Translations under genes and position numbers: made by a program | The notes under the pieces: model-generated | Database searches by the model: none | The model's input: the letters and a program-made list of their open reading frames with translations, nothing else | What the model was told of the DNA's origin: nothing | IMG/VR virus record: IMGVR_UViG_3300010885_080481 | Source of the DNA: a virus | Taxonomy: Duplodnaviria; Caudoviricetes | Length of the DNA: 64,000 bases | Strand: one strand, 5' to 3' | In this document: one piece after another, positions 1-64,000 of the stretch | Layout of the letters: each line of letters begins with the position of its first letter | Numbering within the stretch: the stretch's first letter is position 1

Positions 1-1
1 G

Positions 2-1141
2 TACGTTCGCAGGGGGTCAATTCCGACCGACGATACAGGCAAAACCCGTGCAATCAATGTATCTGATCTATCATTCTCGCAGAACAGAAGATTCCTCAAA
101 TTCACCATGGTCATGCAGGGTGGATTCGACGGCGTCAACATCTTCGATGAGAATGAGCATCAGATCAACAACGCAGCCGTCACCGCAGACATGGGCGATG
201 CTAACAGAGGTGGAAGCAGAGGTCCAAACGTAAGCTCTTATCTCAAGGCATTGGAAGTTATGAAGAACACCACAAACGTGGATATTCAATTACTCGCAAT
301 ACCTGGTATCAGAACTCCCGTTGTGACCGATGCCGCCCTCGCAGCAACAGAAGAGCGTTTTGACGCTCTCTACATCATGGACATGGAACAGGTAGACAAG
401 AATGGCAACCTGATCAACGTCACAGGAACCGCTAAACCTTCCGTAACTGAGACGATTGCCCAACACAAGGCTCGTAACCTCAACACGTCCTTCGCAGCAA
501 CTTACTTCCCTGACGTGCTGATGAGAGATCCTTCAAGGGCATCCAACACCGTCGTTGTTCCACCTTCGGTCGTCGTCCTCGGAGCCTTGGCGTTGAATGA
601 TGCTCTAGGATATCCTTGGTTTGCTCCCGCAGGTCTCACCCGCGGCGCACTTCCCACTACGCTAGAGACCAGCATCCAGCTGAAAGACGAAGATCTCGAC
701 GCTCTATATGATGAAGACATCAATCCTCTTTACGCGCAAATAACGCAGGCTAGATCAGGATTGAATCCGAAGGGAGGAGTCGTCGTCTGGGGTCAGAAGA
801 CGCTGTACCAAGCTGCTTCAGCTCTTGATAGAATCAACGTCCGTCGTCTCCTTATCGACATCCGTCGTCAGGTTCGTGAGATCGCTCAAACGATCATCTT
901 CGAGCCAAACCGCGAAGCCACCCTCGCCCGCTTCTCTGCCGCTGTCACCCCTCGCTTGCAGAGAATTCAGGCCCTCGCCGGACTAGAAAGGTTCAGAGTC
1001 ATCATTGATTCTTCGACCACAACCCAGGCCGACGTGGAGAACAACACGGTTAGAGGAAAGATATTCCTCCAGCCAACAAAGACGATAGAGTTCGTTTCTC
1101 TAGACTTCGTCGTGGCAAACAACCTCCAGTCAGTCACCTGA
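2..1141 (+). CDS. Tail sheath protein, paralog 1 (5' truncated by window edge)
   Basis: The frame is open from position 2 (YVRRGSIPTDD...), upstream of the tracked ATG at 107. It has sheath C-terminal motifs PWFAPAG, INP, VVWGQKTL, DRINVRRLL, FEPN and PTKTIEFV. Confidence 0.93.
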   Translation, partial: YVRRGSIPTDDTGKTRAINVSDLSFSQNRRFLKFTMVMQGGFDGVNIFDENEHQINNAAVTADMGDANRGGSRGPNVSSYLKALEVMKNTTNVDIQLLAIPGIRTPVVTDAALAATEERFDALYIMDMEQVDKNGNLINVTGTAKPSVTETIAQHKARNLNTSFAATYFPDVLMRDPSRASNTVVVPPSVVVLGALALNDALGYPWFAPAGLTRGALPTTLETSIQLKDEDLDALYDEDINPLYAQITQARSGLNPKGGVVVWGQKTLYQAASALDRINVRRLLIDIRRQVREIAQTIIFEPNREATLARFSAAVTPRLQRIQALAGLERFRVIIDSSTTTQADVENNTVRGKIFLQPTKTIEFVSLDFVVANNLQSVT

Positions 1142-1161
1142 TTGTAACAGTTGTTAGAGAT

Positions 1162-1190
1162 GAAGAGCCGTTCACAGCGGCTCTTCTTTC
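1162..1190 (+). terminator. Intrinsic terminator after sheath 1
   Basis: GAAGAGCCG (1162-1170), 7-nt loop, CGGCTCTTC (1178-1186), followed by a T-rich tail. Confidence 0.65.
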
Positions 1191-1315
1191 ATTTGCGTTA
1201 GGTATGATTAGAATGCTCTCTAATAATTTTTCTGTTAATTCATTGGGTGATAAACGTAAGAATTATAAAAATAACCTGTGAAGGATCCTGCTGAGGCGGG
1301 CCTTTTTACGTTGTG

Positions 1316-1323
1316 ATAGTTAT
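1316..1323 (+). promoter_or_regulatory. Candidate late-promoter motif ATAGTTAT
   Basis: It lies about 20 nt upstream of the sheath 2 start. ATA(G/A/T)TTA recurs upstream of many virion-type genes. Confidence 0.45.
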
Positions 1324-1343
1324 TGTCGTAAAAAGAAATTGCG

Positions 1344-4343
1344 ATGAGCGAATACAAGTTTAACAGCGCAGGGATATCGGCTCAAGAAATTGGACTGATT
1401 GGTCCGACGGACGAAGAAGATGTTCCATTCGGTCGGAACGCTTGCATTATAGGAACTTCTTTTATTGGTCCTGCATTTGTTCCTTTGACTTTAGGAACTC
1501 AAAGGAAATTTCAAGCAAAATTTGGCGACCTCGACGCGAAGTTGTTCGGTCCTTTCGCCGTGAGAGAATGGTTGAGCAACGCCAACTCTGTCACCTACAT
1601 GCGTGTTCTGGGGATCGGAGATGGCAAGAAGAGAGGTCCCGACGGAGATGTGACGTCAGCTGGATTCACTGTCGGCGAGGAATTGCCTTTCGTCTCATCT
1701 AGCGGGTACATCGTTTCAAATAGCTTTGCAAACTCCGGAGGTCCGTTAGGCAGAACTTATTTCTTGGGTTGCTTCATGTCTGAGTCGGAAGGCAACACCT
1801 ACTTTAGTTCAGCTGGGTTACAAGGAACTGGTAGCCAAAATAATATTGTTTCCGCCGCCGTTCCAATCATCCGTGGCATATTGATGGCGCCATCAGGGGT
1901 TATATTACGCCTGTCTTCATCAGGCGGAGGGTACAATTCTAGCGCTCCTCCCTTGACGTATGTGGCTAATGAATCTACGACTTATGGAACCACCTTGGGA
2001 TCAGTCACACTTTTGGATGGAAACAGCTCTGTCAAACAAGAGTTTGTGTTGTTGCTGAATGGCCACACTGCTGGGGATACTGCTATTACTGCTTCTTTTG
2101 ACATGCAAGCTCCTAATTACTTCCCGAAAGTATTCAACACGACTGCATCTTACATTCAAGAGAAGGGACATTTCCTCTACACACATTTTGACATTCATCC
2201 TTCTACAGCTGAGTTGACAGGAACGAATGCGGTGACCGCTGGAGCTGGAGCTGATTCAGATTCTAATAGGATATTTGGAACTGAGAGATCCATCTTCTTG
2301 ATCACGTCTTCATTGGCTCGGAACGTTGGTTCAAGTACGGTCCCCAATTACGAAAACTTTAGAGACAGATTCACTCATTCCAAGACTCCTTGGTTCGTCT
2401 CACAGGATTTTAGAGGTAATAGGCACAACCTATTCAGACTGCATCTATTGGGTGATGGAACTCAAGAGTTTCAGTCTTATAAAATCACGATAAAGGATAT
2501 AACGCCTGCGGCGCCCGATTCTATCTACGCATATGGTACCTTTAGTATATTGGTACGTAACTTGATAGATCCAGATGGAGAGACCTCAACTCCTGTAGAA
2601 AAATTCATAGGCGTCACCTTGGACCCTTCGTCTGACAAGTACATCTCAAAAGAAATTGGAGACGTCAATGCATTTTACGACTTCGACAGGCCTGATAACG
2701 AGCAGAAGCTAGTCATAGAAGGTAACTACCCGTTAAAATCGAACGTCATAAGAGTTGAGGTGTCTGAAGACGTCAAAAACAAGAAGGTTCCTTTCGATTC
2801 TCTCCCTGTGGGATTTAGAGGAATCTCTCATCTGGTCACCTCCGGATCAGCACCTTTAGCCACGCTAAATTCGGCCGACGCTTCAGCGTTGGTTTCTGCT
2901 GGCTACGTAAAAAATATGGTGCAGCCTCCTCTGCCCATGCGTTTTAATAATAGAGCAGTAAACTTGCAAACGACTCCTTCTACCAACAAATCTTGGGGAG
3001 TGATGTTTGATCATGCAGGACAGAATAGCAACGACATCAAACAGCCCTTGATGTTTCTATTTGGATACACCTCTCATTATCCTGAACATGCCTCGAGCAA
3101 TGCAAATTTTGCGGTTGGTGATAACGTCGGCGTCCTTGATACATCTGCTAATGGCATCATGGATGCGGACAGATTTTGCTACAATTTCTTTACTCTAGAA
3201 AACATAAAAATAATCACAGGATCCAACGGAACAGTCGATCCGCCATATGACTGGAACTTGGCTGAGTACGTGAGGAACGGCGATATTCCCGAGAATCATA
3301 AAGAGAAATCGAGAAGGATTGGTATGGGAGATTTCTTGTCGGCTTCTAACTCAGGATATCTACGTTATGATGTGATCCTGCAGGGCGGTTTCAATGGCGT
3401 CAACATATTCGACACAGATGAATCAGATTTGACGTCGACAGCCGTGAAGGCCGACATGGCCGACCCAGCCCGTGGCCGCCTCAAGGGGCCTTCCGTGATA
3501 TCATATAAAAAATCTTTAGAAATAATCGGTAATTCTACGAACACTGATTTTAGCATTTTTGCTATTCCTGGAATTAGAGAACCTGTCATCACTGATGAAG
3601 CCACCCTGACAGCCGAAGATCGCTTCGACGCTCTCTACGTTATGGATGTAGAGAACGGTTCGACTCCGAAAGAAACAGCAGAGACATTGAAGAATCGTGT
3701 CATAAATTCGTCTTTTGCGGCCGCTTATTATCCTGATGCGGTCATACGGTTGTCTCCTCAATTGAACACAGAGTACGTGGTTCCACCTTCGGTCGTTGTC
3801 CTTGGAGCTCTGTCTCTCAACGACAGCATAGGACAACCTTGGTTTGCCCCTGCTGGTGTGACAAGAGGGAAGTTGGTATCGACGGTAAAAACGACAGTGC
3901 CACTAAATGAAAAAGATCTTGACACTTTGTACAAGAGCAATATCAACCCCTTATACGCGACGACTAACATTGAAGGTGTCAATCAATTTCAAAATGTGAG
4001 CGCCGTTGTCGTATGGGGGCAAAAAACGTTGCAATTGGCAAATGCAGCCGTCAACAGGATCAACGTCAGACGGTTGTTAATCGAGGCTCGCCGCGCAGTG
4101 AAAGAAGCTGCTCAAACGGCATTATTTGAACCAAATAGACCTGAATCCGCCGTTAGGTTGACCAACATCATATCTGAAAGATTGGCAACGATAAAATCTT
4201 TAGGTGGTATGGATGAATTTAGAGTGTCTCTCTCACCATCAAATGATCCAGAATTTTTGACAATTCGTGGTCGTGTTTACGTTAAACCGAAGAAAACACA
4301 AGAATTTGTGACTTTAGATTTCTCAGTTTCTAATGATGAATAA
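1344..4343 (+). CDS. Tail sheath protein, paralog 2 (999 aa)
   Basis: N-terminal sheath motifs (GPAFVP, F...FG, AVREWL, TYMRVLG) and C-terminal motifs PWFAPAG, VVWGQKTL, NRINVRRLL and FEPN. Confidence 0.92.
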   Translation: MSEYKFNSAGISAQEIGLIGPTDEEDVPFGRNACIIGTSFIGPAFVPLTLGTQRKFQAKFGDLDAKLFGPFAVREWLSNANSVTYMRVLGIGDGKKRGPDGDVTSAGFTVGEELPFVSSSGYIVSNSFANSGGPLGRTYFLGCFMSESEGNTYFSSAGLQGTGSQNNIVSAAVPIIRGILMAPSGVILRLSSSGGGYNSSAPPLTYVANESTTYGTTLGSVTLLDGNSSVKQEFVLLLNGHTAGDTAITASFDMQAPNYFPKVFNTTASYIQEKGHFLYTHFDIHPSTAELTGTNAVTAGAGADSDSNRIFGTERSIFLITSSLARNVGSSTVPNYENFRDRFTHSKTPWFVSQDFRGNRHNLFRLHLLGDGTQEFQSYKITIKDITPAAPDSIYAYGTFSILVRNLIDPDGETSTPVEKFIGVTLDPSSDKYISKEIGDVNAFYDFDRPDNEQKLVIEGNYPLKSNVIRVEVSEDVKNKKVPFDSLPVGFRGISHLVTSGSAPLATLNSADASALVSAGYVKNMVQPPLPMRFNNRAVNLQTTPSTNKSWGVMFDHAGQNSNDIKQPLMFLFGYTSHYPEHASSNANFAVGDNVGVLDTSANGIMDADRFCYNFFTLENIKIITGSNGTVDPPYDWNLAEYVRNGDIPENHKEKSRRIGMGDFLSASNSGYLRYDVILQGGFNGVNIFDTDESDLTSTAVKADMADPARGRLKGPSVISYKKSLEIIGNSTNTDFSIFAIPGIREPVITDEATLTAEDRFDALYVMDVENGSTPKETAETLKNRVINSSFAAAYYPDAVIRLSPQLNTEYVVPPSVVVLGALSLNDSIGQPWFAPAGVTRGKLVSTVKTTVPLNEKDLDTLYKSNINPLYATTNIEGVNQFQNVSAVVVWGQKTLQLANAAVNRINVRRLLIEARRAVKEAAQTALFEPNRPESAVRLTNIISERLATIKSLGGMDEFRVSLSPSNDPEFLTIRGRVYVKPKKTQEFVTLDFSVSNDE

Positions 4344-4372
4344 AAATATTTTTGTTAGATCTTCTTTTAAGA

Positions 4373-4380
4373 ATAATTAT
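4373..4380 (+). promoter_or_regulatory. Candidate late-promoter motif ATAATTAT
   Basis: Intergenic, upstream of the tail tube gene, with an AGGAG SD between it and the ATG at 4413. Confidence 0.45.
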
Positions 4381-4412
4381 GCTAAGAGTTCCAACAACAG
4401 GAGTAATTTACA

Positions 4413-4901
4413 ATGGCTGAAACCCTTGACGTAACGTCAATGATCCCAAACAAATTTGAACCCAAACGCAAGAACCGTTGGGTCCTCATGATCGAAGGCA
4501 TCGATGCCTACATTTTGAAAACCGCCGCACGCCCACAGATATCGACGGAAGAAGTTGCTGTTCCTTTTATCAACTCAACCCGTTATCTTGCAGGTAGGAC
4601 AACGTTCGGACAGATGAGCGTGACGCTCCACGACCCCATTGCTCCTTCTGGCGCACAACAGGTCATGGAATGGGTTCGTTTACACTTTGAGTCTGTTTCA
4701 GGTCGTTCAGGTTATGCAGACTTCTACAAGAGAGATGTTCAGTTGAAGATGCTTGATCCTGTTGGCACTGTCATCGAACTTTGGGACATCAAGGGTGCGT
4801 TCATCATGGAAGCAAACTTCAATGATCTAACGTACGAAGATGGCGGCCCTGTTGAAATCGCTTTAACGTTGCGTTATGACAACGCCGTTCTGCAGTACTG
4901 A
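4413..4901 (+). CDS. Tail tube protein (T4 gp19-like)
   Basis: 162 aa directly after the sheath. Motifs FEPKRKNRW, RP, YLAGR, DFYKRD, MLDPVG, W.IKGAF and LTLRYD. Confidence 0.9.
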   Translation: MAETLDVTSMIPNKFEPKRKNRWVLMIEGIDAYILKTAARPQISTEEVAVPFINSTRYLAGRTTFGQMSVTLHDPIAPSGAQQVMEWVRLHFESVSGRSGYADFYKRDVQLKMLDPVGTVIELWDIKGAFIMEANFNDLTYEDGGPVEIALTLRYDNAVLQY

Positions 4902-4980
4902 TCTGGAGACTTCAATCAAAACTATTCGTTTGGAACCGTCAAGTTAAGCAGACTGAACTGGTTAACTTGTTAATTCTCGA

Positions 4981-5006
4981 AGGCCCAATTTTTTGGGCCT
5001 TTTTTT
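4981..5006 (+). terminator. Intrinsic terminator after tail tube
   Basis: AGGCCCAA-TTTT-TTGGGCCT followed by TTTTTT. Confidence 0.85.
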
Positions 5007-5056
5007 ATTTACAAAAATTTAAAAAGATATAATTTGATCTTGATATCAGGAGACAT

Positions 5057-5929
5057 ATGTCAGATCAACGAGAAGTCAAAAATTCCATTTTCAATCCTAA
5101 CATGCCTGGAGGGGTCGATCCTCGCATGCCTATGCAATCCGTCGCGGACAAGCTGAAGGCAGAGTTCGGATTAGACATTCCGACAGAGCTAGTTCCGCTT
5201 CCATCATGCGGTAAGGTATATCCCCCTGAGATGTCTTTGCATAATCAAGACGTCGTTGAGATTCGTCCAATGACCGCAAGAGAAGAAGACATTCTAACTT
5301 CTAGAGCTCTTATCAAAAAGGGTACCGTCATCACTGAGCTGATCAAGGCTTGTCTCGTGGATAGATCAGTAAGCACGTCTGATCTCTTGGTTGGTGATAG
5401 AAATGCTCTAATGATGGCGATTCGTATCACGGGATACGGTCCTGATTACACGACTGAGATGGATTGTGACGAATGCAGCTCTAAAAATCAACAGACATTC
5501 AATCTATCAGAACTACCCATCAAGAAGCTTGAGATAGATCCTGTCATTCATGGTCAGAACGTTTTCGAGTTTTTGCTACCAAGAACAAAAAAGAAGGTCA
5601 GATTCAAGTTCTCTACTGGTCGTGATGAGGAAGAAGCTTCCATTTTAGCAGAAAAACAAAAGAAGCTTGGATTAGGTGCCGAGACTGGTGTCACAACGTC
5701 TTTGATGCAATCAATCTTGTCAATCGACGGTATAGAAGACAGGGTCAAGATCTCTAATTTTATCAAGTACATGCCTGCTCAAGATTCGTTGGCATTAAGA
5801 AACTACATGAGGGAGCACGAACCTGGTGTCACGATGAAGCAAGAGGTCGTGTGTCCTGCCTGTGGGAACACAGAGGAGGTCAACATGCCATTAGGCATCA
5901 ACTTTCTTTGGCCTTCGTCCAGAAGATAA
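5057..5929 (+). CDS. Baseplate hub / tail assembly chaperone-like protein
   Basis: Lies between tube and tape measure. Motifs LPSCGKVY, IRPMTAREEDIL and GDRNA, two CxxC pairs, and a C-terminal NFLWP. Confidence 0.7.
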   Translation: MSDQREVKNSIFNPNMPGGVDPRMPMQSVADKLKAEFGLDIPTELVPLPSCGKVYPPEMSLHNQDVVEIRPMTAREEDILTSRALIKKGTVITELIKACLVDRSVSTSDLLVGDRNALMMAIRITGYGPDYTTEMDCDECSSKNQQTFNLSELPIKKLEIDPVIHGQNVFEFLLPRTKKKVRFKFSTGRDEEEASILAEKQKKLGLGAETGVTTSLMQSILSIDGIEDRVKISNFIKYMPAQDSLALRNYMREHEPGVTMKQEVVCPACGNTEEVNMPLGINFLWPSSRR

Positions 5930-5957
5930 GACGACTTTCATTTTAGAACCTGCATTC

Positions 5958-6176
5958 TTGTTGATGTATTATTGCGGATTTACGTACAGGGAGACCTATG
6001 CGCTCCCTGTTGCGTACAAACAATGGTTCATAGAACGAATTAGAAAAGAGTTGACAAAATCGACGGACGACGGAAACACCCAATCTAGAGCACTACACCA
6101 CAATTCACCAGAGGTTAGAGCGATGTCAGGAATGGCTAGAGAGTCTTCTCCTTCGCGGCTGCGAAGATTTACTTGA
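5958..6176 (+). CDS. Small tail-chaperone extension ORF (possibly expressed by frameshift from the upstream gene)
   Basis: Only a weak TTG start. The same frame is open from 5895 and reads FFGLRPEDKTTFILEPAFLLMYYCGF, overlapping the end of the upstream ORF. Confidence 0.6.
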   Translation: MLMYYCGFTYRETYALPVAYKQWFIERIRKELTKSTDDGNTQSRALHHNSPEVRAMSGMARESSPSRLRRFT

Positions 6177-6225
6177 TGACATAATAAAAAAAGGTAGTTT
6201 TCTTTTTAGAATATTAGATATTTGC

Positions 6226-6519
6226 ATGACCAATCCAGCCTTCGTACAAATAGAATTAAATGGTGATGATTCTAAGAAGCATGAACTGTTTCGTGCAATC
6301 GCTTCTAAGTTAACTGGAAACTTAGCATGCGAGATTAGGCTGAAGGGCACAAAAAAGCAGGTCTCTATCGTCAATGAAGCCACCTCTGCCACCTACCAAT
6401 TTCATCGCAATCTCAATGATAAAAATGCTAGCCTGCAGTCTGTCATAGAGAGTCTTAACAAGAAGCATGAAGCGGCTCAAAAGTTTGAGTCTCACTTCGG
6501 TATTTCTTGGGTTCTTTGA
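6226..6519 (+). CDS. Hypothetical protein in tail module
   Basis: 97-aa ORF that fills the gap before the tape measure gene. Confidence 0.6.
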   Translation: MTNPAFVQIELNGDDSKKHELFRAIASKLTGNLACEIRLKGTKKQVSIVNEATSATYQFHRNLNDKNASLQSVIESLNKKHEAAQKFESHFGISWVL

Positions 6520-6538
6520 TTGAGAAGGATGTAGCTAG

Positions 6539-9500
6539 ATGGCACCTCCTGGCGGCGGAACCGGCGGCGGAAGTGGTGGCGGAGGTGGGATAAACCCTGA
6601 CATCATCAGATCGCTTACTGAATTGCTTGGGTCTTCCAACACAAACCTGGAAAGGATGTTGGAGAACCTCGGTCGCCTCGGCGCGAGCTCTCAATCGTTG
6701 ACGGGTCTTGCCGGTGCCGCGCAGGAATTATCAGATCATTTGGGAGGGTTGGGTCGATCTCTCACAGATCTGCAAAGACTGTTGGGTAGAGTCAATGATC
6801 AGTCAAAGAAGCAATCTTCCATTCTGAAGATGATGGGTTCAGCCTGGAAGACATTTGGGGCGGCCGTCAAGGGTGCTATGAACATCTTGAGTGGGTTGAC
6901 TGACGTCATATCGACCGTGGGAGGAGCGCTATGGGATTTAGGCGCCGCAATCATAGCAGCTCCATTTGAGATGTTGAACTGGCTTATCAAAAAATCCAAG
7001 CAAGTCATTGGAAGCGGTACTGAAATAGCTGAGGCTTATGAAAAGATTCGTGAGCAATTCGGAGATTTGACCAAGGGCACCTCAAAGGACGTGATCGATT
7101 TCGGCAAGAGTATGGCCACTGGGATGATCACCCCTACGTTGTCCGCCAGGAGAGTGTTCGGGTCCTTAGCAGAGTCTTTGAATAAAGCCCTCGAGGTGGC
7201 TCAGGCCGCCCCTGCTACCTTCCAGCTCTTATCTGATCAGTTTGAGAAGAATGGTCTAGAGATAATGGCCATGGCAAACGGCCTTGGCCTCGGTAATGAA
7301 GAACTCACAGCGTTACAGCAGAGAGCCATCGCAACAGGCACGTCTCTCGTGGATCTTGAGTCAGAGATAACGAAGTACGCAAAGGGAATGTCTGCTCAGT
7401 TCGGATTAAACTCCAAAGCCATGTCTAGAGACATGGGCCGAGCGCTGAAAGACGTCAAACATTTTGCTAATTCTACTGTCAAAGAAATTGCGCAAGCCAC
7501 GACGTACGCTCATAAATTAGGCTTAGAGCTTAAAGACATTACTGGCGTTCTAGATAAGTTCAACACGTTCGACGAAGCTGCTGAGAACGTGTCTAAGCTG
7601 TCGCAGGCCTTCGGCATCAACGTCGACGCAATGAAGCTTGTTGAAGCAAAATCTCCAGCCGATGCGTTAGACATGATCAAACAGGCGATGGCCGCAGCCG
7701 GTAAGTCTGCAGATCAGATGAATCGACAAGAGCTGCAACTTCTCGCCTCGACGGTCGGTATGTCTGAAGAGCAGGTTCGAATGGCTTTCTCCATGAAGAA
7801 CTCCGGCGTCTCGATGGACAAGGTGAAACAATCTGGGACCGGATTGGAACATCAGATGATGAGCACATCTGAGGCAGTGGCATCTCTCGCTGATGACATG
7901 AAGCGAGTGGTCAAAGCAGGCCAGCAACCTGCTGGCGATTCTTTCTTTGAGATATTTGTCGAGGGTTTCTTAGAAGGAATCGACACCTCAAAGACGTTCT
8001 TGTCCTTGCTGCAGGCAGTGATGAAGGACATGTATATTGTTCGTGATGCCGGCCGCCAATTGGGCAGAGCATTCATTGAGAACTTCCCGGGGGTTAAGGA
8101 CTTTATCAACGGATTGAAAGAGATGTTGAACCCGACGGCGATAAAAGGATTGATGTCCAACGTCGTCAACATATTCAAGGATTTCTTCGATCAACTTAAT
8201 AAAGGCACTGCTGACACAGGCAAGCTGTTTGATTCGTTGGTGGATGGTTTCACAAATTTCGCCGAAAAAACTTCAGGTGGAAGCCAGATGTTGAAAGGGT
8301 TGAAGAATATCTGGAAAGCTGTAGAAAGAATCATTTCTACGGGCATCGATTGGTTATCTAACAAGCTCAAGACGGGATTAGAATTCATCGTAAAGTTATT
8401 GAGTGGAGACTTTAACAATGCCATTGCAAACGCTGCTGAAGCTGCCCCTGGCGCTATTGGCGATGCCCTCGGCGGTGCAGGTGGAGCAATTGCCGAATCT
8501 CCAATTAGTAAGGCATTTATATCCGCATTTCAAAAGCTATCAGGACCTTTAGAAAAAATCTTCGATTTGTTGTGGGATAAAATTGTTGCTAAATTAGGAA
8601 ACGTTTTAAAACAATATAAATGGGAAATTGCTTTATTTGCATTAGGTCCAACTATAGCAAACTTAACGGTAAGTGCAATATCTGGCGCATTATCAAATCC
8701 TGGGGTGATTTCTGCTTTTTCAAAATTAGGCCCCTTGCTGGCTAATCCCCTCGGTCTCGCCGTGGGTGCATCTGTTGCGATTGTCGCGGGCGCAGCATAT
8801 ACGATTAACAAAGATCTTGAAAATTATCAAAATAATCTAAGAAGAGATGCTGCATTAACTTTAAAAGCAGAAAAAGAAAAAAATAAAACCTTTTTAGATC
8901 AAAATGCTACCATTGAACAACAAATTACGTTATTACGTGCCCGTGCCGCCGAAGGCGATAAAAATGCTGCTGCAGAAGCGAATAGGCTAGAAAAAGAACA
9001 AGAAGCTACGCGTCAACAACGTTTATCTGGTCAAGGGAAATCAACAGAGGATGCTCTTCGCCCTGCTATTAAAGAACTTGGATCAACCGTTAACATAAAC
9101 GAAGAAAAAATGGAGGAATTTCTCGATCGTGCCCAAGCTCAGGTCACAGACTCTATAGCTTCGCGTGTCAAAGGTGCAGCTGGTAAGCAAGCTGAAACTC
9201 TTAGACAAATGGAAAATGAATTCTATATGACTTCTGGGTCCCCGGAGTTGAGTGCCCAAGGGCAAGCGTTGTTAGAAAAGATGAAAAGCGACGTTACGAT
9301 CAGAGAAAGGTTGTTAAAAGCAACAGTCGACGAACTAGATACGGAAAACCTCGAATTATTGAAAGATATTCTTCCTGAATATGATGAAATTGATTTTAGT
9401 AGTTCAGACGCAAGTATTATTAAGCTCGCCGGAATGCGAATGAACGCCGAGGACGCCGCGGCTAAGGAGGCCGCTGCCGAGTCTCAAGAAAGTGTCTCAA

Positions 9501-10936
9501 AAAGGATTAAGAATCTAGGAGAAAGTATCAAAATTACTCCTGAACAGCTTAGAGGTTTGGTTGATCCTACTACCGGTATGGCGATTAGCCTCGAAGATCT
9601 AGAGGCTCTAAAGACCACCGGCGGGGAATCAGCCGTTGCAGAAGCTTTAGCTGCAGCAGCTGTTTCAACCGATCCTAACGCTCTCAAAAAATCCATGGCT
9701 GATAAACAAAAAGAACAAGCTGATGCGATTGGGGCAGCCCGTCGCGAAGCGCTTGAAGCATTGGATCTTGGTTCAGATTTCAGTGTGAAGAACGTTGAAG
9801 AATCGATAAAGAAAGTCGAAGATCTCACGAAAAATCTAGATGAAGGTTTGCTGAACAAAGTTACTGAATCTATAAAAAAGATTAGAGAAAAATTTGATTC
9901 GGCTGATTTTAGAATATTTACCGACCCCAAAAAAAGCGATGAGATAACTCAAACAGCTATAGATCTTAAAATGATTAATTCTGTTTTCGTAGGCATAGCT
10001 GATGCCGCCGATAATATGGAGAATATCCCAAAAGCAGCTGCGAAATTAGCTCAACTTCCTGAAAATGCCAAGTCTTATGGTACAAGTATTACAAAAATAA
10101 AAGACACGTTGTTCGGTTCCGAAGGAATAATTACAAAAATTGTTGATATTAAAGGTTCAGCTGAAAAATACGTCCCTCAAATTGAAAGCACAAACGAAAC
10201 GATTGGAAAGATAAAAGACGGTGTGGATGGCGCCGCGACTTCTATAGGAACAATCATGGATGCTTTACCGAAATTGCAACGTGGCGGTGGATTGTCAAGC
10301 GCATTCTCAGCTATAGATACTATCGCTAAGTCTTCCGGTAACCTGAAGGGTGAATATGAGGCTGGATCCGCAGTGAAGGACAAAGTCGCTTCAGCTATGG
10401 CGGCCGCCAAGGTGGCAATGACCGAAGCAGCATCTAGTATGCCGAGTTTGGTGACCGCTTCAACGGACTTGTCAAAGATCCTCACGGACGACGTCAACAG
10501 ATCCATTGACGGAACTGCCAACAGGGTCGCTCAACTGTTTGCGTCTCTAGAGAAATTTATAGCAACGACAGCCAAACCGCTCGTCGCGCAGCAAGCTCAG
10601 GAGCTCGGCGCCAAGGTCAAGTCGATGGTTGATGCCATCAACGAGCTTAACACCGCGATGACTGACATCAAGATTGGCGAAAATGGTGAAGTCAACGTTA
10701 AGATGAAAAACCTAGCCAAGGGCATCAACAAGGCGGATCACAAGTACACAATAGAGAAGAAGAACGCCATCATTAACTTGTCAGTCAGTGTGTCAATGTC
10801 GGTGACCGATGTCGAGAGCATGCTCATAAAGAACCCGAACTCGCTGATTAGACTCCGTATCAACGAAGCTCTCAAACCGCTTGATAAAAAAATTAGCGAC
10901 AGCGGGGGATCCACTGTCCCCGCCGACATAGTATGA
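6539..10936 (+). CDS. Tape measure protein (1465 aa)
   Basis: Long Ala/Leu/Lys-rich helical protein downstream of tube and chaperones, with central hydrophobic segments (IALFALGPTIANL; LGLAVGASVAIVAGAAY). Confidence 0.8.
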   Translation: MAPPGGGTGGGSGGGGGINPDIIRSLTELLGSSNTNLERMLENLGRLGASSQSLTGLAGAAQELSDHLGGLGRSLTDLQRLLGRVNDQSKKQSSILKMMGSAWKTFGAAVKGAMNILSGLTDVISTVGGALWDLGAAIIAAPFEMLNWLIKKSKQVIGSGTEIAEAYEKIREQFGDLTKGTSKDVIDFGKSMATGMITPTLSARRVFGSLAESLNKALEVAQAAPATFQLLSDQFEKNGLEIMAMANGLGLGNEELTALQQRAIATGTSLVDLESEITKYAKGMSAQFGLNSKAMSRDMGRALKDVKHFANSTVKEIAQATTYAHKLGLELKDITGVLDKFNTFDEAAENVSKLSQAFGINVDAMKLVEAKSPADALDMIKQAMAAAGKSADQMNRQELQLLASTVGMSEEQVRMAFSMKNSGVSMDKVKQSGTGLEHQMMSTSEAVASLADDMKRVVKAGQQPAGDSFFEIFVEGFLEGIDTSKTFLSLLQAVMKDMYIVRDAGRQLGRAFIENFPGVKDFINGLKEMLNPTAIKGLMSNVVNIFKDFFDQLNKGTADTGKLFDSLVDGFTNFAEKTSGGSQMLKGLKNIWKAVERIISTGIDWLSNKLKTGLEFIVKLLSGDFNNAIANAAEAAPGAIGDALGGAGGAIAESPISKAFISAFQKLSGPLEKIFDLLWDKIVAKLGNVLKQYKWEIALFALGPTIANLTVSAISGALSNPGVISAFSKLGPLLANPLGLAVGASVAIVAGAAYTINKDLENYQNNLRRDAALTLKAEKEKNKTFLDQNATIEQQITLLRARAAEGDKNAAAEANRLEKEQEATRQQRLSGQGKSTEDALRPAIKELGSTVNINEEKMEEFLDRAQAQVTDSIASRVKGAAGKQAETLRQMENEFYMTSGSPELSAQGQALLEKMKSDVTIRERLLKATVDELDTENLELLKDILPEYDEIDFSSSDASIIKLAGMRMNAEDAAAKEAAAESQESVSKRIKNLGESIKITPEQLRGLVDPTTGMAISLEDLEALKTTGGESAVAEALAAAAVSTDPNALKKSMADKQKEQADAIGAARREALEALDLGSDFSVKNVEESIKKVEDLTKNLDEGLLNKVTESIKKIREKFDSADFRIFTDPKKSDEITQTAIDLKMINSVFVGIADAADNMENIPKAAAKLAQLPENAKSYGTSITKIKDTLFGSEGIITKIVDIKGSAEKYVPQIESTNETIGKIKDGVDGAATSIGTIMDALPKLQRGGGLSSAFSAIDTIAKSSGNLKGEYEAGSAVKDKVASAMAAAKVAMTEAASSMPSLVTASTDLSKILTDDVNRSIDGTANRVAQLFASLEKFIATTAKPLVAQQAQELGAKVKSMVDAINELNTAMTDIKIGENGEVNVKMKNLAKGINKADHKYTIEKKNAIINLSVSVSMSVTDVESMLIKNPNSLIRLRINEALKPLDKKISDSGGSTVPADIV

Positions 10937-10959
10937 TATTTTCATCTTAAGAGGAAAGC

Positions 10960-11241
10960 ATGTCCAAGATACCCACGAAAGAAGAATACTTCAAGACTCT
11001 CAGGAGTCACAAGGTTTACTCAGCGATTTTGAAGAAAGCGCCTGATGATGCCGCCCGCCGACAGATCATATCAACGGTTGAGTACATAGCCAGTTCTCTT
11101 TTCGATGGAGTATTACCAGTTATGGCGACTGCGACATCGAACCCCGAGTCTGCTGAGAAGATTTCTGAGGCGTTGAAGACGGGTGACAACATAATTAAAG
11201 AAAGCGACGGAGCTCCCATCGCGCCGAAGTCGAAAGAGTAG
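10960..11241 (+). CDS. Hypothetical tail-module protein
   Basis: 93 aa with a GAGG SD, packed between tape measure and the next gene. Confidence 0.65.
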   Translation: MSKIPTKEEYFKTLRSHKVYSAILKKAPDDAARRQIISTVEYIASSLFDGVLPVMATATSNPESAEKISEALKTGDNIIKESDGAPIAPKSKE

Positions 11242-11250
11242 AGGTAGGTT

Positions 11251-14200
11251 ATGTCTGGCATCAAGACAGGGAACAAGGGTTTCGTCAATCCGGTCGACAA
11301 CAAGGTCTATACCATAGACACGGTTGCTCAGGGCGCCGATGGGACGAACAAGGCTCCTCTCCCGAATTTGGATCCAGGTAACATGACCGTAGACAACACG
11401 GTTAAAGACATCGGTAAGATCACCAGGGTCACCTTGGGGACTTATCTGAGCAAGATGACGAAGGGTGAAGTTGGTTCTGCCAAGAAATCCAATGCTTATA
11501 CGATTGATGCGTCCAACGCCTCCACGCCGCAATCTTCAATCACGACGTCTACCGGATACCCTGTCCCTCTAGCACCTTCCAATAACACTTCACAATTTAA
11601 ACAGATATTGCCAAGCGCAATTTCCGACAATTATTCTGTCATTGCTTCAGACATCAAGAAAGGCAGCGTCGAAGGTACGGGCGTAGATGGCAACAAGCTA
11701 TTACGAGGTGCCACAGCCGACGATTCATCGACCCAGCTGGTTTCGGGAGGTCCCGTCGATGAGTACACCGCCGAAGTTTTAGACGCGAATAGATGGGATC
11801 CATCATCTGAGTTCACGGGAGGCGTCGATCCTTCAGCTGTTCCTAACAACTTTGATGTTGCGTTACAATCAGTCGCAACAGCAGTGCTACCTTCCTCGGA
11901 GGCAACAGATCCCTCAAACGCAGTTTACAAACTTGATCTCGGTATAGCAGCTTCTGTAGGACCAGTTAAGACAGCAAATAATGATTTTCCCGTTGCACCA
12001 AATCCCAATAACGCGTTACAGCTCGTCGCAATCACGACGAATGAGGTTCCATCACCTTTAACGCCGCAACAAGGCGCCCCCGTCTTCGCGCCGAACATCG
12101 GAAATTCTTACACCAACGACTATACTGAACTAAAGGTAAATGCGCAGGATGGATTGCAAAAGGGATCAACTTCGGTTGAAGGTCCTAATGGCAATGAATT
12201 TCTTTCTAAGACAGAGTTGCAATCTGGCCAAATAATTGCGCCCACACCTCTCGTCAACTACACACAATCGGCGATTACCCCAAATATTAGAGCCGTCGGA
12301 GGACCTGGATTTTCGCAAGGCGAAGATATCGCAAGTCCGTCTTCGGCGTTTAATCCGTCGCTGCAATCGATCGCAACGATGGTGACACCTGCTGAAGAAG
12401 CTATAGATTCTTCGAACGCAAAATATGAATTAGATCTAAGGTTAGCTTCACAAAAACCTGGGTATGACACATCATTTGAAAAAAATGTATATCCCGTTTC
12501 TACTCCTGATTTAGGACAGAATTTAGAAAATCTAGCTAGTACCACGACAGACAAATATCCGACGCCTTTGACGCCTGCGGAGAATGCTAATCTTTACGTT
12601 CACGCTCCCAAGCTTCAATCAAGTGAATCTGACACGTTCATACAATATGGCGAGGGAATCAACAAAGGCAAGAGTAAAGAACCTGGATTCGATGGAAACA
12701 GCCTTTTAAGCAGCGAGATAAAACAGAATGATCAAGGTGTCACGAAGCTACCAGCGAACCTTGAATCTTACACGTATCACATGACTGATCAAAACAATCA
12801 GTCTCCAAGTAAACCTTTATTGCAGTCAGAGATTGACCTGACCGCTCCGCCACCAAACTATGAAACGAAGTTAACTTACATCACTGAAAAAGGTCAACAC
12901 CAAGATGCTCCTCAGCTGAATCTGACTCTTGATGCGTTGAGAATTGTTGGTGCCGCGAAAACCGCAGAAGCCAAAAATGAATACCCGGTCGATAAAAAGT
13001 TAAATGCATTAAATGCGATAACAGAAATAGATGGTTATCCCGTCCCGCTTGCCGATACGGAAAATTCTAAAAAATTTGCTCAAAGAAGTGAGATAGCTCC
13101 TGTTCCCAACGAAACCGTAAAGTTCAATAAAGGGAAAGGCAACGGCGAGTGGAACGGTAACAACATCTTAAAAGATGTTACTGGCAACTTGTATATTGCT
13201 CCCGCTCCTGGAAGTCGTGGTGGCGTTTTACCTGGCGGATCCGCCGTCGAGGATAAAACAAGCCCGAATAATCCGATTAAAGAATATAAGATAGATGATC
13301 ATAAAAGATCTTCTGGAAAAGTTTCTCCTTTTGCCTTAGGAAATTCTAGATTCATTTCTAAGTCTCAGTTTGTCTATGATTCTCAACCTATTCCTGAATT
13401 TAATCCGATCATTTATCAACATGGTGTTGTCGAGAAACGAGGCGTTTCCACCCTAAAAATGGCAAAAATTGGTGTAGGTTTGTCACAGCGAGCGTCCACG
13501 GAAATTCCTGGATGGCCTGGTGGTCCTGGAAAAGATGGCCAATTTGATCCGACGGGCGGCTCCGCCGAAGCTGGTGCGTTGCTACCTTCCGTTTCGCAAT
13601 TAGGAATTTTAAAAGTAAACAATAACTTGTTGTCGGCAAAAGATGTTTTAGATTCCATTATTGATGCCTCCGATTACGATCCTGATGCCTTGGTGGAGAT
13701 CGCTCCATTTGGAGGACAATCATGGGGAAATTTGAACAACATATCTGAACCGTTCAGCGATGGATCTAACAGCATAGGCTTATTTTTAACGATGCTTGCG
13801 CTTGTTATAGCAATCGTAGTGTTGTTTAGCTTGATCGCTTTTATAGTTCCGAACGGTGAGAGATCAGGGACGTTTTCAGAAAAAGGCGAAAGAACGTTGG
13901 GTAAATACCTGTTTAAGCCCAAATCAGAAAATTCATGGCTTTCTTTGTTGCCATCTCCAGCTGAGATATTCGGTATAAAGCAAACGATAAATTCTTTTGA
14001 TTCTTCTTTGCTTGCTGGAACATATTCTTTCTTTTTAGGCGCAGAAAATGCGGACGCATCTATAATAGATCTAATCGCAGGATTGGCGACAAGCGGATTG
14101 GATCAATTACTAAAAGACAATAATTCCGTCGGTGCCAACGTTGTTGTCTGCAGAACGATAATTCGTTCAGGTTTGGTAATGGCTGAACAAATATCAAATG

Positions 14201-15771
14201 TAATTAAAAAGTCTCAATTATCAGCAGTCGCCGGAGTAAAGGCCTCAATTAACCTCCTTAGGGCCTTTCGTTCATCGAAATTAATATCTGCCATCAACGT
14301 ATTTTCCGCCTTAGGCGATCAATTGCTGAATTCAAGACGACAAACTGCGAAAGTAACTGGTCCTGACGGCAAAGAGGTGACAATCGAATTGACTCCTGCC
14401 AACGAGTTGATGCATTCCGCTGTTAGAAAGCACAGATTAACGACCTATGAAGTCGTTTCGGGCGGCGGTCTGCTGAATCCTGAAACAGCGAATAAAACCG
14501 CGGCAAAGCAGTACGATCCGACCTTGGCTTGGAGCTCTCAGCGAGCACCTTCGATGTATCTGCTGCCTCCTGCCATCACAAATTTACAGCTTAATGATGC
14601 TGCCAACGTCCTAGGTTCATTCAAAGGTGTTTCCGCGTTAGATAATGACAAGGCCGTTATAGCTGCTCAGCGAGTCAATAACAGGATCAGCGACGCTGAC
14701 AGGAAGATCTTCGAGTCCCGCCTCGAGGCAGAGTATGTTCCCTTTTATTTTCATGACGTCAGAACCAACGAAATTATATCATTCCACGCGTTCCTGGCTT
14801 CTATAGGAGACAGCTTCAACATTGCTTACGATTCTGTCGAGGCCTTTGGCCGCGTAGAACCCATCAAGATTTACAAATCAACAACTCGTAAGATTGACAT
14901 GAGCTTTTACCTTATCTCTACTTCAGTGACGGATTTTGATCACATGTGGCATAAGATCAATAAATTAACCACAATGATCTATCCACAATACACGAAAGGA
15001 AGGTTGCTGACGACTGAAGGCGCACAAATGAGAGCTCCATTCAGCCAACTCGTCGGCGCATCTCCCTTGATAAGAATCAGGCTCGGTGATCTCTTCAAGT
15101 CCAACTATTCTCGATTCGCATTGGCCCGTCTCTTCGGCGCAGCCGACGGGGACATGAAAACAACGCCACAAAGCGCCGAACTAACTCCTGTCGAATTTTC
15201 TCCACCAGATCCGAAAAAATATATTGCGGATTTGAAAAAATTCAATGATCGAAAGGGGAGTCCAACAAAGGGTGACACAGGATTTTTGCGATCAAATTCA
15301 GGCAAACCTATAACGGTAACCGCCGTGGAGCTCGGCGGGACAGAGTTCCGTTATAAGTCTCAGGAGTCGCAAACAGAAAAATTAGCGTTTAATTCTGAAT
15401 TCATCCCAGACGCAGATACGGAGCAAAAAATAGTAAAAGAAATATTCGGCGAGACGTCTGCTTATTCTGCATTGACAGAATTCATGAATCCCACGGGCAA
15501 TGCAATTGTTAAGTCATTTGAATCAGCAGGTGGCAAAGGTCTCGCAGGCTTCATAGACAATATGTCATTTGATTGGTATGACAAGGTGACGTGGGAGATA
15601 GATTCTGGTCGCACGGCCCCGAAGATGTGTAAGATCATCATATCGTTCTCACCAGTGCACGACATAACTCCTGGTATTGATCACCTCGGGTATAATCGTG
15701 CTCCGATCTATGGCGTCGGCGCCGCCATGAATTCAACTTCTGCCACGTTTAGTGATCCCGGGGGCAGATGA
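11251..15771 (+). CDS. Large baseplate / tube-initiator-like protein with N-terminal repeats (1506 aa)
   Basis: The C-terminal part (YVPFYFHD...ISFHAF...DSF...GRVEPIKIYKSTTRKIDMSF; KGLAGFI...FDW) resembles tube-fold initiator proteins. It also has four degenerate repeats of about 165 aa and one hydrophobic helix. Confidence 0.6.
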   Translation: MSGIKTGNKGFVNPVDNKVYTIDTVAQGADGTNKAPLPNLDPGNMTVDNTVKDIGKITRVTLGTYLSKMTKGEVGSAKKSNAYTIDASNASTPQSSITTSTGYPVPLAPSNNTSQFKQILPSAISDNYSVIASDIKKGSVEGTGVDGNKLLRGATADDSSTQLVSGGPVDEYTAEVLDANRWDPSSEFTGGVDPSAVPNNFDVALQSVATAVLPSSEATDPSNAVYKLDLGIAASVGPVKTANNDFPVAPNPNNALQLVAITTNEVPSPLTPQQGAPVFAPNIGNSYTNDYTELKVNAQDGLQKGSTSVEGPNGNEFLSKTELQSGQIIAPTPLVNYTQSAITPNIRAVGGPGFSQGEDIASPSSAFNPSLQSIATMVTPAEEAIDSSNAKYELDLRLASQKPGYDTSFEKNVYPVSTPDLGQNLENLASTTTDKYPTPLTPAENANLYVHAPKLQSSESDTFIQYGEGINKGKSKEPGFDGNSLLSSEIKQNDQGVTKLPANLESYTYHMTDQNNQSPSKPLLQSEIDLTAPPPNYETKLTYITEKGQHQDAPQLNLTLDALRIVGAAKTAEAKNEYPVDKKLNALNAITEIDGYPVPLADTENSKKFAQRSEIAPVPNETVKFNKGKGNGEWNGNNILKDVTGNLYIAPAPGSRGGVLPGGSAVEDKTSPNNPIKEYKIDDHKRSSGKVSPFALGNSRFISKSQFVYDSQPIPEFNPIIYQHGVVEKRGVSTLKMAKIGVGLSQRASTEIPGWPGGPGKDGQFDPTGGSAEAGALLPSVSQLGILKVNNNLLSAKDVLDSIIDASDYDPDALVEIAPFGGQSWGNLNNISEPFSDGSNSIGLFLTMLALVIAIVVLFSLIAFIVPNGERSGTFSEKGERTLGKYLFKPKSENSWLSLLPSPAEIFGIKQTINSFDSSLLAGTYSFFLGAENADASIIDLIAGLATSGLDQLLKDNNSVGANVVVCRTIIRSGLVMAEQISNVIKKSQLSAVAGVKASINLLRAFRSSKLISAINVFSALGDQLLNSRRQTAKVTGPDGKEVTIELTPANELMHSAVRKHRLTTYEVVSGGGLLNPETANKTAAKQYDPTLAWSSQRAPSMYLLPPAITNLQLNDAANVLGSFKGVSALDNDKAVIAAQRVNNRISDADRKIFESRLEAEYVPFYFHDVRTNEIISFHAFLASIGDSFNIAYDSVEAFGRVEPIKIYKSTTRKIDMSFYLISTSVTDFDHMWHKINKLTTMIYPQYTKGRLLTTEGAQMRAPFSQLVGASPLIRIRLGDLFKSNYSRFALARLFGAADGDMKTTPQSAELTPVEFSPPDPKKYIADLKKFNDRKGSPTKGDTGFLRSNSGKPITVTAVELGGTEFRYKSQESQTEKLAFNSEFIPDADTEQKIVKEIFGETSAYSALTEFMNPTGNAIVKSFESAGGKGLAGFIDNMSFDWYDKVTWEIDSGRTAPKMCKIIISFSPVHDITPGIDHLGYNRAPIYGVGAAMNSTSATFSDPGGR
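11488..13175 (+). repeat. Four degenerate protein-level repeats, period about 165 aa
   Basis: N-x-(Y/F) at aa about 80, 243, 411 and 575, each followed by (Y/V)PxPL(A/T)(P/D), KG and (D/N)GNx(L/F/I)L. Confidence 0.7.
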
Positions 15772-15789
15772 TATTAAAGGGCAAATAAA

Positions 15790-16086
15790 ATGGCAATTTC
15801 TAGGTATCAAAATGCTCCTCTTCTATCATTAGGATCGCAATACGGAACTTCAAACGCGGTTTCTATCATTCGCCGAGGAGTCACAACCGGATTCATCCCA
15901 ATCACGACGACTGTCGTTCTACAAGGCAATCAAAGGTTGGATCATCTTGCTGCAATTTATTATAAAGATTCTAGGTACTGGTGGGTCCTCGCCGCCGCGA
16001 GCGATGTAGGTTGGGGTTTACAATTACCACCAGGAACTGTAATTTCGGTTCCTGATCTGCAAGAAGTCATTAACGCGCTAGGATAA
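15790..16086 (+). CDS. LysM-like baseplate wedge / tail X protein
   Basis: MAISRY start, RLDHLAAIYY...YWWVLA and LPPGTVISVP. Typical size and position. Confidence 0.8.
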   Translation: MAISRYQNAPLLSLGSQYGTSNAVSIIRRGVTTGFIPITTTVVLQGNQRLDHLAAIYYKDSRYWWVLAAASDVGWGLQLPPGTVISVPDLQEVINALG

Positions 16087-16092
16087 GTCTGA

Positions 16093-19000
16093 ATGGCTAA
16101 TAACCAAAAATCAATCATAGATTTTTACAGAGACTTTGAAACGACTGGCATTCAAGGCGCCCGCATCATTTCTCGAAGCTTTAACGGGAAGTTGCAAAAT
16201 CCCGACGTGACTTTTGAGAAAATTTTCAAGCTGTTGTATCCTGATTCTGCGGCCTTAGGTTCAGCAGAAGAAATGTGGAACGTGCTGAAAGAATTAGGTA
16301 CTGCTCCTCCCGCCTCTCAGCAAGGCAACACATCTCCTGATAACGAAACCGCGAAAGAAATCACAAAATTATTAAGAATATATCATACCTCCTTCAAAGG
16401 TGATGCACCTTTGAGTAGTGAAATAAGAAAATTTTATGTGGAAGGTGGACGTCCATCAGCATACAAGGCGTACAACGCTTCAGACGGTGGGTATCTAATA
16501 GTAGATAATCCCTTGTTTGCGATTGGAAATGCAGCAAAATCATCATCCAGCGATTCATCTACAAATGGACCGTCTTTGACGTACATTCTTCTCGATACCC
16601 CTAACATTGATATAAAGTTAAGAAATGCTGACAAAGCCTCTGCTTTTCTGAACTATGTGCCTTCTATAATAGCATCGCAGCTCCAGCCTTATCTAGACGT
16701 GGAGTTCAATTTATCCAGAAATACCACGAAAGAAACCTCGACAGACAAGCGTCTGTCTAGCATGAGTCAGTTAAAGTTTCTCATGGGACCTGAAGCGATT
16801 CAACCTGGTTCTGCAAACGATAAAATTCATGAGGCTTCATTAAAAAGATCAAAATCTCCAGCGCCCGCCGCGGAAGCCACCCGTAAAGACTTGATAATTC
16901 AACAGTTAGAAGGTCAGTATGCCGCTTGGCAGCTCGCGAAGAAACAGTATGAAGACACTGTGAAGACGACCGTCAAAAATGCGGACGGAAAGCTCGGACT
17001 AGGTAAAGCTGCTTATCCTGTCGATCCTCCCACTGATCCCAACAACGCTGCCGCCGTCGCGGCATATATTAAAAGTATCGACTCAGGTAACAATGTTCCT
17101 AATGCTCCTAAAATCGACGGTAAAGAGGTGTTGACTGCAGGCATTGAATTGTTCACTATGCCACAAACATTGTTGAATATGGACCCTCAATCCAGCGCTG
17201 GCCGATTTCAGCCTGTCATCAACCCCACGATGCCTTTTGGTGCAATAACTAACCTCACTATAGACATACGACCCTCAGTCGGAGTGATGTCTTTTAAGAC
17301 GGCGACGCTGACGTTGAAGATTTTTGACAGGTCTAGGTTGGTCGAGATCGCAGACTTTCTCAATCCTAAGCTCTATCAAGCAGTGACATTGTGGTTGACT
17401 TACGGTTGGAGAGCTCCAATATTTCCTCTTCAATCGCGTCCTGGCTTGGCTAACGATATTAAGATATACGCAGATTTTATTAATGAGAGCATGCTGAGAA
17501 GAGAAGCCTACGGCGTGAGAAACGTTAGCGTGTCCACGGAACCCAATGGAGTCACAACAGTTACTTTGTCTCTTTTTACCCGCGGCGGAGCCGAACTGCT
17601 TGAGGTGAAGGATTCTCGTTCAGGTGATTTTGATAAGATAAGAGAAAAAATAGGGGCTGACTTAGAAGAGATTAAAACATTAACAAAGAAATTTGGGTTG
17701 CAAACGTTCGCCGATACAGGGAAAGAACTACGCGGATCGCAAGTCATCTCAGCAGCATTGGCCGGTGACATTATAGCCGTCGACACCAAAGAATTAAGCA
17801 ATATCGCGTCTTCTATAAAGAAAATATTAGAAGAAAAAGGTTTCGTTGAAGAGGCAGGAAGACTAGAGTCTTTGTTGAAGCAAGTTTATGGAAAATCTTC
17901 TGCAGATGGTAAAAGTCTCTTAGATGACAGACTAGAAGGAGCCGCACGGGGCCTCACAAGAAGCAGATTTTATGCTTTAGCAAAGGATGAAAGTAAACAG
18001 AGTGATGTATGGACCATTCCAAATGAGATCTCAGATGCAAACCAAACTAATAGAGGCAAATTTGCTGATGAATCTGACACGCCTCGTCCTAATTTCTTAC
18101 AAACCCTACGTGCCGCTGACGTCGCTCGAAAAGATCAGGACTTGAGTAAAACATCGAAGGATCAAAGTGGCAATCAGTTTTTCGGCGGGTTTCGTAGCTT
18201 GTCGTTCGGCAGATTGTTCGCAAGTTATTTTTTTGATGTAGCTAGAGGATTAACTGATAGTAACGTTATTGATGATGTTCAAGTGATTTTTTACAACTTG
18301 AATTCTTTAGCAGGCCCCGTAGCAAATCTCAATATAGCAGAATTTCCAATAGAAATGGCACCTCTTGAAGAAGCTTATGCGAAAAAAGTCACCGAACAAA
18401 AAGGCGAAAACATGTCTTTCACGACCTTGTTAGAGGTGATAAAAGATTCTCAATTCAGCAGAATGCAGCATGCAGCTTATGGATTTCAATCTTATTTCGT
18501 TCCAGACAAAAAGACTGGTAAGCTAGTTCAGGATGAACGTAATAGCAAATTACTTTCCGAGGCTGTTCTCAAAAATTATGGCCTTCCTGGAGCTTTCTCG
18601 TTGCCGGCCATCGAATTTTACATAGAGACGAGCTTTGCCAACAGCAAATCAAAATTAGAAGTTGATCTTTTAGAGTCCATTGACTTTTCGCGCCGGGCGC
18701 CCACCGGCAACTTAACAAATAATGTCAAGAAGATAATGAGGATTCACGTCTACGACAAGTCGGCGATTCCTCACCAAGCCGCGACGCAAATACTCTCTTC
18801 TCCCAATGGATACATTGAGCTTGACTCGGAAGTGTATAGAGCGTTGCAAACGCAAAATAGAAATTCCGCAAGTGGCACAGCGGATGCAAGCAAAAAATTA
18901 CAACAATTAATTGATAGTTTGAAAACAAAAATAAAAAATATTAACGCCCTCCCCCCGAATCCTACTGACTCCAACGCGGACTTTGAAACTTTCAAAAAAA

Positions 19001-19620
19001 TAGCTGCAGAATTGAATCTACCTGAAGGCATTAGCAACGATGAAAAAAAGTTAAAAAGTTTATTCAACGTGTTTTCTTTTAAAGAAGGAGGGTCACCTTC
19101 TTTTGAAAAAGTGAAACGACAGATTGGGCGATTCGTTCCCACTATTACGATAGGTTCCAATGGATCGATGGTAGAAAGTTCCAACTATTCGACGGGCAAT
19201 GACGCTTTATTGAGCACGATCATGATGCTCAGAAATTCTCAAGCTGCTCCAAATCCTGCGCAACCAAATGGTTCCGGTGTGGGAGACTTGCCTCTTCGCA
19301 TCATCCCTGGCTCTTTAACGATCAATTCGTTGGGATGTCCTTTGGTCGAGTACATGCAACAATTCTTTGTTGACTTGGGTACAGGCACCACGGCTGATAA
19401 CCTTTACAACGTGACTGGATTGACTCATACATTCACTCCTGGGAAATTTAGCACGCAGATAAAGTTTACGTTCGCGGATGCTTATGGTCGCTACGAGAGC
19501 GCGCAGACCTTCATCGACGGCGTCACGGCTGAACTTACAAAGATGAGCAACGATCTTGAAAAATCTAAAAAAGCCGAAGAAGACAAAATTAAACAAAGAG
19601 GCGGTAAAAAAGTCGGGTAA
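16093..19620 (+). CDS. Baseplate hub protein (late control D / gp27-like, 1175 aa)
   Basis: Follows the LysM gene. Has a LTYGW motif and a C-terminal GCPLV..QQFFVDLGTG...NLYNVTGLTHTF.PGKFST. Confidence 0.65.
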   Translation: MANNQKSIIDFYRDFETTGIQGARIISRSFNGKLQNPDVTFEKIFKLLYPDSAALGSAEEMWNVLKELGTAPPASQQGNTSPDNETAKEITKLLRIYHTSFKGDAPLSSEIRKFYVEGGRPSAYKAYNASDGGYLIVDNPLFAIGNAAKSSSSDSSTNGPSLTYILLDTPNIDIKLRNADKASAFLNYVPSIIASQLQPYLDVEFNLSRNTTKETSTDKRLSSMSQLKFLMGPEAIQPGSANDKIHEASLKRSKSPAPAAEATRKDLIIQQLEGQYAAWQLAKKQYEDTVKTTVKNADGKLGLGKAAYPVDPPTDPNNAAAVAAYIKSIDSGNNVPNAPKIDGKEVLTAGIELFTMPQTLLNMDPQSSAGRFQPVINPTMPFGAITNLTIDIRPSVGVMSFKTATLTLKIFDRSRLVEIADFLNPKLYQAVTLWLTYGWRAPIFPLQSRPGLANDIKIYADFINESMLRREAYGVRNVSVSTEPNGVTTVTLSLFTRGGAELLEVKDSRSGDFDKIREKIGADLEEIKTLTKKFGLQTFADTGKELRGSQVISAALAGDIIAVDTKELSNIASSIKKILEEKGFVEEAGRLESLLKQVYGKSSADGKSLLDDRLEGAARGLTRSRFYALAKDESKQSDVWTIPNEISDANQTNRGKFADESDTPRPNFLQTLRAADVARKDQDLSKTSKDQSGNQFFGGFRSLSFGRLFASYFFDVARGLTDSNVIDDVQVIFYNLNSLAGPVANLNIAEFPIEMAPLEEAYAKKVTEQKGENMSFTTLLEVIKDSQFSRMQHAAYGFQSYFVPDKKTGKLVQDERNSKLLSEAVLKNYGLPGAFSLPAIEFYIETSFANSKSKLEVDLLESIDFSRRAPTGNLTNNVKKIMRIHVYDKSAIPHQAATQILSSPNGYIELDSEVYRALQTQNRNSASGTADASKKLQQLIDSLKTKIKNINALPPNPTDSNADFETFKKIAAELNLPEGISNDEKKLKSLFNVFSFKEGGSPSFEKVKRQIGRFVPTITIGSNGSMVESSNYSTGNDALLSTIMMLRNSQAAPNPAQPNGSGVGDLPLRIIPGSLTINSLGCPLVEYMQQFFVDLGTGTTADNLYNVTGLTHTFTPGKFSTQIKFTFADAYGRYESAQTFIDGVTAELTKMSNDLEKSKKAEEDKIKQRGGKKVG

Positions 19621-19702
19621 CATACTCTCACCTCAGCTTAATAAAATTTCAATAAAGATATAAGTTTTGAAATTCGACAATCTCTGGTTGTAGATTGCAT
19701 TA

Positions 19703-20899
19703 GTGAGCATCACCATTGACTCTTCTGTGCTTGGAACATCGGAACATCTCTGCATAGATCATGATGGTTTCACAAGAGTGAAGAATGTTGACAAAGATTC
19801 TTGGCATCTTTCAGGCGGAATTAAATTGACATCAACTCGTTGTTGGGACACAGCTCTCAAATTAGCTGGCAGGTATTCTCTACCAACTCCTCCAGAAAAG
19901 TATAGGAAAATGATGAATGTGGTGATGCCCTTTGATTCAAAGGCGCCACCTTGGTCTTACGTCATGCCTAAAGCTGAATATCAGACTTACTTTAAGGAAG
20001 TAGTCTCTTCAGCTTCTATTCATGACCTAGACACCAGCTATTATGAGAACATTTGGATTCATGGCAATCAGCTATTGAGTTCGCTGCGCGCTGCGAAAGT
20101 CGACGGACAGACGATAGACAAGTTGATTGCGGAATCAGTTCATTCCTCTTCCACTGTTTCATCTTTCACTCCTAGAGCTGGTGGATATGCACAACCTGTT
20201 GTTTACGATAGGTTTGGCACCGTCACAGGACGATTGGTCGTAGAATCTGGGCCAAACATTTTATTACTGAAGAAAGAACACAGGTCGATATTAAGACCAT
20301 CAACTCCAGGTGGATCCATCGTCTCTCTTGATTTTTCCGCCCTCGAGGCCCGAATTCTTTTATACGAATCCGGTGGAACATGCGGAGATGAGGATCTCTA
20401 TGAGTCTATTGCTCGTCGTGTTGGTTCAACATCTCGTTCCGTCGTCAAAGCAGCTGTTTTAGCCGAGCTCTATGGGTCATCAAAAAATGCTTTGGCATTG
20501 ACGCTGGGGATGTCAAACGAACATTTATCAGAATTTATTCGTAAGGTTGAGGAGGTGATCAACACAAAGAAGCTCCTTGCCTCTCTAAAAAAACAATTTT
20601 CTAAAGAAGGATGGATCACAAATAAATATGGCCGGCGGATAGAGGTATCTCGACCGCAGGACAACATCTTTGTGAACTATTACGCTCAAAGCACAGGTGT
20701 GGACGTGTCCCTCTTCGGGTTCAATAAGATCTTAAATGACCTGGGATTTGATGGAATCAGACCCTTATTCGTTCTTCATGACGCCTTGATCCTTGATGTC
20801 AGAGAAGACCGCCTGAAAGACGTGGAGGGCGTGAAGTCAGTTTCCGTGCCAGGGTATTCTAACAAGTTTCCTCTTAAGCTAGAGACGCTTCAAGGCTAA
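19703..20899 (+). CDS. polA: Compact family A DNA polymerase (polymerase domain only)
   Basis: TVTGRL; motif A SLDFSALEARIL; motif B RSVVKAAVLAELYG; YAQSTGVD; motif C HDAL. GTG start. No recognisable exonuclease domains. Confidence 0.8.
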   Translation: MSITIDSSVLGTSEHLCIDHDGFTRVKNVDKDSWHLSGGIKLTSTRCWDTALKLAGRYSLPTPPEKYRKMMNVVMPFDSKAPPWSYVMPKAEYQTYFKEVVSSASIHDLDTSYYENIWIHGNQLLSSLRAAKVDGQTIDKLIAESVHSSSTVSSFTPRAGGYAQPVVYDRFGTVTGRLVVESGPNILLLKKEHRSILRPSTPGGSIVSLDFSALEARILLYESGGTCGDEDLYESIARRVGSTSRSVVKAAVLAELYGSSKNALALTLGMSNEHLSEFIRKVEEVINTKKLLASLKKQFSKEGWITNKYGRRIEVSRPQDNIFVNYYAQSTGVDVSLFGFNKILNDLGFDGIRPLFVLHDALILDVREDRLKDVEGVKSVSVPGYSNKFPLKLETLQG

Positions 20900-20917
20900 T
20901 GAACATTGTATCATTGG

Positions 20918-20926
20918 TGCTATAAT
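20918..20926 (+). promoter_or_regulatory. Extended -10 sigma70-type promoter TGCTATAAT
   Basis: A perfect TGnTATAAT lies 9 nt upstream of the ATG at 20936, suggesting a near-leaderless transcript. Confidence 0.55.
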
Positions 20927-20935
20927 GTGATTTCC

Positions 20936-21532
20936 ATGAGTTTAAGTCCTGAAGAAATTGCAGCTAATTTTGACAAGTTTCGTTCTTTGTGCGAGAGATT
21001 GGGTGATAGATCATCAGCGGCTCTTGCCTTGGTTGATCACTTTGGAGAGAGGTTGGCACTATGTCCCGCCTCAGGTCGTAAAGATTTTCATTTAGCAATC
21101 CCAGGAGGATTGGTCGATCATTCGTTGCGAGTTCTTTCCAATGCAATGAAATTGTGCAAGGCGTTCGAACATAACATTGCAAAAGATTCTCTCATCATAG
21201 GTTGCTTATTCCATGATATCGGCAAATTAGGAGACGTAGAGCATGATTATTACGTTCCTCAAGATTCCGATTGGCACCGGGAGAAGCTCGGTGAAAACTA
21301 CAAACATAACAAAAGCATCAAGTATATGACAGTTCCCCACAGAGGAGTGTGGCTTTGCCAAAATTTTGGTCTACGCCTCAATCAAGACGAGTGGTTATCC
21401 ATTATGTTGAATGATGGATGGGTGCTTCAAGAAAATAAGGCGTACTGTCTAAAAGAATCAGATCTTGTTCACGTGGTGCAGACAGCAGACTATATCTCGA
21501 CGAAGCAAGAAAAAGAATCCGTTGACGAATAG
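20936..21532 (+). CDS. HD-domain phosphohydrolase
   Basis: GGLVDHSLRV, LFHDIGK and a final QTAD. Start moved to 20936 on promoter spacing. Confidence 0.8.
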   Translation: MSLSPEEIAANFDKFRSLCERLGDRSSAALALVDHFGERLALCPASGRKDFHLAIPGGLVDHSLRVLSNAMKLCKAFEHNIAKDSLIIGCLFHDIGKLGDVEHDYYVPQDSDWHREKLGENYKHNKSIKYMTVPHRGVWLCQNFGLRLNQDEWLSIMLNDGWVLQENKAYCLKESDLVHVVQTADYISTKQEKESVDE

Positions 21533-21541
21533 TTAGGGTGT

Positions 21542-21754
21542 ATGAATGATATTTTACGCCGCTACATCGTAGAAGTTATTAAGACGGATTCCTTGGTAGA
21601 CGAGGATGAAGAAAATTCAGAATCAGACGTCAACGAATTTAGCGGCGTTGCATCCATTGCAGGTTTCACTGCACCTCTAGGCATGTCTGGTCAAGATATG
21701 CAAGGTCCTGGGGTCAAAGAGAGAAAAAAGAAGAAAAAGTCGACTTGGAAATGA
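21542..21754 (+). CDS. Small hypothetical protein with leader-like ILRRYIVE
   Basis: 70 aa with an acidic middle and a basic C-terminus. Confidence 0.6.
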   Translation: MNDILRRYIVEVIKTDSLVDEDEENSESDVNEFSGVASIAGFTAPLGMSGQDMQGPGVKERKKKKKSTWK

Positions 21755-21755
21755 C

Positions 21756-22064
21756 ATGAAACGTCTGATCCTACCTTACTTTTCTTTGTTCGTTTTAGGG
21801 GTTCTAGGGGCTCATATAACAAAGAAAGTTCAAAGTGGAACTTTTCCTATATGGGCCACCATAGGGCCTTCTATCTTCAGTGGTGTGCTGTGGGGGTGGA
21901 TTGCACAGAGATCACAGAGTCTTAGCCTCATGTCTGTGCTCTTTGATGTCGTTTATACGGCCGCGTTCGTTTTTGGTTTTTTTCTCTTAGGAGATAGACT
22001 CACACCTCTTCAGATTGCAGGATTCGTCGTGTCACTCATCGGTGTCGTAATGATGGCAGCTTGA
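21756..22064 (+). CDS. Small four-helix membrane protein (SMR/DMT-like)
   Basis: 102 aa with four hydrophobic segments. The C-terminal GDRLTPLQIAGFVVSLIGVVMM is typical of DMT/EamA halves. Confidence 0.6.
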   Translation: MKRLILPYFSLFVLGVLGAHITKKVQSGTFPIWATIGPSIFSGVLWGWIAQRSQSLSLMSVLFDVVYTAAFVFGFFLLGDRLTPLQIAGFVVSLIGVVMMAA

Positions 22065-22170
22065 TTCACACTATCGTGATATTTATATTGTCGACTTGAT
22101 CGGCGCGGAATCGGGTTAGGAAGAGGCAAAAATGCAAGACCTACTTTTGTTCTGTCCTGAAAGGACATCG

Positions 22171-22199
22171 TGCAAAGATTACTCAACGAATGTTAGTTT
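22171..22199 (+). promoter_or_regulatory. Sigma70-like promoter upstream of SSB
   Basis: TGCAAA, 17 nt, TAGTTT with TGn. The same -35 and spacing occur upstream of dnaE. Confidence 0.4.
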
Positions 22200-22259
22200 G
22201 ATACAACTCTTTCGTTGCAGGTTAGGTTGACAAACACTCGGATTGATAAGCTCGATCGC

Positions 22260-22278
22260 TTATGACACGGTGTCATAA
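22260..22278. promoter_or_regulatory. Perfect 19-bp palindrome, candidate operator
   Basis: TTATGACAC-G-GTGTCATAA, 46 nt before the SSB start. Confidence 0.55.
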
Positions 22279-22324
22279 CATCGAAAATTGAAGTCGAAAG
22301 AGGAAGCGGAATAGGAAAACAAAA

Positions 22325-23164
22325 ATGGCAATTGATCTAGAAGCAATTAAGCGTCGTGTTGCAGAGCTCAGTGGCGTGAGGAAGACGTCGTCCGTTCAGA
22401 TGTGGAAGCCACAAATTGGAGAATATAAGATTCGCTGTCTGCCTTGGAAGAATTCTCCTGAAGGCCAGCCTTTTGCAGAGAGGTGGTTTTACTACATCGG
22501 AGAGAATGCAGGCCTCCTTGCTCCAAATCAGTTTGGAAAGCCAGATCCAATCAACGATCTGATCCGTAAGCTGTACAGCAGCGGCAAGCCTGACGATCGA
22601 GTTCTTGCAAAGAAGCTTGCGCCTAAGATGCGTTGTTATGCCCCCGTCATCGTCCGCGGTGAGGAGGATAAAGGTGTGCAGGTCTGGGCTTTCGGTAAGA
22701 TCGTCTACCAACGTATGCTTGGTTTCTTCCTCGATGAGGAGGTCGGCGATATTCTAGATCCAAATCAAGGATTTGATTTGAAAGTGACGATCTCAAAAGC
22801 CCCCGGTAAACAGTTCAATGATACGATGGTGGATCCTGCTCGACGACCTTCAAAGCTTCATGAGGATCAAAAAACCATGGCAACTTGGCTGGAGAATATT
22901 CCAAACATCGATGACATGTATCGTCTAAAGTCCACTCAAGAGATTGAAGCTGTTCTCAACAATTGGCTCAACGGTGGTGCTACTGATGACACACCAACAG
23001 AGACAACCCGTGGTCCAGCCACAGCAGATGCTCTTGATGACTTGGTTGCTGAAGTAAAAGCCTCATCGCCAGACAAACCAAAGAAAGTAAAGAAAGCTGA
23101 TGATGACTCTCCAAAGAAACAATCATTAGATGATGCGTTCGCAGACCTGATGGGCGACGAGTGA
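22325..23164 (+). CDS. Single-stranded DNA-binding protein (T4 gp32-like)
   Basis: MAIDLEAIKRR start, IRCLP, WFYY, DPI, PVIVRGEE, WAFGK, GFDL and an acidic tail LDDAFADLMGDE. Confidence 0.8.
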   Translation: MAIDLEAIKRRVAELSGVRKTSSVQMWKPQIGEYKIRCLPWKNSPEGQPFAERWFYYIGENAGLLAPNQFGKPDPINDLIRKLYSSGKPDDRVLAKKLAPKMRCYAPVIVRGEEDKGVQVWAFGKIVYQRMLGFFLDEEVGDILDPNQGFDLKVTISKAPGKQFNDTMVDPARRPSKLHEDQKTMATWLENIPNIDDMYRLKSTQEIEAVLNNWLNGGATDDTPTETTRGPATADALDDLVAEVKASSPDKPKKVKKADDDSPKKQSLDDAFADLMGDE

Positions 23165-23171
23165 TTTAACT

Positions 23172-23213
23172 GTTCAAGCGCCGGGGAATTTTAATTTTCC
23201 CCGGCGCTTGAAC
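23172..23213. terminator. 17-bp perfect inverted repeat between ssb and recA
   Basis: GTTCAAGCGCCGGGGAA, 8 nt, TTCCCCGGCGCTTGAAC. There is no U-tract, so terminator function is uncertain. Confidence 0.5.
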
Positions 23214-23242
23214 TATTTAGTGAGTTAAAAGGATAATACACT

Positions 23243-24430
23243 ATGGCAAAAAGAGAGAAGTCAGAAGAAGTTGAGACCGTGACTAAAAAGTCTGAGGTTG
23301 ATAATATGATGAAAGATCTCATTTCATCTATCAACAAGGAATTTGGTCAACGCATTGCGTACAATCTATCAGAGATGGATGCACCTACGGTCGTTAAAAG
23401 GTGGATCGACACAGGGTCGATTCAACTTAACTATGCGATCCGCAACGCAATGGGAGGAGGGTATCCAGAAGGTCGAATCATAGAAATCGCAGGATTACCT
23501 TCATCAGGTAAATCGCACCTTGCATATCACGCGGCTTCAGTGGCCCAACGTATGGGTGGTCTTGTTGTCTATATTGACACAGAAAATGCAACTCCTGTTG
23601 CGAAGTTGGCGGACATGGGAATCGATGTTCGTAAGAGATTTGTTTATTGCGATTCTCACTGTACAGAGGAGGTCTTCTCCATTATTGAATCTACAATCAC
23701 CAAGGCGAAGCAGGTGCTCGATAAGAACATTCCTATTCTTGTCATCTGGGACTCTGTCGCAGCAACTTCTCCTAAGGCCGAGCTCGACGGTGATTATGAT
23801 CAAAACTCGATTGGTCTACAGGCCCGCGCTATTTCTAAGGGAATGCGTAAGATCACAGGCGTCATTGGACAAAACAACGTGACGCTACTCTGCATCAATC
23901 AAATTCGTGATGCTATCGGTGTGATGCATGGTGATCCTACAACGACGCCTGGCGGTCGTGCAATCCCATTCCATTCTTCTGTTAGAATTCGTTTAGGTAG
24001 TGGCAATCAAGTGAAAGACAAGAATGGTAATCCTATTGGAATCCATACCACTGTCACTCTTAAGAAGAATAAGGTTGCTGCCCCTTTTCGCAAATGTGAG
24101 TTTGATATCATCTTTGGCAAGGGTATCGTAGAGGATGAATATCTTTTTGATGAAGTTCGTTCACATTGCAAAGCCAATGGCCCTGTCAAGCGTGATGGTT
24201 TTGAGATCAATGTCAGCGGCGAAGGTGCGTGGAAAGAGCTTTCAGTGGTTAATGCAAAGACAGGCGAAGTTGTGGTAGAGAAGAAGTTCTACAAGTCTGA
24301 GTTTGGGGATATGCTCAAGGACGAGAAATATTCGAGTTATCTCTTGACGGCTATTGACTCTGCCCTTATAACAACTGGTGGCGAACCTTCGGGCGAGGGA
24401 GACGGTGAAGGAGGAATGTCTGATGAGTGA
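23243..24430 (+). CDS. recA: RecA/UvsX recombinase
   Basis: Walker A GLPSSGKS, YIDTE, IWDSVAA, INQIR, TTPGGRAIPF and KNKVAAPF. Confidence 0.92.
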   Translation: MAKREKSEEVETVTKKSEVDNMMKDLISSINKEFGQRIAYNLSEMDAPTVVKRWIDTGSIQLNYAIRNAMGGGYPEGRIIEIAGLPSSGKSHLAYHAASVAQRMGGLVVYIDTENATPVAKLADMGIDVRKRFVYCDSHCTEEVFSIIESTITKAKQVLDKNIPILVIWDSVAATSPKAELDGDYDQNSIGLQARAISKGMRKITGVIGQNNVTLLCINQIRDAIGVMHGDPTTTPGGRAIPFHSSVRIRLGSGNQVKDKNGNPIGIHTTVTLKKNKVAAPFRKCEFDIIFGKGIVEDEYLFDEVRSHCKANGPVKRDGFEINVSGEGAWKELSVVNAKTGEVVVEKKFYKSEFGDMLKDEKYSSYLLTAIDSALITTGGEPSGEGDGEGGMSDE

Positions 24431-24863
24431 TATATTTTGGATTAGATGCGAAGTGGATGACAATGACCTTGTGCCAAAGTATCAAACACAAGGATCTGCG
24501 GGGTGTGACATATATGCTAATGAGTACCTAACGATCAAGCCTGGACGAAGGGCTATGGTGGCCACTGGATTAAAGATCGAACTGCCTCCTGGATTTGAAG
24601 CGCAAGTCAGACCTAGGTCTGGGTTAGCGGCAAAGCATGGTATCACGGTATTAAACACGCCCGGTACTGTTGATGAAGACTACAGAGGAGAGATTAAGGT
24701 CATTTTATTAAACACAGGTGACGAAGAATTTATTGTCAATAAAGGTGATAGGATTGCACAGTTGGTATTTTCTCGAGTTTTTCGTGGGATATTCCAACCA
24801 ACCAATAGCTTGTCTTCAACAACTCGTGGTGGTGGTGGATTCGGTTCAACAGGCAAAACATGA
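24423..24863 (+). CDS. dut: Trimeric dUTPase
   Basis: GSAGCDI, PRSGLA, GTVDEDYRGE, RIAQLV and RGGGGFGSTG. Start moved to the ATG at 24423. Confidence 0.95.
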   Translation: MSDIFWIRCEVDDNDLVPKYQTQGSAGCDIYANEYLTIKPGRRAMVATGLKIELPPGFEAQVRPRSGLAAKHGITVLNTPGTVDEDYRGEIKVILLNTGDEEFIVNKGDRIAQLVFSRVFRGIFQPTNSLSSTTRGGGGFGSTGKT

Positions 24864-25843
24864 GCTCAGATCGACCCATCTTGATAGTGGATGGTGCAAA
24901 TCTTTTTATTAGAAGCTGGTCAGCCTTTCCATCTATGTCTTCTCATGGATATCAGATGGGAGGCTGTGTTGGCTTTTTGAAAACTTTGAAGAGAATTGTT
25001 ACAGAAATTCAACCAAAGTTCGTGGTGGTTGCCTGGGAAGGTGGAGGATCTTCTCGACGTAGAAGCATATATCCTGATTACAAGTTAGGCCGCCGTCCGG
25101 AAAAGTTGAATAGATTTTATGGGGATGACATTCCTGAATCTGAAGAAAACAGAAAGCATCAGATGCTTTCTCTTCTTGACATGTTAAAATCAGTTCCAGT
25201 ATGTCAAGTTTACGTGCCTGACTGCGAAGGTGATGACATCATCGCTTTTTTGTGCAAAGGATATTTTAGGCAGGCTGAAAAAATCATAGTTTCATCCGAT
25301 AAAGACATGTATCAGCTTTTAAATGAAAAGACAAAGATCTATTCTTTACACAAGAAGTTGGTTTTGTCAAAAGATGACATATTCGATGAGTTTAGGATTA
25401 AAACCCATAATTTCGCCATGGCAAAATCAATCTGCGGAGACCCTGGAGATAACATCCCAGGTATAAAAGGATTGGGATTTAAAACTGTATCAAAAAAGAT
25501 ACCGTTCTTAGGAGGAGACTCCGAGGTCTTGATTGATGAAGTCATCTCTTTTTGTCACTCTAGAATGCCTGAATCGTCTATTTACAAACGGATTGTAGAG
25601 AATGAGAGTGTGATTCGTAGGAACTGGAAATTGATCTATCTTGACGGCAGCATGTTGTCTGCCACACAGATTTCTAAGGTGCAACATGTTATAGATACAT
25701 TTGCACCACACACGAATAGGATTGCTTTAATCAAGTCGCTCGTCAAAGAAGGCATAGGCGATTTTAACGTAGAAGATTTTTTTTACGCCTTTAGGTGTAT
25801 CGATCATGCTCCTTATGCTGGCGGAGAACAAAATGCAGGATAA
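24860..25843 (+). CDS. 5'-3' exonuclease / flap endonuclease (T4 RNase H or PolI N-domain-like)
   Basis: LIVDGANL, EGGGS..RR.IYPDYK..R, EGDDII, SSDKDMYQL and GDPGDNIPGIKGLG. Confidence 0.9.
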   Translation: MSSDRPILIVDGANLFIRSWSAFPSMSSHGYQMGGCVGFLKTLKRIVTEIQPKFVVVAWEGGGSSRRRSIYPDYKLGRRPEKLNRFYGDDIPESEENRKHQMLSLLDMLKSVPVCQVYVPDCEGDDIIAFLCKGYFRQAEKIIVSSDKDMYQLLNEKTKIYSLHKKLVLSKDDIFDEFRIKTHNFAMAKSICGDPGDNIPGIKGLGFKTVSKKIPFLGGDSEVLIDEVISFCHSRMPESSIYKRIVENESVIRRNWKLIYLDGSMLSATQISKVQHVIDTFAPHTNRIALIKSLVKEGIGDFNVEDFFYAFRCIDHAPYAGGEQNAG

Positions 25844-27275
25844 CGAAAATAAAACTGGTTCTAAGTTAACTTTTGGTTCGTATGGTAAATCTTTTCAAGA
25901 GAAAATCATGCAAGCTCTCTTGACAGATTCAAAGTTTGCAGAACAGATGATGGAAGTGTTCGATACATCTTACTTTGAATTGAAGTATCTACAGTTTCTA
26001 GCGGATCGATACTTCTCTTACTCTAAAAAATACAAGGTATTTCCAACGTTACAACTTCTTGTGACGATTATACGGGAAGACCTAAAAGTAGGTACGGATG
26101 TGATTCTTCGAGATCAAATCATTGAATACCTGCAGCGCATGAAAGCGAATCCAGATCCTGGCGATTTGCAATTTGTTCGTGAAAAGTCTCTTGACTTTTG
26201 CAGAAAGCAAGCTCTCAAGGCCGCCCTTGAAAATGCCGTTGATCAAATGGCGGCAGACAAATATGAATCTATCGTTGAATCGATAAAGAAAGCTGTTCAA
26301 GTTGGAACAGCACCATCTGTCGGTCACGACTTCTTTAATGAAATGGATGCAAGGTTCACTCGTCTAAAACGTGACACAATCCCGACAGGTGTTCCTGAAC
26401 TTGATAAGAAAGAAATTCTACAAGGTGGTTCTGGTAAAGGTGAACTACTTTGCGTTGTCGGCGGTAGCGGATCTGGTAAGTCTCACTGGCTTACGATGAT
26501 TGGTGCAAATGCTCTAAAGGCAGGTAAGAATGTTCTTCATTATACCTTCGAGCTATCTGAAACAGCTGTCGGTATTCGCTACGATTCTAACCTCTGCGAC
26601 ATGGATTCCAATGAAGTCATGGATCACAAGGATGAGATCATTGAAAAATACAAAGGTATGACTCTCGGCCGACTCTACATTAAAGAATATCCCACAAACA
26701 CGGCATCCATTTTTACAATTCGTTCTCACATCGAACGGCTTGATCTAAAAGGATTCAAACCGGACATCATTATCATCGACTACGCGGATATCATGAGGTC
26801 AACGCGACAATTTGATTCGCTTCGACACGAATTGAAATTAGTCTATGAAGAGCTTCGAGGCCTTGCTATGGAAATTGGCGTTCCTATCTGGACAGCATCT
26901 CAGTCTAACAAAGAAGGTGCCAATAGCGAGATCATTGATATGACAAATATGTCAGAGGCCTATGGAAAGGCAATGATCTGCGACTTCATCATCTCTGTCT
27001 CTAGAAGAGCGCATGAGAAGGCTTCAGGGTGGGGTAGACTCTTCGTCGCAAAGAATCGAGCAGGTAGAGATGGATTAGTTTTCCCTGCTAAGATAAATAC
27101 TGCACAAAGCAAGTTTGAGATCACTGGCGCCGCTGATGCGCCGAATGAGGTTGCAGCAACGGATGAAGCAGAACAGAAAAAAGCGCTTAGGGCAAAGTGG
27201 AAAGAACTAAAGAATGAATTCAGCTCAAGCTCATCAAATAAAAGCTCTTCTTCATTTGAAACTGTAACAACTTAA
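25833..27275 (+). CDS. dnaB: Replicative DnaB/gp41-like helicase
   Basis: Walker A GGSGSGKS, YTFEL, IIIDYAD, WTASQ and KNRAG. Start at 25833 has a GGAG SD. Confidence 0.88.
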   Translation: MQDNENKTGSKLTFGSYGKSFQEKIMQALLTDSKFAEQMMEVFDTSYFELKYLQFLADRYFSYSKKYKVFPTLQLLVTIIREDLKVGTDVILRDQIIEYLQRMKANPDPGDLQFVREKSLDFCRKQALKAALENAVDQMAADKYESIVESIKKAVQVGTAPSVGHDFFNEMDARFTRLKRDTIPTGVPELDKKEILQGGSGKGELLCVVGGSGSGKSHWLTMIGANALKAGKNVLHYTFELSETAVGIRYDSNLCDMDSNEVMDHKDEIIEKYKGMTLGRLYIKEYPTNTASIFTIRSHIERLDLKGFKPDIIIIDYADIMRSTRQFDSLRHELKLVYEELRGLAMEIGVPIWTASQSNKEGANSEIIDMTNMSEAYGKAMICDFIISVSRRAHEKASGWGRLFVAKNRAGRDGLVFPAKINTAQSKFEITGAADAPNEVAATDEAEQKKALRAKWKELKNEFSSSSSNKSSSSFETVTT

Positions 27276-27323
27276 AAAATTTGAAGTATAGTTATGCACC
27301 TAAATTATGAGTGGAGACAAACA

Positions 27324-29909
27324 ATGACTTACACGTATAACGAGGCTTACGAGGCATCTTTAGCATATTTTAAAGGCGACGAGCTCGCAGCTTCTGTCTT
27401 TGTATCAAAGTATGCGCTACGTGATTCCGAAGGTAATATCTTGGAAAAAACTCCGACGGACATGCATTTACGTCTCACTCGAGAGTTTGCTAGGATTGAA
27501 TCCAAGTATCTTAATCCTTTATCAGACAAGGAAATTTTTTGCCTCCTTGCTGACGTGGATCATCTCGATGTCACAAAAAAGTCAACAATGACTTTGGAAC
27601 AGCTAGCTGCAGAATCCCGTGGCATGGGTGCAGTTGTTCCTCAAGGTTCTCCCATGTCAGCGATGGGTAATCCATATAAACTGCAATCCTTGTCCAATTG
27701 CTTCGTCATTGCCTCGCCGCAGGATTCATACGGTGGCATCCTCTTCACAGACCAGGAACAGGCACAGATCATGAAGCGCCGAGGCGGAGTTGGTTTCGAC
27801 GTTTCAACTATTCGTCCAAAAGGTCTTGCTACGGCCAATGCTGCGGGGACGACAGACGGCATTGGCGTCTTCATGGAAAGATTCTCTAATACTTGTCGTG
27901 AGGTTGCTCAAGGAGGTCGGCGCGGCGCACTGATGCTCACTATATCAGTGATGCATCCAGAGGTGGAAACTTTCATCAATATCAAACGAGATCTTAAGAA
28001 GGTCACAGGAGCAAACATCTCCATCCGCCTCACTGATGAGTTCATGAACGCCGTGAAGGATGATACGAACTTCACACTTCGATGGCCAGTCGAGTCTACG
28101 GTTGAAAACGCTAAGGTCACGAAGGTTGTTAAGGCTCGCGAACTATGGAATCAGGTCATTGACGCAGCTTGGACGTCAGCAGAACCAGGTCTTCTCTTCT
28201 GGGACACGGTCAAGAAGATGACTCCTACTGAGGCATATGCTTCAAAAGGTTACGCTAACGTTTCAACAAATCCATGTGCGGAACTCATCCTCAGTCCGTA
28301 CGATTCCTGCCGTCTTCTTTTGATCAATCTCACAAAATTTGTCAAGGATGCTTACCTTCCCACTGCTTCTTTTGATTTTGAGAAGTTCAAGAAGGTTTCA
28401 GCGAAGGCACAAAAGTTAATGGACGATCTCGTTGACCTTGAGATTGAGGCCGTTGACGCAATCTTAAGAAAGATTGAGGCTGATCCTGAGAGTGAAGAGG
28501 TCAAGCAACATGAGGTCAATCTCTGGCAAAAAATTAAAAAGGCGGCCTCAGGCGCCCGTCGCACAGGCTTAGGTATCACTGGTATTGGCGATGCTCTGGC
28601 TTCTGTTGGCGTGACTTATGGATCTGAGGATTCAGTCAACAAAACAGAAGATATCTATAAAACGTTAGCTCTTTCTGCTTACAGATCATCTGTCGATATG
28701 GCAAGAGATAGAGGTTCGTTCCCTGTTTACGAATGGGAACTAGAGAATCAAAGTCCATTTTTGAAACAAATGATGCAAGCCGATGAATCATTATTTGCAG
28801 ACTGGAAAAAGTATGGTCGTCGTAATATTGCGTTAACGACCACCGCACCTGCAGGTTCCGTATCATGCCTCACGCAGACAACAAGCGGTATTGAGCCTGC
28901 TTACCTCCTCTCTTATACACGCCGCAAGAAGATCAATCCTAATGATACTGCTTCACGAGTTGACTTTATAGATCAGCTAGGCGATAAGTGGCAAGAGTAT
29001 AAGGTCTATCACCACGGCTTCAAGAAGTGGATGGACGTCACTGGCAAAACTGATGAACAGATTACTGAGTCTGCTTATTGGAAGGCCACAAGCAATGATG
29101 TTGATTGGCCTATGTCAGTCAAACTTCAGGCTGCTGCGCAAAGATGGATCTGCCACGCTATCTCTAAGACGTGTAATCTTCCTAACGACGTAACCCATGA
29201 AGTTGTTGCCGAAGTATACATGAAGGCTTGGGAAGCAGGTTGCAAAGGTTTTACTGTCTATCGAGACGGTTGCAGAACAGGCGTCCTTGTCCAGGATACT
29301 CCTAAAGAAACCAAACAGGTAGATTCCGATAGCCAACCAGAAACATTAGTAGAAAACCACGCACCAAAGAGACCGAAGGAATTACCATGTGATATTCATA
29401 GAATTAATGTAAAAGGTTCTGAAGGTCAGGAATCATATTTGGTTTTGGTTGGCAGCCTTGATGGAAAGCCTTATGAGATCTTCTGCGGTCGCTCATCTCA
29501 TGTTGAGGTACCAAAGAAAGCAAAAACTGGAATTCTAATCAAGAATGGCAAGAAAGACGGCGTAGCCACTTACAATCTTCAAATACCCGTAGGCGATGAT
29601 GATCAACTTTTGTTTAAAGACATTGTTGAGCTCTTTGCTAATCCAAATCACGGTGCATTCACTCGTACCTTATCATTGGGATTACGCCACGGAGTACCTG
29701 TACAATACATTGTTGAACAGTTGCAAAAAGACAAATACAGCGATATGCAATCTTTCTCTAGAGTTCTTGCACGAGTTTTGAAGAGCTACATACCTGATGG
29801 CGTCAAGGCTACTTCTTCTGATAAGACCTGCACACAATGCTCGTCTGATGCTCTAGTGTATAAAGAAGGGTGCGTTACATGTTCATCCTGCGGATGGAGC
29901 AAATGTTGA
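27324..29909 (+). CDS. nrdJ: Class II (adenosylcobalamin-dependent) ribonucleotide reductase
   Basis: SNCFV, RRGGVG, GGRRGALM, NPCAE, GLGITG, TTAPAGS, TSGIEP and YRDGCR, with a C-terminal TSCPD-like domain and Zn ribbon. No beta subunit seen. Confidence 0.85.
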   Translation: MTYTYNEAYEASLAYFKGDELAASVFVSKYALRDSEGNILEKTPTDMHLRLTREFARIESKYLNPLSDKEIFCLLADVDHLDVTKKSTMTLEQLAAESRGMGAVVPQGSPMSAMGNPYKLQSLSNCFVIASPQDSYGGILFTDQEQAQIMKRRGGVGFDVSTIRPKGLATANAAGTTDGIGVFMERFSNTCREVAQGGRRGALMLTISVMHPEVETFINIKRDLKKVTGANISIRLTDEFMNAVKDDTNFTLRWPVESTVENAKVTKVVKARELWNQVIDAAWTSAEPGLLFWDTVKKMTPTEAYASKGYANVSTNPCAELILSPYDSCRLLLINLTKFVKDAYLPTASFDFEKFKKVSAKAQKLMDDLVDLEIEAVDAILRKIEADPESEEVKQHEVNLWQKIKKAASGARRTGLGITGIGDALASVGVTYGSEDSVNKTEDIYKTLALSAYRSSVDMARDRGSFPVYEWELENQSPFLKQMMQADESLFADWKKYGRRNIALTTTAPAGSVSCLTQTTSGIEPAYLLSYTRRKKINPNDTASRVDFIDQLGDKWQEYKVYHHGFKKWMDVTGKTDEQITESAYWKATSNDVDWPMSVKLQAAAQRWICHAISKTCNLPNDVTHEVVAEVYMKAWEAGCKGFTVYRDGCRTGVLVQDTPKETKQVDSDSQPETLVENHAPKRPKELPCDIHRINVKGSEGQESYLVLVGSLDGKPYEIFCGRSSHVEVPKKAKTGILIKNGKKDGVATYNLQIPVGDDDQLLFKDIVELFANPNHGAFTRTLSLGLRHGVPVQYIVEQLQKDKYSDMQSFSRVLARVLKSYIPDGVKATSSDKTCTQCSSDALVYKEGCVTCSSCGWSKC

Positions 29910-29918
29910 GGAACATCT

Positions 29919-30182
29919 ATGAAATTTAATCTTAAAGATATAAGGAAAATGGTCAAAGAAGAATATTCTAGGGCTATTCCTGAGTTTATTGTTAAACAAG
30001 CCGTAGAATCTTGTGTCGAAGACTTAAAACGTGTAATGGTCAACCACATTAATTCAAAATCTAACTCTCAGCAGAGCAGACAGAAGATGATAGTAAGAAT
30101 GAACCTGAACCTTGAAGAGTTGGAAAAGGAATTAAAGAATATTGTTGACGAGAAAATTTCAAAGTTTTTATCAGAGATTTAA
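29919..30182 (+). CDS. Hypothetical protein with leader MKFNLKDIRKMVKEE
   Basis: 87 aa with a GAGG SD; member of the shared-leader set. Confidence 0.65.
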   Translation: MKFNLKDIRKMVKEEYSRAIPEFIVKQAVESCVEDLKRVMVNHINSKSNSQQSRQKMIVRMNLNLEELEKELKNIVDEKISKFLSEI

Positions 30183-30183
30183 T

Positions 30184-30843
30184 ATGTCATCCAACGATAA
30201 CAAAGTAGAACTGATCGGATATTATGGGTCAGACGAATCTCATGCACTTTCTGCATGGACTTCAACATCTCGTGAGTTAAACGAAGAAAAGAAAAATAGA
30301 ATACCTCAACTTCTTAAGATGCTTGCCGAGAACGAACATCATTCTGTCTTTGAGAAATCAAGTTTACATTTTCTAGTCACGTCCGACGTAGCATCTCACG
30401 TCCATCTTCTCAAACATCGCATTGGCGTTTCTATAAATGCCGAATCAGCCAGATATAAAGAATTGAAAGATGACAAGTATCACGTTCCGGTTGATTGGGA
30501 TGGTGAAGAAGTGGCTGCTTACACCGAACATATGGAGTCTTCTCTACAAAAATACCATGAAACTCTTGAAAGGCTAGTGAAAAAAGGCATGCCCAGAAAG
30601 CGTGCCAAAGAGTCTGCTAGGTTGTACCTTCCTTATGGAAATCAAATTACTGCAGATGTGATGTTCAACTTCAGAAGCTTTTATCACTTTCTTTATCTTC
30701 GATATTCTGAGCATGCTCAATTAGAGATAAGAAACATAGCTAGACAGATGTTAGAGCTAGTTGTAGAAACTAAAGCATTCCCAGCAACTCTTGAGGCGTT
30801 TGGTCTCACAGTCAATGGCGAGATTAGAGGACCATTTACATGA
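30184..30843 (+). CDS. thyX: Flavin-dependent thymidylate synthase
   Basis: HHSVFE, KHRIGVSINAESARY (ThyX motif), ESARLYLP, NFRS, LR...HAQLEIR. Confidence 0.92.
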   Translation: MSSNDNKVELIGYYGSDESHALSAWTSTSRELNEEKKNRIPQLLKMLAENEHHSVFEKSSLHFLVTSDVASHVHLLKHRIGVSINAESARYKELKDDKYHVPVDWDGEEVAAYTEHMESSLQKYHETLERLVKKGMPRKRAKESARLYLPYGNQITADVMFNFRSFYHFLYLRYSEHAQLEIRNIARQMLELVVETKAFPATLEAFGLTVNGEIRGPFT

Positions 30844-31382
30844 GTAAAAATGCTAATTTACCATTTCATTTTTACGTAAATGTAAATAATGAGTTCTTAG
30901 GTCCACAAATGCCTCGAGGGTCGACTAAGGGTATATGGCACGCTGTTTATAGCAAAGAGTATCAAACTTTATTGTGCCACGTTTTCCTCGAATCGGGAGC
31001 TCACTGGAGTGGTCTTCCTCTCCATGCAATGTCGACTAAAGAAGATTGGTCATTGACAGGGGAACAATTGATGCCATGGACTTCCATGGGAGATCACATA
31101 GAAACATTTTATGCAAAGTATATGGAAGGACTTGAATGTGAAGTTTTCAATCCATTTACGATGAACGGAAGACACACAGGATTAATTGTAGATTGGGAAG
31201 ACGGATACTCTAGATATCCGTCTGAACATAAGCCTCTAAATTTGGTAGAATTGCGAAATGGGCAGTTTGCTTTGCTTCCAAATAATTTTTTGTTGTTTAA
31301 AGACAAACACTTTACTGAAAGTTTAGCAAAAGAAAATTTAAAATTTTATCGCCGTGGTGAAACAACATATTGGGAAAAGTGA
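30840..31382 (+). CDS. Hypothetical protein
   Basis: 180 aa, ATGA-coupled to thyX; no function assigned. Confidence 0.65.
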   Translation: MSKNANLPFHFYVNVNNEFLGPQMPRGSTKGIWHAVYSKEYQTLLCHVFLESGAHWSGLPLHAMSTKEDWSLTGEQLMPWTSMGDHIETFYAKYMEGLECEVFNPFTMNGRHTGLIVDWEDGYSRYPSEHKPLNLVELRNGQFALLPNNFLLFKDKHFTESLAKENLKFYRRGETTYWEK

Positions 31383-31963
31383 TGTCTAAAGTAATAGTGA
31401 TTGAAGGTCCTGATCGAGTTGGTAAAGCAACTCAAACAAATTTTCTTTCTAATTTTCTTTCCTGGAGAGGATATAACGTTTTGACAATCGAAGTTCCTAT
31501 TCGATCAAATTTCGTTTATCATATCATCTATTGGATGCTCCGGAACGGACTGGCAAAAAAACTTCCAAAATGTTTTCAGTGGTTACAATACTTCAATAGA
31601 CAACTATTCCAGTGGTTCACATTAAGAAGATTGGAAAAGAAGTATGATTATATCATTATGGATAGATGGAGTCTATCGACAGTGGTATACGGCCAAGCAA
31701 CGGGAGTGCCTTCATCATTCACTGAAAAATTGTATGCTAGATTGAGAAAACCAGAATTTACTTTTTTACTCTTGGGACCAGCTCACAAACATTCTGCCGA
31801 AGATGTATATGAATCCGACACGGCACTACAAGAAAATGTCAGAAGAATTTATTTAGAGTGGTCAAAAGAACATCTTCAAATGTGCAAGGTAATTGATTGT
31901 ACTCAGCCTAGAGAAGTTATTGCAGAAGAAATTAGAACCAAATTAAATGAATTAAATCTTTGA
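31382..31963 (+). CDS. tmk: Thymidylate kinase-like dNMP kinase 1
   Basis: VIVIEGPDRVGKATQ, IIMDRWSLSTVVY and KPE. Confidence 0.82.
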   Translation: MSKVIVIEGPDRVGKATQTNFLSNFLSWRGYNVLTIEVPIRSNFVYHIIYWMLRNGLAKKLPKCFQWLQYFNRQLFQWFTLRRLEKKYDYIIMDRWSLSTVVYGQATGVPSSFTEKLYARLRKPEFTFLLLGPAHKHSAEDVYESDTALQENVRRIYLEWSKEHLQMCKVIDCTQPREVIAEEIRTKLNELNL

Positions 31964-32017
31964 CAACAATGTACTTTTAAAAAAGACGATTTAAGTTCTT
32001 ACTGAAAGAGATAACAC

Positions 32018-32269
32018 ATGAGCTATAAAATTTCAGATTCAGTTGCTATGAGAATGATTCAGATATTTCAGGAGGCTCTTCTTCTAGGCTTAGATGGAGC
32101 TGATCTAATGAGACAAGTCAGGTTAGTCGTGGATTCTTCAGCCCCAGACGTATTGACACTTGATCCGCAATACGAATCTCAGGTTTCTGAAATGCACCAA
32201 AAATATCTTGATGAAGCTGAGAAGCTTGCGCAAGCTTCAAGCAGAGAGGTCTTGGTTTTTGAACGTTGA
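32018..32269 (+). CDS. Hypothetical protein
   Basis: 83 aa, ATG with a GAGA SD. Confidence 0.6.
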   Translation: MSYKISDSVAMRMIQIFQEALLLGLDGADLMRQVRLVVDSSAPDVLTLDPQYESQVSEMHQKYLDEAEKLAQASSREVLVFER

Positions 32270-32352
32270 CGTAGGATTTTGGATCTCTATAGCCATTGCA
32301 GTTGTTGTGATGGCTTTTAAATTTTTATCTGTTGATTCTGACGGAGAAGGAA

Positions 32353-32721
32353 ATGATTGATAGATTTTCTGAAATGTGGCAACAACAACGGAAATTCATG
32401 GATCTTTTGAAAGAAAAAAGAGAATTTCCAAGTTACCCAGTCGACACGAGCACAAAATCTGGACAAAAGATCTTAAAAAGTATTACTCACGAATGTATGC
32501 ACGAGTTGTTTGAGGCAAACTTACTTCTAAAAAACTCTAAAGATCATCGAATTGCTGATTTAAAAGAGTTTGATAGAGAAAGCTACGTAGAAGAGCTTTG
32601 CGATGCTCTTCACTACTTTTTTGAGATAGCAATCCTCAGTGGAATTTCTCCTGACGAATTTTTTGATGCTTACATCAAAAAAGGAAAAATCAATGTAGAA
32701 AGAGTAGAAAAAGGATACTGA
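32353..32721 (+). CDS. All-alpha NTP pyrophosphatase (dimeric dUTPase / dCTPase-like)
   Basis: ECMHELFEA and EELCDALHY acidic motifs, plus C-terminal KK..IN.ER..KGY. Confidence 0.75.
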   Translation: MIDRFSEMWQQQRKFMDLLKEKREFPSYPVDTSTKSGQKILKSITHECMHELFEANLLLKNSKDHRIADLKEFDRESYVEELCDALHYFFEIAILSGISPDEFFDAYIKKGKINVERVEKGY

Positions 32722-32813
32722 TTTTTTGCAATAGACCTTTTCATCTCAAGTGCAATGGTTATCATAACTTCAACAACGGCATGACATAAGCCGTTTCGAC
32801 AAGGAGAATAATC

Positions 32814-33158
32814 ATGTTGACTTGGTACTATGACACACCCCGCAGCTATCGCTTTGACTTATTTGATGTATTTGAAGATTTAGCAAAAAAACCGAAATCC
32901 TCGAAAGATCAAATTGATGAAACTGGCATTAAAATAGAAATGCCAGGAGTAACATCTTCCGACTTGGACGTGACAGTAGAAGGAAAGCTTCTAAAAGTCA
33001 AAGGAAAGTCTAGACACGGTAAAGAATATTCTTATGTTTATTCATTAAGTTCAGTTGTCGATGAATCTAAAATAACAGCCTCTTTGAAAGATGGTCTTTT
33101 GGAATTGTCCATACCAAAACGCCAAGCAGATTCTGCTAGAAAAATTCAAGTAGAATAG
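32814..33158 (+). CDS. Small heat shock protein (Hsp20)
   Basis: EMPGV..SDLDVTVEGKLLKVKG, I.ASLKDGLLELSIPK and RKIQVE. Confidence 0.9.
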   Translation: MLTWYYDTPRSYRFDLFDVFEDLAKKPKSSKDQIDETGIKIEMPGVTSSDLDVTVEGKLLKVKGKSRHGKEYSYVYSLSSVVDESKITASLKDGLLELSIPKRQADSARKIQVE

Positions 33159-33181
33159 TAAATACGCTTTTAGACTATCAC

Positions 33182-33212
33182 AAGCGAGGATAATTTATCC
33201 TCGCTTTTTTTT
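33182..33212 (+). terminator. Intrinsic terminator after hsp20
   Basis: AAGCGAGGATA-ATT-TATCCTCGCTT followed by a T run. Confidence 0.85.
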
Positions 33213-33262
33213 AGACAATTTGGTCTTTAACAGCTAATTACTAGTACTATCACGGGGAGATT

Positions 33263-33772
33263 ATGAAACTTACAAAGAATCAACTACAAAACATCATTAA
33301 AGAAGAATACCTAAGAATTACGCCCGTTAAGAGAGGCCAAGTAATGTCCGAGGCCCGTGCTAACTATTTGGCTGAACAGATTCTAGAAGAAGGCCTTTGG
33401 GATTCTATCAAGGCTGGCTGGTCAGCTTTTAAAGGAGCGTTATCAGGAGGCGGATCAAAATTAGGGGATGATGCCGCCAAATTATTAGGTCCAGTCATTC
33501 AACAAGTTCAATCTGTTGCTCAAGCCGCCGCAAAAGCATCAGCTGACGTGCAAAGCTTCATTGGTTCTATTAAAGATGAAGCTGTAAAGAAAGCAGTTGA
33601 AGAAGCGAGAAAATCTTTTGAAAATTCTTTAAAAGGATCCATCAGTTCTGCTCTTTCGGATGGCATTAAAAATCTTCAATCTGCAGGAATGTCAGAAGAA
33701 GAAGCAAAGACTCTTGCTTCAACAATCTTATCAGCAGAGTTAGCTAACCTTGCTGGTAAAGGTGGTAATTGA
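33263..33772 (+). CDS. Hypothetical virion-type protein with leader MKLTKNQLQNIIKEE
   Basis: 169 aa, Ala-rich and helical, with an internal ILEEGLWD. Confidence 0.7.
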   Translation: MKLTKNQLQNIIKEEYLRITPVKRGQVMSEARANYLAEQILEEGLWDSIKAGWSAFKGALSGGGSKLGDDAAKLLGPVIQQVQSVAQAAAKASADVQSFIGSIKDEAVKKAVEEARKSFENSLKGSISSALSDGIKNLQSAGMSEEEAKTLASTILSAELANLAGKGGN

Positions 33773-33809
33773 GAATATAAATTCTTAAGCGTGTTTGCGT
33801 TGATATGAG

Positions 33810-33834
33810 TGCCACTTAATTTTAAGTGGCATTT
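33810..33834 (+). terminator. Probable terminator
   Basis: TGCCACTTA-ATTT-TAAGTGGCA followed by TTT. Confidence 0.55.
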
Positions 33835-33867
33835 GTATTTTTTTGTTATTTGTTGTATTTTAGTTTC

Positions 33868-34293
33868 ATGTCGCCTGAAAAAGAAAAAATTCTTTGTGAA
33901 AAGTATCCAAAGATTTTTAAATCTAGTCAACACAATGATGAACCTATCGAGATGTGGGGGTTCGAATGTAATGATGGTTGGTTTGAATTGATTGATACTT
34001 TGTGTAACAAAATCCAATCTCATGTAGATTGGAGATCTAAAAATCTTCAAGACGCAAGTGAGCTTGAGGATTTGCAGGTCAAGGCTGAACAAGTGAAAGA
34101 GAAATTTGGAGGTCTTCGTTTCTATGTATCACGTGGAGATGATATCATTGATGCATTCATTTCTTTCGCAGAGACAATGTCTATGAAGATCTGCGAAACC
34201 TGCGGCCAACCAGGACAACAAAAAAATGTAAGTGGCTGGATACATACTGCCTGTGATCCATGCTTTGAGAAAAGAGCGTGGAGAACAACATGA
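33868..34293 (+). CDS. Conserved phage hypothetical protein (QVKEKFGGLRFY family)
   Basis: GFECNDGW, QVKEKFGGLRFY and CETCG...TAC..C. Start moved to 33868. Confidence 0.7.
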   Translation: MSPEKEKILCEKYPKIFKSSQHNDEPIEMWGFECNDGWFELIDTLCNKIQSHVDWRSKNLQDASELEDLQVKAEQVKEKFGGLRFYVSRGDDIIDAFISFAETMSMKICETCGQPGQQKNVSGWIHTACDPCFEKRAWRTT

Positions 34294-35060
34294 AGAAAGT
34301 TGAGTTTAAAGATGGACTTGCTATTAATGGCGATTCTTCTTCAAGAGATACACTTGAAGAAGTTAAAGCGTGGCTAGGCGAAGCAGGAGGTGTACCTCTA
34401 GTTGCAACCGATCCTCCTTACGGCAACATTGTTATGCAGGAATGGGATCGGGTAAAAATGACTGATGATCAATACGCCGACCATATGATCCAATGGACTC
34501 GATTGTGGTCGGAAGTTTTACTTCAAGGAGGAGCATTCTATGTCTGGGGAGGTATTGGACTTCCTAATTTCAGGCCTTTTATCAAGTACCTCACACGTGT
34601 TGAAGACGATAACTTTAAGATGGCCAATCTCATTACCTGGTCAAAGAAGCGGGCATATGGAGTCCAGAACAACTATCTCTTTACGCGTGAAGAACTCGCC
34701 TACTTCATCAAAGGAAATCCAAAGAAGCCCTTGAAGTTCAACATACCATTGCTTGAGACAAAGCGAGGTTATGCTGGATACAATGAAAAGTATCCAGCCA
34801 AGAGCGAATTCTATCGTCGGACCAACGTGTGGATGGACATCAACGAGATATTCAAGGGAAAGCTTCATCCCACTCAGAAAGCAGAAAGAGTTGTTGAGAT
34901 TCCGATTGAAGTCCATACAGATCCAGGCGATGTTGTAATTGATCCGTTTGCCGGCAGCGGTGCAACTGCTTTCGCCGCTAGGAAGTTAGGCAGGAAGTTT
35001 ATCGTTATTGAAAAAGATGAAGAGATCTTTGAAAAGATGATACAACGCCTTGTCGATTAA
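34290..35060 (+). CDS. Orphan amino-DNA methyltransferase (N6A/N4C, beta class)
   Basis: DPPY precedes HPTQK and the SAM motif DPFAGSG (beta order). Confidence 0.9.
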   Translation: MKKVEFKDGLAINGDSSSRDTLEEVKAWLGEAGGVPLVATDPPYGNIVMQEWDRVKMTDDQYADHMIQWTRLWSEVLLQGGAFYVWGGIGLPNFRPFIKYLTRVEDDNFKMANLITWSKKRAYGVQNNYLFTREELAYFIKGNPKKPLKFNIPLLETKRGYAGYNEKYPAKSEFYRRTNVWMDINEIFKGKLHPTQKAERVVEIPIEVHTDPGDVVIDPFAGSGATAFAARKLGRKFIVIEKDEEIFEKMIQRLVD

Positions 35061-35084
35061 AAATATTCTAAAAAAAGATAAACT

Positions 35085-35918
35085 ATGAAATTAGCATGGG
35101 CAACGGACATTCATTTAGACTGCGTAGGCGATGTACCAGAGAAGGTTTCGTTGCTTGCAAAATCTTCAAATAATTGTGAGTCTTTGATCATAACAGGGGA
35201 TATTACAATTGCCCCATTGTTGATACAACACCTACAACTTATAGAAAGTATCCTACAAAAACCTTTTTATTTCGTGCTTGGAAACCACGATTATTATTTT
35301 TCAGACATTATCTCGACACGTCAGAAGGTTGCCCAGGCATGTAATTCGTTGTCTTTTGCAAGATATCTTGCTACAGTTCCTTACATCAGAATAAAACGAG
35401 ATGTAGCTTTGGTAGGACATGATGGGTGGTATGATGCGTTGAATGGTAACTACAATAACAACGAAATTTTAATGAATGATTGGATCAGGATTTCTGACTT
35501 TTCAGTTGCAATGAGAACTGTCTCTAATTCTCAGGTCATCAATAAAGAAGTCATAGTTCGAATAGCAAGAGCCATTTGTCAAGCTTCGGTGAACCACGTT
35601 GCGAATGGGATCAAATCAGCGATTCGTGATAAAAATTCTTGCATAGTCGTAGCTACTCACGTTCCTCCATTCAAAGAATCTTACAACAGCGAAAAATACA
35701 ATAATATAAATTTCTCTTCAGTTTTACCTTGGTATACATCTAAAACTATGGGAGATATGTTAATGAAAGCTGCTAAGACGTATCCTCACGTAAAGTTCGT
35801 TGTTCTTTCTGGACATGCTCATAGTCATTACGATGAGGATCTTCTTAACAATTTAAACGTTCGAGTAGGAAAATCTGCATATGGATCGCCACAGATTGCG
35901 GGGTACGTCGATATTTAA
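35085..35918 (+). CDS. Calcineurin-like metallophosphoesterase
   Basis: TDIH, TGDI, GNHD, THVP and GHAH. Confidence 0.88.
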   Translation: MKLAWATDIHLDCVGDVPEKVSLLAKSSNNCESLIITGDITIAPLLIQHLQLIESILQKPFYFVLGNHDYYFSDIISTRQKVAQACNSLSFARYLATVPYIRIKRDVALVGHDGWYDALNGNYNNNEILMNDWIRISDFSVAMRTVSNSQVINKEVIVRIARAICQASVNHVANGIKSAIRDKNSCIVVATHVPPFKESYNSEKYNNINFSSVLPWYTSKTMGDMLMKAAKTYPHVKFVVLSGHAHSHYDEDLLNNLNVRVGKSAYGSPQIAGYVDI

Positions 35919-35937
35919 AATTCAGAGAGGTTCATAC

Positions 35938-36468
35938 ATGAAGAGAGCGCTTCTCTTGAATTTTAACGGTGAACCATTACAGTTCATAGACGGCCCACGA
36001 GCCATTAAACTGATGTTGAAAGGAAGAGCAGAGGTCGCTTCTGGTATGACAGGAGAACCTTGCTTTTGGGATGAAACAATTGCTACACCTTCATCCAAAT
36101 TTAGACTGCCAGCAGTTCTTCGATTGAAGTACTACGTCAACAAAAGGACGTATAAAAAGCCTGCTCGATTTCAAAAGAAAGTTTTATTCAACAGAGACGC
36201 GTGGAAATGTCAGTATTGTGGTGTCGAATTAAATTATTCTGCTATTACAGTTGATCACGTTTTTCCAGCTTCTCGTGGTGGCAAGACTACATGGAAAAAT
36301 TGCGTAGCTGCTTGTAAACTATGTAATAACAGCAAAGGTAATAAAACCCCTGAGGAAGCAGGTATGAGGTTATTAAAGCAGCCTCATGAACCGACCACGC
36401 TACATTACTGGGATCTAAATAAAACTTCTACGTGGTATGACGATTGGAATTTATTTGTAATAGCATAA
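35938..36468 (+). CDS. HNH endonuclease
   Basis: RD.WKCQYCG, TVDHVFPASRGG, W.NCVAAC..CN..KG. Confidence 0.88.
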   Translation: MKRALLLNFNGEPLQFIDGPRAIKLMLKGRAEVASGMTGEPCFWDETIATPSSKFRLPAVLRLKYYVNKRTYKKPARFQKKVLFNRDAWKCQYCGVELNYSAITVDHVFPASRGGKTTWKNCVAACKLCNNSKGNKTPEEAGMRLLKQPHEPTTLHYWDLNKTSTWYDDWNLFVIA

Positions 36469-36515
36469 TTTTTTGCTTCTCCCGTCGTTTCGCGTAGTAA
36501 TATAAGGATTACGTA

Positions 36516-36523
36516 ATAGTTAT
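36516..36523 (+). promoter_or_regulatory. Candidate late-promoter motif ATAGTTAT
   Basis: Intergenic, 18 nt upstream of a gene carrying the shared leader. Confidence 0.45.
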
Positions 36524-36541
36524 GACAGGAGCTTTGTATTC

Positions 36542-37630
36542 ATGCGTCTAAGAATAACAGACCTACAAAAAATTGTCGAGCAGACAATTCAAGAAAAGCA
36601 GGCAATTGATAGTTTTTGTGAGGAAATAAAGAAAGCGTTCGGCCCAACAGTTATTGTTTCCAACACGCTAGAGTCTCTTGTAGAGCAAGCAAATTATCGT
36701 TTGGATGTTCTAGAAAGAACAGGCCGAGAGTCTTACATACCTTTTTCTTCAAAGATTGCATTGTCGCTGTCTTCGCACAAAGATCCAGAAGTTAGACGTT
36801 TAGTTGTCAGGTTGCTTCCTGAACATGCTGCTGTCAGCTTCATTAAGGATAAAGACTCCAAGGTGCGCGCCGCGGCCGCAAAAAAGTCTCCTTTAAAGTT
36901 AGTAGAAAGCGTGGCAAAGATTCATAGGGACGATGATCTTTTGCAAGACGTACTATTTCAAAAGCGTCTTGTCGAAGAAAAGTCTGCCTTTACCCAAGCT
37001 CAGCAAGGACCTCAAGATGAAGATGAATTTTTGAGTGATTGGTGGTATGAAAAAACAGCTCGTCAATTGATTCAAGATTATGGCCGGACTTTAGATACAA
37101 CATGGGTACCAGCAGCAGTAAGTCAGGTTTGTTCCAATAGATCAGTCAATAGATACAACGTTGATCCTTATAAACTGATGAAAGTCGTTGTGAAGATCCT
37201 TGCAGATCGTGATTCAGAGAAATTTGACAGGTTGGAGAATGCTCAGGTAGTTATAAAAGAATCTGCAAATGCTTCGTTCATAGGTGAAAATGAAATGACA
37301 GATTTAGTATCTGAGCTGTTAGAATCTAAACTGTCTCAGAGTGAGTACTTACATCGAGCAGATGTCATATTCGGTATCAAGTATGCTTTGATTCCACCCG
37401 GCATAAAGAAGCATACTTTAGGTGAAGTTAAGACTGGCAATGTTGAAGTTCCAATCGTGGGTTCTTTACCGCATTTACTTTCCCCTCGTTTCGTAGATGA
37501 GAGAGCTTTGGATACTTACGTTAACTATTGGAATTCTCGTCAATCATTAAAAGGTGAACCCTACAAGTTGTCATGGACTTCTCACGTTAGTTCCCAAAAT
37601 AAAATTAATTTTCACCTGGAGTTGAAATAA
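36542..37630 (+). CDS. Hypothetical protein with leader and short HEAT-like repeats
   Basis: MRLRITDLQKIVEQTIQE, DPEVRRLVV and DSKVRAAAA. Confidence 0.65.
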   Translation: MRLRITDLQKIVEQTIQEKQAIDSFCEEIKKAFGPTVIVSNTLESLVEQANYRLDVLERTGRESYIPFSSKIALSLSSHKDPEVRRLVVRLLPEHAAVSFIKDKDSKVRAAAAKKSPLKLVESVAKIHRDDDLLQDVLFQKRLVEEKSAFTQAQQGPQDEDEFLSDWWYEKTARQLIQDYGRTLDTTWVPAAVSQVCSNRSVNRYNVDPYKLMKVVVKILADRDSEKFDRLENAQVVIKESANASFIGENEMTDLVSELLESKLSQSEYLHRADVIFGIKYALIPPGIKKHTLGEVKTGNVEVPIVGSLPHLLSPRFVDERALDTYVNYWNSRQSLKGEPYKLSWTSHVSSQNKINFHLELK

Positions 37631-38187
37631 TGAAAAAGAAATTGTCTGAATCGATGGAGGTCGTTTTAACAGTTGAGCCTAACCTCAGCATTGTAACAGA
37701 AAATATGCTTGCGGAGTGGGGTGGAACGCCTTACTCTCAGCTGTCTGTTGTGTTAGTTCACCTAAAGTTTTTAGCAGAAATCCATCAGAATCATCATTGG
37801 ACTTGCATGAGTGATCCTTTTTATGGAGATCATTTACTTTTTGCTCGTATTTATGATGCCACAAAATGTGAGATTGATTCCGTCGCTGAGAAGTCTATTG
37901 GCATGGGTTCTGTTGCAAACGTAGATCTACGTTTGATGACTTCTCAATTATTGAAGCTTGTTTCTGGTTATGGAATGACATCTACGATTCCTCAATCTTC
38001 CGATTTAGCTCGCAGATCTTTACTAGCTGAAATGAATTTCTTGAAAGTGATCGATCACATGATGGTTTCTTTAGACGAATGTGGGATGTTATCTAACGGA
38101 ATAGACAACATGTTACAAGGAATCGCTGATGTGCATGAAGGTCACGTGTACCTCTTAAAACAGAGATGCACTAAGGGAATGTATTGA
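37630..38187 (+). CDS. Dps / ferritin-like protein
   Basis: HQNHHW..., FYGDHLLFARIY, IDSVAE and D.HE.H.YLL. Confidence 0.7.
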   Translation: MKKKLSESMEVVLTVEPNLSIVTENMLAEWGGTPYSQLSVVLVHLKFLAEIHQNHHWTCMSDPFYGDHLLFARIYDATKCEIDSVAEKSIGMGSVANVDLRLMTSQLLKLVSGYGMTSTIPQSSDLARRSLLAEMNFLKVIDHMMVSLDECGMLSNGIDNMLQGIADVHEGHVYLLKQRCTKGMY

Positions 38188-38194
38188 GGGATAT

Positions 38195-38665
38195 ATGAAA
38201 CTAACAGCTTCAAAATTACGACAAATTGTTAGAGAAGAAGTCAGTCTTGCAAAATCAGAAGATTCAACCAGATTTTTACATGGATCAGATTCAGGTCATC
38301 CGATGGACGATGAAGGATACATGGCAAAATCGCAAATCGCTTCTTTAAAAGAAATGGCAACAGAAGTTTGTGATCTTCTTAACAATGAAGATCAATTACC
38401 AGGTTGGGTTCAAAGTCACATCGCAGTAGCACATGAAAATCTTCAACAGGTTCATGGATATCTAATGGGCGATGAAAAGATGAGAAGCCAACACCAACCT
38501 CAAAGCATGATGCCTCTTGTTCCAGAAAGTTTCAAACGCTTCAACAAACTCGCCGAAGGGCACAATAGAATTACAACTCAAGAAATTGAAGAGTGGAAAA
38601 AGGGGAATTGGGGATTTCTTGAAGAAGATTTGAATGAATCTTCAAAAGATGATGAAGATTACTGA
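38195..38665 (+). CDS. Hypothetical protein with leader MKLTASKLRQIVREE
   Basis: 156 aa with EGYMAKSQI and DQLPGWVQSHI. Confidence 0.65.
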   Translation: MKLTASKLRQIVREEVSLAKSEDSTRFLHGSDSGHPMDDEGYMAKSQIASLKEMATEVCDLLNNEDQLPGWVQSHIAVAHENLQQVHGYLMGDEKMRSQHQPQSMMPLVPESFKRFNKLAEGHNRITTQEIEEWKKGNWGFLEEDLNESSKDDEDY

Positions 38666-38722
38666 TAATTTATCATAATTTTTTTTGATAAATTTACTTG
38701 CTCTTTGTGTATAGTCACATAT

Positions 38723-39793
38723 ATGCAAAGAGCAGTTTGTTTTGATGATGTTCTTTTAATCCCTCAATTCTCAGATATCGAGAGCAGATCTCATGTAGAT
38801 CTTTCAGTGACTGGATTTGAATCATCTTTTGCAAGGTTAACTGACAAACATAGAGATTTAAAATGTCCTATAGTCGGTTCTCCTATGGACACCGTGATGG
38901 GTCCTCAATCTGCTGCAACCATAGCCAAATTTGGAGGGTTTGGGATTTTACATCGTTACTGCTCGATTGAAAATTCCAAACAGATGTTTTTTGAAACAAT
39001 AAGCTTGATGTCTGATGAACTTGATTCATCTCAACACCTGGTTCAAAATGTTATGGTCGCTATCGGAGCAACAAACGACTATTTAGAACGTGCCACTGAA
39101 CTTTACAATGCTGGTTGCAGAGCTTTTTGCGTAGACGTAGCTCATGGTCATCACATAAACGTAAAAAATGCTTTAAGCAAGTTAAGATCCAAGTTCGGAA
39201 AAAAAATTCATGTCATGACGGGAAATGTCGCGACACTAGACGCCTTTAATGATCTTGCTGATTGGGGTTCTGATTCTATCAGAACAGGGGTAGGAGGAGG
39301 ATCCATGTGTACGACTAGAATTCGTACAGGTCATGGCGTACCCACTTTACAATCAATAATCGATTGTTCAAAGTCTGATAGAGATGTTTATATCGTTGCA
39401 GACGGTGGAATAAGAAACAGTGGTGACGCTGTCAAAGCTCTTGCAGCTGGTGCTGATATGGTCATGTTAGGATCTATTCTCGCCGGTCATGATGAATCGC
39501 CTGGAACTATCATCTTAAAAGATCATCAGCGTTTTAAGAAATTTCGTGGCATGGCTTCAAGAGAAGCGCAGCTTGAATGGCGTGGCAAGGTATCAGTCTC
39601 TGAAGGTGAATCTACCTTTGTTCCTTATAAGGGTTCTCTAAGTGATACGTTGACTGATCTTTTAGAAGGAATTCGTTCAGGTTTATCTTATTCAGGAGCA
39701 AAAACGATTAGAGAATTGCGTGCTAAGTCCAAATTTACCGGAGTGACATCCAATGGGGTCCTAGAAAATGGACCCCACGGAAAAAAGTATTGA
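38723..39793 (+). CDS. guaB: IMP dehydrogenase / GMP reductase family (no CBS domains)
   Basis: FDDVLLIP, SPMDTV, DVAHGH, GNVAT, GVGGGSMCTTR, ADGGI, FRGMAS and GIRSGLSY.GA. GuaC is not excluded. Confidence 0.8.
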   Translation: MQRAVCFDDVLLIPQFSDIESRSHVDLSVTGFESSFARLTDKHRDLKCPIVGSPMDTVMGPQSAATIAKFGGFGILHRYCSIENSKQMFFETISLMSDELDSSQHLVQNVMVAIGATNDYLERATELYNAGCRAFCVDVAHGHHINVKNALSKLRSKFGKKIHVMTGNVATLDAFNDLADWGSDSIRTGVGGGSMCTTRIRTGHGVPTLQSIIDCSKSDRDVYIVADGGIRNSGDAVKALAAGADMVMLGSILAGHDESPGTIILKDHQRFKKFRGMASREAQLEWRGKVSVSEGESTFVPYKGSLSDTLTDLLEGIRSGLSYSGAKTIRELRAKSKFTGVTSNGVLENGPHGKKY

Positions 39794-39799
39794 CTTAAA

Positions 39800-40267
39800 T
39801 CATTTTTCACTAGGCCACTTTCCAGTGGCCTTATGCATCATCCAAGCTGCCGCAGCTGCAGGATCTTCTGCCCATCCTGAAACTTTTTTCATTTTTTGAG
39901 CAAAGCTTTTTGTTCCTTTAAGAATTTTTTGCGCTGTCTTCTTTGAGGGACCTTTTTTCTTTTTTGCTTCGCTCATTGTGTCGCAAGAACAACCACCAGT
40001 TGGTTGTAAGCTCATCATTCCGCACATTGGACAAACGTTACTGTCTTGGCAAGAACATTGAGCAACTGGCATTCCGCATGCTCCACAGATTTCCGAAACA
40101 GGCTCTTCGTGCGAACCACATCCGCAACTATCCGTTGAATCAACGTCAACAGGCATCATCCCACATTCTGAACATGAATCCATCTCGCTTCTCACCCCTA
40201 CAGCAGGTTCTCCTGCGTAAGACCCAACAGGTTCTCCAAACATCTCCACCAAATTTTTATTCTTCAT
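39800..40267 (-). CDS. Cys-rich protein with three CxxCGM...CxC units and a basic C-terminus
   Basis: 12 Cys in three units. Start chosen at 40267, with ATATTTAA just upstream on the minus strand. Confidence 0.65.
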   Translation of the reverse strand: MKNKNLVEMFGEPVGSYAGEPAVGVRSEMDSCSECGMMPVDVDSTDSCGCGSHEEPVSEICGACGMPVAQCSCQDSNVCPMCGMMSLQPTGGCSCDTMSEAKKKKGPSKKTAQKILKGTKSFAQKMKKVSGWAEDPAAAAAWMMHKATGKWPSEK

Positions 40268-40320
40268 GTGTTTAAATATGCGGTTGCATGAGATCATAAT
40301 TTGGAAAAGAAAATTTGCGG

Positions 40321-40349
40321 TGCAAATTAAAACTTCCATCGAATATAAT
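40321..40349 (+). promoter_or_regulatory. Sigma70-like promoter of dnaE
   Basis: TGCAAA, 17 nt, TATAAT. Confidence 0.55.
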
Positions 40350-40362
40350 GGGTGATAGACAA

Positions 40363-43300
40363 ATGAGTTCAAACTTACCTACAAGATTCGTTGGCCTTCA
40401 TGCGCACTCGACGTTTTCGCAATACGACGGCCTTGACTATCCTCAAGAACATATTGATTATGTTCTAGAGAATGGTATGGATGCGTGGTCATTGACGGAT
40501 CACGGTAACATGAATGGCTTCTGTCATGCGTTTCTTCACACTGAGAAGATGAAAAAGTCAGGAAAGAATTTTAAGTTCATTCCTGGCTGCGAGATGTACG
40601 TCCATCCTGATCTTGGACAGTGGAAAAAAGATCTTGAAGCTTCCAAAGCGAAACCTGCCAAGGACGAGTCGATCATCACTCCCATCACCGCAGTTGTTGA
40701 CGGTGATGATGAAACGACCGATGTAGGTACTGATGAAGCTGCTCTAACGGTTGAGAATGAGGATGAGACGAAGTCAGGTAAGTACAATGACCCTGTGAAG
40801 AGACGACATCATCTCGTCGTCTTGCCAAAAACGTCAACTGGTCTTCAACGGCTGTTTCATTTGGTGTCTAGAGGCTATCTAGAGGGATTTTATCGTTTTC
40901 CCCGCATTGACTATTCGATGTTGAAAGAGGCGGCAAAGGGAGATCATCTCATGATCAGTACCGCTTGTCTCGGCGGGCCGTTGGCATTTGATGCCTTCGA
41001 ACAGCTACAAAAAGTCCCGTTTGAAGAACTGAAGCACCAACTTCTCAACGACAAGTCGTTGCTCGATCGAATCATTGCGACAATGAGCAACACCTACGAT
41101 AAGCTCGTTGATGCAGTCGGTAGAAATAACGTGTGCCTTGAGCTTCAGTTCAATAAACTACCAGCTCAGCATCTTGTCAATCGAGCACTTATCGAATTTG
41201 CTAAGAGAAATTCTCTTCGTGACAGGGTCGTAGTGACATGTGATTCTCATTATTCTCGTCCAGAGAATTGGAAAGAACGGGAGATTTATAAGAAGTTAGG
41301 TTGGCTCAACTATCAAAACTTTGATCCCAGCCTACTTCCAAAATCCAAAGATGATTTGAAGTGTGAGTTGTATCCGAAAAATGCCAAGCAGGTTTGGGAG
41401 TCGTATCTCACAACGACGGAAGGCATGGATTTCTATGACGATGAATTCGTCAAAGATGCGATCGAGCGTACTCACGATATCGTCCACAATGAGCTCGGTG
41501 ACATTCAACCTGACAAGACCATGAAGCTTCCTTCATACGTGATTCCTGAAGGATCCACTGAAGATAAGGCTCTGGTGTCTGCTTGCAAAAACGGGTTGAA
41601 GTGGCGTGGTCTGGATGATAGATCTGATTATATCGAAAGGATCAGGTATGAGCTTGGCATCATCAAGGGGAAGAAGTTCTCTCGATACTTCTTGACGATG
41701 AAAGCAATCATGGACATCGCCCGCGAGCACATGCTGATCGGCCCAGGCCGCGGATCGGCCGCCGGTTCACTTGTGGCCTATGTTCTTGGAATTACGAATT
41801 TGGATCCAATTGAATATGATCTTTCTTTTGAAAGATTCTTGAATCCATCTAGAACAGGTGCCCCTGACATCGATTCTGACATCTCCGACCGTGATCTTCT
41901 CATCGAGCTTCTCAGAAAGAATCTCGGTGACAGGAACGTCATTCCCATCTCAAACTACAATACCTTTAGACTTAAGAGTCTCATCAAGGACATCGCTCGA
42001 TTCTACAGTATTCCGTTCGAGGAAGTCAATGCAGCACTTGCACCCGTCGAGGATGACGTAAAGAAAGAAGTCTTTAAACCAGGTACTGATAAGAATCTTT
42101 TCGTTCTTACATACGAAGATGCAATCAAGTACTCCAAATCTCTACAAGATTTCATTGCGGCGCACCCTGAGGTCGCTGAACCCATCGAGATCCTGTTTAA
42201 GCAGAATCGTTCTCTAGGTCGACATGCAGGTGGAGTCATCGTTTCAGAAGACATTGCTGAGAGAATGCCGTTGATCTTGGCTCGCGGTGAGGCCCAGACG
42301 CCTTGGGTGGAAGGCATGAACTATAAACACCTTGAAGAGTTTGGGTGGATCAAGTTCGACTTGCTGGGTCTCGAAACTCTACGAATCATTGAGCGTTGCA
42401 TCGGTTTGATCCTTGAACGTCGTGAAGGTGTGAAAAACCCAGATTTTAATCAGATCAAGGCTTGGTTTGATAAACACATGGACCCTAAGAACATTGATTT
42501 GAATGATCAAAAGGTCTATGAATATGTGTATCATGAAGGGAGATTTGCAGGCATCTTCCAATTAACGCAGACCGGTGCCCAACGGTTATTCACGAAGGCA
42601 AAACCTCGTAGCATCATCGATATTGCGACCTTGACTTCAATCTATCGTCCTGGTCCCCTCGCCGCAAACGTTGATAAACTCTACATTGATGCCAAGAACA
42701 ATCCTGATAAGATTGATTATCAACATCCATTGATCAAGAAGGTCCTCGAATCAACGTACGGATGCATCATCTTCCAGGAGCAAACGATGCGTCTCTGCTC
42801 CGTGGTTGCAGGCTTTCCTGAGGCCGAGACAGACACCATCCGTCGTAACATCATGAAGCGTAGCGCATCGAAGAAAGACGATGCGGCCGCGGATGCTCGT
42901 AAGGCAAAGGAAGAGTTTATCACCGGAGCAGTTAGGAATGGCGTCAATGAGAAGGTGGCCTCTGAGCTTTATGACAAGATTCTCTTCTTCTCAGGGTATG
43001 GCTTCAACGCATCTCACGCTGTGTCTTATGCCATTGATTCTTATTACTGTGCTTGGCTCTTGACGTATTACGAAGAGGAATGGCTTTGCGCATACCTTGA
43101 GTCCATGTCGGGAAACGATGAGAAACGCGCTAAGGCTTTCTCTGAGGTAAAAGCTCTAGGTTATAAGATCGTTCCCGTTGACGTCAACTACGCTACAAAG
43201 AGTTGGACCATCTTAGAAGGTAAGCGGTTCATGCCAAGCTTCTTGTCTTGTAAGGGCATCGGAGAGGCAGCCATTGATGAAATCATCGAGAATCGACCAT

Positions 43301-43935
43301 ACAAGAACGTTGAGGAAATGTTGTGGAACGATGACGGATCCTGGAAACACTCTAAATTTAACAAACGAGCTTTTGAAGGTCTCATCTCCATTCGAGCGTT
43401 TGATTCTCTTGATTGTGTTGGAGAAGGAAAAACATTTAATAGCTATAAACAGATGCGTCATATCTTGATCGATAGAGGTAATGATATCAAGAAGACCACT
43501 AAGAAAAATCCCACTCTTGGCATGGAGAACTTTAGAAATATCTTGATAGAGACGGACGACATAGATGAGTGGACTCGAGGTGAGCTCGTTGATAACAGTG
43601 TGAAGTACTTGGGATCTTTCAACTCTAACATCCTCGTTTCTCAAGACCTAATCGAAAAGCTTGAGTCAAAAGGAGTCAAATCTATCGACTTCATAGAGCA
43701 AACAGACGTTTATTGGTTTATCATCTCAGACACTAAGGAAAAAAAGACGAAGAACGGAAAACCATACTTGCTTCTCACGGCAATGGGACTTGGAGGACAA
43801 ACTCGTCGAATCTTCTGTTGGGGGTGGGATGGTCACACTGAACTGCCAAAGTATTCCACCTGCATCGCAGAGATCACTGTTGACAACTACGGTAATAAAA
43901 CTTTCATGAGTAAGGTTAAGGTAATCGATGAATAA
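40363..43935 (+). CDS. dnaE: DNA polymerase III alpha subunit (family C) with PHP domain
   Basis: PHP motifs LHAHS, TDHG, GCE and CDSH; GPGRGSAAGS, PDIDSD, RHAGGV, KFDLLGL, YRPGP, GYGFNASHA and a C-terminal OB fold. No intein. Confidence 0.95.
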   Translation: MSSNLPTRFVGLHAHSTFSQYDGLDYPQEHIDYVLENGMDAWSLTDHGNMNGFCHAFLHTEKMKKSGKNFKFIPGCEMYVHPDLGQWKKDLEASKAKPAKDESIITPITAVVDGDDETTDVGTDEAALTVENEDETKSGKYNDPVKRRHHLVVLPKTSTGLQRLFHLVSRGYLEGFYRFPRIDYSMLKEAAKGDHLMISTACLGGPLAFDAFEQLQKVPFEELKHQLLNDKSLLDRIIATMSNTYDKLVDAVGRNNVCLELQFNKLPAQHLVNRALIEFAKRNSLRDRVVVTCDSHYSRPENWKEREIYKKLGWLNYQNFDPSLLPKSKDDLKCELYPKNAKQVWESYLTTTEGMDFYDDEFVKDAIERTHDIVHNELGDIQPDKTMKLPSYVIPEGSTEDKALVSACKNGLKWRGLDDRSDYIERIRYELGIIKGKKFSRYFLTMKAIMDIAREHMLIGPGRGSAAGSLVAYVLGITNLDPIEYDLSFERFLNPSRTGAPDIDSDISDRDLLIELLRKNLGDRNVIPISNYNTFRLKSLIKDIARFYSIPFEEVNAALAPVEDDVKKEVFKPGTDKNLFVLTYEDAIKYSKSLQDFIAAHPEVAEPIEILFKQNRSLGRHAGGVIVSEDIAERMPLILARGEAQTPWVEGMNYKHLEEFGWIKFDLLGLETLRIIERCIGLILERREGVKNPDFNQIKAWFDKHMDPKNIDLNDQKVYEYVYHEGRFAGIFQLTQTGAQRLFTKAKPRSIIDIATLTSIYRPGPLAANVDKLYIDAKNNPDKIDYQHPLIKKVLESTYGCIIFQEQTMRLCSVVAGFPEAETDTIRRNIMKRSASKKDDAAADARKAKEEFITGAVRNGVNEKVASELYDKILFFSGYGFNASHAVSYAIDSYYCAWLLTYYEEEWLCAYLESMSGNDEKRAKAFSEVKALGYKIVPVDVNYATKSWTILEGKRFMPSFLSCKGIGEAAIDEIIENRPYKNVEEMLWNDDGSWKHSKFNKRAFEGLISIRAFDSLDCVGEGKTFNSYKQMRHILIDRGNDIKKTTKKNPTLGMENFRNILIETDDIDEWTRGELVDNSVKYLGSFNSNILVSQDLIEKLESKGVKSIDFIEQTDVYWFIISDTKEKKTKNGKPYLLLTAMGLGGQTRRIFCWGWDGHTELPKYSTCIAEITVDNYGNKTFMSKVKVIDE

Positions 43936-44461
43936 CATGCATACTGTCGTAATCTTCGAAGGATGTGATAAGGTCGGCAAGACTGAGATGGCTAGAGAGC
44001 TTTCAAGACGGTTAGGCATTCCTTATTTTAAAAATAAATCGGAATGGAGGGCATTTAGCTCAGATCCAGACTACTTCGTGAAAGCTCTTCGTTATGGAGA
44101 TCCTTACTTCTACACATTTCTTCGAGACACAAAAACTTCAACAATTCTAGACAGGTCTTATCCTTCCGAATGGGTATATTCTAGGGTATACGGAAGAAAG
44201 ACTGATCATGATGCATTGTCACACATTGACTTTTTGGCTGCGTCGTTTGGCGTGAAGATCGTCATTCCGTATAGAACCTCATATTCAGGAATGAAGGATG
44301 ATATTCACGACATAGGTGAATATCATCTACAAAAATTGTCTGATATGTATGAAGAATTTGCAAAGTGGACTAAATGTGATGTATTACGTTTTTGTATTGA
44401 TTCTGAAAACCTAGAATGGGAAATGGAGACCATTCGTAAATTCTTGAAAAAGGAGGCATGA
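43928..44461 (+). CDS. Thymidylate kinase-like dNMP kinase 2 (candidate modified-dCMP kinase)
   Basis: VIFEGCDKVGKT, ILDRSYPSEWVY; overlaps the dnaE stop. Confidence 0.72.
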   Translation: MNNMHTVVIFEGCDKVGKTEMARELSRRLGIPYFKNKSEWRAFSSDPDYFVKALRYGDPYFYTFLRDTKTSTILDRSYPSEWVYSRVYGRKTDHDALSHIDFLAASFGVKIVIPYRTSYSGMKDDIHDIGEYHLQKLSDMYEEFAKWTKCDVLRFCIDSENLEWEMETIRKFLKKEA

Positions 44462-45486
44462 TGCGCATCGGAATTAGTTATTGGGGTTTTTGTGAGCCTC
44501 TTGGGACATTAGGAGAGGCAAAAACGCCTGACGGTCATCGGTACGGACGTCCAGTATTCATGGATGCAGCCCATACTGCAGGACATAGAGTCTACTCGTT
44601 GCAATCGCGTCGCGAGGCAGTTCCATATAACAACGTAGAATACGATGAAGGATTCCCGGATATAGATGTTCTATTCGTTGAGTGGAGATGGCCTACTTAC
44701 AAAAATTCTGGAGATAAAAAAGTAGAACCAGATCTAGACAGACAAAATGCACTTCTAAATCACTACCACGGCAAGATTCCCGTGGTTATATGGGATTGTG
44801 ATTATAAGGTTACCCCTGAAGATGAAGAAAAGTGGCCGTTGGCTATCATTGCAGATCCTGCGTTTGATCCTAGAAACCTGACTAGAAAACGAGAACGTCT
44901 CATGTTTTGGTCGGATTGGAAATCTATTTTCAATCCTGCTGAAACGTCTTTTGAATACGGATACGTCGGAAACAACTATGAGCGTCCCGAAGCTTTCAAA
45001 AGATTCTACTCTTCCCCTGCATCAGAACTAAGAAATATCGGCATTCAAACTTCCATTTATGGAAATTGGTTAGAAAAATCTCCTGAACGTGAGAGTCCTT
45101 CTATTTTGATTGCGACGTGTCCGAATGTGGCATTTGGAACTCGATTGAACTTTTTTGAATCGATGAAACGATTGAATTCATTCATATGTACGACCCATAT
45201 AACAAAACCAGAATATGCCCGCCGCGGTTTTGTTTCTCCCAGGTATCTAGAAAACGTCGCGGTCGGAACACCTTCATTGGTACCATCGGAATTTTTGATG
45301 TCAAATTTGTTAGGACAAGATTGGATAGTAACAACGTCCAAACATGTCGTTGAACTGGTATCTCACATCAGTAATTTATCTTATCAAGATAGAGTTTCTC
45401 TGGTAGAAGAGCAAAGAAAAAATTTGCAAAATAAAAATGTATTTTCCGTTAACAACGTAATAAGTTTTCTTGAAAGTCTTGTATGA
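44458..45486 (+). CDS. GT-B glycosyltransferase resembling T4 DNA beta-glucosyltransferase
   Basis: By-eye alignment to T4 BGT C-domain as recalled: YGYVGNNYER, IYGNW, HITKPEYARRGFVSPRYLE..V..SLV..EF and R..LVEEQ. Confidence 0.65.
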   Translation: MMRIGISYWGFCEPLGTLGEAKTPDGHRYGRPVFMDAAHTAGHRVYSLQSRREAVPYNNVEYDEGFPDIDVLFVEWRWPTYKNSGDKKVEPDLDRQNALLNHYHGKIPVVIWDCDYKVTPEDEEKWPLAIIADPAFDPRNLTRKRERLMFWSDWKSIFNPAETSFEYGYVGNNYERPEAFKRFYSSPASELRNIGIQTSIYGNWLEKSPERESPSILIATCPNVAFGTRLNFFESMKRLNSFICTTHITKPEYARRGFVSPRYLENVAVGTPSLVPSEFLMSNLLGQDWIVTTSKHVVELVSHISNLSYQDRVSLVEEQRKNLQNKNVFSVNNVISFLESLV

Positions 45487-45494
45487 GGAATAAA

Positions 45495-46484
45495 ATGAAA
45501 GTATTGATCACTGGTGTTGCAGGTCTTTTAGGTGCGAATTTTTCTCGTCATCTTTTGTCCAAAGGACATGACGTCGTTGGCATCGATGATTTGAGTGGAG
45601 GATACGCAGATTCCGTACCAGAGGCTGTAAAGTTTTATCAAGTTGATCTTGCTGAAAGGTTGCAAGTCGAAGAAGTTTTTAAGACCGAAAAACCTGATTT
45701 CGTGTTTCACTTCGCTGCCTATGCTGCTGAAGGCCTCAGTCCGTTCATTAGGAATTACAACTACACGAACAACGTATTGGCCTCGGCAAACGTCATCAAC
45801 GCCTGCGTCAATCATGACGTGAAAAAAGTCATCTTCACTTCTTCAATGGCGGTCTACGGTGAGGGTCGTCCTCCTTTTAGTGAAGACCAGCTTCCGACTC
45901 CTGAAGATCCTTACGGAATCGCCAAGTATGCAGTTGAGATGGACCTGAAGTTAGCTCACAGTATGTTCGGTCTACGTTACAGTATCGTTCGCCCTCACAA
46001 TGTGGTCGGCATCTATCAAAATATTTGGGACAGGTATCGAAACGTTATTGGAATTTGGATTCGTAAAGCTCTCATTGGTGAGCCTCTTACGATTTTCGGT
46101 GATGGGTCGCAAAAAAGGGCTTTTTCTGATATCAAGTTCTATATGGACCCATTCGAAAAATTGATGTCTTCTTTTGACGGAGAAACATTCAATATTGGAG
46201 CAGATAAAGATTTTACGATCAACGAAGCCTGCGATTTGGTTATCGATGTTGCAGCTGAACTTGGTATCAAAGCGACCAAGGTTCATCTAGAAAAACGTAA
46301 TGAGGTTCACACCGCCTATTGCGACCACGCAAAAGCTCATAAGCTTTTAGATTTTAAAGATGAAACGAATCTTCGTGATACAATCAAGCAGATGTTTGTC
46401 TGGGCTCAGCAGCAACCAAATAGACAAATTAAAAATATGGATTATGAGATTGAAAAGAACATGTATTCTTTTTGGAAGAAATGA
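45495..46484 (+). CDS. NAD-dependent NDP-sugar epimerase/dehydratase 1 (extended SDR)
   Basis: GVAGLLG, FTSS and YGIAK. Start at 45495 has a GAGG SD. Confidence 0.9.
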   Translation: MKVLITGVAGLLGANFSRHLLSKGHDVVGIDDLSGGYADSVPEAVKFYQVDLAERLQVEEVFKTEKPDFVFHFAAYAAEGLSPFIRNYNYTNNVLASANVINACVNHDVKKVIFTSSMAVYGEGRPPFSEDQLPTPEDPYGIAKYAVEMDLKLAHSMFGLRYSIVRPHNVVGIYQNIWDRYRNVIGIWIRKALIGEPLTIFGDGSQKRAFSDIKFYMDPFEKLMSSFDGETFNIGADKDFTINEACDLVIDVAAELGIKATKVHLEKRNEVHTAYCDHAKAHKLLDFKDETNLRDTIKQMFVWAQQQPNRQIKNMDYEIEKNMYSFWKK

Positions 46485-47269
46485 CTATGACTTTTCCTGA
46501 AAAATTAGCTGATAGAGAAAAATACATTTTTGATCAAGTCTTAGCTGGCAATTTTGATGCTGAATGGTTTCCTCTTGAATTTTCTTCTGGTGGAAGAACC
46601 ATCAAGTTCAACGTGATGAACGATGCATTGAAAATCGATGGTGTGAGAGTCAATGTATCTGCAGAGCTTCAACAAAAATTAGCCGATGTATTTAACGCGT
46701 CTTTGTTGACAACACACATTGCTGATTTGATGTTCATCAATGCCACACATCGAGTAGAACCATGTCCCATGTTGATATCTTCGACAGTCGATTCTATGAT
46801 TAAACATAGTCGAATGGTCGATGGAAAAATGGGGATGAAGGTGACGGGGCTAGTGGCTTCTCCTGGAAAGCATTGGATTTTAGATAAGAAATTAGATGCA
46901 AATCCTAGGAAAGCTTGCAATTATGGTTGGCACTTTGTCGGTGCGAACTATAAAGGTATAAAAGGCTATCCAACAGGATCTAAACAAAATAAGTTGAATG
47001 GAATGAATATCTCAGTAATTCAGCCAAATGCAACTGCTCACGATATGAAACATTCTGACTATTCTCAGATTTGCCAGCTAGTTTCTCAAGCTTGTTGGAT
47101 TGATGGTGTTATACACCGTTTATCTGATGTTCTGCAAGATCCAATGAAATGCGATCTTGCTACCGCAAATGGTCCTTTAAGCTTCGTTAGGCAACCGGGA
47201 ACGTCTCAACTTATTGGAACTTCAGTTATGTTTCCTGTAAAAATTACTTCGCAAGGAGGAATCACATGA
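46481..47269 (+). CDS. Hypothetical protein with YGWH and HxxxHxDYSQ motifs
   Basis: ATGA-coupled to the epimerase; function unassigned. Confidence 0.65.
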   Translation: MTMTFPEKLADREKYIFDQVLAGNFDAEWFPLEFSSGGRTIKFNVMNDALKIDGVRVNVSAELQQKLADVFNASLLTTHIADLMFINATHRVEPCPMLISSTVDSMIKHSRMVDGKMGMKVTGLVASPGKHWILDKKLDANPRKACNYGWHFVGANYKGIKGYPTGSKQNKLNGMNISVIQPNATAHDMKHSDYSQICQLVSQACWIDGVIHRLSDVLQDPMKCDLATANGPLSFVRQPGTSQLIGTSVMFPVKITSQGGIT

Positions 47270-47454
47270 CGTATGAATATGAATGTAAAGCCTGCAATCA
47301 TCAGTTTGAAGCGCAACAATCAATTAAAGATCCGCCATTGACAAATTGCCCTCGTTGCAAGACTGACTTTTTACGAAGGCTTATAAGCAAGTCAACATTC
47401 GTTTTGAAGGGTTCTGGTTGGGCTGCTGATAACTACTCTTCAAAATCTTCTTAG
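47266..47454 (+). CDS. FmdB-family zinc ribbon protein
   Basis: YEYECKACNHQFE..QSIKDPPLT.CPRC...LRRLIS...F.LKGSGW...NY. Confidence 0.88.
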   Translation: MTYEYECKACNHQFEAQQSIKDPPLTNCPRCKTDFLRRLISKSTFVLKGSGWAADNYSSKSS

Positions 47455-48179
47455 TAAGTAGGCAGTGAGTGTTGTCTCAATGGACAATCACTTTTGTTGC
47501 GAGAAGATCTAGAAGCAGGATGACCAGGTTTTAACAGGTTGTGTAAGTCTTCTCCTTCTTTACTTGCAAAGACTGATTTGACTTCGCCTGTTTCACTATT
47601 AAAAATGATAGTATAACCGCCTCTAGTCATATCTAGGGGTTTTTTTAACGTGTTCATGTAGTCGAACTTACCCGCTTTTGACATTTCTTTATCAAACCAA
47701 GCTTCAAGCACGAAGTTAGAGACAGAAACCGTCACACCGTTAACATCAATTTCGTAGGAATCTCCCTGGACAGGGTCACAAAGCTCTAGGGCCACGAAGG
47801 TATGATCCCCTCTGTTGGACCACAAGTTAATGTAAGGATTGTAGAAAGTCTCTAATATTTCATGCGATAGGACAGTAGAAACAGCATGCGTTCCTTTTAA
47901 TACCGTTCCACCGTGTTTTAGTAGCGGGTCCGTAAAAACTCTACACCAAACTCTTCCGTCAGGATCTTGCGTATGGTATCCAAGAGCACCAGCAACATCT
48001 GGAGAGTCAATAAGAACCACGGGGAATCCATCATTACCACCTACCTTTATCTCCCACGGCACCCTTTCCAGGAGCGGGGCAGCATGTTGATTCATTTGTA
48101 TCTTGCAGGCTTCAACCATTAAGTTTAAGTCTGCTTCTGAAACGTTAGTCGACTTATTGATGACATTAAACGTTCTCAT
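47451..48179 (-). CDS. Zincin-like metallopeptidase (HExxE)
   Basis: ALGYH, VLSHEILE, ELCDPV and VSNFV...WF. Lies opposite to the cluster, with ATATTTA upstream. Confidence 0.6.
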   Translation of the reverse strand: MRTFNVINKSTNVSEADLNLMVEACKIQMNQHAAPLLERVPWEIKVGGNDGFPVVLIDSPDVAGALGYHTQDPDGRVWCRVFTDPLLKHGGTVLKGTHAVSTVLSHEILETFYNPYINLWSNRGDHTFVALELCDPVQGDSYEIDVNGVTVSVSNFVLEAWFDKEMSKAGKFDYMNTLKKPLDMTRGGYTIIFNSETGEVKSVFASKEGEDLHNLLKPGHPASRSSRNKSDCPLRQHSLPTY

Positions 48180-48182
48180 AAT

Positions 48183-48212
48183 TGTAAATATTCGTCACAA
48201 CAGTTGTATAAT
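48183..48212 (+). promoter_or_regulatory. Divergent promoter region
   Basis: On +, TGTAAA, 18 nt, TATAAT toward epimerase 2. On -, ATATTTA (48185-48191) toward the peptidase. Confidence 0.45.
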
Positions 48213-48230
48213 TGAAAAGGTATAAATCAT

Positions 48231-49199
48231 ATGAGAATTTTAGTAACTGGGGGAGCAGGCTTCATCGGCAGCAATTTAGCTCGTAAATGTGTTGAAGAAG
48301 AACATTACGTGGATGTTGTAGACAATTTGTTGAATGGTCACATCTCTTTTGTTCCTCATCAACTGAGAACAAATAATCTGTATATTTGTAATTTTGATTC
48401 TGCTCACATTTTGAATAAAATTAGAAATAAAGAATACGATGTTGTTGTTCATCTGGCTGCTATTCCTAGAGTGAGTTATTCTGTTGAACACCCATTAGAG
48501 ACTAATGAAACCAATGTGTCAGCAACGCTTAGATTGATAGACGCTTGCAAAGGCAATATAAAACGTTTCGTTTTTGCTTCTTCATCTTCTGTGTACGGAG
48601 GAGCTGAAAATTTGCCAACCAAAGAAAAAGAACTGAAAAATCCTAAATCTCCCTATGCATTTCAAAAATCGATTATAGAAGACTATTTGAAGATCTACTA
48701 CGACAATTTTGGATTAGACTCAGCAAGTCTACGTTTCTTTAACGTTTTTGGTCCTAATCAGTTAGGCAACTCTCCTTATTCCACTGCGGTTTCTGCATGG
48801 GTAAATGCGATTTTGAGAGGGAAATCCATGCGTTCCGATGGGGATGGGTCTCAATCAAGAGACATGTGTTACGTAGACAACGTCGTAGACGTGTGCTTAC
48901 GCGCAGCAATGTCTGATAAGATTATTGCGGCTGAAACGCTAAACGTAGCATGTGGTGATAGAACGACGAATAAAGAAATTTTGCAATATTTGTTGAAAAA
49001 ATTCCCAGATTCCAAATACCATGATGCACCATGGCGTCCAGGAGATGTCATGCACACACAAGCAGACGTCAGTAGAACAAAAGAAGTATTAGGGTACGTT
49101 CCTCTTGTGCATTTTTGGGAAGGATTGGAAAAGACCATTCAGTGGTACCAAGATAATTGGGAATTAATTCTATCACTGGATGATCAAGGAAATATATGA
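48231..49199 (+). CDS. NAD-dependent NDP-sugar epimerase 2 (UDP-Glc/GlcNAc 4-epimerase-like SDR)
   Basis: GGAGFIG, HLAA, ASSSSVYG, PKSPYAFQK, LRFFNVFGP, RDMCYV and RPGDV.H. Confidence 0.9.
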   Translation: MRILVTGGAGFIGSNLARKCVEEEHYVDVVDNLLNGHISFVPHQLRTNNLYICNFDSAHILNKIRNKEYDVVVHLAAIPRVSYSVEHPLETNETNVSATLRLIDACKGNIKRFVFASSSSVYGGAENLPTKEKELKNPKSPYAFQKSIIEDYLKIYYDNFGLDSASLRFFNVFGPNQLGNSPYSTAVSAWVNAILRGKSMRSDGDGSQSRDMCYVDNVVDVCLRAAMSDKIIAAETLNVACGDRTTNKEILQYLLKKFPDSKYHDAPWRPGDVMHTQADVSRTKEVLGYVPLVHFWEGLEKTIQWYQDNWELILSLDDQGNI

Positions 49200-50179
49200 A
49201 GAATTTTTCTAGCTTTACTGAAGCCTATCGAAACTTGCTTCTTGATGTCTATGAACATCCTGAGTTTTCTTCTGCTCCCCGTGGTTATAAAATTAGAGAA
49301 AAATTGGGCGTGAGTTTCAGCATTACGAACCCAAGAGATCGTTTGCCCTTTCTCACCGGTCGTGATTTTAGCATCTCTTATCTTATTGCAGAATCGTTGT
49401 GGTATTTGTCAGGCGATGATTCCACTGAATGGATTTCTAACTACTCTTCTTTTTGGAAAAGCATTTCTGATGATGGAGTAACTGCTAACAGCGCCTATGG
49501 AGCTCGTATATTCAAACCTCACCCTAGAGTAGCAGGGGAATTAGACCCCGCTTGGACGCAATGGAGGTACGTCGTTGATGAGCTGATTGCAGACCAAGAC
49601 TCCAGAAGAGCAGTCATACATATCAGATCGCCGCAGGATTCTATCCTGGCAAAGAAGGACGTGCCTTGCACGTTGAGCTTGCAGTTTTTTCTTCGTAACG
49701 ATTTGGTTCATATGGTCGTTTCTATGCGTTCATCTGATCTAATTCTAGGATTAGCGTACGACGTCCCTGCTTTTACTTTGTTCCAAGAATTACTAGCTTC
49801 TGAATTATCTAACAGGCTAAATAGACCAATAGGGTTGGGGACGTATACACATGTCAGTAATTCTCTTCATATATACGAGAGACATTTCAAGATGGTAGAA
49901 GAAATCTTGTCTTCACCTATCAACTCTTCAATAGAAATGCCTGCTTTACCTAACAAGGAAGTACCGATCTCTAATATGATGAGTTTTGAAAAAGCCTGCA
50001 GAAATGCTGGTTCGTACCAAGAGATCGATAGGTTACTATCGAATAACGTTATTGAAGATTATTGGAAGGATTGGTTGCTTATTCTTGCATCTCATAGATC
50101 GTTTAAATTTTCTGCTGAACATCAGAAAAAAATCATGAACCAAGTCAGCTTCGAGGGATATAAGTTTTTTAACAAATAA
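49196..50179 (+). CDS. ThyA-fold enzyme, predicted dCMP hydroxymethylase or other dCMP C5-modifying enzyme
   Basis: AE.LWY, DSRRA, PC (C158), MRSSD and SLHIYERH. GLAYD places Asp189 where dUMP enzymes have Asn (E. coli N177). Confidence 0.75.
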   Translation: MKNFSSFTEAYRNLLLDVYEHPEFSSAPRGYKIREKLGVSFSITNPRDRLPFLTGRDFSISYLIAESLWYLSGDDSTEWISNYSSFWKSISDDGVTANSAYGARIFKPHPRVAGELDPAWTQWRYVVDELIADQDSRRAVIHIRSPQDSILAKKDVPCTLSLQFFLRNDLVHMVVSMRSSDLILGLAYDVPAFTLFQELLASELSNRLNRPIGLGTYTHVSNSLHIYERHFKMVEEILSSPINSSIEMPALPNKEVPISNMMSFEKACRNAGSYQEIDRLLSNNVIEDYWKDWLLILASHRSFKFSAEHQKKIMNQVSFEGYKFFNK

Positions 50180-50187
50180 GGAATTTT

Positions 50188-50754
50188 ATGCTGCTAAATC
50201 CTCAATTTATTTTATATTGCGGTCCTATGTTCAGCTCAAAAACGACTGGGCTTCTATCTTCAATTGATCGTTTTAGATACCAAAACAAAAAGGTCATTGT
50301 TTTTAAACCAAAGCTTGACGATAGGTACGTTGAAGATTTTGTTTGCACTCATAGTGGGTGGAAAGTGGCAGCAACTTGTATCAAAGAAGGAAGCGACATC
50401 TTAGAAAAGTTATCAGAGATGGAAGAAAATCCGCACGTCGTTGCCGTCGACGAAGCTTTTATGATACCTGGAATTGCAAAAGTTCTTATTTGGTTATACA
50501 GAAGCGGATATTCAGTTGTCGTTTCATCTTTGGATTTATCAGCCACTGGTAAACCTTTTGACGAGATTGAAAAAATGTTGCCTTGGACTACGCACGTAGA
50601 AAAGAGAAGTGCAGTGTGTACAGTCTGTAGCAGAGACGCTTATTACACTTACAAGAAGCAAATGGGCGGAGATGAGATTGAAGTTGGTGGGTCTGAACTT
50701 TACGAGCCTAGATGCTTAAAATGTCATCCATTGATCTTTGATCCTTCAAGGTGA
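50188..50754 (+). CDS. tdk: Thymidine kinase
   Basis: GPMFSSKT, D.RY, VDEAF, C.VC, IEVGG.E.YEPRCLKC. Confidence 0.9.
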   Translation: MLLNPQFILYCGPMFSSKTTGLLSSIDRFRYQNKKVIVFKPKLDDRYVEDFVCTHSGWKVAATCIKEGSDILEKLSEMEENPHVVAVDEAFMIPGIAKVLIWLYRSGYSVVVSSLDLSATGKPFDEIEKMLPWTTHVEKRSAVCTVCSRDAYYTYKKQMGGDEIEVGGSELYEPRCLKCHPLIFDPSR

Positions 50755-50758
50755 TTTT

Positions 50759-51226
50759 ATGGATTTTAATAGACATTTGCAAAAGCTTGAAGTTTTTATG
50801 AAAATGTGTAAAGAACTTTCAACGCTTTCGTATGATGAAAAGTATAAGGTGTCTTCTATTATTATCACTTCTGATTATAGAGAAGTTTGTGCAATAGGAT
50901 ACAACGGAAGCTATAAAGGTGGTCCTAATCAAAGAAGTTCTTTAGAACATGGAGGGTCTGGATTTTTACATGCAGAAGAAAATGCCTTGTTCCACCTCTG
51001 CAAACCATACGAACTTAGGAACAATTTGCTAATGTTGTGCACACACAAACCTTGTTCTATGTGTGCGAAAAGAATAGTAAATAGTGGAATACAAAAAATA
51101 GTTTTTGATATTGATTATGTTGATCAAGAGGCGTCTGCTGACCAAATATTCCAAGTCAGCGGTACGAAATGTATAAAGTATCAAGACTTAATTTCTTTTC
51201 CTCAAATCTTGTTTGCGTCTAACTAA
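50759..51226 (+). CDS. dCMP deaminase
   Basis: GYNG, HAEENAL and PCSMCAKRIVNSGI. Confidence 0.85.
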   Translation: MDFNRHLQKLEVFMKMCKELSTLSYDEKYKVSSIIITSDYREVCAIGYNGSYKGGPNQRSSLEHGGSGFLHAEENALFHLCKPYELRNNLLMLCTHKPCSMCAKRIVNSGIQKIVFDIDYVDQEASADQIFQVSGTKCIKYQDLISFPQILFASN

Positions 51227-51230
51227 CGTG

Positions 51231-51238
51231 ATAATTAC
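51231..51238 (+). promoter_or_regulatory. Candidate late-promoter motif ATAATTAC
   Basis: Marks the start of the leader-rich gene block. Confidence 0.4.
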
Positions 51239-51260
51239 TATACAGCTCTAGGTATAATTC

Positions 51261-51554
51261 ATGAAGAAATTATCAGAAAAAGAAATTATCCGTTTAATGC
51301 GAGAAGAATGGATTAAAAAAGTCAATGGATTGTTGTCTGAAAAAGCAGAAAAAAATTCAGACAACTTAAAAATGCTGGCAAGAGTGAACGGAAAAGAAAA
51401 GTTAGTGATCTCTCCAGATCTAAAAGTCGAAAAGGACAATTTTCTTTATACTGTGGTCAGCGTAAATGAAAAAGAAGTTACTTTAAGAAAACCTTCTGGC
51501 GAAGAATTCACTATCACGTCAAAAGAGTTTGAAGAAGAATTTGAAAGAGAATGA
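51261..51554 (+). CDS. Hypothetical protein with leader KEIIRLMREE
   Basis: 97 aa with a beta-rich C-terminal half. Confidence 0.65.
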   Translation: MKKLSEKEIIRLMREEWIKKVNGLLSEKAEKNSDNLKMLARVNGKEKLVISPDLKVEKDNFLYTVVSVNEKEVTLRKPSGEEFTITSKEFEEEFERE

Positions 51555-51567
51555 TGGAGTTTGCATT

Positions 51568-52308
51568 ATGAACAAAAACAATAATGATAAAATTGAATTA
51601 GATAACATCTTAAAAAGCGTGGTCAAGAACTCCATCGCCAAGCACGCTCCTGTTTCGCAACTTCAAGAAGTTGCTGATGATTCAAATTCTTTAAAGGAAG
51701 CATACGTAGCTGAACCTAAAGTTTTTAAACAGGTAACAGAGTTTGTTACCCAAAAAACCAAAAGTGCTCATTATGATCTTTACAAGGGTTATACTGAATC
51801 TTTGACTAAAGTATCTGCCAAGCTAGATTCTGTCAATAGACCAGATGCAAATCCTAGAAGTTCTGAATACGCTTCATTGAAAAAAGATGAAGTTTATAAT
51901 CTAAATGCAACATGGTTACATGAATTATATTTTGCTAACTGTTTTGACCCACATTCAGAAATTACTATGGATTCCATGTCTTATCTCAGGCTTGAGAGAG
52001 ACTTCGGCACATTCGAAGATTGGCAACGAGATTTTATTGCCTGTGCATCAGCTGCAGGAGTTGGTTGGGCTGTTTGTGGATATCACATGTTCTTACAACG
52101 GTATGTTAACACGTTCGTCGGTCTGCACGATCGGAATGTGATGCTAGGGTTGTATCCAATCATGGTTGTAGACATGTGGGAACATGCTCATAGAGATTAT
52201 CTTAATGATAAAAAGAGCTACATAGTTTCTCAAATGAGAGAAATTAATTGGAATGTAGTAGAAGAGAGAGTAGTTAAAGCAGAACAGATAGCGCAGGCGT
52301 TGAAATGA
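51568..52308 (+). CDS. Fe/Mn superoxide dismutase-like protein with N-terminal extension
   Basis: HYDLYKGY, LHELYFAN, GWAV and DMWEHAH. Confidence 0.75.
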   Translation: MNKNNNDKIELDNILKSVVKNSIAKHAPVSQLQEVADDSNSLKEAYVAEPKVFKQVTEFVTQKTKSAHYDLYKGYTESLTKVSAKLDSVNRPDANPRSSEYASLKKDEVYNLNATWLHELYFANCFDPHSEITMDSMSYLRLERDFGTFEDWQRDFIACASAAGVGWAVCGYHMFLQRYVNTFVGLHDRNVMLGLYPIMVVDMWEHAHRDYLNDKKSYIVSQMREINWNVVEERVVKAEQIAQALK

Positions 52309-52856
52309 AGAATAAGAAGCAAACGTCCATGACAGCAGGTCTACTTCGTAGGATTATTGCTGAAGAGATAAAAAAGGTCATTCTAGAATCCCCAGAAAAA
52401 GAACTGAAAGAAGATTCTGTGGATTTACAAATAGATTCTTATTTCGTTGACTATGAATCAGAAGCTAAGAGGCTTAAAGCTGAAGGTACAGATTTTCGTA
52501 GGTTGACTCGTCAATTTCTGCTAGAGGCGGAAGATGATAAAGAGTCTAAGGAAGACAAGAAAGATTCTGCGGACAAGAAAAAGCTGTCTGTTGAGGACAT
52601 AGATTTAGAAAATTTTGCTGTTGGTGTGGTAAGGCTTATCGATAATTACGATTCTTTACTTGAAATAAAGTTGACGATAGCAAAAAGAGCTACAAATTTC
52701 TTATTAAAAAATTATGATGCTTTAACCGCTAAGGAATTTAAGGAGATTTTATCAGAACAGTTTGATATCTTCGTAGATCACCCAGAACAAGCAGATGAAC
52801 CTTATCTAGCACCTCCTGCCGACAGAGCTTTAGGTCCATCGGGGGGTGCGACTTGA
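52305..52856 (+). CDS. Hypothetical protein with leader LLRRIIAEE
   Basis: 183 aa, acidic. Confidence 0.65.
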   Translation: MKNKKQTSMTAGLLRRIIAEEIKKVILESPEKELKEDSVDLQIDSYFVDYESEAKRLKAEGTDFRRLTRQFLLEAEDDKESKEDKKDSADKKKLSVEDIDLENFAVGVVRLIDNYDSLLEIKLTIAKRATNFLLKNYDALTAKEFKEILSEQFDIFVDHPEQADEPYLAPPADRALGPSGGAT

Positions 52857-53188
52857 TAAGAACTGATATTTTACATGATAGAAAGTGTATTCATGTAAAA
52901 CTCAAAAAAGACGTTCATTTAAAATTAAGAGAAAAATTATTTGCCTATCAACTTTCTATACAAGCTGTATTTGACGAATTTGCTCATCATATCGTAAATG
53001 ATGAAAAAAAAGCTCTAAAATTTTTAGAAGATCTCGCCATAAAAAGAGCACAAGCAGAGCTTGATAAACCTACTAAGTCTAGAATAATAGCAACTAAAGA
53101 GCGTGTCGATGAACTAGATCATAACACGCTTTATAATATGATTAATGCAGAAGAAACAAGAGCAAGAACAAGAAAAAACCCTATTTGA
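52853..53188 (+). CDS. Hypothetical protein (possible ribbon-helix-helix N-terminus)
   Basis: IHVKL..DVHLKLR...LSIQAVF. Confidence 0.5.
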   Translation: MIRTDILHDRKCIHVKLKKDVHLKLREKLFAYQLSIQAVFDEFAHHIVNDEKKALKFLEDLAIKRAQAELDKPTKSRIIATKERVDELDHNTLYNMINAEETRARTRKNPI

Positions 53189-53435
53189 CGTAATTGCAGA
53201 TAGATTAATAAATTCGTCTAGCATGTTTGTGTCATTGACTAAAGAAACCTTAGCTTTAGCGAAAGAAGTGAAAAAGTTAAAAGAAACAGTAACATCTCTC
53301 ATACAAGCTGTTCAAATTCAGCAAACATTTATAGATGAATTAATGGAACTTCATGATAATTCAACTGCTGCTACGAAAAGCTTAAATTCAACTTTAATTA
53401 GCAAAAAAAATGATAAGAATGAAAAGCCGAATTAA
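53145..53435 (+). CDS. Hypothetical coiled-coil protein
   Basis: Heptad-like LAKEVKKLKETVTSL. Confidence 0.55.
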   Translation: MQKKQEQEQEKTLFDVIADRLINSSSMFVSLTKETLALAKEVKKLKETVTSLIQAVQIQQTFIDELMELHDNSTAATKSLNSTLISKKNDKNEKPN

Positions 53436-53838
53436 ATCTGAGACTTATGCTTTTTTTCAAAAGTTTTGGTTAACTTGCAAAAAAAACTGGGGTTATTTTG
53501 TTGCTGCTTTTGGTGTTGCTATTACTTTTCTTTTCTTAAAGAAAGAAAAAACTTCTTTGCTTGATCAAATAAGCGTAATTAGAGAATCTTATGAAGATCA
53601 AATAAAGCAGATTGAATTAGCTCGACGTGAAGAAAGAGAAAAGAATGCTAAGGCGTTAGAGCTTCTTCAAAAAAGACTCGACGAAGTCCAAAGACAATAC
53701 GAGAAAGCTAAAATAGAGCTTGATAAAAAGAAAAAAGAAGAAATAAAAGAATTGATGGAAAAATATTCTAATGATCCTGATGCTCTAGCTAAAAAGCTTT
53801 CTGAGGCAACTGGATTTAAGGTAATTTTACCGGAGTGA
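53410..53838 (+). CDS. Membrane-anchored coiled-coil protein (i-spanin-like topology)
   Basis: N-terminal TM (YFVAAFGVAITFLFL) followed by a charged coiled coil. Confidence 0.55.
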   Translation: MIRMKSRIKSETYAFFQKFWLTCKKNWGYFVAAFGVAITFLFLKKEKTSLLDQISVIRESYEDQIKQIELARREEREKNAKALELLQKRLDEVQRQYEKAKIELDKKKKEEIKELMEKYSNDPDALAKKLSEATGFKVILPE

Positions 53839-54368
53839 TCATGAAGAAAATTTTAGCGATATTGATTAGCACTTCTATATTAGTTCAATCTTCTTTATCA
53901 TATGCAGATGAACTTACGAAACCTAGTATAACTGCGCTGGTAGAAGAAGTAGCCCCAGAAGTTCCAAAAGCTGAAAAAGACGTAGGAGCCTCTTTGTCAC
54001 CATTAAAGAAATTTCAGCTTGCTCCTTTCACAGGTGTTTTATTGTCTCCTCTAGCAGTTTCCAGTCTTATCGCGGAATTGAACGCAAAATCAGAAGAAAT
54101 TAAAATTGAGGTGAATAAGGCCAAAGCCGAAACCAAAGTTAATTTTGAATATGAAAAAAGCATCTTACAAAACAGTTGTACCGCTGACAAAAAAGTTATA
54201 GAGGCTAATTTGATTAACCAACAAAAGCAAATAGCTTCATTAGATGCAGCTTTACGTGCTGAAATTGAATCAAGACCAAATCCCGTAGGATGGGCGATTT
54301 TAGGATTAGCTGCAGGTGTCGTCGTTGCAACCGCAACGGCGTCTGTAATAGTTGCAGCAGGTAATTGA
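53835..54368 (+). CDS. Protein with signal peptide, coiled coil and C-terminal TM helix
   Basis: MKKILAILISTSILVQSSLSYA-DE and WAILGLAAGVVVATATASVIV. Confidence 0.6.
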   Translation: MIMKKILAILISTSILVQSSLSYADELTKPSITALVEEVAPEVPKAEKDVGASLSPLKKFQLAPFTGVLLSPLAVSSLIAELNAKSEEIKIEVNKAKAETKVNFEYEKSILQNSCTADKKVIEANLINQQKQIASLDAALRAEIESRPNPVGWAILGLAAGVVVATATASVIVAAGN

Positions 54369-54727
54369 GGAATATTATGAAAAGAACGCTATCAGTACCT
54401 CCAGTAGATACCTTCGCATCTCGAAAATTAAAACCAGTAGATCCTGATGTTGAAAAAGGAAATGTTGTTCCTTGGTGGTGGATGCGGAATGATAAAGGTC
54501 GCAAATCAGTTAGCGTAACTTTCGCAACTATGTCATTCATCGTGACAACGTTGGTTTATTTAGCAGCAACATTTGAAAAGATCGGGCCTATATCATTTCG
54601 AGCTTTCGACGTCGGCGCCTGTATGGCTTATTTTCTTCCTGCATTAAGTTTGTATTTCGGTCGTCGATTGACGGACGCAAAGTACGCAAACGATACAAAA
54701 TCTTCTCAAAACGATCAAATTGGATAA
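54365..54727 (+). CDS. Small two-TM membrane protein (holin-like topology)
   Basis: GRKSVSVTFATMSFIVTTLVYL and ACMAYFLPALSLYFGRR. Confidence 0.5.
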   Translation: MRNIMKRTLSVPPVDTFASRKLKPVDPDVEKGNVVPWWWMRNDKGRKSVSVTFATMSFIVTTLVYLAATFEKIGPISFRAFDVGACMAYFLPALSLYFGRRLTDAKYANDTKSSQNDQIG

Positions 54728-54734
54728 CAACTTG

Positions 54735-54742
54735 ATAGTTAT
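54735..54742 (+). promoter_or_regulatory. Candidate late-promoter motif ATAGTTAT
   Basis: Intergenic, 11 nt upstream of a gene carrying the shared leader. Confidence 0.45.
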
Positions 54743-54753
54743 CAGAGATAATC

Positions 54754-55725
54754 ATGAAGCAAGTTATTATAGCAGAATCAGCGTTACGAGAAATTTTGCG
54801 AGAAGAAATGAGTTCATATCATTCAGATTCTCAACCTTCAGTAACGATGCCGGTCAACGTTAATCCCGTTGTGGCACCTGATGCTCCTGAAGTAGACTCT
54901 ACTAATGACAATTTTATTCCAAAGAATAAAACAGAACTTTTGTCGGCTCTACGGATGTTGTGTAATGTTAATGATGATGAAGTTCCTGAGGTTTATATAA
55001 CAATAAAAGATTCGTTGCAAAAGCAAGAGGAAAAAATGGGCAAAAATGACGTCAAAGAATCAATAAGACTCGCTGTAAGAAAGATGCTATCTGAAATTTC
55101 TGCGAGTGAAAAAAAGCAAGCTGCAGCTGATAAATTGTGGAGCGAGCTACCGCAAGTGGATCCTTCTAAGTATCCGCCTGTTACCAAAGTACCTGCTGGG
55201 GCTTCTGCCCTCGGTGGCGAACCTGCTGAGAAAAAAGCAAAGTTTGAAAAGAACAAAGCACAGCTTCAAAAAACTTTTCAAACCATGAAAATGTCTGATA
55301 TCGAAGAAGAAGAACCAGCAAGTTCAGAGCCTGAAGCAAGAAAAAATGTAATGATGTCTGACGTCGGTGGAGCATCGTTCAAGGAGATTGCTAAAGAACT
55401 AGGATTTGCAGCAGAATCAGGCGCAAAGCAAGCCGTTGAAAAAGCTCTTGCAAAAGCCAAATTTATTACGACAATGGATCTCCTCAATCCAGAAGAATTA
55501 GAAATAATAGTGTTACAGACCATGTCTGATTACATAGATTTTCTAAAGAGCTCCGGTGAACTTGACGCAGAAGAAGTTAAAATGTTGAAAAACAACCCAG
55601 GCGTAGTGAAAGAGCTTGATGGGTTTAGAGAATTTCTAGACAAGAACTTACGAAAAGTGAAAAAAACAGCAGAAGGTTCTTCAGCTGTTGAAGAATCTGT
55701 TGTTAAAGTTCGTAGAAAGAAGTGA
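54754..55725 (+). CDS. Hypothetical protein with leader ALREILREE
   Basis: Second leader-like segment SIRLAVRKMLSE; HTH-like ASFKEIAKELG. Confidence 0.65.
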   Translation: MKQVIIAESALREILREEMSSYHSDSQPSVTMPVNVNPVVAPDAPEVDSTNDNFIPKNKTELLSALRMLCNVNDDEVPEVYITIKDSLQKQEEKMGKNDVKESIRLAVRKMLSEISASEKKQAAADKLWSELPQVDPSKYPPVTKVPAGASALGGEPAEKKAKFEKNKAQLQKTFQTMKMSDIEEEEPASSEPEARKNVMMSDVGGASFKEIAKELGFAAESGAKQAVEKALAKAKFITTMDLLNPEELEIIVLQTMSDYIDFLKSSGELDAEEVKMLKNNPGVVKELDGFREFLDKNLRKVKKTAEGSSAVEESVVKVRRKK

Positions 55726-55728
55726 ATT

Positions 55729-56490
55729 ATGTTCGTACAATCTGCTCCTGTTGTTGCAGCTGTTCAGTTCGATCCAAAGATTCTTGAAGTTCATGAAAAT
55801 TTGGCGACAGCTCGTTCTCTTGCTTTTGAAGCTGCAGCAAAAGGAGCAGCTGTCGTTGTTTTACCTGAACTGTGTATAAGCGGATATACTTTAAGGGACT
55901 ATAAAGAAGCCGCTGAATGTTCTCAAACAAAGAGCGGGTATCAGACGGAAGCTTTTCTTACAATCGCAAAAAATTGTAATTGTCATATTATTTTTGGGTA
56001 TGTTGAATTGTTAGAAGGAAAGCTTTATAATTCTGCTGCTGTTGTAGGCCCTTCTGGATTAGTAGCTAATTACCAAAAACACAATTTGTGGGCTAATGAT
56101 TACTTGTGGGCTGAACCTTCAGAGTCTGTAAATCCTGTTGTCACAACTCGCGCAGGTCGATTAGGAGCTTTGATTTGTAGAGATTCTCTTAACAATTATA
56201 GAGAATCATATAAATTCTACAAGCCGGATTTCCGATTTTATAGGCAAGGTTCAGTAGATACGATAGCATTATTAACGAACTGGTCAGGTCAAATTACCCA
56301 CCCAGATAATTCTTGGGTAGAGCTTGCAGAACAGACTAACTCTAACGTTATTGTTTCTAGCAGAGTTGGTAAAGAGAGAAATTTGAAGTTTAATGGAGGA
56401 TCTACGATAATAGATAAAAAGTTGAATGTTTGGACTAACGGATCTTCTTTCACCGAAGCCGCTGTCGTTGGAGGAACGGTTATTCTATGA
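55729..56490 (+). CDS. Carbon-nitrogen hydrolase (nitrilase/amidase family)
   Basis: Glu-Lys-Cys triad in LPEL, YQKHNL and LICRD. Confidence 0.88.
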   Translation: MFVQSAPVVAAVQFDPKILEVHENLATARSLAFEAAAKGAAVVVLPELCISGYTLRDYKEAAECSQTKSGYQTEAFLTIAKNCNCHIIFGYVELLEGKLYNSAAVVGPSGLVANYQKHNLWANDYLWAEPSESVNPVVTTRAGRLGALICRDSLNNYRESYKFYKPDFRFYRQGSVDTIALLTNWSGQITHPDNSWVELAEQTNSNVIVSSRVGKERNLKFNGGSTIIDKKLNVWTNGSSFTEAAVVGGTVIL

Positions 56491-56861
56491 AATTAACCGA
56501 TATTCATAAAAACTTTATTAAAACTTCTTCAAGATCTATTGTAGAAAATTTCTTGCCCATAAAGGCAGTCAAACCTGCAGAAATACCCGTCTTTGCAATT
56601 GAAAGATGGAAGAACGAAAATGGACTTTTGACAAAAAAGTTTATTTTTGAAAACCTTGACGACAGAAATAGGTTTATAAATTCTATCTTGAATTATGAGA
56701 TGAGCAGCGGACATCACGCTAATATCACGATTGAAAAAAATAATGTAATTTTACGTTTGATTACTAAAGACGTAGATAAGGTTACTGAACTTGATAAAGA
56801 ATATAGTTCTTACGCGGATACAATTCGTAAAGACATAGCGTATAATTCAAAAGATGAATGA
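56487..56861 (+). CDS. Pterin-4-alpha-carbinolamine dehydratase-like protein
   Basis: W....GLLTKKFIF, HHANITI and VTELD. Confidence 0.7.
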   Translation: MKLTDIHKNFIKTSSRSIVENFLPIKAVKPAEIPVFAIERWKNENGLLTKKFIFENLDDRNRFINSILNYEMSSGHHANITIEKNNVILRLITKDVDKVTELDKEYSSYADTIRKDIAYNSKDE

Positions 56862-57243
56862 TTCAAAAATAATGATGAGCAAAGAATTGCTTCAGCAGTT
56901 GCCTGAACTGAGTGAAGAATCTTTAACCCCTGCGTTGAAGTCAATAGCTCTAGTTTATTTTCATGATGAAGTCAATGATTTTGAGTTGTCAGGTCCAGTG
57001 TTTTCTTTTGCCGCAACTGAAGAACCTGAAATAGAATTGAAAGTAGATTTAAAAAAAGCGATAGACGTATTGTCTAAAAAAGATTTTTTAAATTTTGATA
57101 GAGTTAGTTTACTTCATAAAGATGTGATCATAAATCTAGAAGGGTCTTTTTGCGTATTTGCAGCCAGAATATTTGAGCTTGATTTTGAAAAGCAATCTTG
57201 CATTTTAATGTTGTGGCTAAAAAACAATAAAAAGATCATTTAA
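56854..57243 (+). CDS. Hypothetical protein
   Basis: 129 aa, overlap-coupled to the previous gene. Confidence 0.55.
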   Translation: MNDSKIMMSKELLQQLPELSEESLTPALKSIALVYFHDEVNDFELSGPVFSFAATEEPEIELKVDLKKAIDVLSKKDFLNFDRVSLLHKDVIINLEGSFCVFAARIFELDFEKQSCILMLWLKNNKKII

Positions 57244-57270
57244 AAGCCTAATTAACATCAGGAGTTCTAT

Positions 57271-57438
57271 ATGCAGGACGAAAAAGAAAATTACAATTTT
57301 GATAAATTCATGGATGATATTTTGATCAAAGAGTCTAAAAAGAACCCTGAACTTATTGAAGAAACCCCTCAAAGAAAATACGCGAAAAAATACACAGAAC
57401 GCTCGGCAAATAGAGTTAAATTTGTGAAGGTGAAGTGA
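57271..57438 (+). CDS. Small hypothetical protein (55 aa, below the ORF-track cutoff)
   Basis: AGGAG SD, MQDEKENYNFDKFMDDILIKES...KVK, and a stop overlapping the next ATG. Confidence 0.55.
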   Translation: MQDEKENYNFDKFMDDILIKESKKNPELIEETPQRKYAKKYTERSANRVKFVKVK

Positions 57439-57920
57439 TGTCGAAACCGAATGCGACAATAGCTAATGGAAAGTCTCTTCGAGAATTTTTAAGCGCAGTG
57501 ATCGATGATTCTCTACGTAAAAGGATCGTAGAAGGAGAAGATGAAGAGAAGCTGTCTTCAGGTAAGATCGAAGTAAAAGATGTGATAGAAAAGTTAAACA
57601 TCATTCGATCTGGTAAATCGCTGAAGGATGAAGAGGTTAAAAAAGGCATGGAAGATTACATGAATGATCTTGATGATGCCGAAAAAACTGCCTTGTTTTC
57701 ATTCTTAAAAGGTATATCAGAAATTATTACTGTAGGTACTCCAGGAGAGGAAGCGACTGAGCCAGCCGAGGGTCCTGCAAAAGTAACGATGGAAAAGAAA
57801 CCTGGAAAACAAAAAGTTGGTGTAAAACCTAATGTGATTAAAAAACCTGGCGAAGATAAAGAAAAGAGTGCTACTTCCGTAGAAGACACGACTCCTCCTA
57901 TAAAAGCAACTAAAAAATAG
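57435..57920 (+). CDS. Hypothetical protein
   Basis: 161 aa with leader-like SLREFLSAVI...IVE and LNIIRSGKSLKD. Confidence 0.65.
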   Translation: MMSKPNATIANGKSLREFLSAVIDDSLRKRIVEGEDEEKLSSGKIEVKDVIEKLNIIRSGKSLKDEEVKKGMEDYMNDLDDAEKTALFSFLKGISEIITVGTPGEEATEPAEGPAKVTMEKKPGKQKVGVKPNVIKKPGEDKEKSATSVEDTTPPIKATKK

Positions 57921-57926
57921 TATTAT

Positions 57927-58142
57927 TTGCTCATGGAAAACGTTAGAAACATCTTGCTTCCAAATGGAAGCACACTCGAAGTTACTATAAAACCTGGATT
58001 TCTTGAAAAGGTTGCTGCTCAATTTAATCTGAACGAAACCAAAAACGTGTCAAACGAGCATATACGCATGTATATATTTGGAGCATTCAAAAATGCTGTA
58101 GATAAGGTTGAAAATGTCGGATTCGGAAACAATTTTACTTGA
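57927..58142 (+). CDS. Hypothetical protein
   Basis: 71-aa ORF that tiles between its neighbours. Confidence 0.5.
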   Translation: MLMENVRNILLPNGSTLEVTIKPGFLEKVAAQFNLNETKNVSNEHIRMYIFGAFKNAVDKVENVGFGNNFT

Positions 58143-58383
58143 ATATGTTAAACTAATTTTAGAAAAGAAAATTAGAGAAGCTGACATTTCTGATGGAAAA
58201 AAAGCGAAGTGGGGCTCTAAAAAGCATATCGCGGATCTTCAACGTCGTCTTAAGGATGCAGAGTATTGGCGTGACAAGCAGAAAAAAGGATCAGAGAAAA
58301 GAGCATACTACAGAGGCATAGTGAATGACATAAAAAGACAGTTGAAAAATGCCCTTAGAGATGCTGAAAATTTCGAAGGCTGA
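58114..58383 (+). CDS. Hypothetical protein with leader ILLEYVKLILE
   Basis: Basic C-terminal part. Confidence 0.6.
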   Translation: MSDSETILLEYVKLILEKKIREADISDGKKAKWGSKKHIADLQRRLKDAEYWRDKQKKGSEKRAYYRGIVNDIKRQLKNALRDAENFEG

Positions 58384-58393
58384 AAAGAATAAC

Positions 58394-58429
58394 TTCAAGA
58401 GATCTAGCTCATAGTTTAGATCTCTTGAA
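58394..58429. terminator. 13-bp inverted repeat, possible terminator
   Basis: TTCAAGAGATCTA, 10 nt, TAGATCTCTTGAA. Confidence 0.45.
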
Positions 58430-58491
58430 TAGCATTTATATAATGTTTGATTCCTATATTTATTTTTTCAATAGGATAATTTTATTCATTC

Positions 58492-58911
58492 ATGCTGCCC
58501 TTAATATTTTCCTGTGGTGCCGTCGTTTACAAAAAAGGGCCCCACGGCTCACAAATTTTGTTAATAAAACAATTCGCTAAAGACGATGCGTGGGGAATTC
58601 CCAAGGGACACATGGAAAGTGGCGAGACTTACACGGAAACCGCAATACGAGAAGTCAAAGAAGAAACGGGAATTGACATTAAAATAATCACACAATTACC
58701 CCACGTGTCAATTATTAGAAAAAAGAGCAAAAAAATTGTGGTGCCTTTTCTGGCGATTCAAACATGTGATAACGTACCAAGGAGCGACAGCAGTGAAGCG
58801 TCAGAAGTGATAGCAGCTCAATGGTTTAACACAGAAGGCTTACCTGAAATATATCATTATCAGCAACCCATCATAGACGCCGCGCTGATCCTACTGGAAA
58901 TGAGGAAGTGA
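58492..58911 (+). CDS. NUDIX hydrolase
   Basis: Nudix box GHMESGETYTETAIREVKEETG. Confidence 0.9.
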   Translation: MLPLIFSCGAVVYKKGPHGSQILLIKQFAKDDAWGIPKGHMESGETYTETAIREVKEETGIDIKIITQLPHVSIIRKKSKKIVVPFLAIQTCDNVPRSDSSEASEVIAAQWFNTEGLPEIYHYQQPIIDAALILLEMRK

Positions 58912-59154
58912 TTGACAGAAGAAGAAGCAATAGATGAATCTCTAAACTTTGTGGCAAGATATACCTCCAGTGTATCCGATTGGATTACTATAAAAAAAGA
59001 ACTTCTTAAGTCTTTGCCCCCTCAATATAGGAAACGTTTTTCGACAAGAGATCCTGTCACTAAAAAACAATCGATGAACGATTTTGAAATATCCTTGTCT
59101 AAAAAATGGGAAAGCATAACAGGAAAAAAGTTGATATTTAATGGCCATGAATAA
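58912..59154 (+). CDS. Hypothetical protein
   Basis: 80 aa with a TTG start next to the NUDIX stop. Confidence 0.5.
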   Translation: MTEEEAIDESLNFVARYTSSVSDWITIKKELLKSLPPQYRKRFSTRDPVTKKQSMNDFEISLSKKWESITGKKLIFNGHE

Positions 59155-60295
59155 CTTTGAAAAAGAGTCGAAATTATTAAGAGAATATGTTAGAAGAATC
59201 ATAAAAGAAGATTATGATTCTTCTTTTTACGATTCTTCTTATGGCGGATCAGGGAGCTCGTTTGGTTCAGGCGTGGGAAAATCCGTTGGTGGATCTAGAA
59301 CTCTTGCTGGAGCTGCAGTTGATCCCATTTTACGTGTGTTCAAAGTCGCTATAGGCAAATCTAAGGAAATTGGGGCAAGCCTAAAACAATTAGGTAAAGT
59401 AACCGCTGAAGCAATAAAAAGTGTCGCTTCAGGCGGGGAGTATGAAGGTCAATATAAAAAAATTCATGATGAATTTAAGAAAGATATCTCAAAGGTACGA
59501 AAAGAATATGGCAAACACTACGCTGAAGCGTGGGACGTTTTAGACAAAAGCGGGGTTACGACGCTGGCCTTTTTATATAATCCAGCTCTTTTCGTTGCTA
59601 AAAAAGCCGTGGTAGATCATCCTCGTATGGCCCTCGGCGCCATGATGGCAATGGCTACTGGTGGTTGGGCCGGTGCGGCGGTCGGAACCAAACTTGGTCT
59701 TGGCGCAGCCGCTGTAAAAACGGCCAAGGGTGTCGGTGCTGGCCTGGGCGTTGCAGGAGTAGCCGCAGCCAAAAAGATTTATGGTAATCGAAACAAAAAA
59801 GATGATGATGACCGTGAGGGCGAAATTGATGTAAAAAGGTTGCTTTCTCTAAGATCTGGTGGCGGCGATGAAGACAAGAGCTTATCAAATAACGTCAAGC
59901 CTGAATTACGTCAACACATGCAGCAGATAAAATCTCTTGTAAATAATCATTTCAATGAAGTAAGAGAAAAATTGACGAAGTTAAAAGGTATAAAAACACT
60001 GAAAGATCTAGGCGTGTCTGATGATAAAATAAGACAGCTGGAAGAATCTCTTAGTAGCTTGCCAGAAGAACAAAAAAAGAAAAAACTGGACGAGATTTTG
60101 GAGTCGTTAAAACAGAAAACTTTCGTGAATGTAATAAGAGCTTTGAAGCAAGAAAGAGATGGCATGCTAAGAAGTATGCTAAGTGCAGGAATTCCAGAAA
60201 ACGTCATTAAAGAAGAAGGTTCTATTTACGATCGATACAATAAAGAAATTTCTGAGATTGCAAGAATTTTTGGCATTGAAGCAGAAAACATCTAA
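59141..60295 (+). CDS. Hypothetical protein with leader LLREYVRRIIKED and a central Gly/Ala hydrophobic segment
   Basis: 384 aa; MALGAMMAMATGGWAGAAVG...GLGVAGVAAA; ATATTTAA overlaps the start. Confidence 0.7.
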   Translation: MAMNNFEKESKLLREYVRRIIKEDYDSSFYDSSYGGSGSSFGSGVGKSVGGSRTLAGAAVDPILRVFKVAIGKSKEIGASLKQLGKVTAEAIKSVASGGEYEGQYKKIHDEFKKDISKVRKEYGKHYAEAWDVLDKSGVTTLAFLYNPALFVAKKAVVDHPRMALGAMMAMATGGWAGAAVGTKLGLGAAAVKTAKGVGAGLGVAGVAAAKKIYGNRNKKDDDDREGEIDVKRLLSLRSGGGDEDKSLSNNVKPELRQHMQQIKSLVNNHFNEVREKLTKLKGIKTLKDLGVSDDKIRQLEESLSSLPEEQKKKKLDEILESLKQKTFVNVIRALKQERDGMLRSMLSAGIPENVIKEEGSIYDRYNKEISEIARIFGIEAENI

Positions 60296-60321
60296 ACATA
60301 ATGTTCGTTTTGCAGTATACT
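60293..60321 (+). promoter_or_regulatory. Sigma70-like promoter
   Basis: TAAACA, 17 nt, TATACT, 7 nt before the ATG at 60329. Confidence 0.5.
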
Positions 60322-60328
60322 TGGAGAC

Positions 60329-60619
60329 ATGCCTAAGCGTAATGCAAAAAATTACAATGTCGAGACGATGCAGCCTGATGAGATCAATACCTTGAGGGCT
60401 TTGGTTAAAGAATTTATTAACAAGATCGAGTCAATTGACAATGAAATCGAGCTGTTGAAGACAGATCGCAAAGAGGTCATCGAGGAGTACACTGAAAAAC
60501 TCGATATGAAAACTCTGCAAGCGGCTCTACGCGTTGTGAAAATTCAGCAAGGGGTTGAACATAAAGATACGTATGACCTTTTTCTTGAAGCGTTGACAGG
60601 CGTCCAACCCAGCCCATGA
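60329..60619 (+). CDS. DsbA/GapR-like (DUF2312-like) DNA-binding protein
   Basis: EFINKIESIDNEIELLK.DRKEVIEEY...LD.KTL..A.RV.K. Confidence 0.6.
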   Translation: MPKRNAKNYNVETMQPDEINTLRALVKEFINKIESIDNEIELLKTDRKEVIEEYTEKLDMKTLQAALRVVKIQQGVEHKDTYDLFLEALTGVQPSP

Positions 60620-60984
60620 AAGGAAAAAACATGGAAAATAAACACTCTGCTCTTCTAAAACCCAAAAAGACGTTTACATTAAAACTTTCTCTACCTGAGC
60701 TAATACATCTTAGAGATCTTTTTAGCATATCTTTACCCGTCGACTTAAAGACAACAGTCAGTCAATCTCTTGCGACAGGTCAAGGTAGACAGATCATCGA
60801 AACAAAACTCTGGAATAAACTCGTGTCCTTATGCAGAGAAGGAGAGATTCCTTTAAATGAAGAGGCTCCTGATTTTATCATTACGGTAACAGCACCTCCT
60901 GAGCTAGGAGTTTTTGAAGTTGCGACAGATTACGTTCAGCAAGAAGAGCAAGCTGAAGAAGAAGATGATGCGGATGACGAGTAA
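60616..60984 (+). CDS. Hypothetical protein
   Basis: 122 aa with an acidic tail. Confidence 0.6.
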   Translation: MKGKNMENKHSALLKPKKTFTLKLSLPELIHLRDLFSISLPVDLKTTVSQSLATGQGRQIIETKLWNKLVSLCREGEIPLNEEAPDFIITVTAPPELGVFEVATDYVQQEEQAEEEDDADDE

Positions 60985-60989
60985 AAGTC

Positions 60990-61409
60990 ATGCAAAAAAC
61001 AACGTATAAAGTAGGACAAATAATATACGTTTTGACATCTAAAGAGACCAAGATATATCCAGTTCAAGTAGTCGAAGAAATTATAAAGCGAAGTATAACT
61101 GGGGAATCGGTTTCTTACATTGTTAAGGCCGGCAAAGGAAATAAGCTCGTACCTATTTCTGATATTCAGGGAGAGTTATTCGAAGACGTAGAATCTCTTC
61201 GAGAAGTTCTCACTAAAAGAATCATCAACACAATCAATAACATAGTCAATGAATCAATTGAAAAAGCTTCTGAGTGGTATGAGCAACCAGAAGTTCATTC
61301 ACCTATCATCGAAAGTCCACCATTTGAACCTGACGACAAACAAGGCAGCATAGTCGTGAAGTTATCGGATGGAAAAATAGCGAATGTAAAACTGCCCAAC
61401 ATTTCATGA
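60990..61409 (+). CDS. Hypothetical protein
   Basis: 139 aa with an SH3-like beta N-terminus (YKVGQIIYV). Confidence 0.6.
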   Translation: MQKTTYKVGQIIYVLTSKETKIYPVQVVEEIIKRSITGESVSYIVKAGKGNKLVPISDIQGELFEDVESLREVLTKRIINTINNIVNESIEKASEWYEQPEVHSPIIESPPFEPDDKQGSIVVKLSDGKIANVKLPNIS

Positions 61410-61425
61410 TGCATAAAGGTACCAC

Positions 61426-62664
61426 ATGAACGATAATCGATTTCAAGGAATAGTTCGTAACTACACTGAGCAAGACGTAAGAAAGCTTCAGAACACGTTA
61501 AAGGTAGAACATACCTTGGCTAATCATGGAGCGCAGAAGCTTTGGAAGCTTATTAATTCCGAGCCATACGTTGCAGCCTTAGGAGCTCTCACGGGCAATC
61601 AGGCGGTGCAACAGGTCAAGGCAGGTCTCAAGGCTATCTATTTATCAGGATGGCAGGTAGCCGCCGACGCCAACCTTGCCGGTGAGATGTATCCTGATCA
61701 GAGTCTCTATCCCGTCAACAGCGTTCCGTCTGTCGTTAAGCGTATCAACAATGCGCTTCTACGTTCAGATCAGATCGATAACTCTGAAGGTAAGACCGGT
61801 ACCGACTGGTTTGCACCAATTGTTGCCGATGCCGAGGCTGGTTTTGGTGGACCACTCAATGCATTTGAACTTACCAAGGCTCTAATTGAAGCCGGAGCCT
61901 CAGGCGTCCATTTTGAGGATCAACTAGCCTCTGAAAAGAAATGTGGCCACATGGGAGGCAAGGTGCTCGTCCCAACTTCACAGTTCATCCGTACGTTGAC
62001 TGCAGCACGTCTGGCCGCGGATGTTATGGATGTTCCAACCGTCATTATCGCCAGGACGGACGCAGATTCAGCTAGCCTCATTACCAGCGACATCGATCCA
62101 TACGACAGAGACTACATCCTCGATGGCGACAGGACCCCTGAAGGATTCCATAGGCTGTGCCGAACAGGGCTTGAACGTTCGGTGGCTCGCGGTCTAGCAT
62201 ATGCTCCCTATGCAGACATGCTCTGGATGGAGACTTCAACCCCCGACCTGGAGCAGGCCAAGCTCTTCGCCGAGGCCATTCACAAGAAGTTTCCAGGAAA
62301 ACCCCTAGCCTACAATTGCTCACCCTCATTCAACTGGAAGAAGAACCTCGATGACTCAACCATCGCTAAGTTCCAACGAGAGCTCGCCGCCATGGGCTAT
62401 AAGTTCCAGTTCGTCACCCTTGCCGGCTTCCACTCGCTCAACCACTCCATGTACCAGTTGGCCCATGGTTATAAGGATCGAGGCATGGCAGCCTACTCTG
62501 AACTACAACAGGCTGAGTTTGCAGCTGAGAAGATCGGTTACACGGCCACGAAACACCAGCGAGAGGTCGGCACCGGTTACTTTGATGCAGTCTCTCAGGT
62601 TATTTCTGCCGGTAATTCATCCACGTTGGCGCTTCATGGATCGACTGAAGAAGAGCAATTTTAA
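61426..62664 (+). CDS. aceA: Isocitrate lyase
   Basis: [33 protein letters not shown], catalytic KKCGH (C173), [18 protein letters not shown] and KHQREVG.GYFD. Confidence 0.97.
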
Positions 62665-62710
62665 CTAAAAAAATCGTAGTTGATTTTTATTTATAGTCAG
62701 GAGGCGTATT

Positions 62711-62944
62711 ATGCGCGACCTGACACCAAGTGAATTAGGTGTTATGCTTTTCAATATTAAGGGAGATCTTGAGATTGTAGCTAACATTTTATCTAAGTGG
62801 AGAATGAGCGGACTAGGTCTAAATGGCATGGTCCCTCTTTCTATTATTGCTGCTGAAACAAAAACGAATACAACAATATCTGAAGTTGAAGATTTAATTC
62901 AGATATTAGCGAAGGTATCGAACAATCTGATTGATAGATATTGA
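62711..62944 (+). CDS. Hypothetical protein
   Basis: 77 aa with a strong AGGAGG SD. Confidence 0.6.
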   Translation: MRDLTPSELGVMLFNIKGDLEIVANILSKWRMSGLGLNGMVPLSIIAAETKTNTTISEVEDLIQILAKVSNNLIDRY

Positions 62945-62950
62945 CGTAAT

Positions 62951-63259
62951 ATGTCAACATCGATACTTCGCAAATTTATAAAAAATGTAATTTTAGAAGC
63001 AAAGATTGAAGCATCACCAGAGTACATGAAAAAGGAAATGGTGATGCAATCAATCCAAAGAGATCTTGCTTCTTTAGTTAGATTAGGGAAAATAAAAACA
63101 AAAGCTCAGATGGATGAATGGTTAGAATTCTATCTAGCACATCCTCCTGAAGGAGCAGAACCATCTGCGGTTAAGCTGGCAACTCAAACGTTAAAATCTA
63201 TACCAGATCCAAAGGTGTTCCTAGCACCAGGAGCAGTAGCCTCTGATCGTAAGAGATAA
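62951..63259 (+). CDS. Hypothetical protein with leader ILRKFIKNVILE
   Basis: 102 aa. Confidence 0.6.
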   Translation: MSTSILRKFIKNVILEAKIEASPEYMKKEMVMQSIQRDLASLVRLGKIKTKAQMDEWLEFYLAHPPEGAEPSAVKLATQTLKSIPDPKVFLAPGAVASDRKR

Positions 63260-63260
63260 A

Positions 63261-63443
63261 ATGAAGCTCGTTAAAGGAATTGATTATTTTTTGGAAAATG
63301 ACCGAATAGTTTTCACTCGTGAGTTTTTGTTAAAACGAGGGTATTGTTGCAATTCTCGTTGCAGAAATTGTCCGTATACTGAAAAAAAAGTGAAAAATGA
63401 CTCTGCGGAAGAAGTCACTGTGCAAATTCCTAAAAATTCCTGA
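63261..63443 (+). CDS. Small Cys-rich protein (DUF5522-like)
   Basis: DYFLENDRIVFT..FLLKRGYCC..RCRNCPY. Confidence 0.7.
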   Translation: MKLVKGIDYFLENDRIVFTREFLLKRGYCCNSRCRNCPYTEKKVKNDSAEEVTVQIPKNS

Positions 63444-63455
63444 TACCATGTTGGT

Positions 63456-64000
63456 ATGGGTATTGGCAAGATCGACCTGTCTGAAGCTAGTTCTATCGCA
63501 AGTTCTGTCTTGAAATACATTCAACCTGCCTTGACCAAAGGCGAAGTTGCTGGATCAATCCGCCGCCATAAAGAAATTGTCGGCGATGTTGAGATCGTTG
63601 CGATGAGCGATAACAGAGAGCTTCTTGTCAAACTCCTGGCCGACGTTGGTCAGCACATCAAGCCTGGTGTGCCGGGCCTAGTTCCTTGGGCGCCGAAGGT
63701 CGATGCCAAGTATTTTCGAGTTCGTTTGAATGAAGGCATGAATCTCGATCTCTTCATGGCATCTCCTGAGAATTGGGGAGGGCTTTTGTTGATGCGAACT
63801 GGTTCTGGCGCCGGACTAGATGGTAATTCTTTCAACGGTTTCACACCAGGTATTTTTTCTCGTTGGAAGAAGCTTTCAGGTGGCGGCCGCATGACGAACT
63901 GCATGCCAACGATGCCCACTGGCGAACAACTGTGGATTCCGGAAGAGCAGGACTTTTTTGATCTTCTCGAGATGGATTTCGTTCCTCCTGTCGAACGAGT
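63456..64000 (+). CDS. Minimal family X DNA polymerase (3' truncated; not in ORF track)
   Basis: My translation: MGIGKIDL...EVAGSIRRHKEIVGDVEIV...NLDLF...WGGLLLMRTGS...EEQDFFDLLEMDFVPPVER. Confidence 0.85.
   Translation, partial: MGIGKIDLSEASSIASSVLKYIQPALTKGEVAGSIRRHKEIVGDVEIVAMSDNRELLVKLLADVGQHIKPGVPGLVPWAPKVDAKYFRVRLNEGMNLDLFMASPENWGGLLLMRTGSGAGLDGNSFNGFTPGIFSRWKKLSGGGRMTNCMPTMPTGEQLWIPEEQDFFDLLEMDFVPPVER

Follow-up and report, generated by a model that had tools for sequence, protein, structure and literature searches.

Of the 75 ORFs in the window (the whole 64-kb stretch of DNA analyzed), 12 open with an amphipathic helix that follows the pattern h-x-x-h-h-x-Glu. This shared N-terminus is probably a T4-type leader for capsid targeting and protease cleavage, loading the proteins that carry it into the capsid. 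We consider it best read as a large leader system of the known T4 kind, and a new member of that kind. The sequences show a tag that is bound to the N-terminus, conserved at the amino-acid level, spread across the lineage, and in agreement with the cut sites predicted for the capsid protein and the protease. The source is an uncultured freshwater T4-like jumbo phage. In the proposed mechanism, the helix (11-23 residues) would dock the newly made protein on the scaffolding core of the assembling prohead through a hydrophobic face formed by positions i, i+3, i+4, and i+8. Once the shell has closed, a gp21-family prohead protease would cut at the [IVLM]-x-Glu that ends the leader, on the C-terminal side of its Glu. 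The leader would be lost and, if T4 IPI-III and Alt are a guide, the mature protein would remain with the DNA in the head until its delivery into the next host.

N-terminal enrichment and two leader subtypes

All twelve leader strings reported in the first-pass annotation were confirmed at their ORF starts, and the N-terminal enrichment over internal positions that it had asked to check was found. The strict pattern [LIVM][RQKLI][RKQNEL][IMLFY][IVLM][RKAE]EE matches six times in 20,293 residues, each time within the first 25 residues of an ORF. With the loose form h..hh.E, 15 matches were obtained in 1,800 N-terminal positions versus 31 in 18,043 internal ones (Fisher p=7e-6), and with an 8-column matrix at a score of >=12, the N-terminus of 8/75 ORFs is recovered versus 0/17,443 internal positions; by the same matrix, most ORFs of the genome have no leader. 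In cross-validation, a matrix trained only on G003, a syntenic 278-kb relative that is collinear with the window and has homologues for 69 of its 75 ORFs, gives 6 N-terminal versus 1 internal match when run on the window (p=1.4e-5), while the matrix trained only on the window gives 27 versus 7 in G003 (p=1.5e-17), and the enrichment also holds in this way in three relatives. Computation bore out a tag that is N-terminal, kept in fixed register and conserved as a peptide.

The idea of a single shared leader stood as regards the N-terminal sharing and is refined here to two subtypes. Type 1 reads MK[LI]T..QL[RK].I[IV][KR]EE, with Leu always at residue 8. Type 2 reads LLRE[YF][VI]..[IL][IL].E and comprises the "long," weaker members (n=5: 21542, 57435, 58114, 59141, and 62951); the corresponding pattern L[RL][EKR][YF][IVL] occurs 5 times N-terminally and 0 times internally in the window, and 7 versus 2 times in G003. 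The pattern L..I[IV].E is found in all 12 tagged ORFs, and the leader ends 11-23 residues from the Met (~33 in 57435). Graded individually, eight members are strong (21542, 29919, 33263, 36542, 38195, 52305, 54754, and 59141) and four moderate (51261, 57435, 58114, and 62951). Two further matrix matches, in the dUTPase (24378) and in an SDR Rossmann loop (48231), were rejected as chance. A Met precedes the anchor Leu by exactly 7 residues in 32 of 52 distinct leaders, and the columns that were not scored hold M in 34/52, K in 35/52, I or L in 38/52, and T or S in 27/52. The same residues of the leader are written with differing codons in different genes; what is conserved is the peptide and not the choice of codons.

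The tagged ORFs of the window

All tagged ORFs lie on the + strand. A type-1 leader occupies residues 1-14 of the 87-aa ORF at 29919..30182 (29919-29960, MKFNLKDIRKMVKE|E, matrix score 17.8), where it is kept in the G003 orthologue, and in canonical form it also occupies residues 1-14 of the 169-aa ORF at 33263..33772 (33263-33304, MKLTKNQLQNIIKE|E, score 20.2), whose orthologue has the leader MKITHNQLRRIIKEE, and of the 156-aa ORF at 38195..38665 (38195-38236, MKLTASKLRQIVRE|E, score 21.1), which is present as an identical protein on 4 metagenome contigs. These three are matches to the strict pattern, as are the next two. The 97-aa ORF at 51261..51554 has its leader at residues 1-15 (51261-51305, ..KEIIRLMRE|E), read as ..KEVVRLLREE in the G003 orthologue, and the 183-aa ORF at 52305..52856 at residues 1-20 (52305-52364, ..GLLRRIIAE|E, score 19.5), followed by a second V-I-L-E; its orthologue has MKIHLKELKKIIKD. 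In the 362-aa ORF at 36542..37630, the leader covers residues 1-13 (36542-36580, MRLRITDLQKIVE, score 14.4), with a second I-Q-E at residue 18; this protein is possibly HEAT-like, a similarity to be taken as a lead only. The 323-aa ORF at 54754..55725 starts with a leader of 17 residues (54754-54804, ..ESALREILRE|E, score 16.3), then has a disordered linker and then a C-terminal domain with a sigma-70 region-4-like HTH. Homologues number 196; all 25 that were aligned retain the leader, with R12 nearly invariant, and the structure model gives an isolated helix at residues 8-20 and disorder at 21-58.

Among the type-2 members, the 70-aa ORF at 21542..21754 has its leader at residues 1-11 (21542-21574, ..ILRRYIVE, score 13.3), and the 89-aa ORF at 58114..58383, which may alternatively use a TTG start at 58108, at residues 1-17 (58114-58164, ..ILLEYVKLILE|K), with an orthologue 80% identical, leader included. 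In the 384-aa ORF at 59141..60295, residues 1-23 form the leader (59141-59209, ..KLLREYVRRIIKE|D, score 13.6) and a Gly/Ser-rich linker follows; the orthologue keeps KLLREYVRRILTEE, and the remainder is 34% identical. The 102-aa ORF at 62951..63259 has its leader at residues 1-16 (62951-62998, ..ILRKFIKNVILE|A), and the orthologue reads ..LKRLIFDFIME|S. The 161-aa ORF at 57435..57920, with a GTG start, carries the leader ..SLREFLSAVIDD, which reaches 57509; SLRKRIVE comes next, its last residue being number 33 (57533). Its G003 orthologue reads ..LSSFLSEIIKE|S, and in the window Asp replaces Glu at this first site, the next site being I-V-E; in T4, Asp in the processing position blocks processing (PMC9026906). 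A weak extra candidate outside the original twelve, the 96-aa ORF at 60329..60619 (+ strand; ..LRALVKE at residues 22-28, score 11.5), is probably not a member, judging from its 83% identity to the orthologue over the whole length, unlike the tagged proteins.

Predicted cut site and head machinery

There are no head genes within the 64-kb window, and for this reason the link of the leader to the head is drawn from relatives. The tail sheath is shared, at 48-57% identity, by five IMG/VR relatives, and Peptidase_S77, the gp21-family prohead protease, was found above the Pfam cut-off in 5/5 relatives sharing gene order or tail sheath. In L038 as well, such a protease is present (phrog_207). The capsid protein of the relatives examined corresponds to Pfam Gp23 and phrog_138. 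No cultured phage is a close relative; in the nearest one, Microcystis phage Mel-JY01, the capsid protein is 35% identical and the tag is not expanded (0/249 ORFs score >=12), which counts against the capsid-targeting reading.

In T4, 65 residues are removed from gp23 by a cut at Glu65 (PMC9546572). The alignment with relatives places an invariant Glu of their capsid protein (..QVLKE|S) opposite this residue, and we infer that their capsid protein is cleaved there. In the proteases of the lineage, E[TM]IKE|S occurs near residue 22, and the leader end I[IV][KR]E matches both this site and the predicted VLKE|S site of the capsid protein. Directly behind the predicted cut, type-1 leaders have Glu, whereas the capsid protein and the protease have Ser, and because of this difference the exact bond cut is uncertain. 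The cut after Glu proposed in the first-pass annotation can be narrowed, from the sequence, to a probable cut after the first Glu of the EE pair.

Comparison with known capsid-targeting systems

Mullaney and Black (1996) are said to have described the capsid-targeting sequence (CTS) of T4 internal proteins and its removal by gp21. T4 propeptides are 10-19 residues long and located at the extreme N-terminus. The CTS is carried by IPI, IPII, IPIII, and Alt and removed by the prohead protease gp21 (PMC9026906, PMC3012670), which cuts after L/I-X-E; CTS residues 4 and 7 act in targeting, and residues 8 and 10 in processing (PMC9026906). In the T4 sequences, MKTYQEFIAE|A stands at the start of both IPII and IPIII, and MAKINELLRE|S at that of gp24. 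As in T4, the leaders are short propeptides at the extreme N-terminus of otherwise unrelated proteins, with hydrophobic residues at i and i+3, then [IL]-x-Glu, at the same spacing. Also as in T4, the relatives have a Peptidase_S77 protease together with a gp23-family capsid protein bearing the homologous Glu. The T4-like reading suggested earlier is supported by the CTS spacing and, in the relatives, by the gp21-family protease. The matrix built on window leaders only, run on 159 T4 ORFs, ranks IPII and IPIII 2nd and 3rd, and gp24 only 16th; since such short peptides cannot show homology, the likeness is one of pattern only. The predicted leader differs from the T4 CTS in its greater length (14-23 residues to the Glu versus 10 in IPII/IPIII), its constant Leu at residue 8, a consensus of its own, and its division into two subtypes. 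The scale also differs: the 64 kb contain ~12 tagged genes and the G003 genome 26-32 (of 396 ORFs), against ~7 genes in T4, and the tagged genes occur both in islands and dispersed among metabolism genes.

One of the T4 internal proteins, IPI, is a restriction inhibitor. The polymorphic ip loci of T-even phages hold different internal-protein genes that share only the CTS (PMC3012670). The window resembles these loci in combining a constant leader with fast-evolving, swappable mature parts, although scale, leader sequence and lineage differ. In phiKZ, 201phi2-1, and SPN3US, propeptides of ejection or inner-body proteins are cut by a gp21 homologue at S/A-X-E and are thought, in phiKZ-like phages, to target proteins into the prohead (PMC5694885, PMC9026906); in giant phages they are mostly >100 residues long (PMC5694885). 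Those phages likewise have many head-internal proteins processed after Glu by a gp21-related protease, but a phiKZ-type propeptide, long and with Ser or Ala at P3, was rejected here, given that the leaders are short and have Ile, Val, Leu, or Met at P3 as in T4. A Sec signal peptide is recognized by an uncharged hydrophobic core of ~10-15 residues before the cleavage site, and a Tat one by a twin-Arg in addition. A Sec or Tat signal was also rejected, as charged and hydrophobic residues alternate in the leader (LRRIIKEE), with no hydrophobic run.

Mature proteins and alternative explanations

Beyond the leader, the proteins have little in common. In all-against-all blastp, tagged proteins match mainly over the first 15-28 residues, and no Pfam or PHROG family above threshold was obtained for the ten tagged proteins scanned. 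The earlier statement that the rest of each protein is unrelated therefore mostly stands, except for a sole, weak C-terminal match of 33263 to 57435 (E=7e-4). Identity to the G003 orthologues has a median of 52% for tagged proteins versus 74-78% for neighboring genes (p=1e-4 to 5e-4), and the leader itself is kept in those orthologues while the mature parts diverge fast. One G003 member combines the tag with a PAP2 phosphatase domain. Such a diverse and fast-evolving tagged set suits swappable cargo, e.g., host-takeover or anti-defense proteins.

The placement of the tag in relatives also bears on another reading, in which the helix docks on the core and is cut by the protease, but most tagged proteins are assembly or core parts that are degraded or expelled, like T4 gp22, gp67, and gp68, rather than ejected cargo. 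In G003 and L038, the tag is on both small proteins encoded between protease and putative scaffold, and the putative scaffold itself has leader-like internal motifs (e.g., PRIRELIEKE); both observations favor such a role. Neither T4 gp67 nor gp68 showed detectable homology to these small tagged proteins, a point against the capsid-targeting reading. Capsid targeting is favored in that the gene directly after the gp23-type capsid gene of G003 is tagged as well, and that across 52 capsid-gene loci the tag is on 34/504 ORFs versus 1.1 expected; many tagged genes of G003 form an island at 30-48 kb. Against the assembly-part reading, the tagged genes of the window are dispersed outside the head module, and the proteins evolve fast, unlike core assembly parts, with sizes of 70 to 384 aa and unrelated sequences. 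Moreover, because further hh[KRA]E sites number only 0-1 per mature part, which is the background rate, the tagged proteins would not be shredded. We regard this reading as unlikely.

Equally doubtful is that the helix serves as a docking or oligomerization module for a hub other than the capsid, such as host RNA polymerase, a chaperonin, the membrane, or another phage enzyme by which the helix is modified or cut. Helices that are short and amphipathic mediate interactions of many kinds, the tagged genes of the window sit among nucleotide-metabolism genes, and the 54754 family, which is widely conserved and has the sigma-70 region-4-like HTH, could act in the cytoplasm; the last two points also count against capsid targeting. 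Against the hub reading, the h-h-[KR]-E end of the tag is the same as the predicted capsid-protein and protease cut sites, the tag heads proteins of the head module, and the leader is highly charged and devoid of a hydrophobic core of the signal-peptide type.

Very improbable is a tag that a modifying enzyme recognizes, as with RiPP precursors, considering that Radical_SAM matches occur in 0/5 relatives versus 14/14 control genomes, that a CxxxCxxC enzyme is absent from the window, and that the tag comes with no Cys, Ser, or Thr-rich core. Least credible of all is a by-product of selection on the coding start (AUG-AAA and A/T-rich codons aiding translation initiation): AAA is a favored second codon and many leaders start with MK, but conservation reaches as far as residues 8-16, where particular Leu, Arg, Ile, and Glu residues are encoded by differing codons, most ORFs of the same genome lack the tag, and a T4-like control phage has none.

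A promoter-like motif upstream of tagged and tail genes

A promoter-like octamer, ATAGTTAT, is located at 54735..54742 (+ strand), 19 nt upstream of 54754, and copies or close variants are found at 1316 (tail sheath), 4373 (tail tube), 21529, 27288 (before the 871-aa gene at 27294), 36516, and 51231. Those next to further tagged genes are ATAGTTA 13 nt upstream of 21542, ATAGTTAT 26 nt upstream of 36542, and ATAATTA 30 nt upstream of 51261. The total motif count in the window is not above chance, the outlier being its placement: the five + strand ATAGTTA sites all lie between genes, with a start codon 6-28 nt further on, and in G003, 40/78 ATA[GA]TTA sites fall in the ~4% of the DNA that is non-coding. 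ATA[GA]TTA placed in this way is common to four tagged genes and to the tail sheath and tail tube genes.

Enrichment of the leader at protein N-termini

The leader, a short amphipathic helix of the form h-x-x-h-h-x-Glu, is strongly enriched at N-termini over internal positions, whether it is sought with a strict pattern, a loose pattern, a position matrix or a matrix trained on a different genome. All twelve of the leader strings reported in the first-pass annotation were located at the starts of their ORFs (named here by start coordinate). Within the 20,293 residues encoded in the window, the strict pattern matched six times, always in the first 25 residues of a protein (6/6), and the loose pattern h..hh.E was 5-fold denser at N-termini (p = 7e-6). 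Matrix scores of at least 12 were reached by the N-termini of 8 of the 75 window ORFs versus 0 of 17,443 internal positions. As a guard against circularity, the matrix was tested on a genome other than the one used for training: trained on the window, it gave 27 N-terminal versus 7 internal matches (p = 1.5e-17) in G003, a 278-kb relative from IMG/VR, and in the reverse direction 6 versus 1 in the window (p = 1.4e-5). The five weaker, "long" leaders form a second subtype, L[RL][EKR][YF][IVL], which matches five N-termini and no internal position in the window. A six-frame scan yielded no further convincing tagged members, and the SOD-domain protein at 51529 was rejected as tagged cargo, its N-terminus scoring under the matrix threshold.

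Retrieval of relatives

Almost all genes of the window lie on the + strand. The first 21 kb (1-21 kb) encode tail sheath paralogues, a tail tube, a baseplate hub and giant structural proteins, and the remainder holds replication and nucleotide-metabolism genes interspersed with small ORFs of unknown function. The phage collection had no close record at the DNA level, the tail sheath as query matched distant T4-type sheaths only, and an exact 50-mer from the window had 0 matches in viral or metagenome contig collections. Contigs encoding an identical window protein were all of 9.5 kb or less, and searches for related loci with single window proteins returned short, near-identical contigs only. 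Relatives were retrieved with a back-translated pattern of the capsid C-terminal peptide, which matched 52 IMG/VR contigs, each at the end of a gp23-type capsid gene. Back-translated in this way, the conserved C-terminus of the lineage capsid protein (GTVTVLDMNII) is a handy DNA marker for retrieving the lineage from contig collections (L012-L063). The tail sheath of the window is 48-57% identical to that of five long contigs among the 52, and all five (5/5) encode a Peptidase_S77, the family of the T4 prohead protease gp21. G003, one of these five, is collinear with the window, with homologues of 69 of its 75 ORFs in conserved order.

The leader and the predicted cut sites of head proteins

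The evidence from head genes (protease, capsid protein and head-module proteins) comes from the relatives throughout. In G003, the leader is found on 26-32 of 396 ORFs versus 0.8-1.8 expected. These include orthologues of the window's tagged genes that have retained the leader, an island of ~15 genes at 30-48 kb, the two small proteins whose genes are flanked by those for the protease and a putative scaffold, and the gene immediately 3' of the capsid gene; the same tagging pattern was seen in other relatives. A scan of Mel-JY01, the nearest cultured phage, showed that the expanded tag is absent there, so the large repertoire is a trait of the uncultured lineage and not of T4-like phages at large. 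Two small tagged head-module families were considered as homologues of T4 gp67 and gp68, but hhalign probabilities were <1%, so they resemble gp67 and gp68 in size and gene position without being homologous to them.

In T4, gp21 cleaves after L/I-X-E, and residues 4 and 7 of the capsid targeting sequence (CTS) serve targeting while residues 8 and 10 serve processing (PMC9026906); during maturation, 65 residues are lost from the capsid protein gp23 and 10 from gp24 (PMC9546572). The N-termini of the T4 internal proteins IPII and IPIII (MKTYQEFIAE/A, cuts and predicted cuts shown by a slash) and of gp24 (MAKINELLRE/S) have the same h..hh.E spacing as the leaders described here. In a four-way alignment, Glu65 of T4 gp23 falls on the invariant Glu of ..QVLKE/S in the lineage capsid protein, and the lineage proteases carry E[TM]IKE/S near residue 22. 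Since I[IV][KR]E is also how the leaders terminate, one type of predicted site recurs on the capsid protein, the protease and the tagged proteins, with the residue after the predicted cut being Glu in type-1 leaders (see below) versus Ser in head proteins.

A T4-like leader for capsid targeting and protease cleavage, as proposed in the first-pass annotation, is the best-supported explanation, and the tagged set as predicted from these sequences is probably a large version of the T4 system that is specific to the lineage. It is possible that the tagged proteins are degraded core parts instead of ejected cargo in the case of the head-module members, and unlikely for the set in the window. The leader could also be a generic docking helix for some other hub, a possible reading that would leave unexplained both the match to head-protein cut sites and the presence of the tag on head-module proteins.

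Tagged proteins as putative cargo

Past the first 15-28 residues, the tagged proteins have no mutual resemblance, in agreement with the first-pass annotation. None of the ten window members scanned had a Pfam or PHROG family above threshold, and Atlas searches gave weak leads only (HEAT-like for 36542). Their median identity to the G003 orthologues is 52%, versus 74-78% for other genes. Further hh[KRA]E sites occur in the mature parts at the background rate only, so the tagged proteins would lose the leader yet survive. A clear case of modular use is found in G003 (45718-46455; L076:5718-6455, minus strand), where the leader is joined to a PAP2-superfamily phosphatase domain scoring above the Pfam cut-off; this protein may be a packaged enzyme. 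Auxiliary-metabolism genes also lie amid the tagged genes of the window (51529-52308, 55729-56490 and 56487-56861), encoding a protein whose C-terminal domain is that of an Fe/Mn superoxide dismutase, as well as a carbon-nitrogen hydrolase and a pterin-4a-carbinolamine dehydratase.

Should the tag act as it does in T4, sequence alone would suffice to tell which proteins a whole uncultured lineage injects. These would make up ~8% of the genes, almost all of them fast-evolving and of no known function, and listing them would supply candidates for host takeover and anti-defence. T4-like jumbo phages would then be comparable to phiKZ-like phages in the size of their protein cargo, here with an address label of the short T4 type. 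In the literature, we found no report of so expanded a repertoire. The idea itself was already anticipated in work on T4 (PMC9026906); the finding is thus an extension of a known mechanism, not the discovery of another.

Leader anatomy and the 54754 family

A logo built from 52 distinct leaders, drawn from four genomes, reads M-K-[IL]-[TS]-x-x-[QDE]-L-[RK]-[RK]-[IL]-I-[RK]-E-[EV]-[LIV], and in 32 of the 52 a Leu stands exactly 7 residues past a Met. The columns for M, K, I/L and T/S lie outside the scoring matrix and so attest independently that the register is fixed relative to the initiator Met. The same leader residues are encoded by different codons from gene to gene, so it is the peptide that is under selection. 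Because of this codon diversity, the shared start was judged not to have arisen at the RNA level or by recombination, and a translation-start effect fails on the same diversity together with the specificity of residues 8-16. A recognition tag for a radical-SAM enzyme fails as well, no such enzyme being found in five relatives or in the window.

Two subtypes can be distinguished: type 1, MK[LI]T..QLRRIIKEE, and type 2, LLRE[YF]V..II.E. The family of 54754-55725 (~196 metagenomic homologues) combines the leader with a disordered linker, a conserved PVxVSPVVDPSA block and a C-terminal sigma-70 region 4-like HTH, and may represent a packaged transcription factor. When 54754 is aligned with 24 of the 196 homologues, the leader is conserved, the linker is rich in indels and conserved domains follow. 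The AlphaFold2 model of 54754, of low confidence (mean pLDDT 61.5) and used for the N-terminal helix and linker alone, depicts the leader as a helix standing by itself (residues 8-20), after which ~38 residues are disordered. A speculative and rather improbable extension is that the two subtypes form a sorting code to different prohead places or fates (e.g., cut and free versus uncut and anchored), with a cargo that may include the 54754-family HTH protein, which would enter together with the DNA and redirect host RNA polymerase ahead of any phage gene expression.

A candidate late promoter

An AT-rich motif, ATA[GA]TTA(T), occurs at window positions 1316, 4373, 21529, 27288, 36516, 51231 and 54735, 6-40 nt upstream of gene starts. 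Among the genes that it precedes are four tagged genes, those of the tail sheath and tail tube, and one at 27294 that encodes 871 aa. In G003, 40 of 78 ATA[GA]TTA sites fall within the ~4% of non-coding DNA, and coding DNA is avoided. The motif is a candidate for the late promoter of the lineage, replacing TATAAATA of T4, and its sharing between the four tagged genes and the tail sheath and tube genes hints at late expression of the former.

Other genes of the window and its relatives

The tail sheath genes are tandem paralogues, each of ~1,000 aa. The window has two (2-1141, cut by the window edge, and 1344-4343) and G003 has three (177649-187076); their identity to 1344-4343, the copy that is complete in the window, is 31-57%. 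In one relative (L038, 9902-11332), a 476-aa HNH or homing-endonuclease gene lies directly 3' of the capsid gene; it is present in some relatives and absent in others (cf. L116, L117), which suggests that the capsid gene 3' end is a place of mobile insertions. A 1,206-aa ORF of the window (40315-43935) opens with a PHP-like "HAHS" motif and, from this motif read by eye, may encode a DnaE-type polymerase. It co-occurs, in a phage with T4-type head and tail, with a 398-aa ORF (19703-20899) that partially matches the PHROG "DNA polymerase" family phrog_17.

Follow-up and report, generated by a model that had tools for sequence, protein, structure and literature searches.

A phage gene cluster predicted to hydroxymethylate cytosine before replication and to glycosylate it on DNA, probably with a non-glucose hexose

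The window, a 64,000-nucleotide stretch of DNA recorded as IMGVR_UViG_3300010885_080481, comes from an uncultured freshwater jumbo myovirus and carries a cluster of genes running from a replicase to a dCMP deaminase (Table 1). The open reading frames were found where the original prediction had placed them, with the overlaps that it had described, and Pfam, PHROG and NCBIfam agreed with its naming of DnaE, two Epimerase-family SDRs, a Thymidylat_synt enzyme, TK and dCMP deaminase. The dnaE and kinase genes overlap by 8 nt, the kinase and transferase genes overlap by 4 nt (ATGA) with an AAGGAGG ribosome-binding site immediately upstream, and SDR1 starts over the stop codon of the transferase gene, also with a 4-nt overlap. 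Judged from this arrangement, translation of the transferase is coupled to that of the cluster's dedicated nucleotide kinase, a gene that had been predicted as a dNMP kinase. Three ORFs between SDR1 and SDR2 were absent from the first reading. The 265-aa ORF occurs only in relatives with a transferase 66-75% identical to this one, and the AF2 model of its product (pLDDT 87) gave weak C-type-lectin/FGE-like fold matches (Z <= 7.6); the Zn-ribbon ORF and the minus-strand 242-aa ORF occur in close relatives only. By sequence comparison, all three lie outside the conserved core.

Table 1. Positions of the cluster genes and of the supporting nucleotide genes in the window.
Feature	Position	Strand	Basis
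Trimeric dUTPase	24378-24863	+	PF00692, E 1.3e-35
ThyX flavin-dependent thymidylate synthase	30142-30843	+	PF02511, E 3.9e-35
Canonical thymidylate kinase (Tmk)	31370-31963	+	PF02223, E 6e-14, above cut-off
All-alpha NTP pyrophosphohydrolase, candidate dCTPase (T4 gp56-like)	32332-32721	+	PF08761, phrog_12184
DnaE-type family C DNA polymerase	40315-43935	+	PHP, DNA_pol3_alpha, finger and HHH_6 domains
P-loop nucleotide kinase, candidate hm-dCMP kinase	43928-44461	+	phrog_761, RB69 gp45 / DLP3 gp78 family
GT-B glycosyltransferase, remote T4 BGT homologue	44458-45486	+	Profile-profile and structure matching
SDR1, GalE-like NDP-hexose 4-epimerase	45483-46484	+	PF01370, E 4.7e-49
Unnamed 265-aa protein	46472-47269	+	No Pfam, PHROG or NCBIfam match
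62-aa Zn-ribbon protein	47266-47454	+	PF09723, E 2e-14
Unnamed 242-aa protein	47451-48179	-	No family match
SDR2, WbgU/WbpP/TviC-like UDP-hexose(NAc/uronate) 4-epimerase	48231-49199	+	PF01370, E 9e-51
ThyA-fold enzyme, predicted dCMP 5-hydroxymethylase, 327 aa	49196-50179	+	PF00303, E 1.7e-25
Thymidine kinase (TK)	50188-50754	+	PF00265, E 1.8e-39
dCMP deaminase	50738-51226	+	PF00383, E 2.6e-17; phrog_174, E 1e-28

Co-occurrence across phage genomes had been proposed as a check on the prediction, and the genes do co-occur in relatives. In all 18 loci with enough flank, the ThyA homologue lies next to the kinase and the transferase, an adjacency that persists at 43-50% identity despite shuffled gene order; a distant 54-kb contig (L051) carries them in the order kinase-transferase-ThyA homologue-DnaE. 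DnaE adjoins the cassette in most relatives but is not within 10 kb of it in L003/L021. The claimed coupling to DnaE amounts to recurrent adjacency.

The description of the transferase as BGT-like proved right, though the relationship is visible only by profile and structure methods; a single-sequence search gave just a sub-threshold match to PF13524. Profile-profile comparison with T4 BGT gave a probability of 99.1% with homology along the full length. BGT was the sole real sequence match in the PDB and also the top structural match of the predicted structure, a GT-B fold of high confidence, and the catalytic Asp and UDP-binding Arg, Tyr, Arg and Glu of BGT are conserved. Profile and modelled structure alike indicate remote homology between the transferase and T4 BGT, a DNA-specific enzyme. 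The position of BGT Arg191 is taken by Asn172, so that donor binding may differ from that of BGT.

The closest PDB match of the ThyA-fold enzyme is the CMP hydroxymethylase MilA (5jnh/5b6d, E 1.7e-44, full length). Alignment to E. coli ThyA identified Cys158 as the catalytic Cys and placed Asp155 at L143 (L143D), Asp189 at Asn177 (N177D), Ser179 at S167, Arg137/Arg138 at R126/R127 and Asp181 at D169, unchanged; these signature residues are common to 9/9 relatives examined. In ThyA homologues, N177D marks cytosine, D169N marks hydroxylases and L143D/E marks hydroxymethyl over methyl transfer (PMC13326640), the last rule being a correlation and not a proven determinant, while Ser167 and Arg126 mark deoxyribose preference (PMC5175136). 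By these published criteria the enzyme, previously put forward as a ThyA-fold enzyme of 'Asp type', has the expected Asp189 and carries the dCMP-hydroxymethylase signature. Because Asp169 is retained, it is predicted not to be of the 5-hydroxycytosine synthase type, and because it has Ser and Arg where MilA has its ribose residues Ala176 and Lys133, dCMP is the predicted substrate.

The cluster kinase matches phrog_761 (E 6e-12), and the profile of its family matches RB69 gp45 (probability 97.5%, E 5.8e-12, 141 columns) and DLP3 gp78 (probability 96.3%, E 1.6e-9); its alignment to the window's own Tmk is limited to the P-loop. These homologies place it in one family with the kinase that the RB69 and DLP3 cytosine-modification cassettes carry, and make it a candidate hm-dCMP kinase. 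The T4 gp1 family was rejected for this enzyme, since nothing aligned with gp1; the incomplete contigs of four relatives likewise yielded no dNMP kinase of the gp1 type.

Other nucleotide genes lie elsewhere in the window. As ThyX makes dTMP, the ThyA homologue would be free for cytosine, and as a canonical Tmk is present, the cluster kinase would be an extra, specialised kinase; with both at hand, neither cluster enzyme would be needed for dTMP. The candidate dCTPase matches PF08761 (E 7e-6, above cut-off) and phrog_12184 (E 6e-15). Its single T4 match is gp56 (E 2e-4), a weak similarity spanning about 60 C-terminal residues, and its single DLP3 match is the gp51 dCTPase (E 2.5e-5). It is kept in 5/5 relatives; in L023 it precedes DnaE by about 1 kb. 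If dCTP were not removed efficiently, cytosine replacement could be partial.

SDR1 has a Thermotoga UDP-glucose 4-epimerase (4zrm, E 1e-40) as its closest PDB match, and inspection revealed the GxxGxxG, SSxxxYG-type serine and YxxxK motifs and no dehydratase D-E pair. The leading PDB matches of SDR2, which has the motifs SSSSVYG and YAFQK, are 6dnt (E 1e-58), WbgU (E 3e-52) and WbpP (E 6e-45), and its top NCBIfam match, under that model's cut-off, is TviC. With one transferase in the cluster, one of the two epimerases is left without an explained role. The SDR2 type is the SDR most often retained beside the kinase-transferase-ThyA trio in distant relatives. Such an epimerase lies within ±10 kb of the transferase, adjoining or near the trio, in 14/14 loci with enough downstream flank. 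Sugar genes are embedded in the cassette and differ among relatives, with a GalE-like plus a WbpP-like gene in the window. L003/L021 and L023/L024 have Glf (UDP-galactopyranose mutase), while L022 has GFO/MocA together with a short-chain dehydrogenase. The presence here of two 4-epimerase-type SDRs, whose place in relatives is taken by Glf or other sugar enzymes, suggests a UDP-sugar other than UDP-glucose, in keeping with the phage-made, probably non-glucose sugar of the original prediction. A galactose-configured sugar (Gal, GalNAc or GalA) appears more likely than glucose.

We think it probable, with moderate confidence, that the cluster encodes a T4-type pre-replicative pathway to 5-hydroxymethyl-dC, which once in DNA would receive a hexose, probably one other than glucose. 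From the observed gene content, residue signatures, homologies and conserved linkage we infer every chemical step, and the identity of the sugar, as follows. The gp56-like NTP pyrophosphohydrolase would convert dCTP to dCMP, the weakest step, and the MilA-like ThyA homologue would convert dCMP to 5-hydroxymethyl-dCMP with methylene-tetrahydrofolate. The gp45/gp78-type kinase would phosphorylate hm-dCMP, host NDP kinase would finish hm-dCTP, and the adjacent DnaE replicase would build it into DNA. The two 4-epimerase-type SDRs may turn host UDP-Glc, UDP-GlcNAc or uronate into the 4-epimer, and the BGT-family GT-B enzyme would transfer the sugar from its UDP form to the 5-hydroxymethyl group in duplex DNA, with a beta linkage if it inverts like BGT. 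ThyX, Tmk, TK, dCMP deaminase and dUTPase would hold the dTTP supply apart. By analogy with T4, the modification would probably protect the phage DNA against restriction and CRISPR nucleases of the host.

It is also conceivable that the same pathway adds plain glucose from host UDP-glucose, as T4 does, and that the epimerases, which could instead serve other glycans, feed those. The closest characterised relative of the transferase does use UDP-glucose, and a single transferase accompanies two epimerases. We nevertheless regard plain glucose as unlikely, given the overlap of SDR1 with the transferase stop codon, the SDR2-type epimerase near the transferase in all 14 informative loci, the placement of Glf between the ThyA homologue and transferase in L023 and beside the kinase in L003, and the demonstrated need of phage 5hmC glycosyltransferases for partner epimerases (10.1101/2023.12.21.572611). 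The GT-B enzyme and epimerases might also use a non-DNA acceptor (protein, lipid-linked glycan or small molecule), with the ThyA homologue making 5-hydroxymethyl- or 5-methyl-dCMP for DNA and the base left without a sugar. This seems quite unlikely, as the sole solved relative of the transferase at the sequence-profile level is DNA-specific and the transferase stays by the ThyA homologue and kinase even where gene order has been rearranged, and in distant lineages too.

Membership in the glycosylated 5-hydroxycytosine (5hoC) class would make the ThyA homologue a flavin-dependent dCMP hydroxylase, with the sugar directly at O5. The kinase, transferase, ThyA homologue architecture and the kinase family are those of RB69, DLP3 and RL38J1, relatives carry Glf as RL38J1 does, and DLP3 gp80 is ~29% identical to the ThyA-fold enzyme. 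The diagnostic D169N is, however, missing: the enzymes of the window and of 9/9 relatives have Asp, like T4 gp42 and true thymidylate synthases, whereas RB69 gp48 and DLP3 gp80 have Asn. With homology of the transferase to DLP3 gp79 also not detectable, we consider a 5hoC product improbable. That MilA is the closest solved relative, along its full length including the C-terminal extension, would suit a CMP (ribonucleotide) hydroxymethylase for a nucleoside-antibiotic-like metabolite or RNA modification. Such a role is very improbable, since the MilA ribose determinants are replaced as in deoxy-specific enzymes, the gene lies amid DNA-precursor and replication genes, and a MilB-type N-glycosidase match was absent among the scanned ORFs.

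The favoured reading, a pre-replicative route to glycosylated 5-hydroxymethylcytosine, agrees with the T4 glucosyl-hydroxymethylcytosine pathway in its logic and in most enzyme families. T4 gp42 is likewise a ThyA-fold enzyme with Cys, L143D, N177D and Asp169 kept; a BGT-family transferase, gp56-like NTP pyrophosphohydrolase, dCMP deaminase and TK are shared; and in T4 bgt directly adjoins gene 42. In contrast to T4, the hydroxymethylase is long and MilA-like (327 aa versus 246 aa, ~28% identical), the kinase is of the gp45/gp78 type instead of gp1, ThyX stands in place of td, the replicase belongs to family C instead of family B, and two embedded 4-epimerases imply a non-glucose donor, with BGT Arg191 not conserved. 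MilA, from mildiomycin biosynthesis, likewise has Asp in place of L143 and of N177 and shares the C-terminal extension, but differs in its ribose-preference residues.

Cassettes of kinase, transferase and ThyA homologue with phage-made NDP-sugars have already been described (Lee et al., NAR 2026, PMC13326640). The 5hoC cassettes of RB69, DLP3 and Rhizobium phage RL38J1 resemble the present one in having an adjacent kinase, first glycosyltransferase and ThyA homologue, a homologous kinase family and a phage-encoded NDP-sugar supply, which in RL38J1, as in relatives of this phage, includes Glf. They differ in that the ThyA homologue here lacks D169N, so that 5hmC and not 5hoC is predicted, in that the transferase is of the BGT family and not detectable kin of DLP3 gp79, and in that 4-epimerisation would replace the arabinose-5-phosphate pathway. 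Glycosylation of 5hmC by a transferase with a partner epimerase has been demonstrated: the metavirome 'subclass II' clusters pair a transferase with a donor-supplying sugar epimerase, as here, and yield Hex-, HexNAc- or HexA-5hmC (Pyle et al., bioRxiv 10.1101/2023.12.21.572611). Their 5hmC is, however, formed post-replication by a C5-methyltransferase and TET-like dioxygenase, whereas this phage would use a pre-replicative route by ThyA homologue and kinase. In Bacillus phage G, the 11-kb region gp313-gp329 contains a ThyA homologue, dCMP deaminase, annotated alpha-glucosyltransferase and DnaE-like polymerase; the ThyA homologue, gp319, is MilA-like (30% identity at 97% query coverage), but a gp45-type kinase and an epimerase are absent from gp313-gp329 according to the record annotation. 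With precedents for its parts published between 2023 and 2026, the suggestion that the combination is uncharacterised was too strong, and by its gene content the cluster most likely represents another version of an established anti-restriction strategy rather than a novel type of system.

All eight genes named in the original prediction, from dnaE to the dCMP deaminase gene, were present with the overlaps described there, as judged from ORF positions and family matches. The observation was thus confirmed, and its interpretation, a cytosine glyco-hypermodification system with its own NDP-sugar enzymes, is supported in silico: we predict that, on balance, the phage makes glycosylated 5-hydroxymethylcytosine (5hmC), and we hold the identity of the sugar with less confidence. 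The association of the cluster with DnaE is one of recurrent adjacency. A scan for promoters and terminators gave no excess over shuffled sequences.

Features of the cluster and of the surrounding window
Feature	Coordinates	Remarks
Two tail-sheath paralogues	107-4343	344 and 999 aa
Three very large ORFs	6539-19620	1465, 1506 and 1175 aa; after baseplate hub; no PHROG match at E 1e-5
dUTPase	24378-24863	intact
Ferredoxin-like protein	30840-31382	phrog_3704; between ThyX and Tmk
NTP pyrophosphohydrolase	32332-32721	129 aa, all-alpha; PF08761 above cut-off; phrog_12184
N6/N4 DNA methyltransferase	34278-35060	PF01555
HNH endonuclease	35881-36468	near the methyltransferase
IMPDH/GMP-reductase family	38705-39793	PF00478, E 1e-93; just upstream of DnaE
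DnaE	40315-43935	
Kinase	43928-44461	Tmk-like P-loop; phrog_761
Transferase	44458-45486	sub-threshold PF13524 match alone
SDR1	45483-46484	
SDR2	48231-49199	
ThyA homologue	49196-50179	PF00303
Thymidine kinase (TK)	50188-50754	
dCMP deaminase	50738-51226	
Superoxide dismutase domain	51529-52308	PF02777, only the C-terminal Fe/Mn domain; downstream of cluster
Carbon-nitrogen hydrolase/nitrilase family	55729-56490	PF00795
Isocitrate lyase	61426-62664	PF00463, E 5.7e-100

The base-modifying step was assigned from the ThyA homologue, in which Cys158 aligns with the cysteines of T4, RB69 and thymidylate synthases (C146 in E. coli) and the catalytic Glu66 lies within a conserved AE..W motif. Its closest solved structure was MilA, a CMP 5-hydroxymethylase (E 1.7e-44, full length), with true thymidylate synthases (E ~1e-11) and T4 gp42 (E 5e-10) far behind in the same PDB comparison. 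The protein was aligned with nine orthologues from related contigs and with T4 gp42, RB69 gp48, RB69 td and DLP3 gp80, all four taken from genome records. The residues of interest, with E. coli ThyA equivalents in brackets, were the catalytic Cys158, Asp155 (Leu143), Ser179 (Ser167), Asp181 (Asp169), Asp189 (Asn177) and Arg137/Arg138 (Arg126/Arg127). The substitution N177D marks cytosine specificity (PMC13326640), and this column holds Asp in the window and in all nine relatives. An acidic residue at position 143 correlates with a hydroxymethyl rather than a methyl product (PMC13326640); Asp155 stands three residues ahead of the catalytic cysteine, the same as in T4 and MilA, and the column is Asn in the distant homologue of locus L051.

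Two other activities of the ThyA fold were considered. D169N marks the flavin-dependent 5-hydroxy-dCMP synthases found in RB69, DLP3 and RL38J1, which belong to 5-hydroxycytosine (5hoC) systems (PMC13326640), and RB69 gp48 and DLP3 gp80 indeed have Asn in this column; Asp181, which is kept in the window and in 9/9 relatives, speaks against a hydroxylase. The resemblance to MilA raises a CMP enzyme, MilA owing its ribonucleotide preference to Ala and Lys at the Ser167 and Arg126 positions (PMC5175136); Ser179 and Arg137 of the window enzyme depart from this MilA/BcmA signature and speak against the ribonucleotide reading. Read by these published criteria, the signature residues make the window enzyme and its nine relatives predicted dCMP hydroxymethylases, neither hydroxylases nor CMP enzymes. 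The phage also encodes ThyX and a canonical Tmk, so the ThyA homologue is unneeded for thymidylate. A post-replicative route to 5hmC, dependent on TET/5mYOX enzymes, would involve a C5-cytosine methyltransferase and a TET-like dioxygenase beside the transferase; neither was matched among the cluster ORFs or the ~50 window ORFs scanned. The sole methylase among the scanned ORFs is of the N6/N4 type and suggests that the DNA is also modified in a second, independent way.

To place the kinase, a profile of twelve orthologues was compared with candidate relatives by hhalign. The profile matched RB69 gp45 (probability 97.5%, E 5.8e-12, 141 columns) and DLP3 gp78 (96.3%, E 1.6e-9, 135 columns), the 'nucleotide kinases' that, in 5hoC cassettes, adjoin the ThyA homologue and the first glycosyltransferase. 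Near full-length homology, and a position adjoining transferase and ThyA homologue, place the cluster kinase with this gp45/gp78 type. The match to the window's own Tmk (93.4%, E 2.5e-7) was limited to the 29 columns of the P-loop. Homology to the T4 gp1 dNMP kinase was not seen, the comparison with gp1 being not significant (2.1%, E 0.022, 20 columns); no gp1 homologue was found in the contigs, themselves incomplete, of four relatives. From its position and the presence of a separate Tmk, the cluster kinase has a putative role in phosphorylating hm-dCMP.

The transferase had 264 close homologues in metagenomes, and an exhaustive profile search extended the family to 376 clusters at 50% identity. 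It gave no BLASTP match to BGT, the T4 DNA beta-glucosyltransferase; a narrow profile, A1, retrieved nothing real from the PDB and matched the single BGT sequence weakly (probability 16.6%), and structural matches of the transferase in BFVD were just generic GT-B proteins. A broader profile was required to reveal the homology. With A3, built from 71 diverse members found in the exhaustive search of representatives, BGT was the sole match in the PDB (E 1.1e-13), and alignment of A3 with a BGT-family profile, A2, spanned both GT-B domains (hhalign probability 99.1%, E 7.8e-19, 319 columns). The BGT family is CAZy GT63. Asp100 of BGT is the catalytic base, and Arg191, Arg195, Tyr261, Arg269 and Glu272 bind UDP; a PDB title, 'BGT-D100A mutant in complex with UDP-glucose', fits these roles. 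In the A3/A2 alignment D115, R176, Y253, R262 and E265 of the transferase fall on BGT D100, R195, Y261, R269 and E272, all five being strictly or almost strictly conserved in the two families, and the Arg191 column is occupied by Asn172 in the window protein. Neither transferase profile showed homology by hhalign to DLP3 gp79, arabinosyltransferase 1 of its 5hoC cassette. The linkage of the transferase to the ThyA homologue and kinase makes 5hmC in duplex DNA its candidate acceptor.

Both SDR proteins contain GxxGxxG and the epimerase-type catalytic Ser/Tyr/Lys, without the Asp-Glu pair of dehydratases, as read from the motifs. SDR1 is closest to bacterial GalE (4zrm, E 1e-40), and SDR2 to the UDP-HexNAc 4-epimerases WbgU and WbpP and to TviC. 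The best solved relatives of both are 4-epimerases, and we predict from these sequence features that they are extended-SDR UDP-hexose 4-epimerases; every NCBIfam equivalog score lay below cut-off, so the prediction covers the type of enzyme rather than a particular substrate. The window clade and locus L001 share the GalE-like and WbpP-like pair; other relatives differ. The order is SDR, Glf, kinase, transferase, SDR and ThyA homologue in L003 and L021, and ThyA homologue, Glf, transferase, kinase and SDR in L023 and L024, while in L022 a GFO/MocA oxidoreductase and a short-chain dehydrogenase precede transferase, kinase and ThyA homologue. Members of the broad transferase family were also found beside a ThyA homologue, a carbamoyltransferase and a methyltransferase, and beside a GHMP kinase and a SIS isomerase; a distant 54-kb contig holds kinase, transferase, ThyA homologue, DnaE, DnaB and DnaG. 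This constancy of the kinase, transferase and ThyA homologue, combined with variable sugar genes, argues that the epimerases serve the cluster transferase, and would be expected of a DNA-glycosylation module that is under diversifying pressure. As a tentative reading, which we put below the prediction of glycosylated 5hmC itself, the trio may form a portable chassis on which sugar genes are swapped: here an undescribed galacto-hexose (Gal, GalNAc or GalA) on 5hmC, and in relatives galactofuranosyl-5hmC (Glf loci) or oxidised, carbamoylated or methylated sugars. If true, this would be a 5hmC counterpart to the glycodiversity recently found on 5hoC, using the same kinase family.

Three ORFs between SDR1 and SDR2, skipped in the original prediction, encode a 265-aa protein, a Zn ribbon and, on the minus strand, a 242-aa protein; they are restricted to closer relatives and lie outside the conserved core. 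The 265-aa and 242-aa proteins had no family and no informative Atlas match. The 265-aa protein was rejected as a second glycosyltransferase; its structure model gave just middling C-type-lectin/FGE-like matches (Z <= 7.6) and zero Foldseek matches. Compared with the two closest relatives (loci L010 and L011), these three proteins, DnaE and the kinase are 92-98% identical, whereas the transferase, SDR2 and the ThyA homologue (the last two spanning 48231-50179) and dCMP deaminase are 68-75% identical. Whether recombination had replaced the transferase, SDR2 and ThyA homologue was considered and set aside: nucleotide identity to these relatives drops only from ~82% to ~70%, so it is no less likely that the modification enzymes have evolved faster in protein sequence than their neighbours. 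The IMPDH/GMP-reductase gene is kept near the cluster in relatives (51-82% identity), lying between ThyA homologue and TK in L003 and L021, and the superoxide-dismutase-domain protein is downstream of the cluster in most related loci examined.

Depletion of dCTP could be served by the all-alpha pyrophosphohydrolase, kept in 5/5 relatives and located just upstream of DnaE in L023. Its sole match in T4 was gp56 (E 2e-4) and its sole match in DLP3 an annotated dCTPase (E 2.5e-5); because the similarity is weak and confined to ~60 C-terminal residues, it is a tentative candidate dCTPase. Nothing above cut-off was found for the MazG family (PF03819) in four relatives. The window further encodes a trimeric dUTPase, an HD-domain protein and a NUDIX hydrolase. 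In the two closest relatives, G001 and G002 (L032-L035), the dUTPase gene matches as two halves ~1.3 kb apart, suggesting that an element, for instance an intein or homing endonuclease, has been inserted.

The window comes from a large, myovirus-like contig and carries tail sheath genes, a baseplate hub, UvsX, DnaB, a gp32-like SSB and RNase H/FEN, together with ribonucleotide reductase, ThyX, Tmk, dUTPase, a GMP reductase/IMPDH-family gene, the DnaE polymerase and isocitrate lyase, the last an unusual auxiliary metabolic gene in a phage. Close IMG/VR relatives are contigs of 205-278 kb, to which CheckV assigns 59-84% completeness; a genome of > 300 kb is therefore probable. One 228-kb relative, L003, encodes upstream of its cassette (6271-7344) a 357-aa protein with a weak, below-cut-off tubulin/FtsZ match (E 3e-4) that could be a PhuZ-like phage tubulin. 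Cluster DNA was found in freshwater and lake metagenomes from ~15 studies. DnaE is <= 30% identical to any cultured-phage record, the cluster had no megablast match among 50,697 phage records, and transferase and kinase had none by tblastn against phage records; by these searches there is no cultured relative from which to borrow chemistry.

If confirmed, the prediction would extend T4-style glycosyl-hydroxymethylcytosine beyond Straboviridae, to an abundant uncultured lineage of jumbo phages that occur in fresh and marine waters and have family C replicases, and would show that the BGT family reaches well past what its Pfam model covers. It would also offer new sugar chemistries on 5hmC, of practical interest for restriction- and CRISPR-resistant DNA and as 5hmC-labelling enzymes. 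It would further link the 5hmC and 5hoC systems by a common kinase family, which suggests that base-modifying and sugar-transferring parts have been exchanged modularly.

With the T4 glucosyl-hmC pathway the window shares the BGT family, cd, tk and the hydroxymethylase branch, along with a tentative gp56-like candidate; it differs in its kinase family, in the long MilA-like form of its hydroxymethylase, in having ThyX where T4 has td, in its family C replicase and in its embedded 4-epimerases. The 5hoC systems (PMC13326640) are alike in cassette architecture and kinase family, and unlike in their D169N substitution and in transferases to which that of the window has no detectable relation. In TET-route clusters, phage 5hmC glycosyltransferases were shown to depend on partner epimerases, and GT-B enzymes often neighbour thymidylate-synthase homologues in the same metavirome survey (10.1101/2023.12.21.572611); specialised TS-family 5hmC enzymes were noted in a jumbo-phage survey (PMC7824862). 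Our literature search found no paper that brings dCMP hydroxymethylase and UDP-glucose 4-epimerase together in a phage. In Bacillus phage G, similar genes adjoin DnaE: within 11 kb (JN638751.1, 228463-239452; locus L037) lie gp319, a MilA-like ThyA homologue, gp317, a dCMP deaminase, gp313, annotated as an alpha-glucosyltransferase, and gp329, a DnaE-like polymerase, and phage G may likewise make a modified cytosine. Given these precedents for its parts, in the T4 pathway, 5hoC cassettes, epimerase-paired glycosyltransferases and phage G, we rate the system as a variation of a known strategy.

Follow-up and report, generated by a model that had tools for sequence, protein, structure and literature searches.

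A phage glycosyltransferase family related to T4 beta-glucosyltransferase and linked to a dCMP hydroxymethylase-type gene

A 64,000-nt stretch of viral DNA from IMG/VR record IMGVR_UViG_3300010885_080481 (the window, to which all coordinates refer) encodes at 44458..45486, on the plus strand, a GT-B glycosyltransferase that is related to T4 beta-glucosyltransferase (BGT). Judged from sequence comparison and gene context, it is probably a phage enzyme of the BGT lineage that glycosylates 5-hydroxymethylcytosine (hmC) in phage DNA, to which we assign a probability of about 0.8. The open reading frame, which an earlier sequence-only reading had placed at these coordinates, proved to be intact, codes for 342 aa and has 264 homologues in a near search (261 among 50%-cluster representatives), nearly all without a name. 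The same reading had proposed a DNA-acting GT-B enzyme related to BGT, and this proposal is supported by profile-level homology, a GT-B model and a strict linkage to a dCMP hydroxymethylase-type gene.

The window is a portion of a large phage genome with tail-sheath-like and tube-like genes, recA, ribonucleotide reductase and a DnaE polymerase, and almost all of its genes lie on the plus strand. Its close relatives are contigs from uncultured viruses, 200-280 kb in length. The gene run of interest starts with the DnaE-type DNA polymerase (40315..43935, plus strand), whose position is conserved in relatives, and continues with a dNMP kinase, the transferase, epimerase 1, three unrelated genes, epimerase 2, a thymidylate synthase (TS) homologue, and finally thymidine kinase and dCMP deaminase, which end the nucleotide block (50188..51226, plus strand; dCMP deaminase at 50738). 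The transferase overlaps both the upstream kinase gene and the downstream epimerase 1 gene by 4 bases each. The three genes that break up the block (46472-48179) are confined to the closest clade and encode an unknown protein of 265 aa, a zinc-ribbon-like protein of 62 aa and, on the minus strand, a protein of 242 aa with a metalloprotease-like HE motif. In the window dnaE is uninterrupted; in relatives (L003-L010, L040, L070) it is repeatedly split, at differing positions, by ORFs of 300-360 aa that are probably homing endonucleases in introns.

As a single sequence, the transferase matched nothing in the PDB, PHROGs or NCBIfam, and nothing in cultured phages by tblastn. Across 185,579 prokaryote genomes, the family is essentially absent, the one hit being a 44-residue fragment. 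Its sole Pfam match was PF13524 (E 7e-5), at 23.2 bits against a gathering score of 25. The model of the BGT N-terminal domain, PF09198, gave no match at E<=0.1, which places the protein outside the T4 BGT family (CAZy GT63) as defined by PF09198. Pairwise BLAST against T4 BGT yielded no significant match (best E 4.4), and a profile from the narrow alignment A1 missed BGT, which was found only with the broader alignments A2 and A4. When the 150-sequence A2 profile was run with hmmsearch against all PDB sequences, T4 BGT was retrieved at E 8.4e-12 together with no other glycosyltransferase, and a profile built from distant family members retrieved BGT in the PDB at E 2.8e-13. Profile-profile comparison with a 42-sequence BGT family alignment gave a probability of 98.6% over the full length (317 columns), and at the profile level all 42 BGT-family sequences passed E<1e-3. 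Control comparisons returned 0.7% for the T4 alpha-glucosyltransferase, to which no sequence homology was detected, and 0.1% each for DLP3 gp79 and RL38J1 gp215.

When the domains were compared separately, the C-terminal domain matched its BGT-family counterpart at a probability of 98.9 (E 1.3e-17), whereas the N-terminal domain reached a probability of 0.96 and a score of 16.5, not above the shuffle maximum of 17.6. At the profile level, the likeness to BGT exceeds chance, and its signal sits in the C-terminal, UDP-binding domain. The order of BGT motifs that had been noted for the C-terminal half holds up in order and register through degenerate counterparts, but of the six literal motifs only EF recurs. 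Residues 169-176 align to BGT 186-195, YGN at 201-203 to FGN at 213-215, residues 248-265 to 256-272 and EF at 278-279 to 285-286, and the Arg..Gln helix lies at 312-319. The N-terminal domain, described earlier as unlike that of T4 BGT, is so in sequence but not in fold, where it is the same Rossmann domain.

The predicted structure (pLDDT 96.9, pTM 0.93) is a two-Rossmann GT-B protein. Its matches among solved structures were BshA (Z 22.0), BGT (Z 21.8; rmsd 3.6 Å over 292 residues, 14% identity) and PimA (Z 21.8). Foldseek ranked BGT 14th by E-value, with a TM-score among the higher ones, and fold matches were tied across many GT-B enzymes. In the ESM Atlas, the top row was a viral cluster resembling the family itself, followed by CgeB-like bacterial proteins with TM 0.75-0.77. 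The structure comparison that had been suggested as a check thus ended in a tie, with BGT among the top solved matches and CgeB-like proteins as the best predicted matches from outside the family. Because the predicted-structure neighbours include CgeB-like proteins, fold alone is not decisive for function. Nor does the PF13524 match separate CgeB-like from BGT-like proteins, since this domain is also carried by many true BGT homologues, as well as by some homologues of the transferase. BGT, the transferase family and the CgeB-like proteins therefore look like one neighbourhood, within which fold does not settle function.

An aspartate conserved in 149 of 150 sequences, Asp115 (44800..44802, plus strand), stands at the end of strand 4. 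The full-length profile alignment sets it on Asp100, the catalytic residue of BGT (10.1101/2023.12.21.572611), in low-confidence columns of a domain whose alignment is not significant alone. The close-family consensus at this point is TDLK, that of BGT TDIR. The nearby Asp113 is nearly invariant too and constitutes a second candidate. From these columns together with the topology, and with the reservation that the alignment of this domain is weak and that Asp113 competes for the role, we infer that Asp115 is the putative counterpart of Asp100 and hence the putative catalytic base.

Arg262...Glu265 (45241..45252, plus strand; Arg in 150/150 and Glu in 149/150 sequences) is predicted to bind the nucleotide diphosphate and ribose. 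Arg262, Glu265, Tyr253 and Arg176 correspond to BGT Arg269, Glu272, Tyr261 and Arg195, of which we take Arg269 and Arg195 to contact the phosphates and Glu272 to be a ligand of the UDP ribose, not of the transferred sugar. The glutamate that had been read at a sugar-binding position (RYLE) is real, then, and aligns to Glu272, but the sugar-binding role did not stand. Given this assumed role of Glu272, Glu265 is uninformative about the donor sugar and points to a nucleotide-sugar donor. Several positions that are invariant or nearly so in BGT are changed: Glu22 to His27, Asp258 to Lys250 and Asn264 to Gly257/Arg256, while Arg191 is lost in a deletion of two residues, and a loop rich in Trp and Arg takes the place of the 70-74 loop with Asn70. 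The family-invariant pocket residues Glu22, Asn70, Arg191, Asp258 and Asn264 are thus not kept in the transferase. These positions presumably line the glucose site, and their replacement is plausibly compatible with an altered donor; at such distance a new donor is allowed rather than proven.

The acceptor can be approached through the TS homologue (49196..50179, plus strand). Its best PDB match is MilA, a CMP hydroxymethylase (E 1.7e-44), and it has Arg and Ser in place of the MilA Lys and Ala that presumably favour ribonucleotides. Among TS homologues, Asp143 (E. coli ThyA numbering) is diagnostic of a hydroxymethyl product and Asp177 of a cytosine substrate, and Asn169 marks 5-hydroxycytosine synthases (PMC13326640). 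Asp143, Asp169 and Asp177 are all present in the window's enzyme, which is the signature for ordinary 5-hydroxymethyl-dCMP; an altered acceptor, as suggested earlier, is therefore not supported. At the level of sequence signature, a dCMP hydroxymethylase and a dNMP kinase are thus both present, as in T4-type hmC systems. The kinase (43928..44461, plus strand) overlaps the start of the transferase, is a second, divergent dNMP kinase with a match to the thymidylate kinase family phrog_761 (E 6e-12), and is a candidate hm-dCMP kinase. ThyX (30142-30843, plus strand) and a canonical Tmk (31370-31963, plus strand) cover the dTMP supply, and the ThyA-fold gene is therefore free for base modification. 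The window also encodes an all-alpha NTP pyrophosphatase (32332..32721, plus strand), a candidate dCTPase with weak matches to dUTPase_2 (E 7e-6) and PRA-PH (E 0.003), and, as a separate gene, a trimeric dUTPase (24378-24863). Palindrome avoidance is absent from the window (mean O/E 0.99), which is uninformative.

To what extent the transferase and the hydroxymethylase travel together was read from 89 distinct transferase loci, of which 36 had enough flanking sequence; they come mostly from one phage lineage and are not independent events. A hydroxymethylase-type gene was present in all 36 well-flanked loci and the kinase in 35, and Asp/Asp/Asp was found in each of the 62 hydroxymethylase-type copies readable by pattern. 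Among distant homologues (27-33% identity), a TS-fold gene adjoins the transferase in 6/8 cases, compared with ~28% for phage GT-B hits generally; of the other two, one lies on a contig that is too short and one has no TS-fold gene within 4 kb.

Anchoring on dnaE and the epimerases in relatives showed that the position after the kinase occurs in four states: the BGT-related family, a GT-B protein of 425-445 aa, a carbamoyltransferase, or nothing. The 425-445-aa protein has a predicted GT-B fold, no Pfam match and no detectable sequence relation to the BGT-like family, and its gene (L125:3904-5190, L252:14366-15670, L247:12010-13332 and ~16 more loci) is always accompanied by a hydroxymethylase-type gene. 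It is a candidate for a second uncharacterised family of DNA glycosyltransferases. In relatives with this alternative transferase (L128:8933-9730, L130, L133, L138-L144), the hydroxymethylase is often shorter and T4-gp42-like, with 26-33% identity to the MilA-like enzyme of the window, and so has been exchanged as well. The carbamoyltransferase state, found in close relatives (L121:3260-6957, L243, L262, L270), includes an unknown partner of 217 aa and sometimes an ATP-grasp gene. Members of this carbamoyltransferase family have been shown to modify 5hmC and accept hm-dCTP as well as DNA (PMC8670742), and the relatives concerned probably make carbamoyl-hmC, perhaps with further modification. 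Each filled state comes with a hydroxymethylase-type gene. This coupling of slot and hydroxymethylase is the strongest argument that an hmC-tailoring enzyme occupies the position.

Some distant members show more elaborate arrangements. At L117:994-6198 and on the contig of P0207, a carbamoyltransferase, a methyltransferase and a TS homologue occur together, and P0163 is a 599-aa fusion whose C-terminal part weakly resembles a phosphotransferase (APH). These arrangements suggest multi-step decoration.

In the pathway that we propose, the ThyA-fold enzyme would convert dCMP to 5-hydroxymethyl-dCMP, the adjacent kinase would help to raise this to the triphosphate, and DnaE would incorporate the hydroxymethylated nucleotide into DNA. 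The transferase would then move one sugar from a UDP-sugar to the hydroxymethyl group in a single-displacement (inverting) reaction with Asp115 as base, and the sugar on the genome may shield it from restriction and other nucleases.

It is also conceivable that the sugar is added before replication to the free nucleotide (hm-dCMP or hm-dCTP), with DnaE incorporating a bulky nucleotide. The overlap with the kinase gene, the position after dnaE, the use of hm-dCTP by the carbamoyltransferases that can take the same slot (PMC8670742) and an acceptor domain that differs from that of BGT would all fit such an order of events. However, DNA is the substrate of the closest characterised relative, and in phages, those base glycosylations that have been characterised take place after replication (PMC13326640). 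Moreover, the invariant Arg28, Arg31, Arg52, Trp76, Arg77, Trp78 and Lys82 of the N-terminal domain appear suited to binding a duplex, and we consider glycosylation of the free nucleotide quite unlikely.

A CgeB-like or capsule/LPS-type enzyme with the virion or a glycan of the host surface as its target, merely located in a nucleotide block, would account for PF13524 being the only Pfam match, below cut-off as it is, and for the CgeB-like proteins among the Atlas models. This is very unlikely, given that the same domain on true BGT homologues removes its power to discriminate, that the family never occurs without the hydroxymethylase in well-flanked loci and alternates in its slot with an hmC carbamoyltransferase, and that bacterial members were lacking among the prokaryote genomes searched, the short fragment aside. 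Least probable of all is a different acceptor base, either 5-hydroxycytosine, as in RB69 and DLP3, or hydroxymethyluracil: the partner enzyme is MilA-shaped, like the 5-hydroxy-dCMP synthases, and a dCMP deaminase is present, but the partner keeps Asp169, where 5-hydroxycytosine synthases have Asn, and the cytosine-specific Asp177, and profile comparison revealed no homology to the 5-hydroxycytosine transferases DLP3 gp79 and RL38J1 gp215. Glycosylation of hmC in DNA is the reading we retain.

The question of which sugar is transferred leads to the two extended SDR epimerases of the block. Epimerase 1 (45483..46484, plus strand), which overlaps the transferase stop, is probably a GalE-like C4-epimerase and is not dedicated to the transferase. 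Epimerase 2 (48231..49199, plus strand) has 6DNT, WbgU and WbpP as best PDB matches, belongs with the WbpP/WbgU-like UDP-GlcNAc 4-epimerase group (PMC12820599) and is general to the lineage; neither epimerase passes curated cut-offs. Although epimerase-dependent phage DNA transferases are known (10.1101/2023.12.21.572611), reading the donor from these two genes was rejected, as both are kept in relatives that lack both a transferase and a TS homologue in the vicinity. In seven such relatives (L119, L123, L132, L136, L137, L145, L147) both hold the same position, and epimerase 1 is present without transferase or hydroxymethylase in L136, L137 and L147. PF00303 was not found in four transferase-less, incomplete records of this kind, in which the positive control was found. 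Epimerase 2 is also kept in two near-complete genomes without the BGT-related family, L243 (100%) and L256 (96%), where positive controls were likewise found. In an unrelated phage (L178:11811-13001, L182), a gene homologous to epimerase 1 is found two genes away from a true BGT homologue with PF09198.

Other sugar genes vary around the transferase. Nearly the same pocket motifs occur with epimerase 1, with a UDP-xylose synthase and two oxidoreductases, or with epimerase 2 alone, and a UDP-xylose synthase also stands beside the alternative transferase (L128). Since the epimerases persist without the transferase and near-identical pocket motifs pair with different sugar genes, the donor is not readable from the neighbours. 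In one clade, a UDP-galactopyranose mutase is found between hydroxymethylase and transferase, and the pocket motifs are its own. Matching pocket motifs to accessory genes was nevertheless rejected as a donor test, because only this mutase clade has motifs of its own, which is one event. A GLF or RGP mutase occurs close to two distant members, and no such mutase was found in five close, incomplete relatives of the window's member; the mutase-linked members hint at a use of furanoses in parts of the family. Ahead of the kinase, L013:3109-9477, L053, L072, L078 and L108 carry a UDP-xylose-synthase-like gene, an FAD oxidoreductase (DAO family) and a short SDR, in place of which L017/L095 have a Gfo/Idh/MocA oxidoreductase and an SDR. 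These sets are possible routes to unusual sugars.

With pocket residues replaced and subclades linked to mutases, an altered donor is plausible. For the window's enzyme we lean slightly towards a sugar other than glucose, with the C4-epimerase products galactose or GalNAc as leading guesses; glucose itself has somewhat less than an even chance. More tentatively, the family may represent a BGT-derived scaffold with a diversified donor, which here would place a non-glucose sugar (again galactose or GalNAc by preference) on hmC and which, in sister clades that have a UDP-galactopyranose mutase, an RGP mutase or a UDP-xylose synthase next to the transferase, would add furanoses or pentoses. If this were true, it would provide hmC glycosides not yet described from such a route and new enzymes for 5hmC labelling.

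Sugar-coated hmC has long been known as a means of evading restriction, so the strategy is not new, and neither are the gene layout and the placing of sugars other than glucose on hmC. The apparent novelty is a real BGT-derived family that is widespread and unannotated (no Pfam match above cut-off and no PHROG, NCBIfam or cultured member were found), most likely glycosylates hmC in jumbo-phage DNA and extends the BGT lineage into phages that use DnaE. The family also marks a swappable slot for hmC tailoring, which is either empty or filled by a carbamoyltransferase or one of two transferases. Should the donors prove to be non-glucose sugars, the family would add base modifications that bear on how sensitivity to modification-dependent nucleases is predicted, and would offer further enzymes for detecting 5hmC besides T4 BGT, the standard reagent.

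Compared with T4 BGT (PF09198; PDB 1c3j, 1j39), the transferase shares the GT-B fold, a homologous C-terminal nucleotide domain, the aspartate at the end of strand 4, the equivalents of Arg269, Glu272, Tyr261 and Arg195, and the linkage to a dCMP hydroxymethylase. It differs in its low structural identity (14%), the missing PF09198 match, an N-terminal domain that is unrelated at the profile level, and the loss of Glu22, Arg191, Asp258, Asn264 and the 70-74 loop; T4, moreover, has a family-B polymerase, whereas the phage of the window uses DnaE. The CgeB/YkvP-like proteins (PF13524) resemble the family in a weak C-domain match and a close predicted fold, but the family stays below the Pfam cut-off, is viral only and has a nucleotide-metabolism context.

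Pyle et al. (10.1101/2023.12.21.572611) described phage transferases that put varied sugars on 5hmC, with GT-B members resembling BGT and BshA and with many metagenomic GT-B hits near thymidylate synthase homologues. Compared by description only, their tested enzymes act on TET-made 5hmC, whereas here the source is a dCMP hydroxymethylase; their epimerase-dependent enzymes form a subclass apart from the GT-B ones, and here the epimerases are not strictly coupled to the GT-B protein. The RB69/DLP3 (arabinosyl-) and RL38J1 (galactosyl-5-hydroxycytosine) systems (PMC13326640) share the trio of TS homologue, transferase and thymidylate-kinase-like gene and, in some members, a UDP-galactopyranose mutase, but their first transferases have no detectable homology to that of the window, whose partner enzyme lacks the Asp169Asn change.

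Finally, C-domain homologues exist in two cultured phages, Maribacter phage Molly_1 (gp102, probability 96.2) and Lactobacillus phage ATCCB (gp46, probability 93.8). Both belong to separate branches, and their name 'beta-glucosyltransferase' is annotation only. In each, a TS homologue adjoins the transferase, and each has sugar genes of its own: a UDP-sugar dehydrogenase and an epimerase in Molly_1 (L025:2078-6837) and a mutase in ATCCB (L027:4337-7392). Being cultured, the two phages offer easy material for probing non-glucose donors in the BGT lineage.

Follow-up and report, generated by a model that had tools for sequence, protein, structure and literature searches.

A probably functional, virus-maintained isocitrate lyase encoded by an uncultured T4-like jumbo phage

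The window, by which we mean the whole stretch of 64,000 nucleotides of viral DNA that was analysed, carries an isocitrate lyase (ICL) gene close to its downstream end (Table 1). The open reading frame runs from an ATG to a TAA and is the longest reading at this position; the three shorter ORFs nested within it are taken to be by-products. Elsewhere, the window encodes two tail-sheath paralogues, a gp19-like tube protein and a T4 baseplate protein, together with gp32, UvsX, a 5'–3' exonuclease, DnaB, the RNR large subunit and a DnaE-type polymerase, with nearly all of the genes on the plus strand. The exact ICL protein is also found, in a protein database, on a record whose longest contig is 206,273 bp, and the window is DNA of an uncultured T4-like jumbo phage of ~206 kb. 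The small ORFs that flank the ICL gene either have no Pfam family or fall into virus-only clusters, which, together with the structural and replication genes listed above, bears out the description of the surroundings in the initial annotation as phage-type hypothetical genes. No tRNAs were found in the window. The two tail-sheath paralogues are adjacent (2–1141 and 1344–4343), and this duplication is also present in three related records (G002, G005 and G007); beyond them, positions 6539–19620 contain three ORFs of exceptional length (1465, 1506 and 1175 aa), none of which matches a Pfam or PHROG family.

Table 1. Features at and around the ICL gene (window coordinates; L002–L005 are the four IMG/VR contigs that have the same gene order around ICL)
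Feature	Coordinates	Strand	Evidence and remarks
Fe/Mn superoxide dismutase C-domain protein	51529–52308		Host-like, stress/redox-type
Nitrilase-superfamily CN-hydrolase	55729–56490		63–66% conserved in L002, L003 and L005
Pterin-4a-carbinolamine dehydratase	56487–56861		Host-like gene
NUDIX hydrolase	58492–58911		Host-like gene
GapR-like DNA-binding protein, 96 aa; heads the conserved block	60329–60619	+	Pfam GapR_DNA-bd 19.8 bits, below the 22.6 cut-off
Hypothetical protein, 122 aa; in the conserved block	60616–60984	+	No family match; 48–55% identical and syntenic in L002–L005
Hypothetical protein, 139 aa; ends 16 nt before ICL	60990–61409	+	No Pfam or PHROG match; 33–39% identical in L002–L005
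AceA-type ICL, short phage form, 412 aa	61426–62664	+	NF011645, Pfam ICL, PDB 6lrp, KKCGH, dN/dS
Three small ORFs, 77, 102 and 60 aa	62711–63443	+	Each in only one or two of L002–L005
Conserved anchor gene, truncated where the window stops	63456–63998	+	70–82% identical in L002–L005, downstream of ICL

The ICL gene ends a block that is headed by the GapR-like protein. The latter is 72–84% identical in the four related contigs, a level of conservation well above that of the small genes beside it, and it may be a nucleoid-type regulator. For the protein that immediately precedes ICL, the nearest Atlas clusters are 100% viral and all hypothetical. On the downstream side, two of the three small ORFs (62711–62944 and 62951–63259) gave no family match in Pfam or PHROG, and the anchor gene shows weak PolX-like matches to the Pfam DNA_pol_B_palm and thumb domains (E ~0.007, below cut-off). 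The intergenic gap of 16 nt before the ICL start is followed by one of 46 nt between the ICL stop and the next ORF, and short gaps on the 5' side of ICL are also seen in all four relatives; judged by this spacing, ICL is probably co-transcribed with the small upstream genes. Promoter and terminator scans around ICL gave results at or below chance level, TATAAATA was not found on the plus strand of the window, and the nearest TGC-N3-GCA (PhaR-type) box ends at 49670, some 12 kb upstream of ICL. Over the 12 kb upstream of ICL, host-like genes are mixed among small virus-only ORFs.

Against the NCBIfam 'isocitrate lyase' equivalog NF011645, the phage protein scores 756.4 bits (cut-off 562), and it also exceeds the cut-offs of TIGR01346 (572.6; cut-off 275.9) and of Pfam ICL (PF00463; 335.7 bits, cut-off 26); none of the PHROG families matches it. 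Alignments with solved ICL structures are end-to-end (6lrp, 681 bits; 7cmx, 664; 1f61, 598; 1igw, 569) and reach the last residue. The characteristic motifs, located by script, are SGW (74–76), YPDQS (89–93), DAEAGFGG (135–142), HFEDQ (162–166), ARTDA (209–213) and NCSPSFNW (297–304), with the C-terminal end complete through EEEQF at residue 412, and the catalytic loop signature K-[KR]-C-G-H, which includes the active-site cysteine, is present as KKCGH at residues 171–175. The C-terminal segment that closes the active site is kept, as are the putative metal- and substrate-contacting positions, assigned from the 1F8I and 1IGW structures. Alignment with 80 bacterial ICLs defines 167 columns of at least 97% invariance; the phage protein retains 165 of them, and the two that are altered (G23N and F230Y) both lie outside the listed motif blocks. 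Neither the motifs, nor the invariant columns, nor the C-terminal end gave any sign of an inactive enzyme. The initial claim of a 412-residue AceA with all of its catalytic motifs is thereby confirmed, and the protein is an intact and probably functional isocitrate lyase, its enzymatic activity being predicted from the sequence.

The phage enzyme does not have the full bacterial N-terminal segment, which is not part of the catalytic machinery: residue 4 of the phage protein pairs with residue 18 of 1igw and with residue 22 of 1f61, amounting to a deficit of 14 and 18 residues relative to the Escherichia coli and Mycobacterium tuberculosis enzymes, respectively. All ICLs of the phage clades described below are 408–418 aa in length, most of them with an in-frame stop 1–11 codons upstream, and the bacterial homologues extend further at the N-terminus by a median of ~15 residues. 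Because a few Verrucomicrobiota ICLs are nearly as short, the shortness is typical of, rather than unique to, the phage clades.

The gene order comprising 60329–61409, ICL and the gene at 63456 is common to four IMG/VR contigs, in which ICL is 86–90% identical to that of the window and the syntenic neighbours are 33–84% identical. Among the ICLs of the window and of L002–L008, which are 77–90% identical at the protein level, synonymous sites are saturated in most pairs with dN ~0.1, and dN/dS is 0.037–0.069 where dS is estimable; the gene is under strong purifying selection and is maintained in the virus. As noted at the outset, ICL is richer in C-ending codons than its neighbours: its GC, GC3 and C3 values are 0.513, 0.535 and 0.315, whereas the genes of the window average 0.403, 0.358 and 0.172, respectively (z = 2.2–2.5; ~2.2 for GC3), placing it second of 59 genes, behind the sheath-like gene 107–1141. 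That gene has a GC3 of 0.565, and the tube and DnaE genes have values of 0.509 and 0.489, respectively; moreover, across syntenic ICL orthologues with 84–90% protein identity, GC3 varies from 0.23 to 0.55, largely tracking that of their own genomes. Since sheath, tube and DnaE share the bias and the orthologues follow their genomes, it is not evidence of a recent import, and a reading of the C-ending codons as a sign of foreign origin finds no support; instead, they would be a signature of the conserved, probably well-expressed genes of this phage.

Phylogenies were computed with FastTree for 176 rows (local SH-like support) and with IQ-TREE under LG+C20 for 86 rows (SH-aLRT). In both, the window ICL falls, with a support of 99, into a clade composed of viral or metagenome rows only, with no bacterial genome inside. 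More than 120 ICL protein clusters, from metagenomes and with contigs of up to 371 kb, are 80–99% identical to it, and the best homologues in bacterial genomes are 70–76% identical: the top bacterial species genome is a Polyangiaceae MAG (76%), after which come other Myxococcota, Chloroflexota and Verrucomicrobiota. The sister of the window clade (SH-aLRT 92, not starred) combines several marine phage ICL clades with Myxococcota and Bdellovibrionota, and the sister group is not settled among Myxococcota, Bdellovibrionota and the other phage clades; the phylogeny that had been proposed as a means of finding the donor has, therefore, delivered a viral clade and no donor. Two sequences with bacterial labels, from an Ectothiorhodospiraceae MAG contig (L112) and a 'Chlamydiae bacterium' MAG (protein P0083), fall inside the phage ICL clades; the former has small ORFs strung along one strand, as is usual in phages, and both are probably phage contigs misbinned into bacterial MAGs. 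Additionally, a 40-row clade, whose rows are all IMG/VR-labelled and putatively viral, nests among Burkholderiales. A 251-kb IMG/VR record flagged as a provirus (L013/G004), which has a terminase and a sheath, encodes a long ICL (425 aa, GC3 0.64) close to that of Oxalobacteraceae, and this represents either a separate, more recent capture or host flank.

The short type of ICL is found in other phage backgrounds too. In seven marine contigs (L012, L020, L025, L026, L036, L048 and L052), ICL comes right after a gp32–UvsX–exonuclease–DnaB–RNR module that is 38–61% identical to window positions 22325–29909, and three parent records (G002, G005 and G007, behind L005, L020 and L032, respectively) have sheath and DnaE proteins that are 43–49% and 44–67% identical to those of the window; judged by this gene order, ICL of the same type occupies a different locus in related marine phages. 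A 361-kb record (behind L007) encodes an ICL that is 84% identical to the window's, although the window sheath has no match in it and its DnaE is just 32% identical; Pfam models do, however, recognize a tail sheath domain in this record, and a terminase weakly. The same pattern holds for a 252-kb record (behind L028), with a short-type ICL that is 67% identical. In L007, a YeaH(DUF444)–SpoVR(YcgB)–PrkA trio, a bacterial starvation-response module, lies at 13276–17951, 2 kb downstream of ICL. Among deposited phages, megablast with positions 58000–64000 gave no match, and no cultured phage is close to that of the window, the DnaE and sheath proteins being at most 30% and 34% identical, respectively.

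These observations bear on two other accounts of how the gene came to lie where it does. The arrangement of genes around ICL recurs in four independent IMG/VR contigs and is, therefore, neither an assembly chimera nor host DNA joined to a phage contig: such an artefact is hinted at by the local rise in GC alone (0.513 in ICL versus 0.375 in its flanks), whereas the same junction genes on both sides in all four contigs, the tight intergenic gaps, the shared strand of ICL and all of its neighbours, and the near-identical ICL proteins from other assemblies (including one, 99% identical, for which the longest recorded contig is 92 kb) effectively refute it, and we give it almost no credence. A recent capture from the current host, which would make the gene a marker of that host and its codon usage a foreign signature, could appeal to the raised GC3 and to the best bacterial matches (Polyangiaceae and Myxococcota, 73–76%). 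It is nevertheless very improbable given a clade of viral and metagenome sequences only, protein clusters that outrank every bacterial species genome, the saturated dS and wide range of GC3 in the syntenic orthologues, the high GC3 common to sheath, tube and DnaE genes, and a sister group that is not settled. The best explanation is that ICL has been passed down in a lineage of uncultured T4-like jumbo phages, as a member of an old phage-type family. With phage genes on both sides, conservation of the locus in related phages (one of which, G002, has a terminase and a sheath) and purifying selection, the initial reading of ICL as an auxiliary metabolic gene of the phage stands. The companion suggestion, that it would be a good host marker, is not supported: since its clade is restricted to viruses and metagenomes and its best bacterial match is only 76% identical, ICL reports phage ancestry and not the present host, and a very similar enzyme occurs in the 361-kb phage with a different sheath and a distant DnaE. 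With no cultured relative exceeding 34% identity in either DnaE or sheath, we infer no host.

The missing N-terminal segment is absent from the alignment used for the trees. When 29 short-type rows, a group named after the first tree was seen, were constrained together for an AU test, the resulting tree was 11.65 log-likelihood units better than the one obtained by the unconstrained quick search (p-AU 0.68). The test thus does not reject a common origin of the short phage type and would be compatible with one, without proving it. It is conceivable, although we hold this tentatively and think it somewhat unlikely, that all of the short phage ICLs, namely those of the window clade, the marine clades and the sheath-distinct large phages, derive from one ancient capture that moves between distant huge phages and is kept without malate synthase. 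Were this true, a single virus-resident ICL lineage without malate synthase would point to a stand-alone role in virocells, which could be the supply of glyoxylate or succinate, or the throttling of NADH and reactive oxygen species (ROS), in place of the textbook carbon-saving shunt.

The original observation that the window has no malate synthase is upheld: none was found when every ORF of at least 384 aa was scanned with Pfam or PHROGs. Malate synthase (PF01274) is also absent from the records behind L003, L005, L007 and L013 (G001–G004) and from Phage C48C1; the HpcH/CitE lyase (PF03328) is absent from G001, G002, G003, G005 and G007; and the class-V aminotransferase (PF00266) is absent from the records behind L003, L005, L007, L020 and L032, with positive controls in each case. 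The related records are 12–97% complete, and the most complete of them, behind L007, was included in both partner-enzyme sets. Neither the window ORFs nor the related records, therefore, contain a complete glyoxylate shunt module (aceBA or aceBAK). The genome search for aceB that had been recommended is in this way negative for the window and the related records, and the rest of the window genome is judged by analogy: as in these relatives, at their 12–97% completeness, no partner enzyme would be expected elsewhere in the 206 kb.

ICL acts at the metabolic fork at which carbon is either burnt or conserved. The phage enzyme would cleave host isocitrate to succinate and glyoxylate, and carbon would leave the TCA cycle ahead of the two CO2-releasing, NAD(P)H-producing steps. 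The phage would provide only the branch-point, flux-controlling enzyme; since neither malate synthase nor a malyl-CoA/CitE-type lyase was found in the window or in the related records searched, completing the shunt must fall to the host, whose malate synthase would do so, if the shunt runs at all. The presumed benefit would be carbon saving and a supply of C4 compounds for phage biosynthesis. We favour, with moderate confidence, this reading of a functional, phage-owned ICL of an old short lineage that diverts isocitrate and leaves the host to complete the shunt where it runs; the activity and the co-transcription, and likewise the reliance on malate synthase of the host and the gain to the phage, are predictions.

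The phage might instead want a single product or a by-pass rather than half a shunt, with ICL working alone: glyoxylate could be turned into glycine and one-carbon units for purines, succinate could feed respiration, or the omission of two dehydrogenase steps could mean less NADH and ROS and a lower demand for iron. The lack of malate synthase and of CitE/malyl-CoA-type lyase in the window and in five related records would fit such a role, as would the 76 of 98 ICL-bearing huge phages that have no malate synthase according to a recent preprint (bioRxiv 10.1101/2025.02.27.640493). The superoxide dismutase-like gene and other stress/redox-type genes in the region would also be in keeping with it. 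However, the class-V glyoxylate aminotransferase was not found in the relatives and no purine genes adjoin the window ICL. Many heterotrophic bacteria with ICL also have malate synthase, and completion by the host is, therefore, the simpler reading; although the sequence would be compatible with either and does not discriminate between a shunt completed by host malate synthase and a stand-alone ICL, we regard the latter as unlikely. Less plausible by far is a main role as a methylisocitrate lyase, which would detoxify 2-methylisocitrate derived from propionate. The two activities belong to one superfamily, and M. tuberculosis ICL1 can act as a methylisocitrate lyase; the match of the window protein to prpB is weak, however (TIGR02317, 95 bits; cut-off 354), whereas its ICL equivalog score is far above the cut-off, and neither prpC nor prpD was seen among the scanned window ORFs. 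Returning to the favoured reading, diversion of isocitrate with completion by the host, the phage ICL would very probably re-route the central carbon flow of the infected cell. Since ICL is placed at a carbon branch point, the phage copy offers a handle on how large phages rewire cells in carbon-poor waters.

How common such genes are in phages depends on where one looks. Tblastn of the window ICL against 50,697 deposited phage records gave nine matches, of which one, in Phage C48C1, is genuine; the other eight fall on contigs of bacteria or on very short records that lack annotation (64–67% identical) and were taken to be host DNA. To this extent, the initial view that ICL is uncommon in phages is justified; it does not extend to huge phages and ocean viromes. 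According to the preprint cited above (bioRxiv 10.1101/2025.02.27.640493), 98 of 7,295 huge phages carry ICL (98 genes), 22 of them with malate synthase and none of these 22 from freshwater, such that ICL without malate synthase is the pattern in freshwater huge phages, and the authors interpret ICL as an auxiliary metabolic gene of the glyoxylate cycle. Moreover, aceA and aceB reads have been reported from Pacific Ocean viromes (Hurwitz et al. 2013, PMC4053976), and an aceBA operon from the complete 179-kb T4-like marine viral genome TARA_ERS478052_N000008 (Nishimura et al. 2017, PMC5332604).

The window phage resembles the published huge phages in its size class (~200 kb or more) and, as in most of them, its ICL is not accompanied by malate synthase; its genome may be among the 98. 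The available part of that preprint describes neither a short N-terminus, nor a phage-only clade, nor spread across lineages, nor selection (bioRxiv 10.1101/2025.02.27.640493). TARA_ERS478052_N000008 is likewise an uncultured T4-like phage with ICL as a carbon-metabolism gene, but there malate synthase adjoins ICL, whereas the window ICL stands alone among small virus-only genes. Phage C48C1 (L001; OQ984149.1, 156 kb, filed under Kyanoviridae) also encodes a short form (417 aa, 59.8% identical) without malate synthase, which, as in the window, lies downstream of a DnaB-like helicase region; the two phages are, however, distant, with DnaB the sole match (27%), and the C48C1 ICL is on a long branch, where its placement is uncertain. 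Its gene (7992–9233) is annotated as 'hypothetical protein'. Relative to the bacterial AceA/ICL1 enzymes (1IGW, 1F61/1F8I, 6LRP, 7CMX and 3I4E), the window ICL has the same KKCGH loop, motif blocks and C-terminal end, but it is virus-encoded, has no aceB or aceK neighbours, lacks the 14–18 N-terminal residues, and has a one-residue insertion (Cys245) and Met268 in place of the usual Cys. Phage ICLs have, then, already been published, and the window ICL opens no new class of system; it is a well-supported example rather than a discovery. It warns against host prediction from such genes, and what it adds to the published counts is an old, virus-maintained short lineage that is under strong purifying selection and from which the second shunt enzyme is absent.
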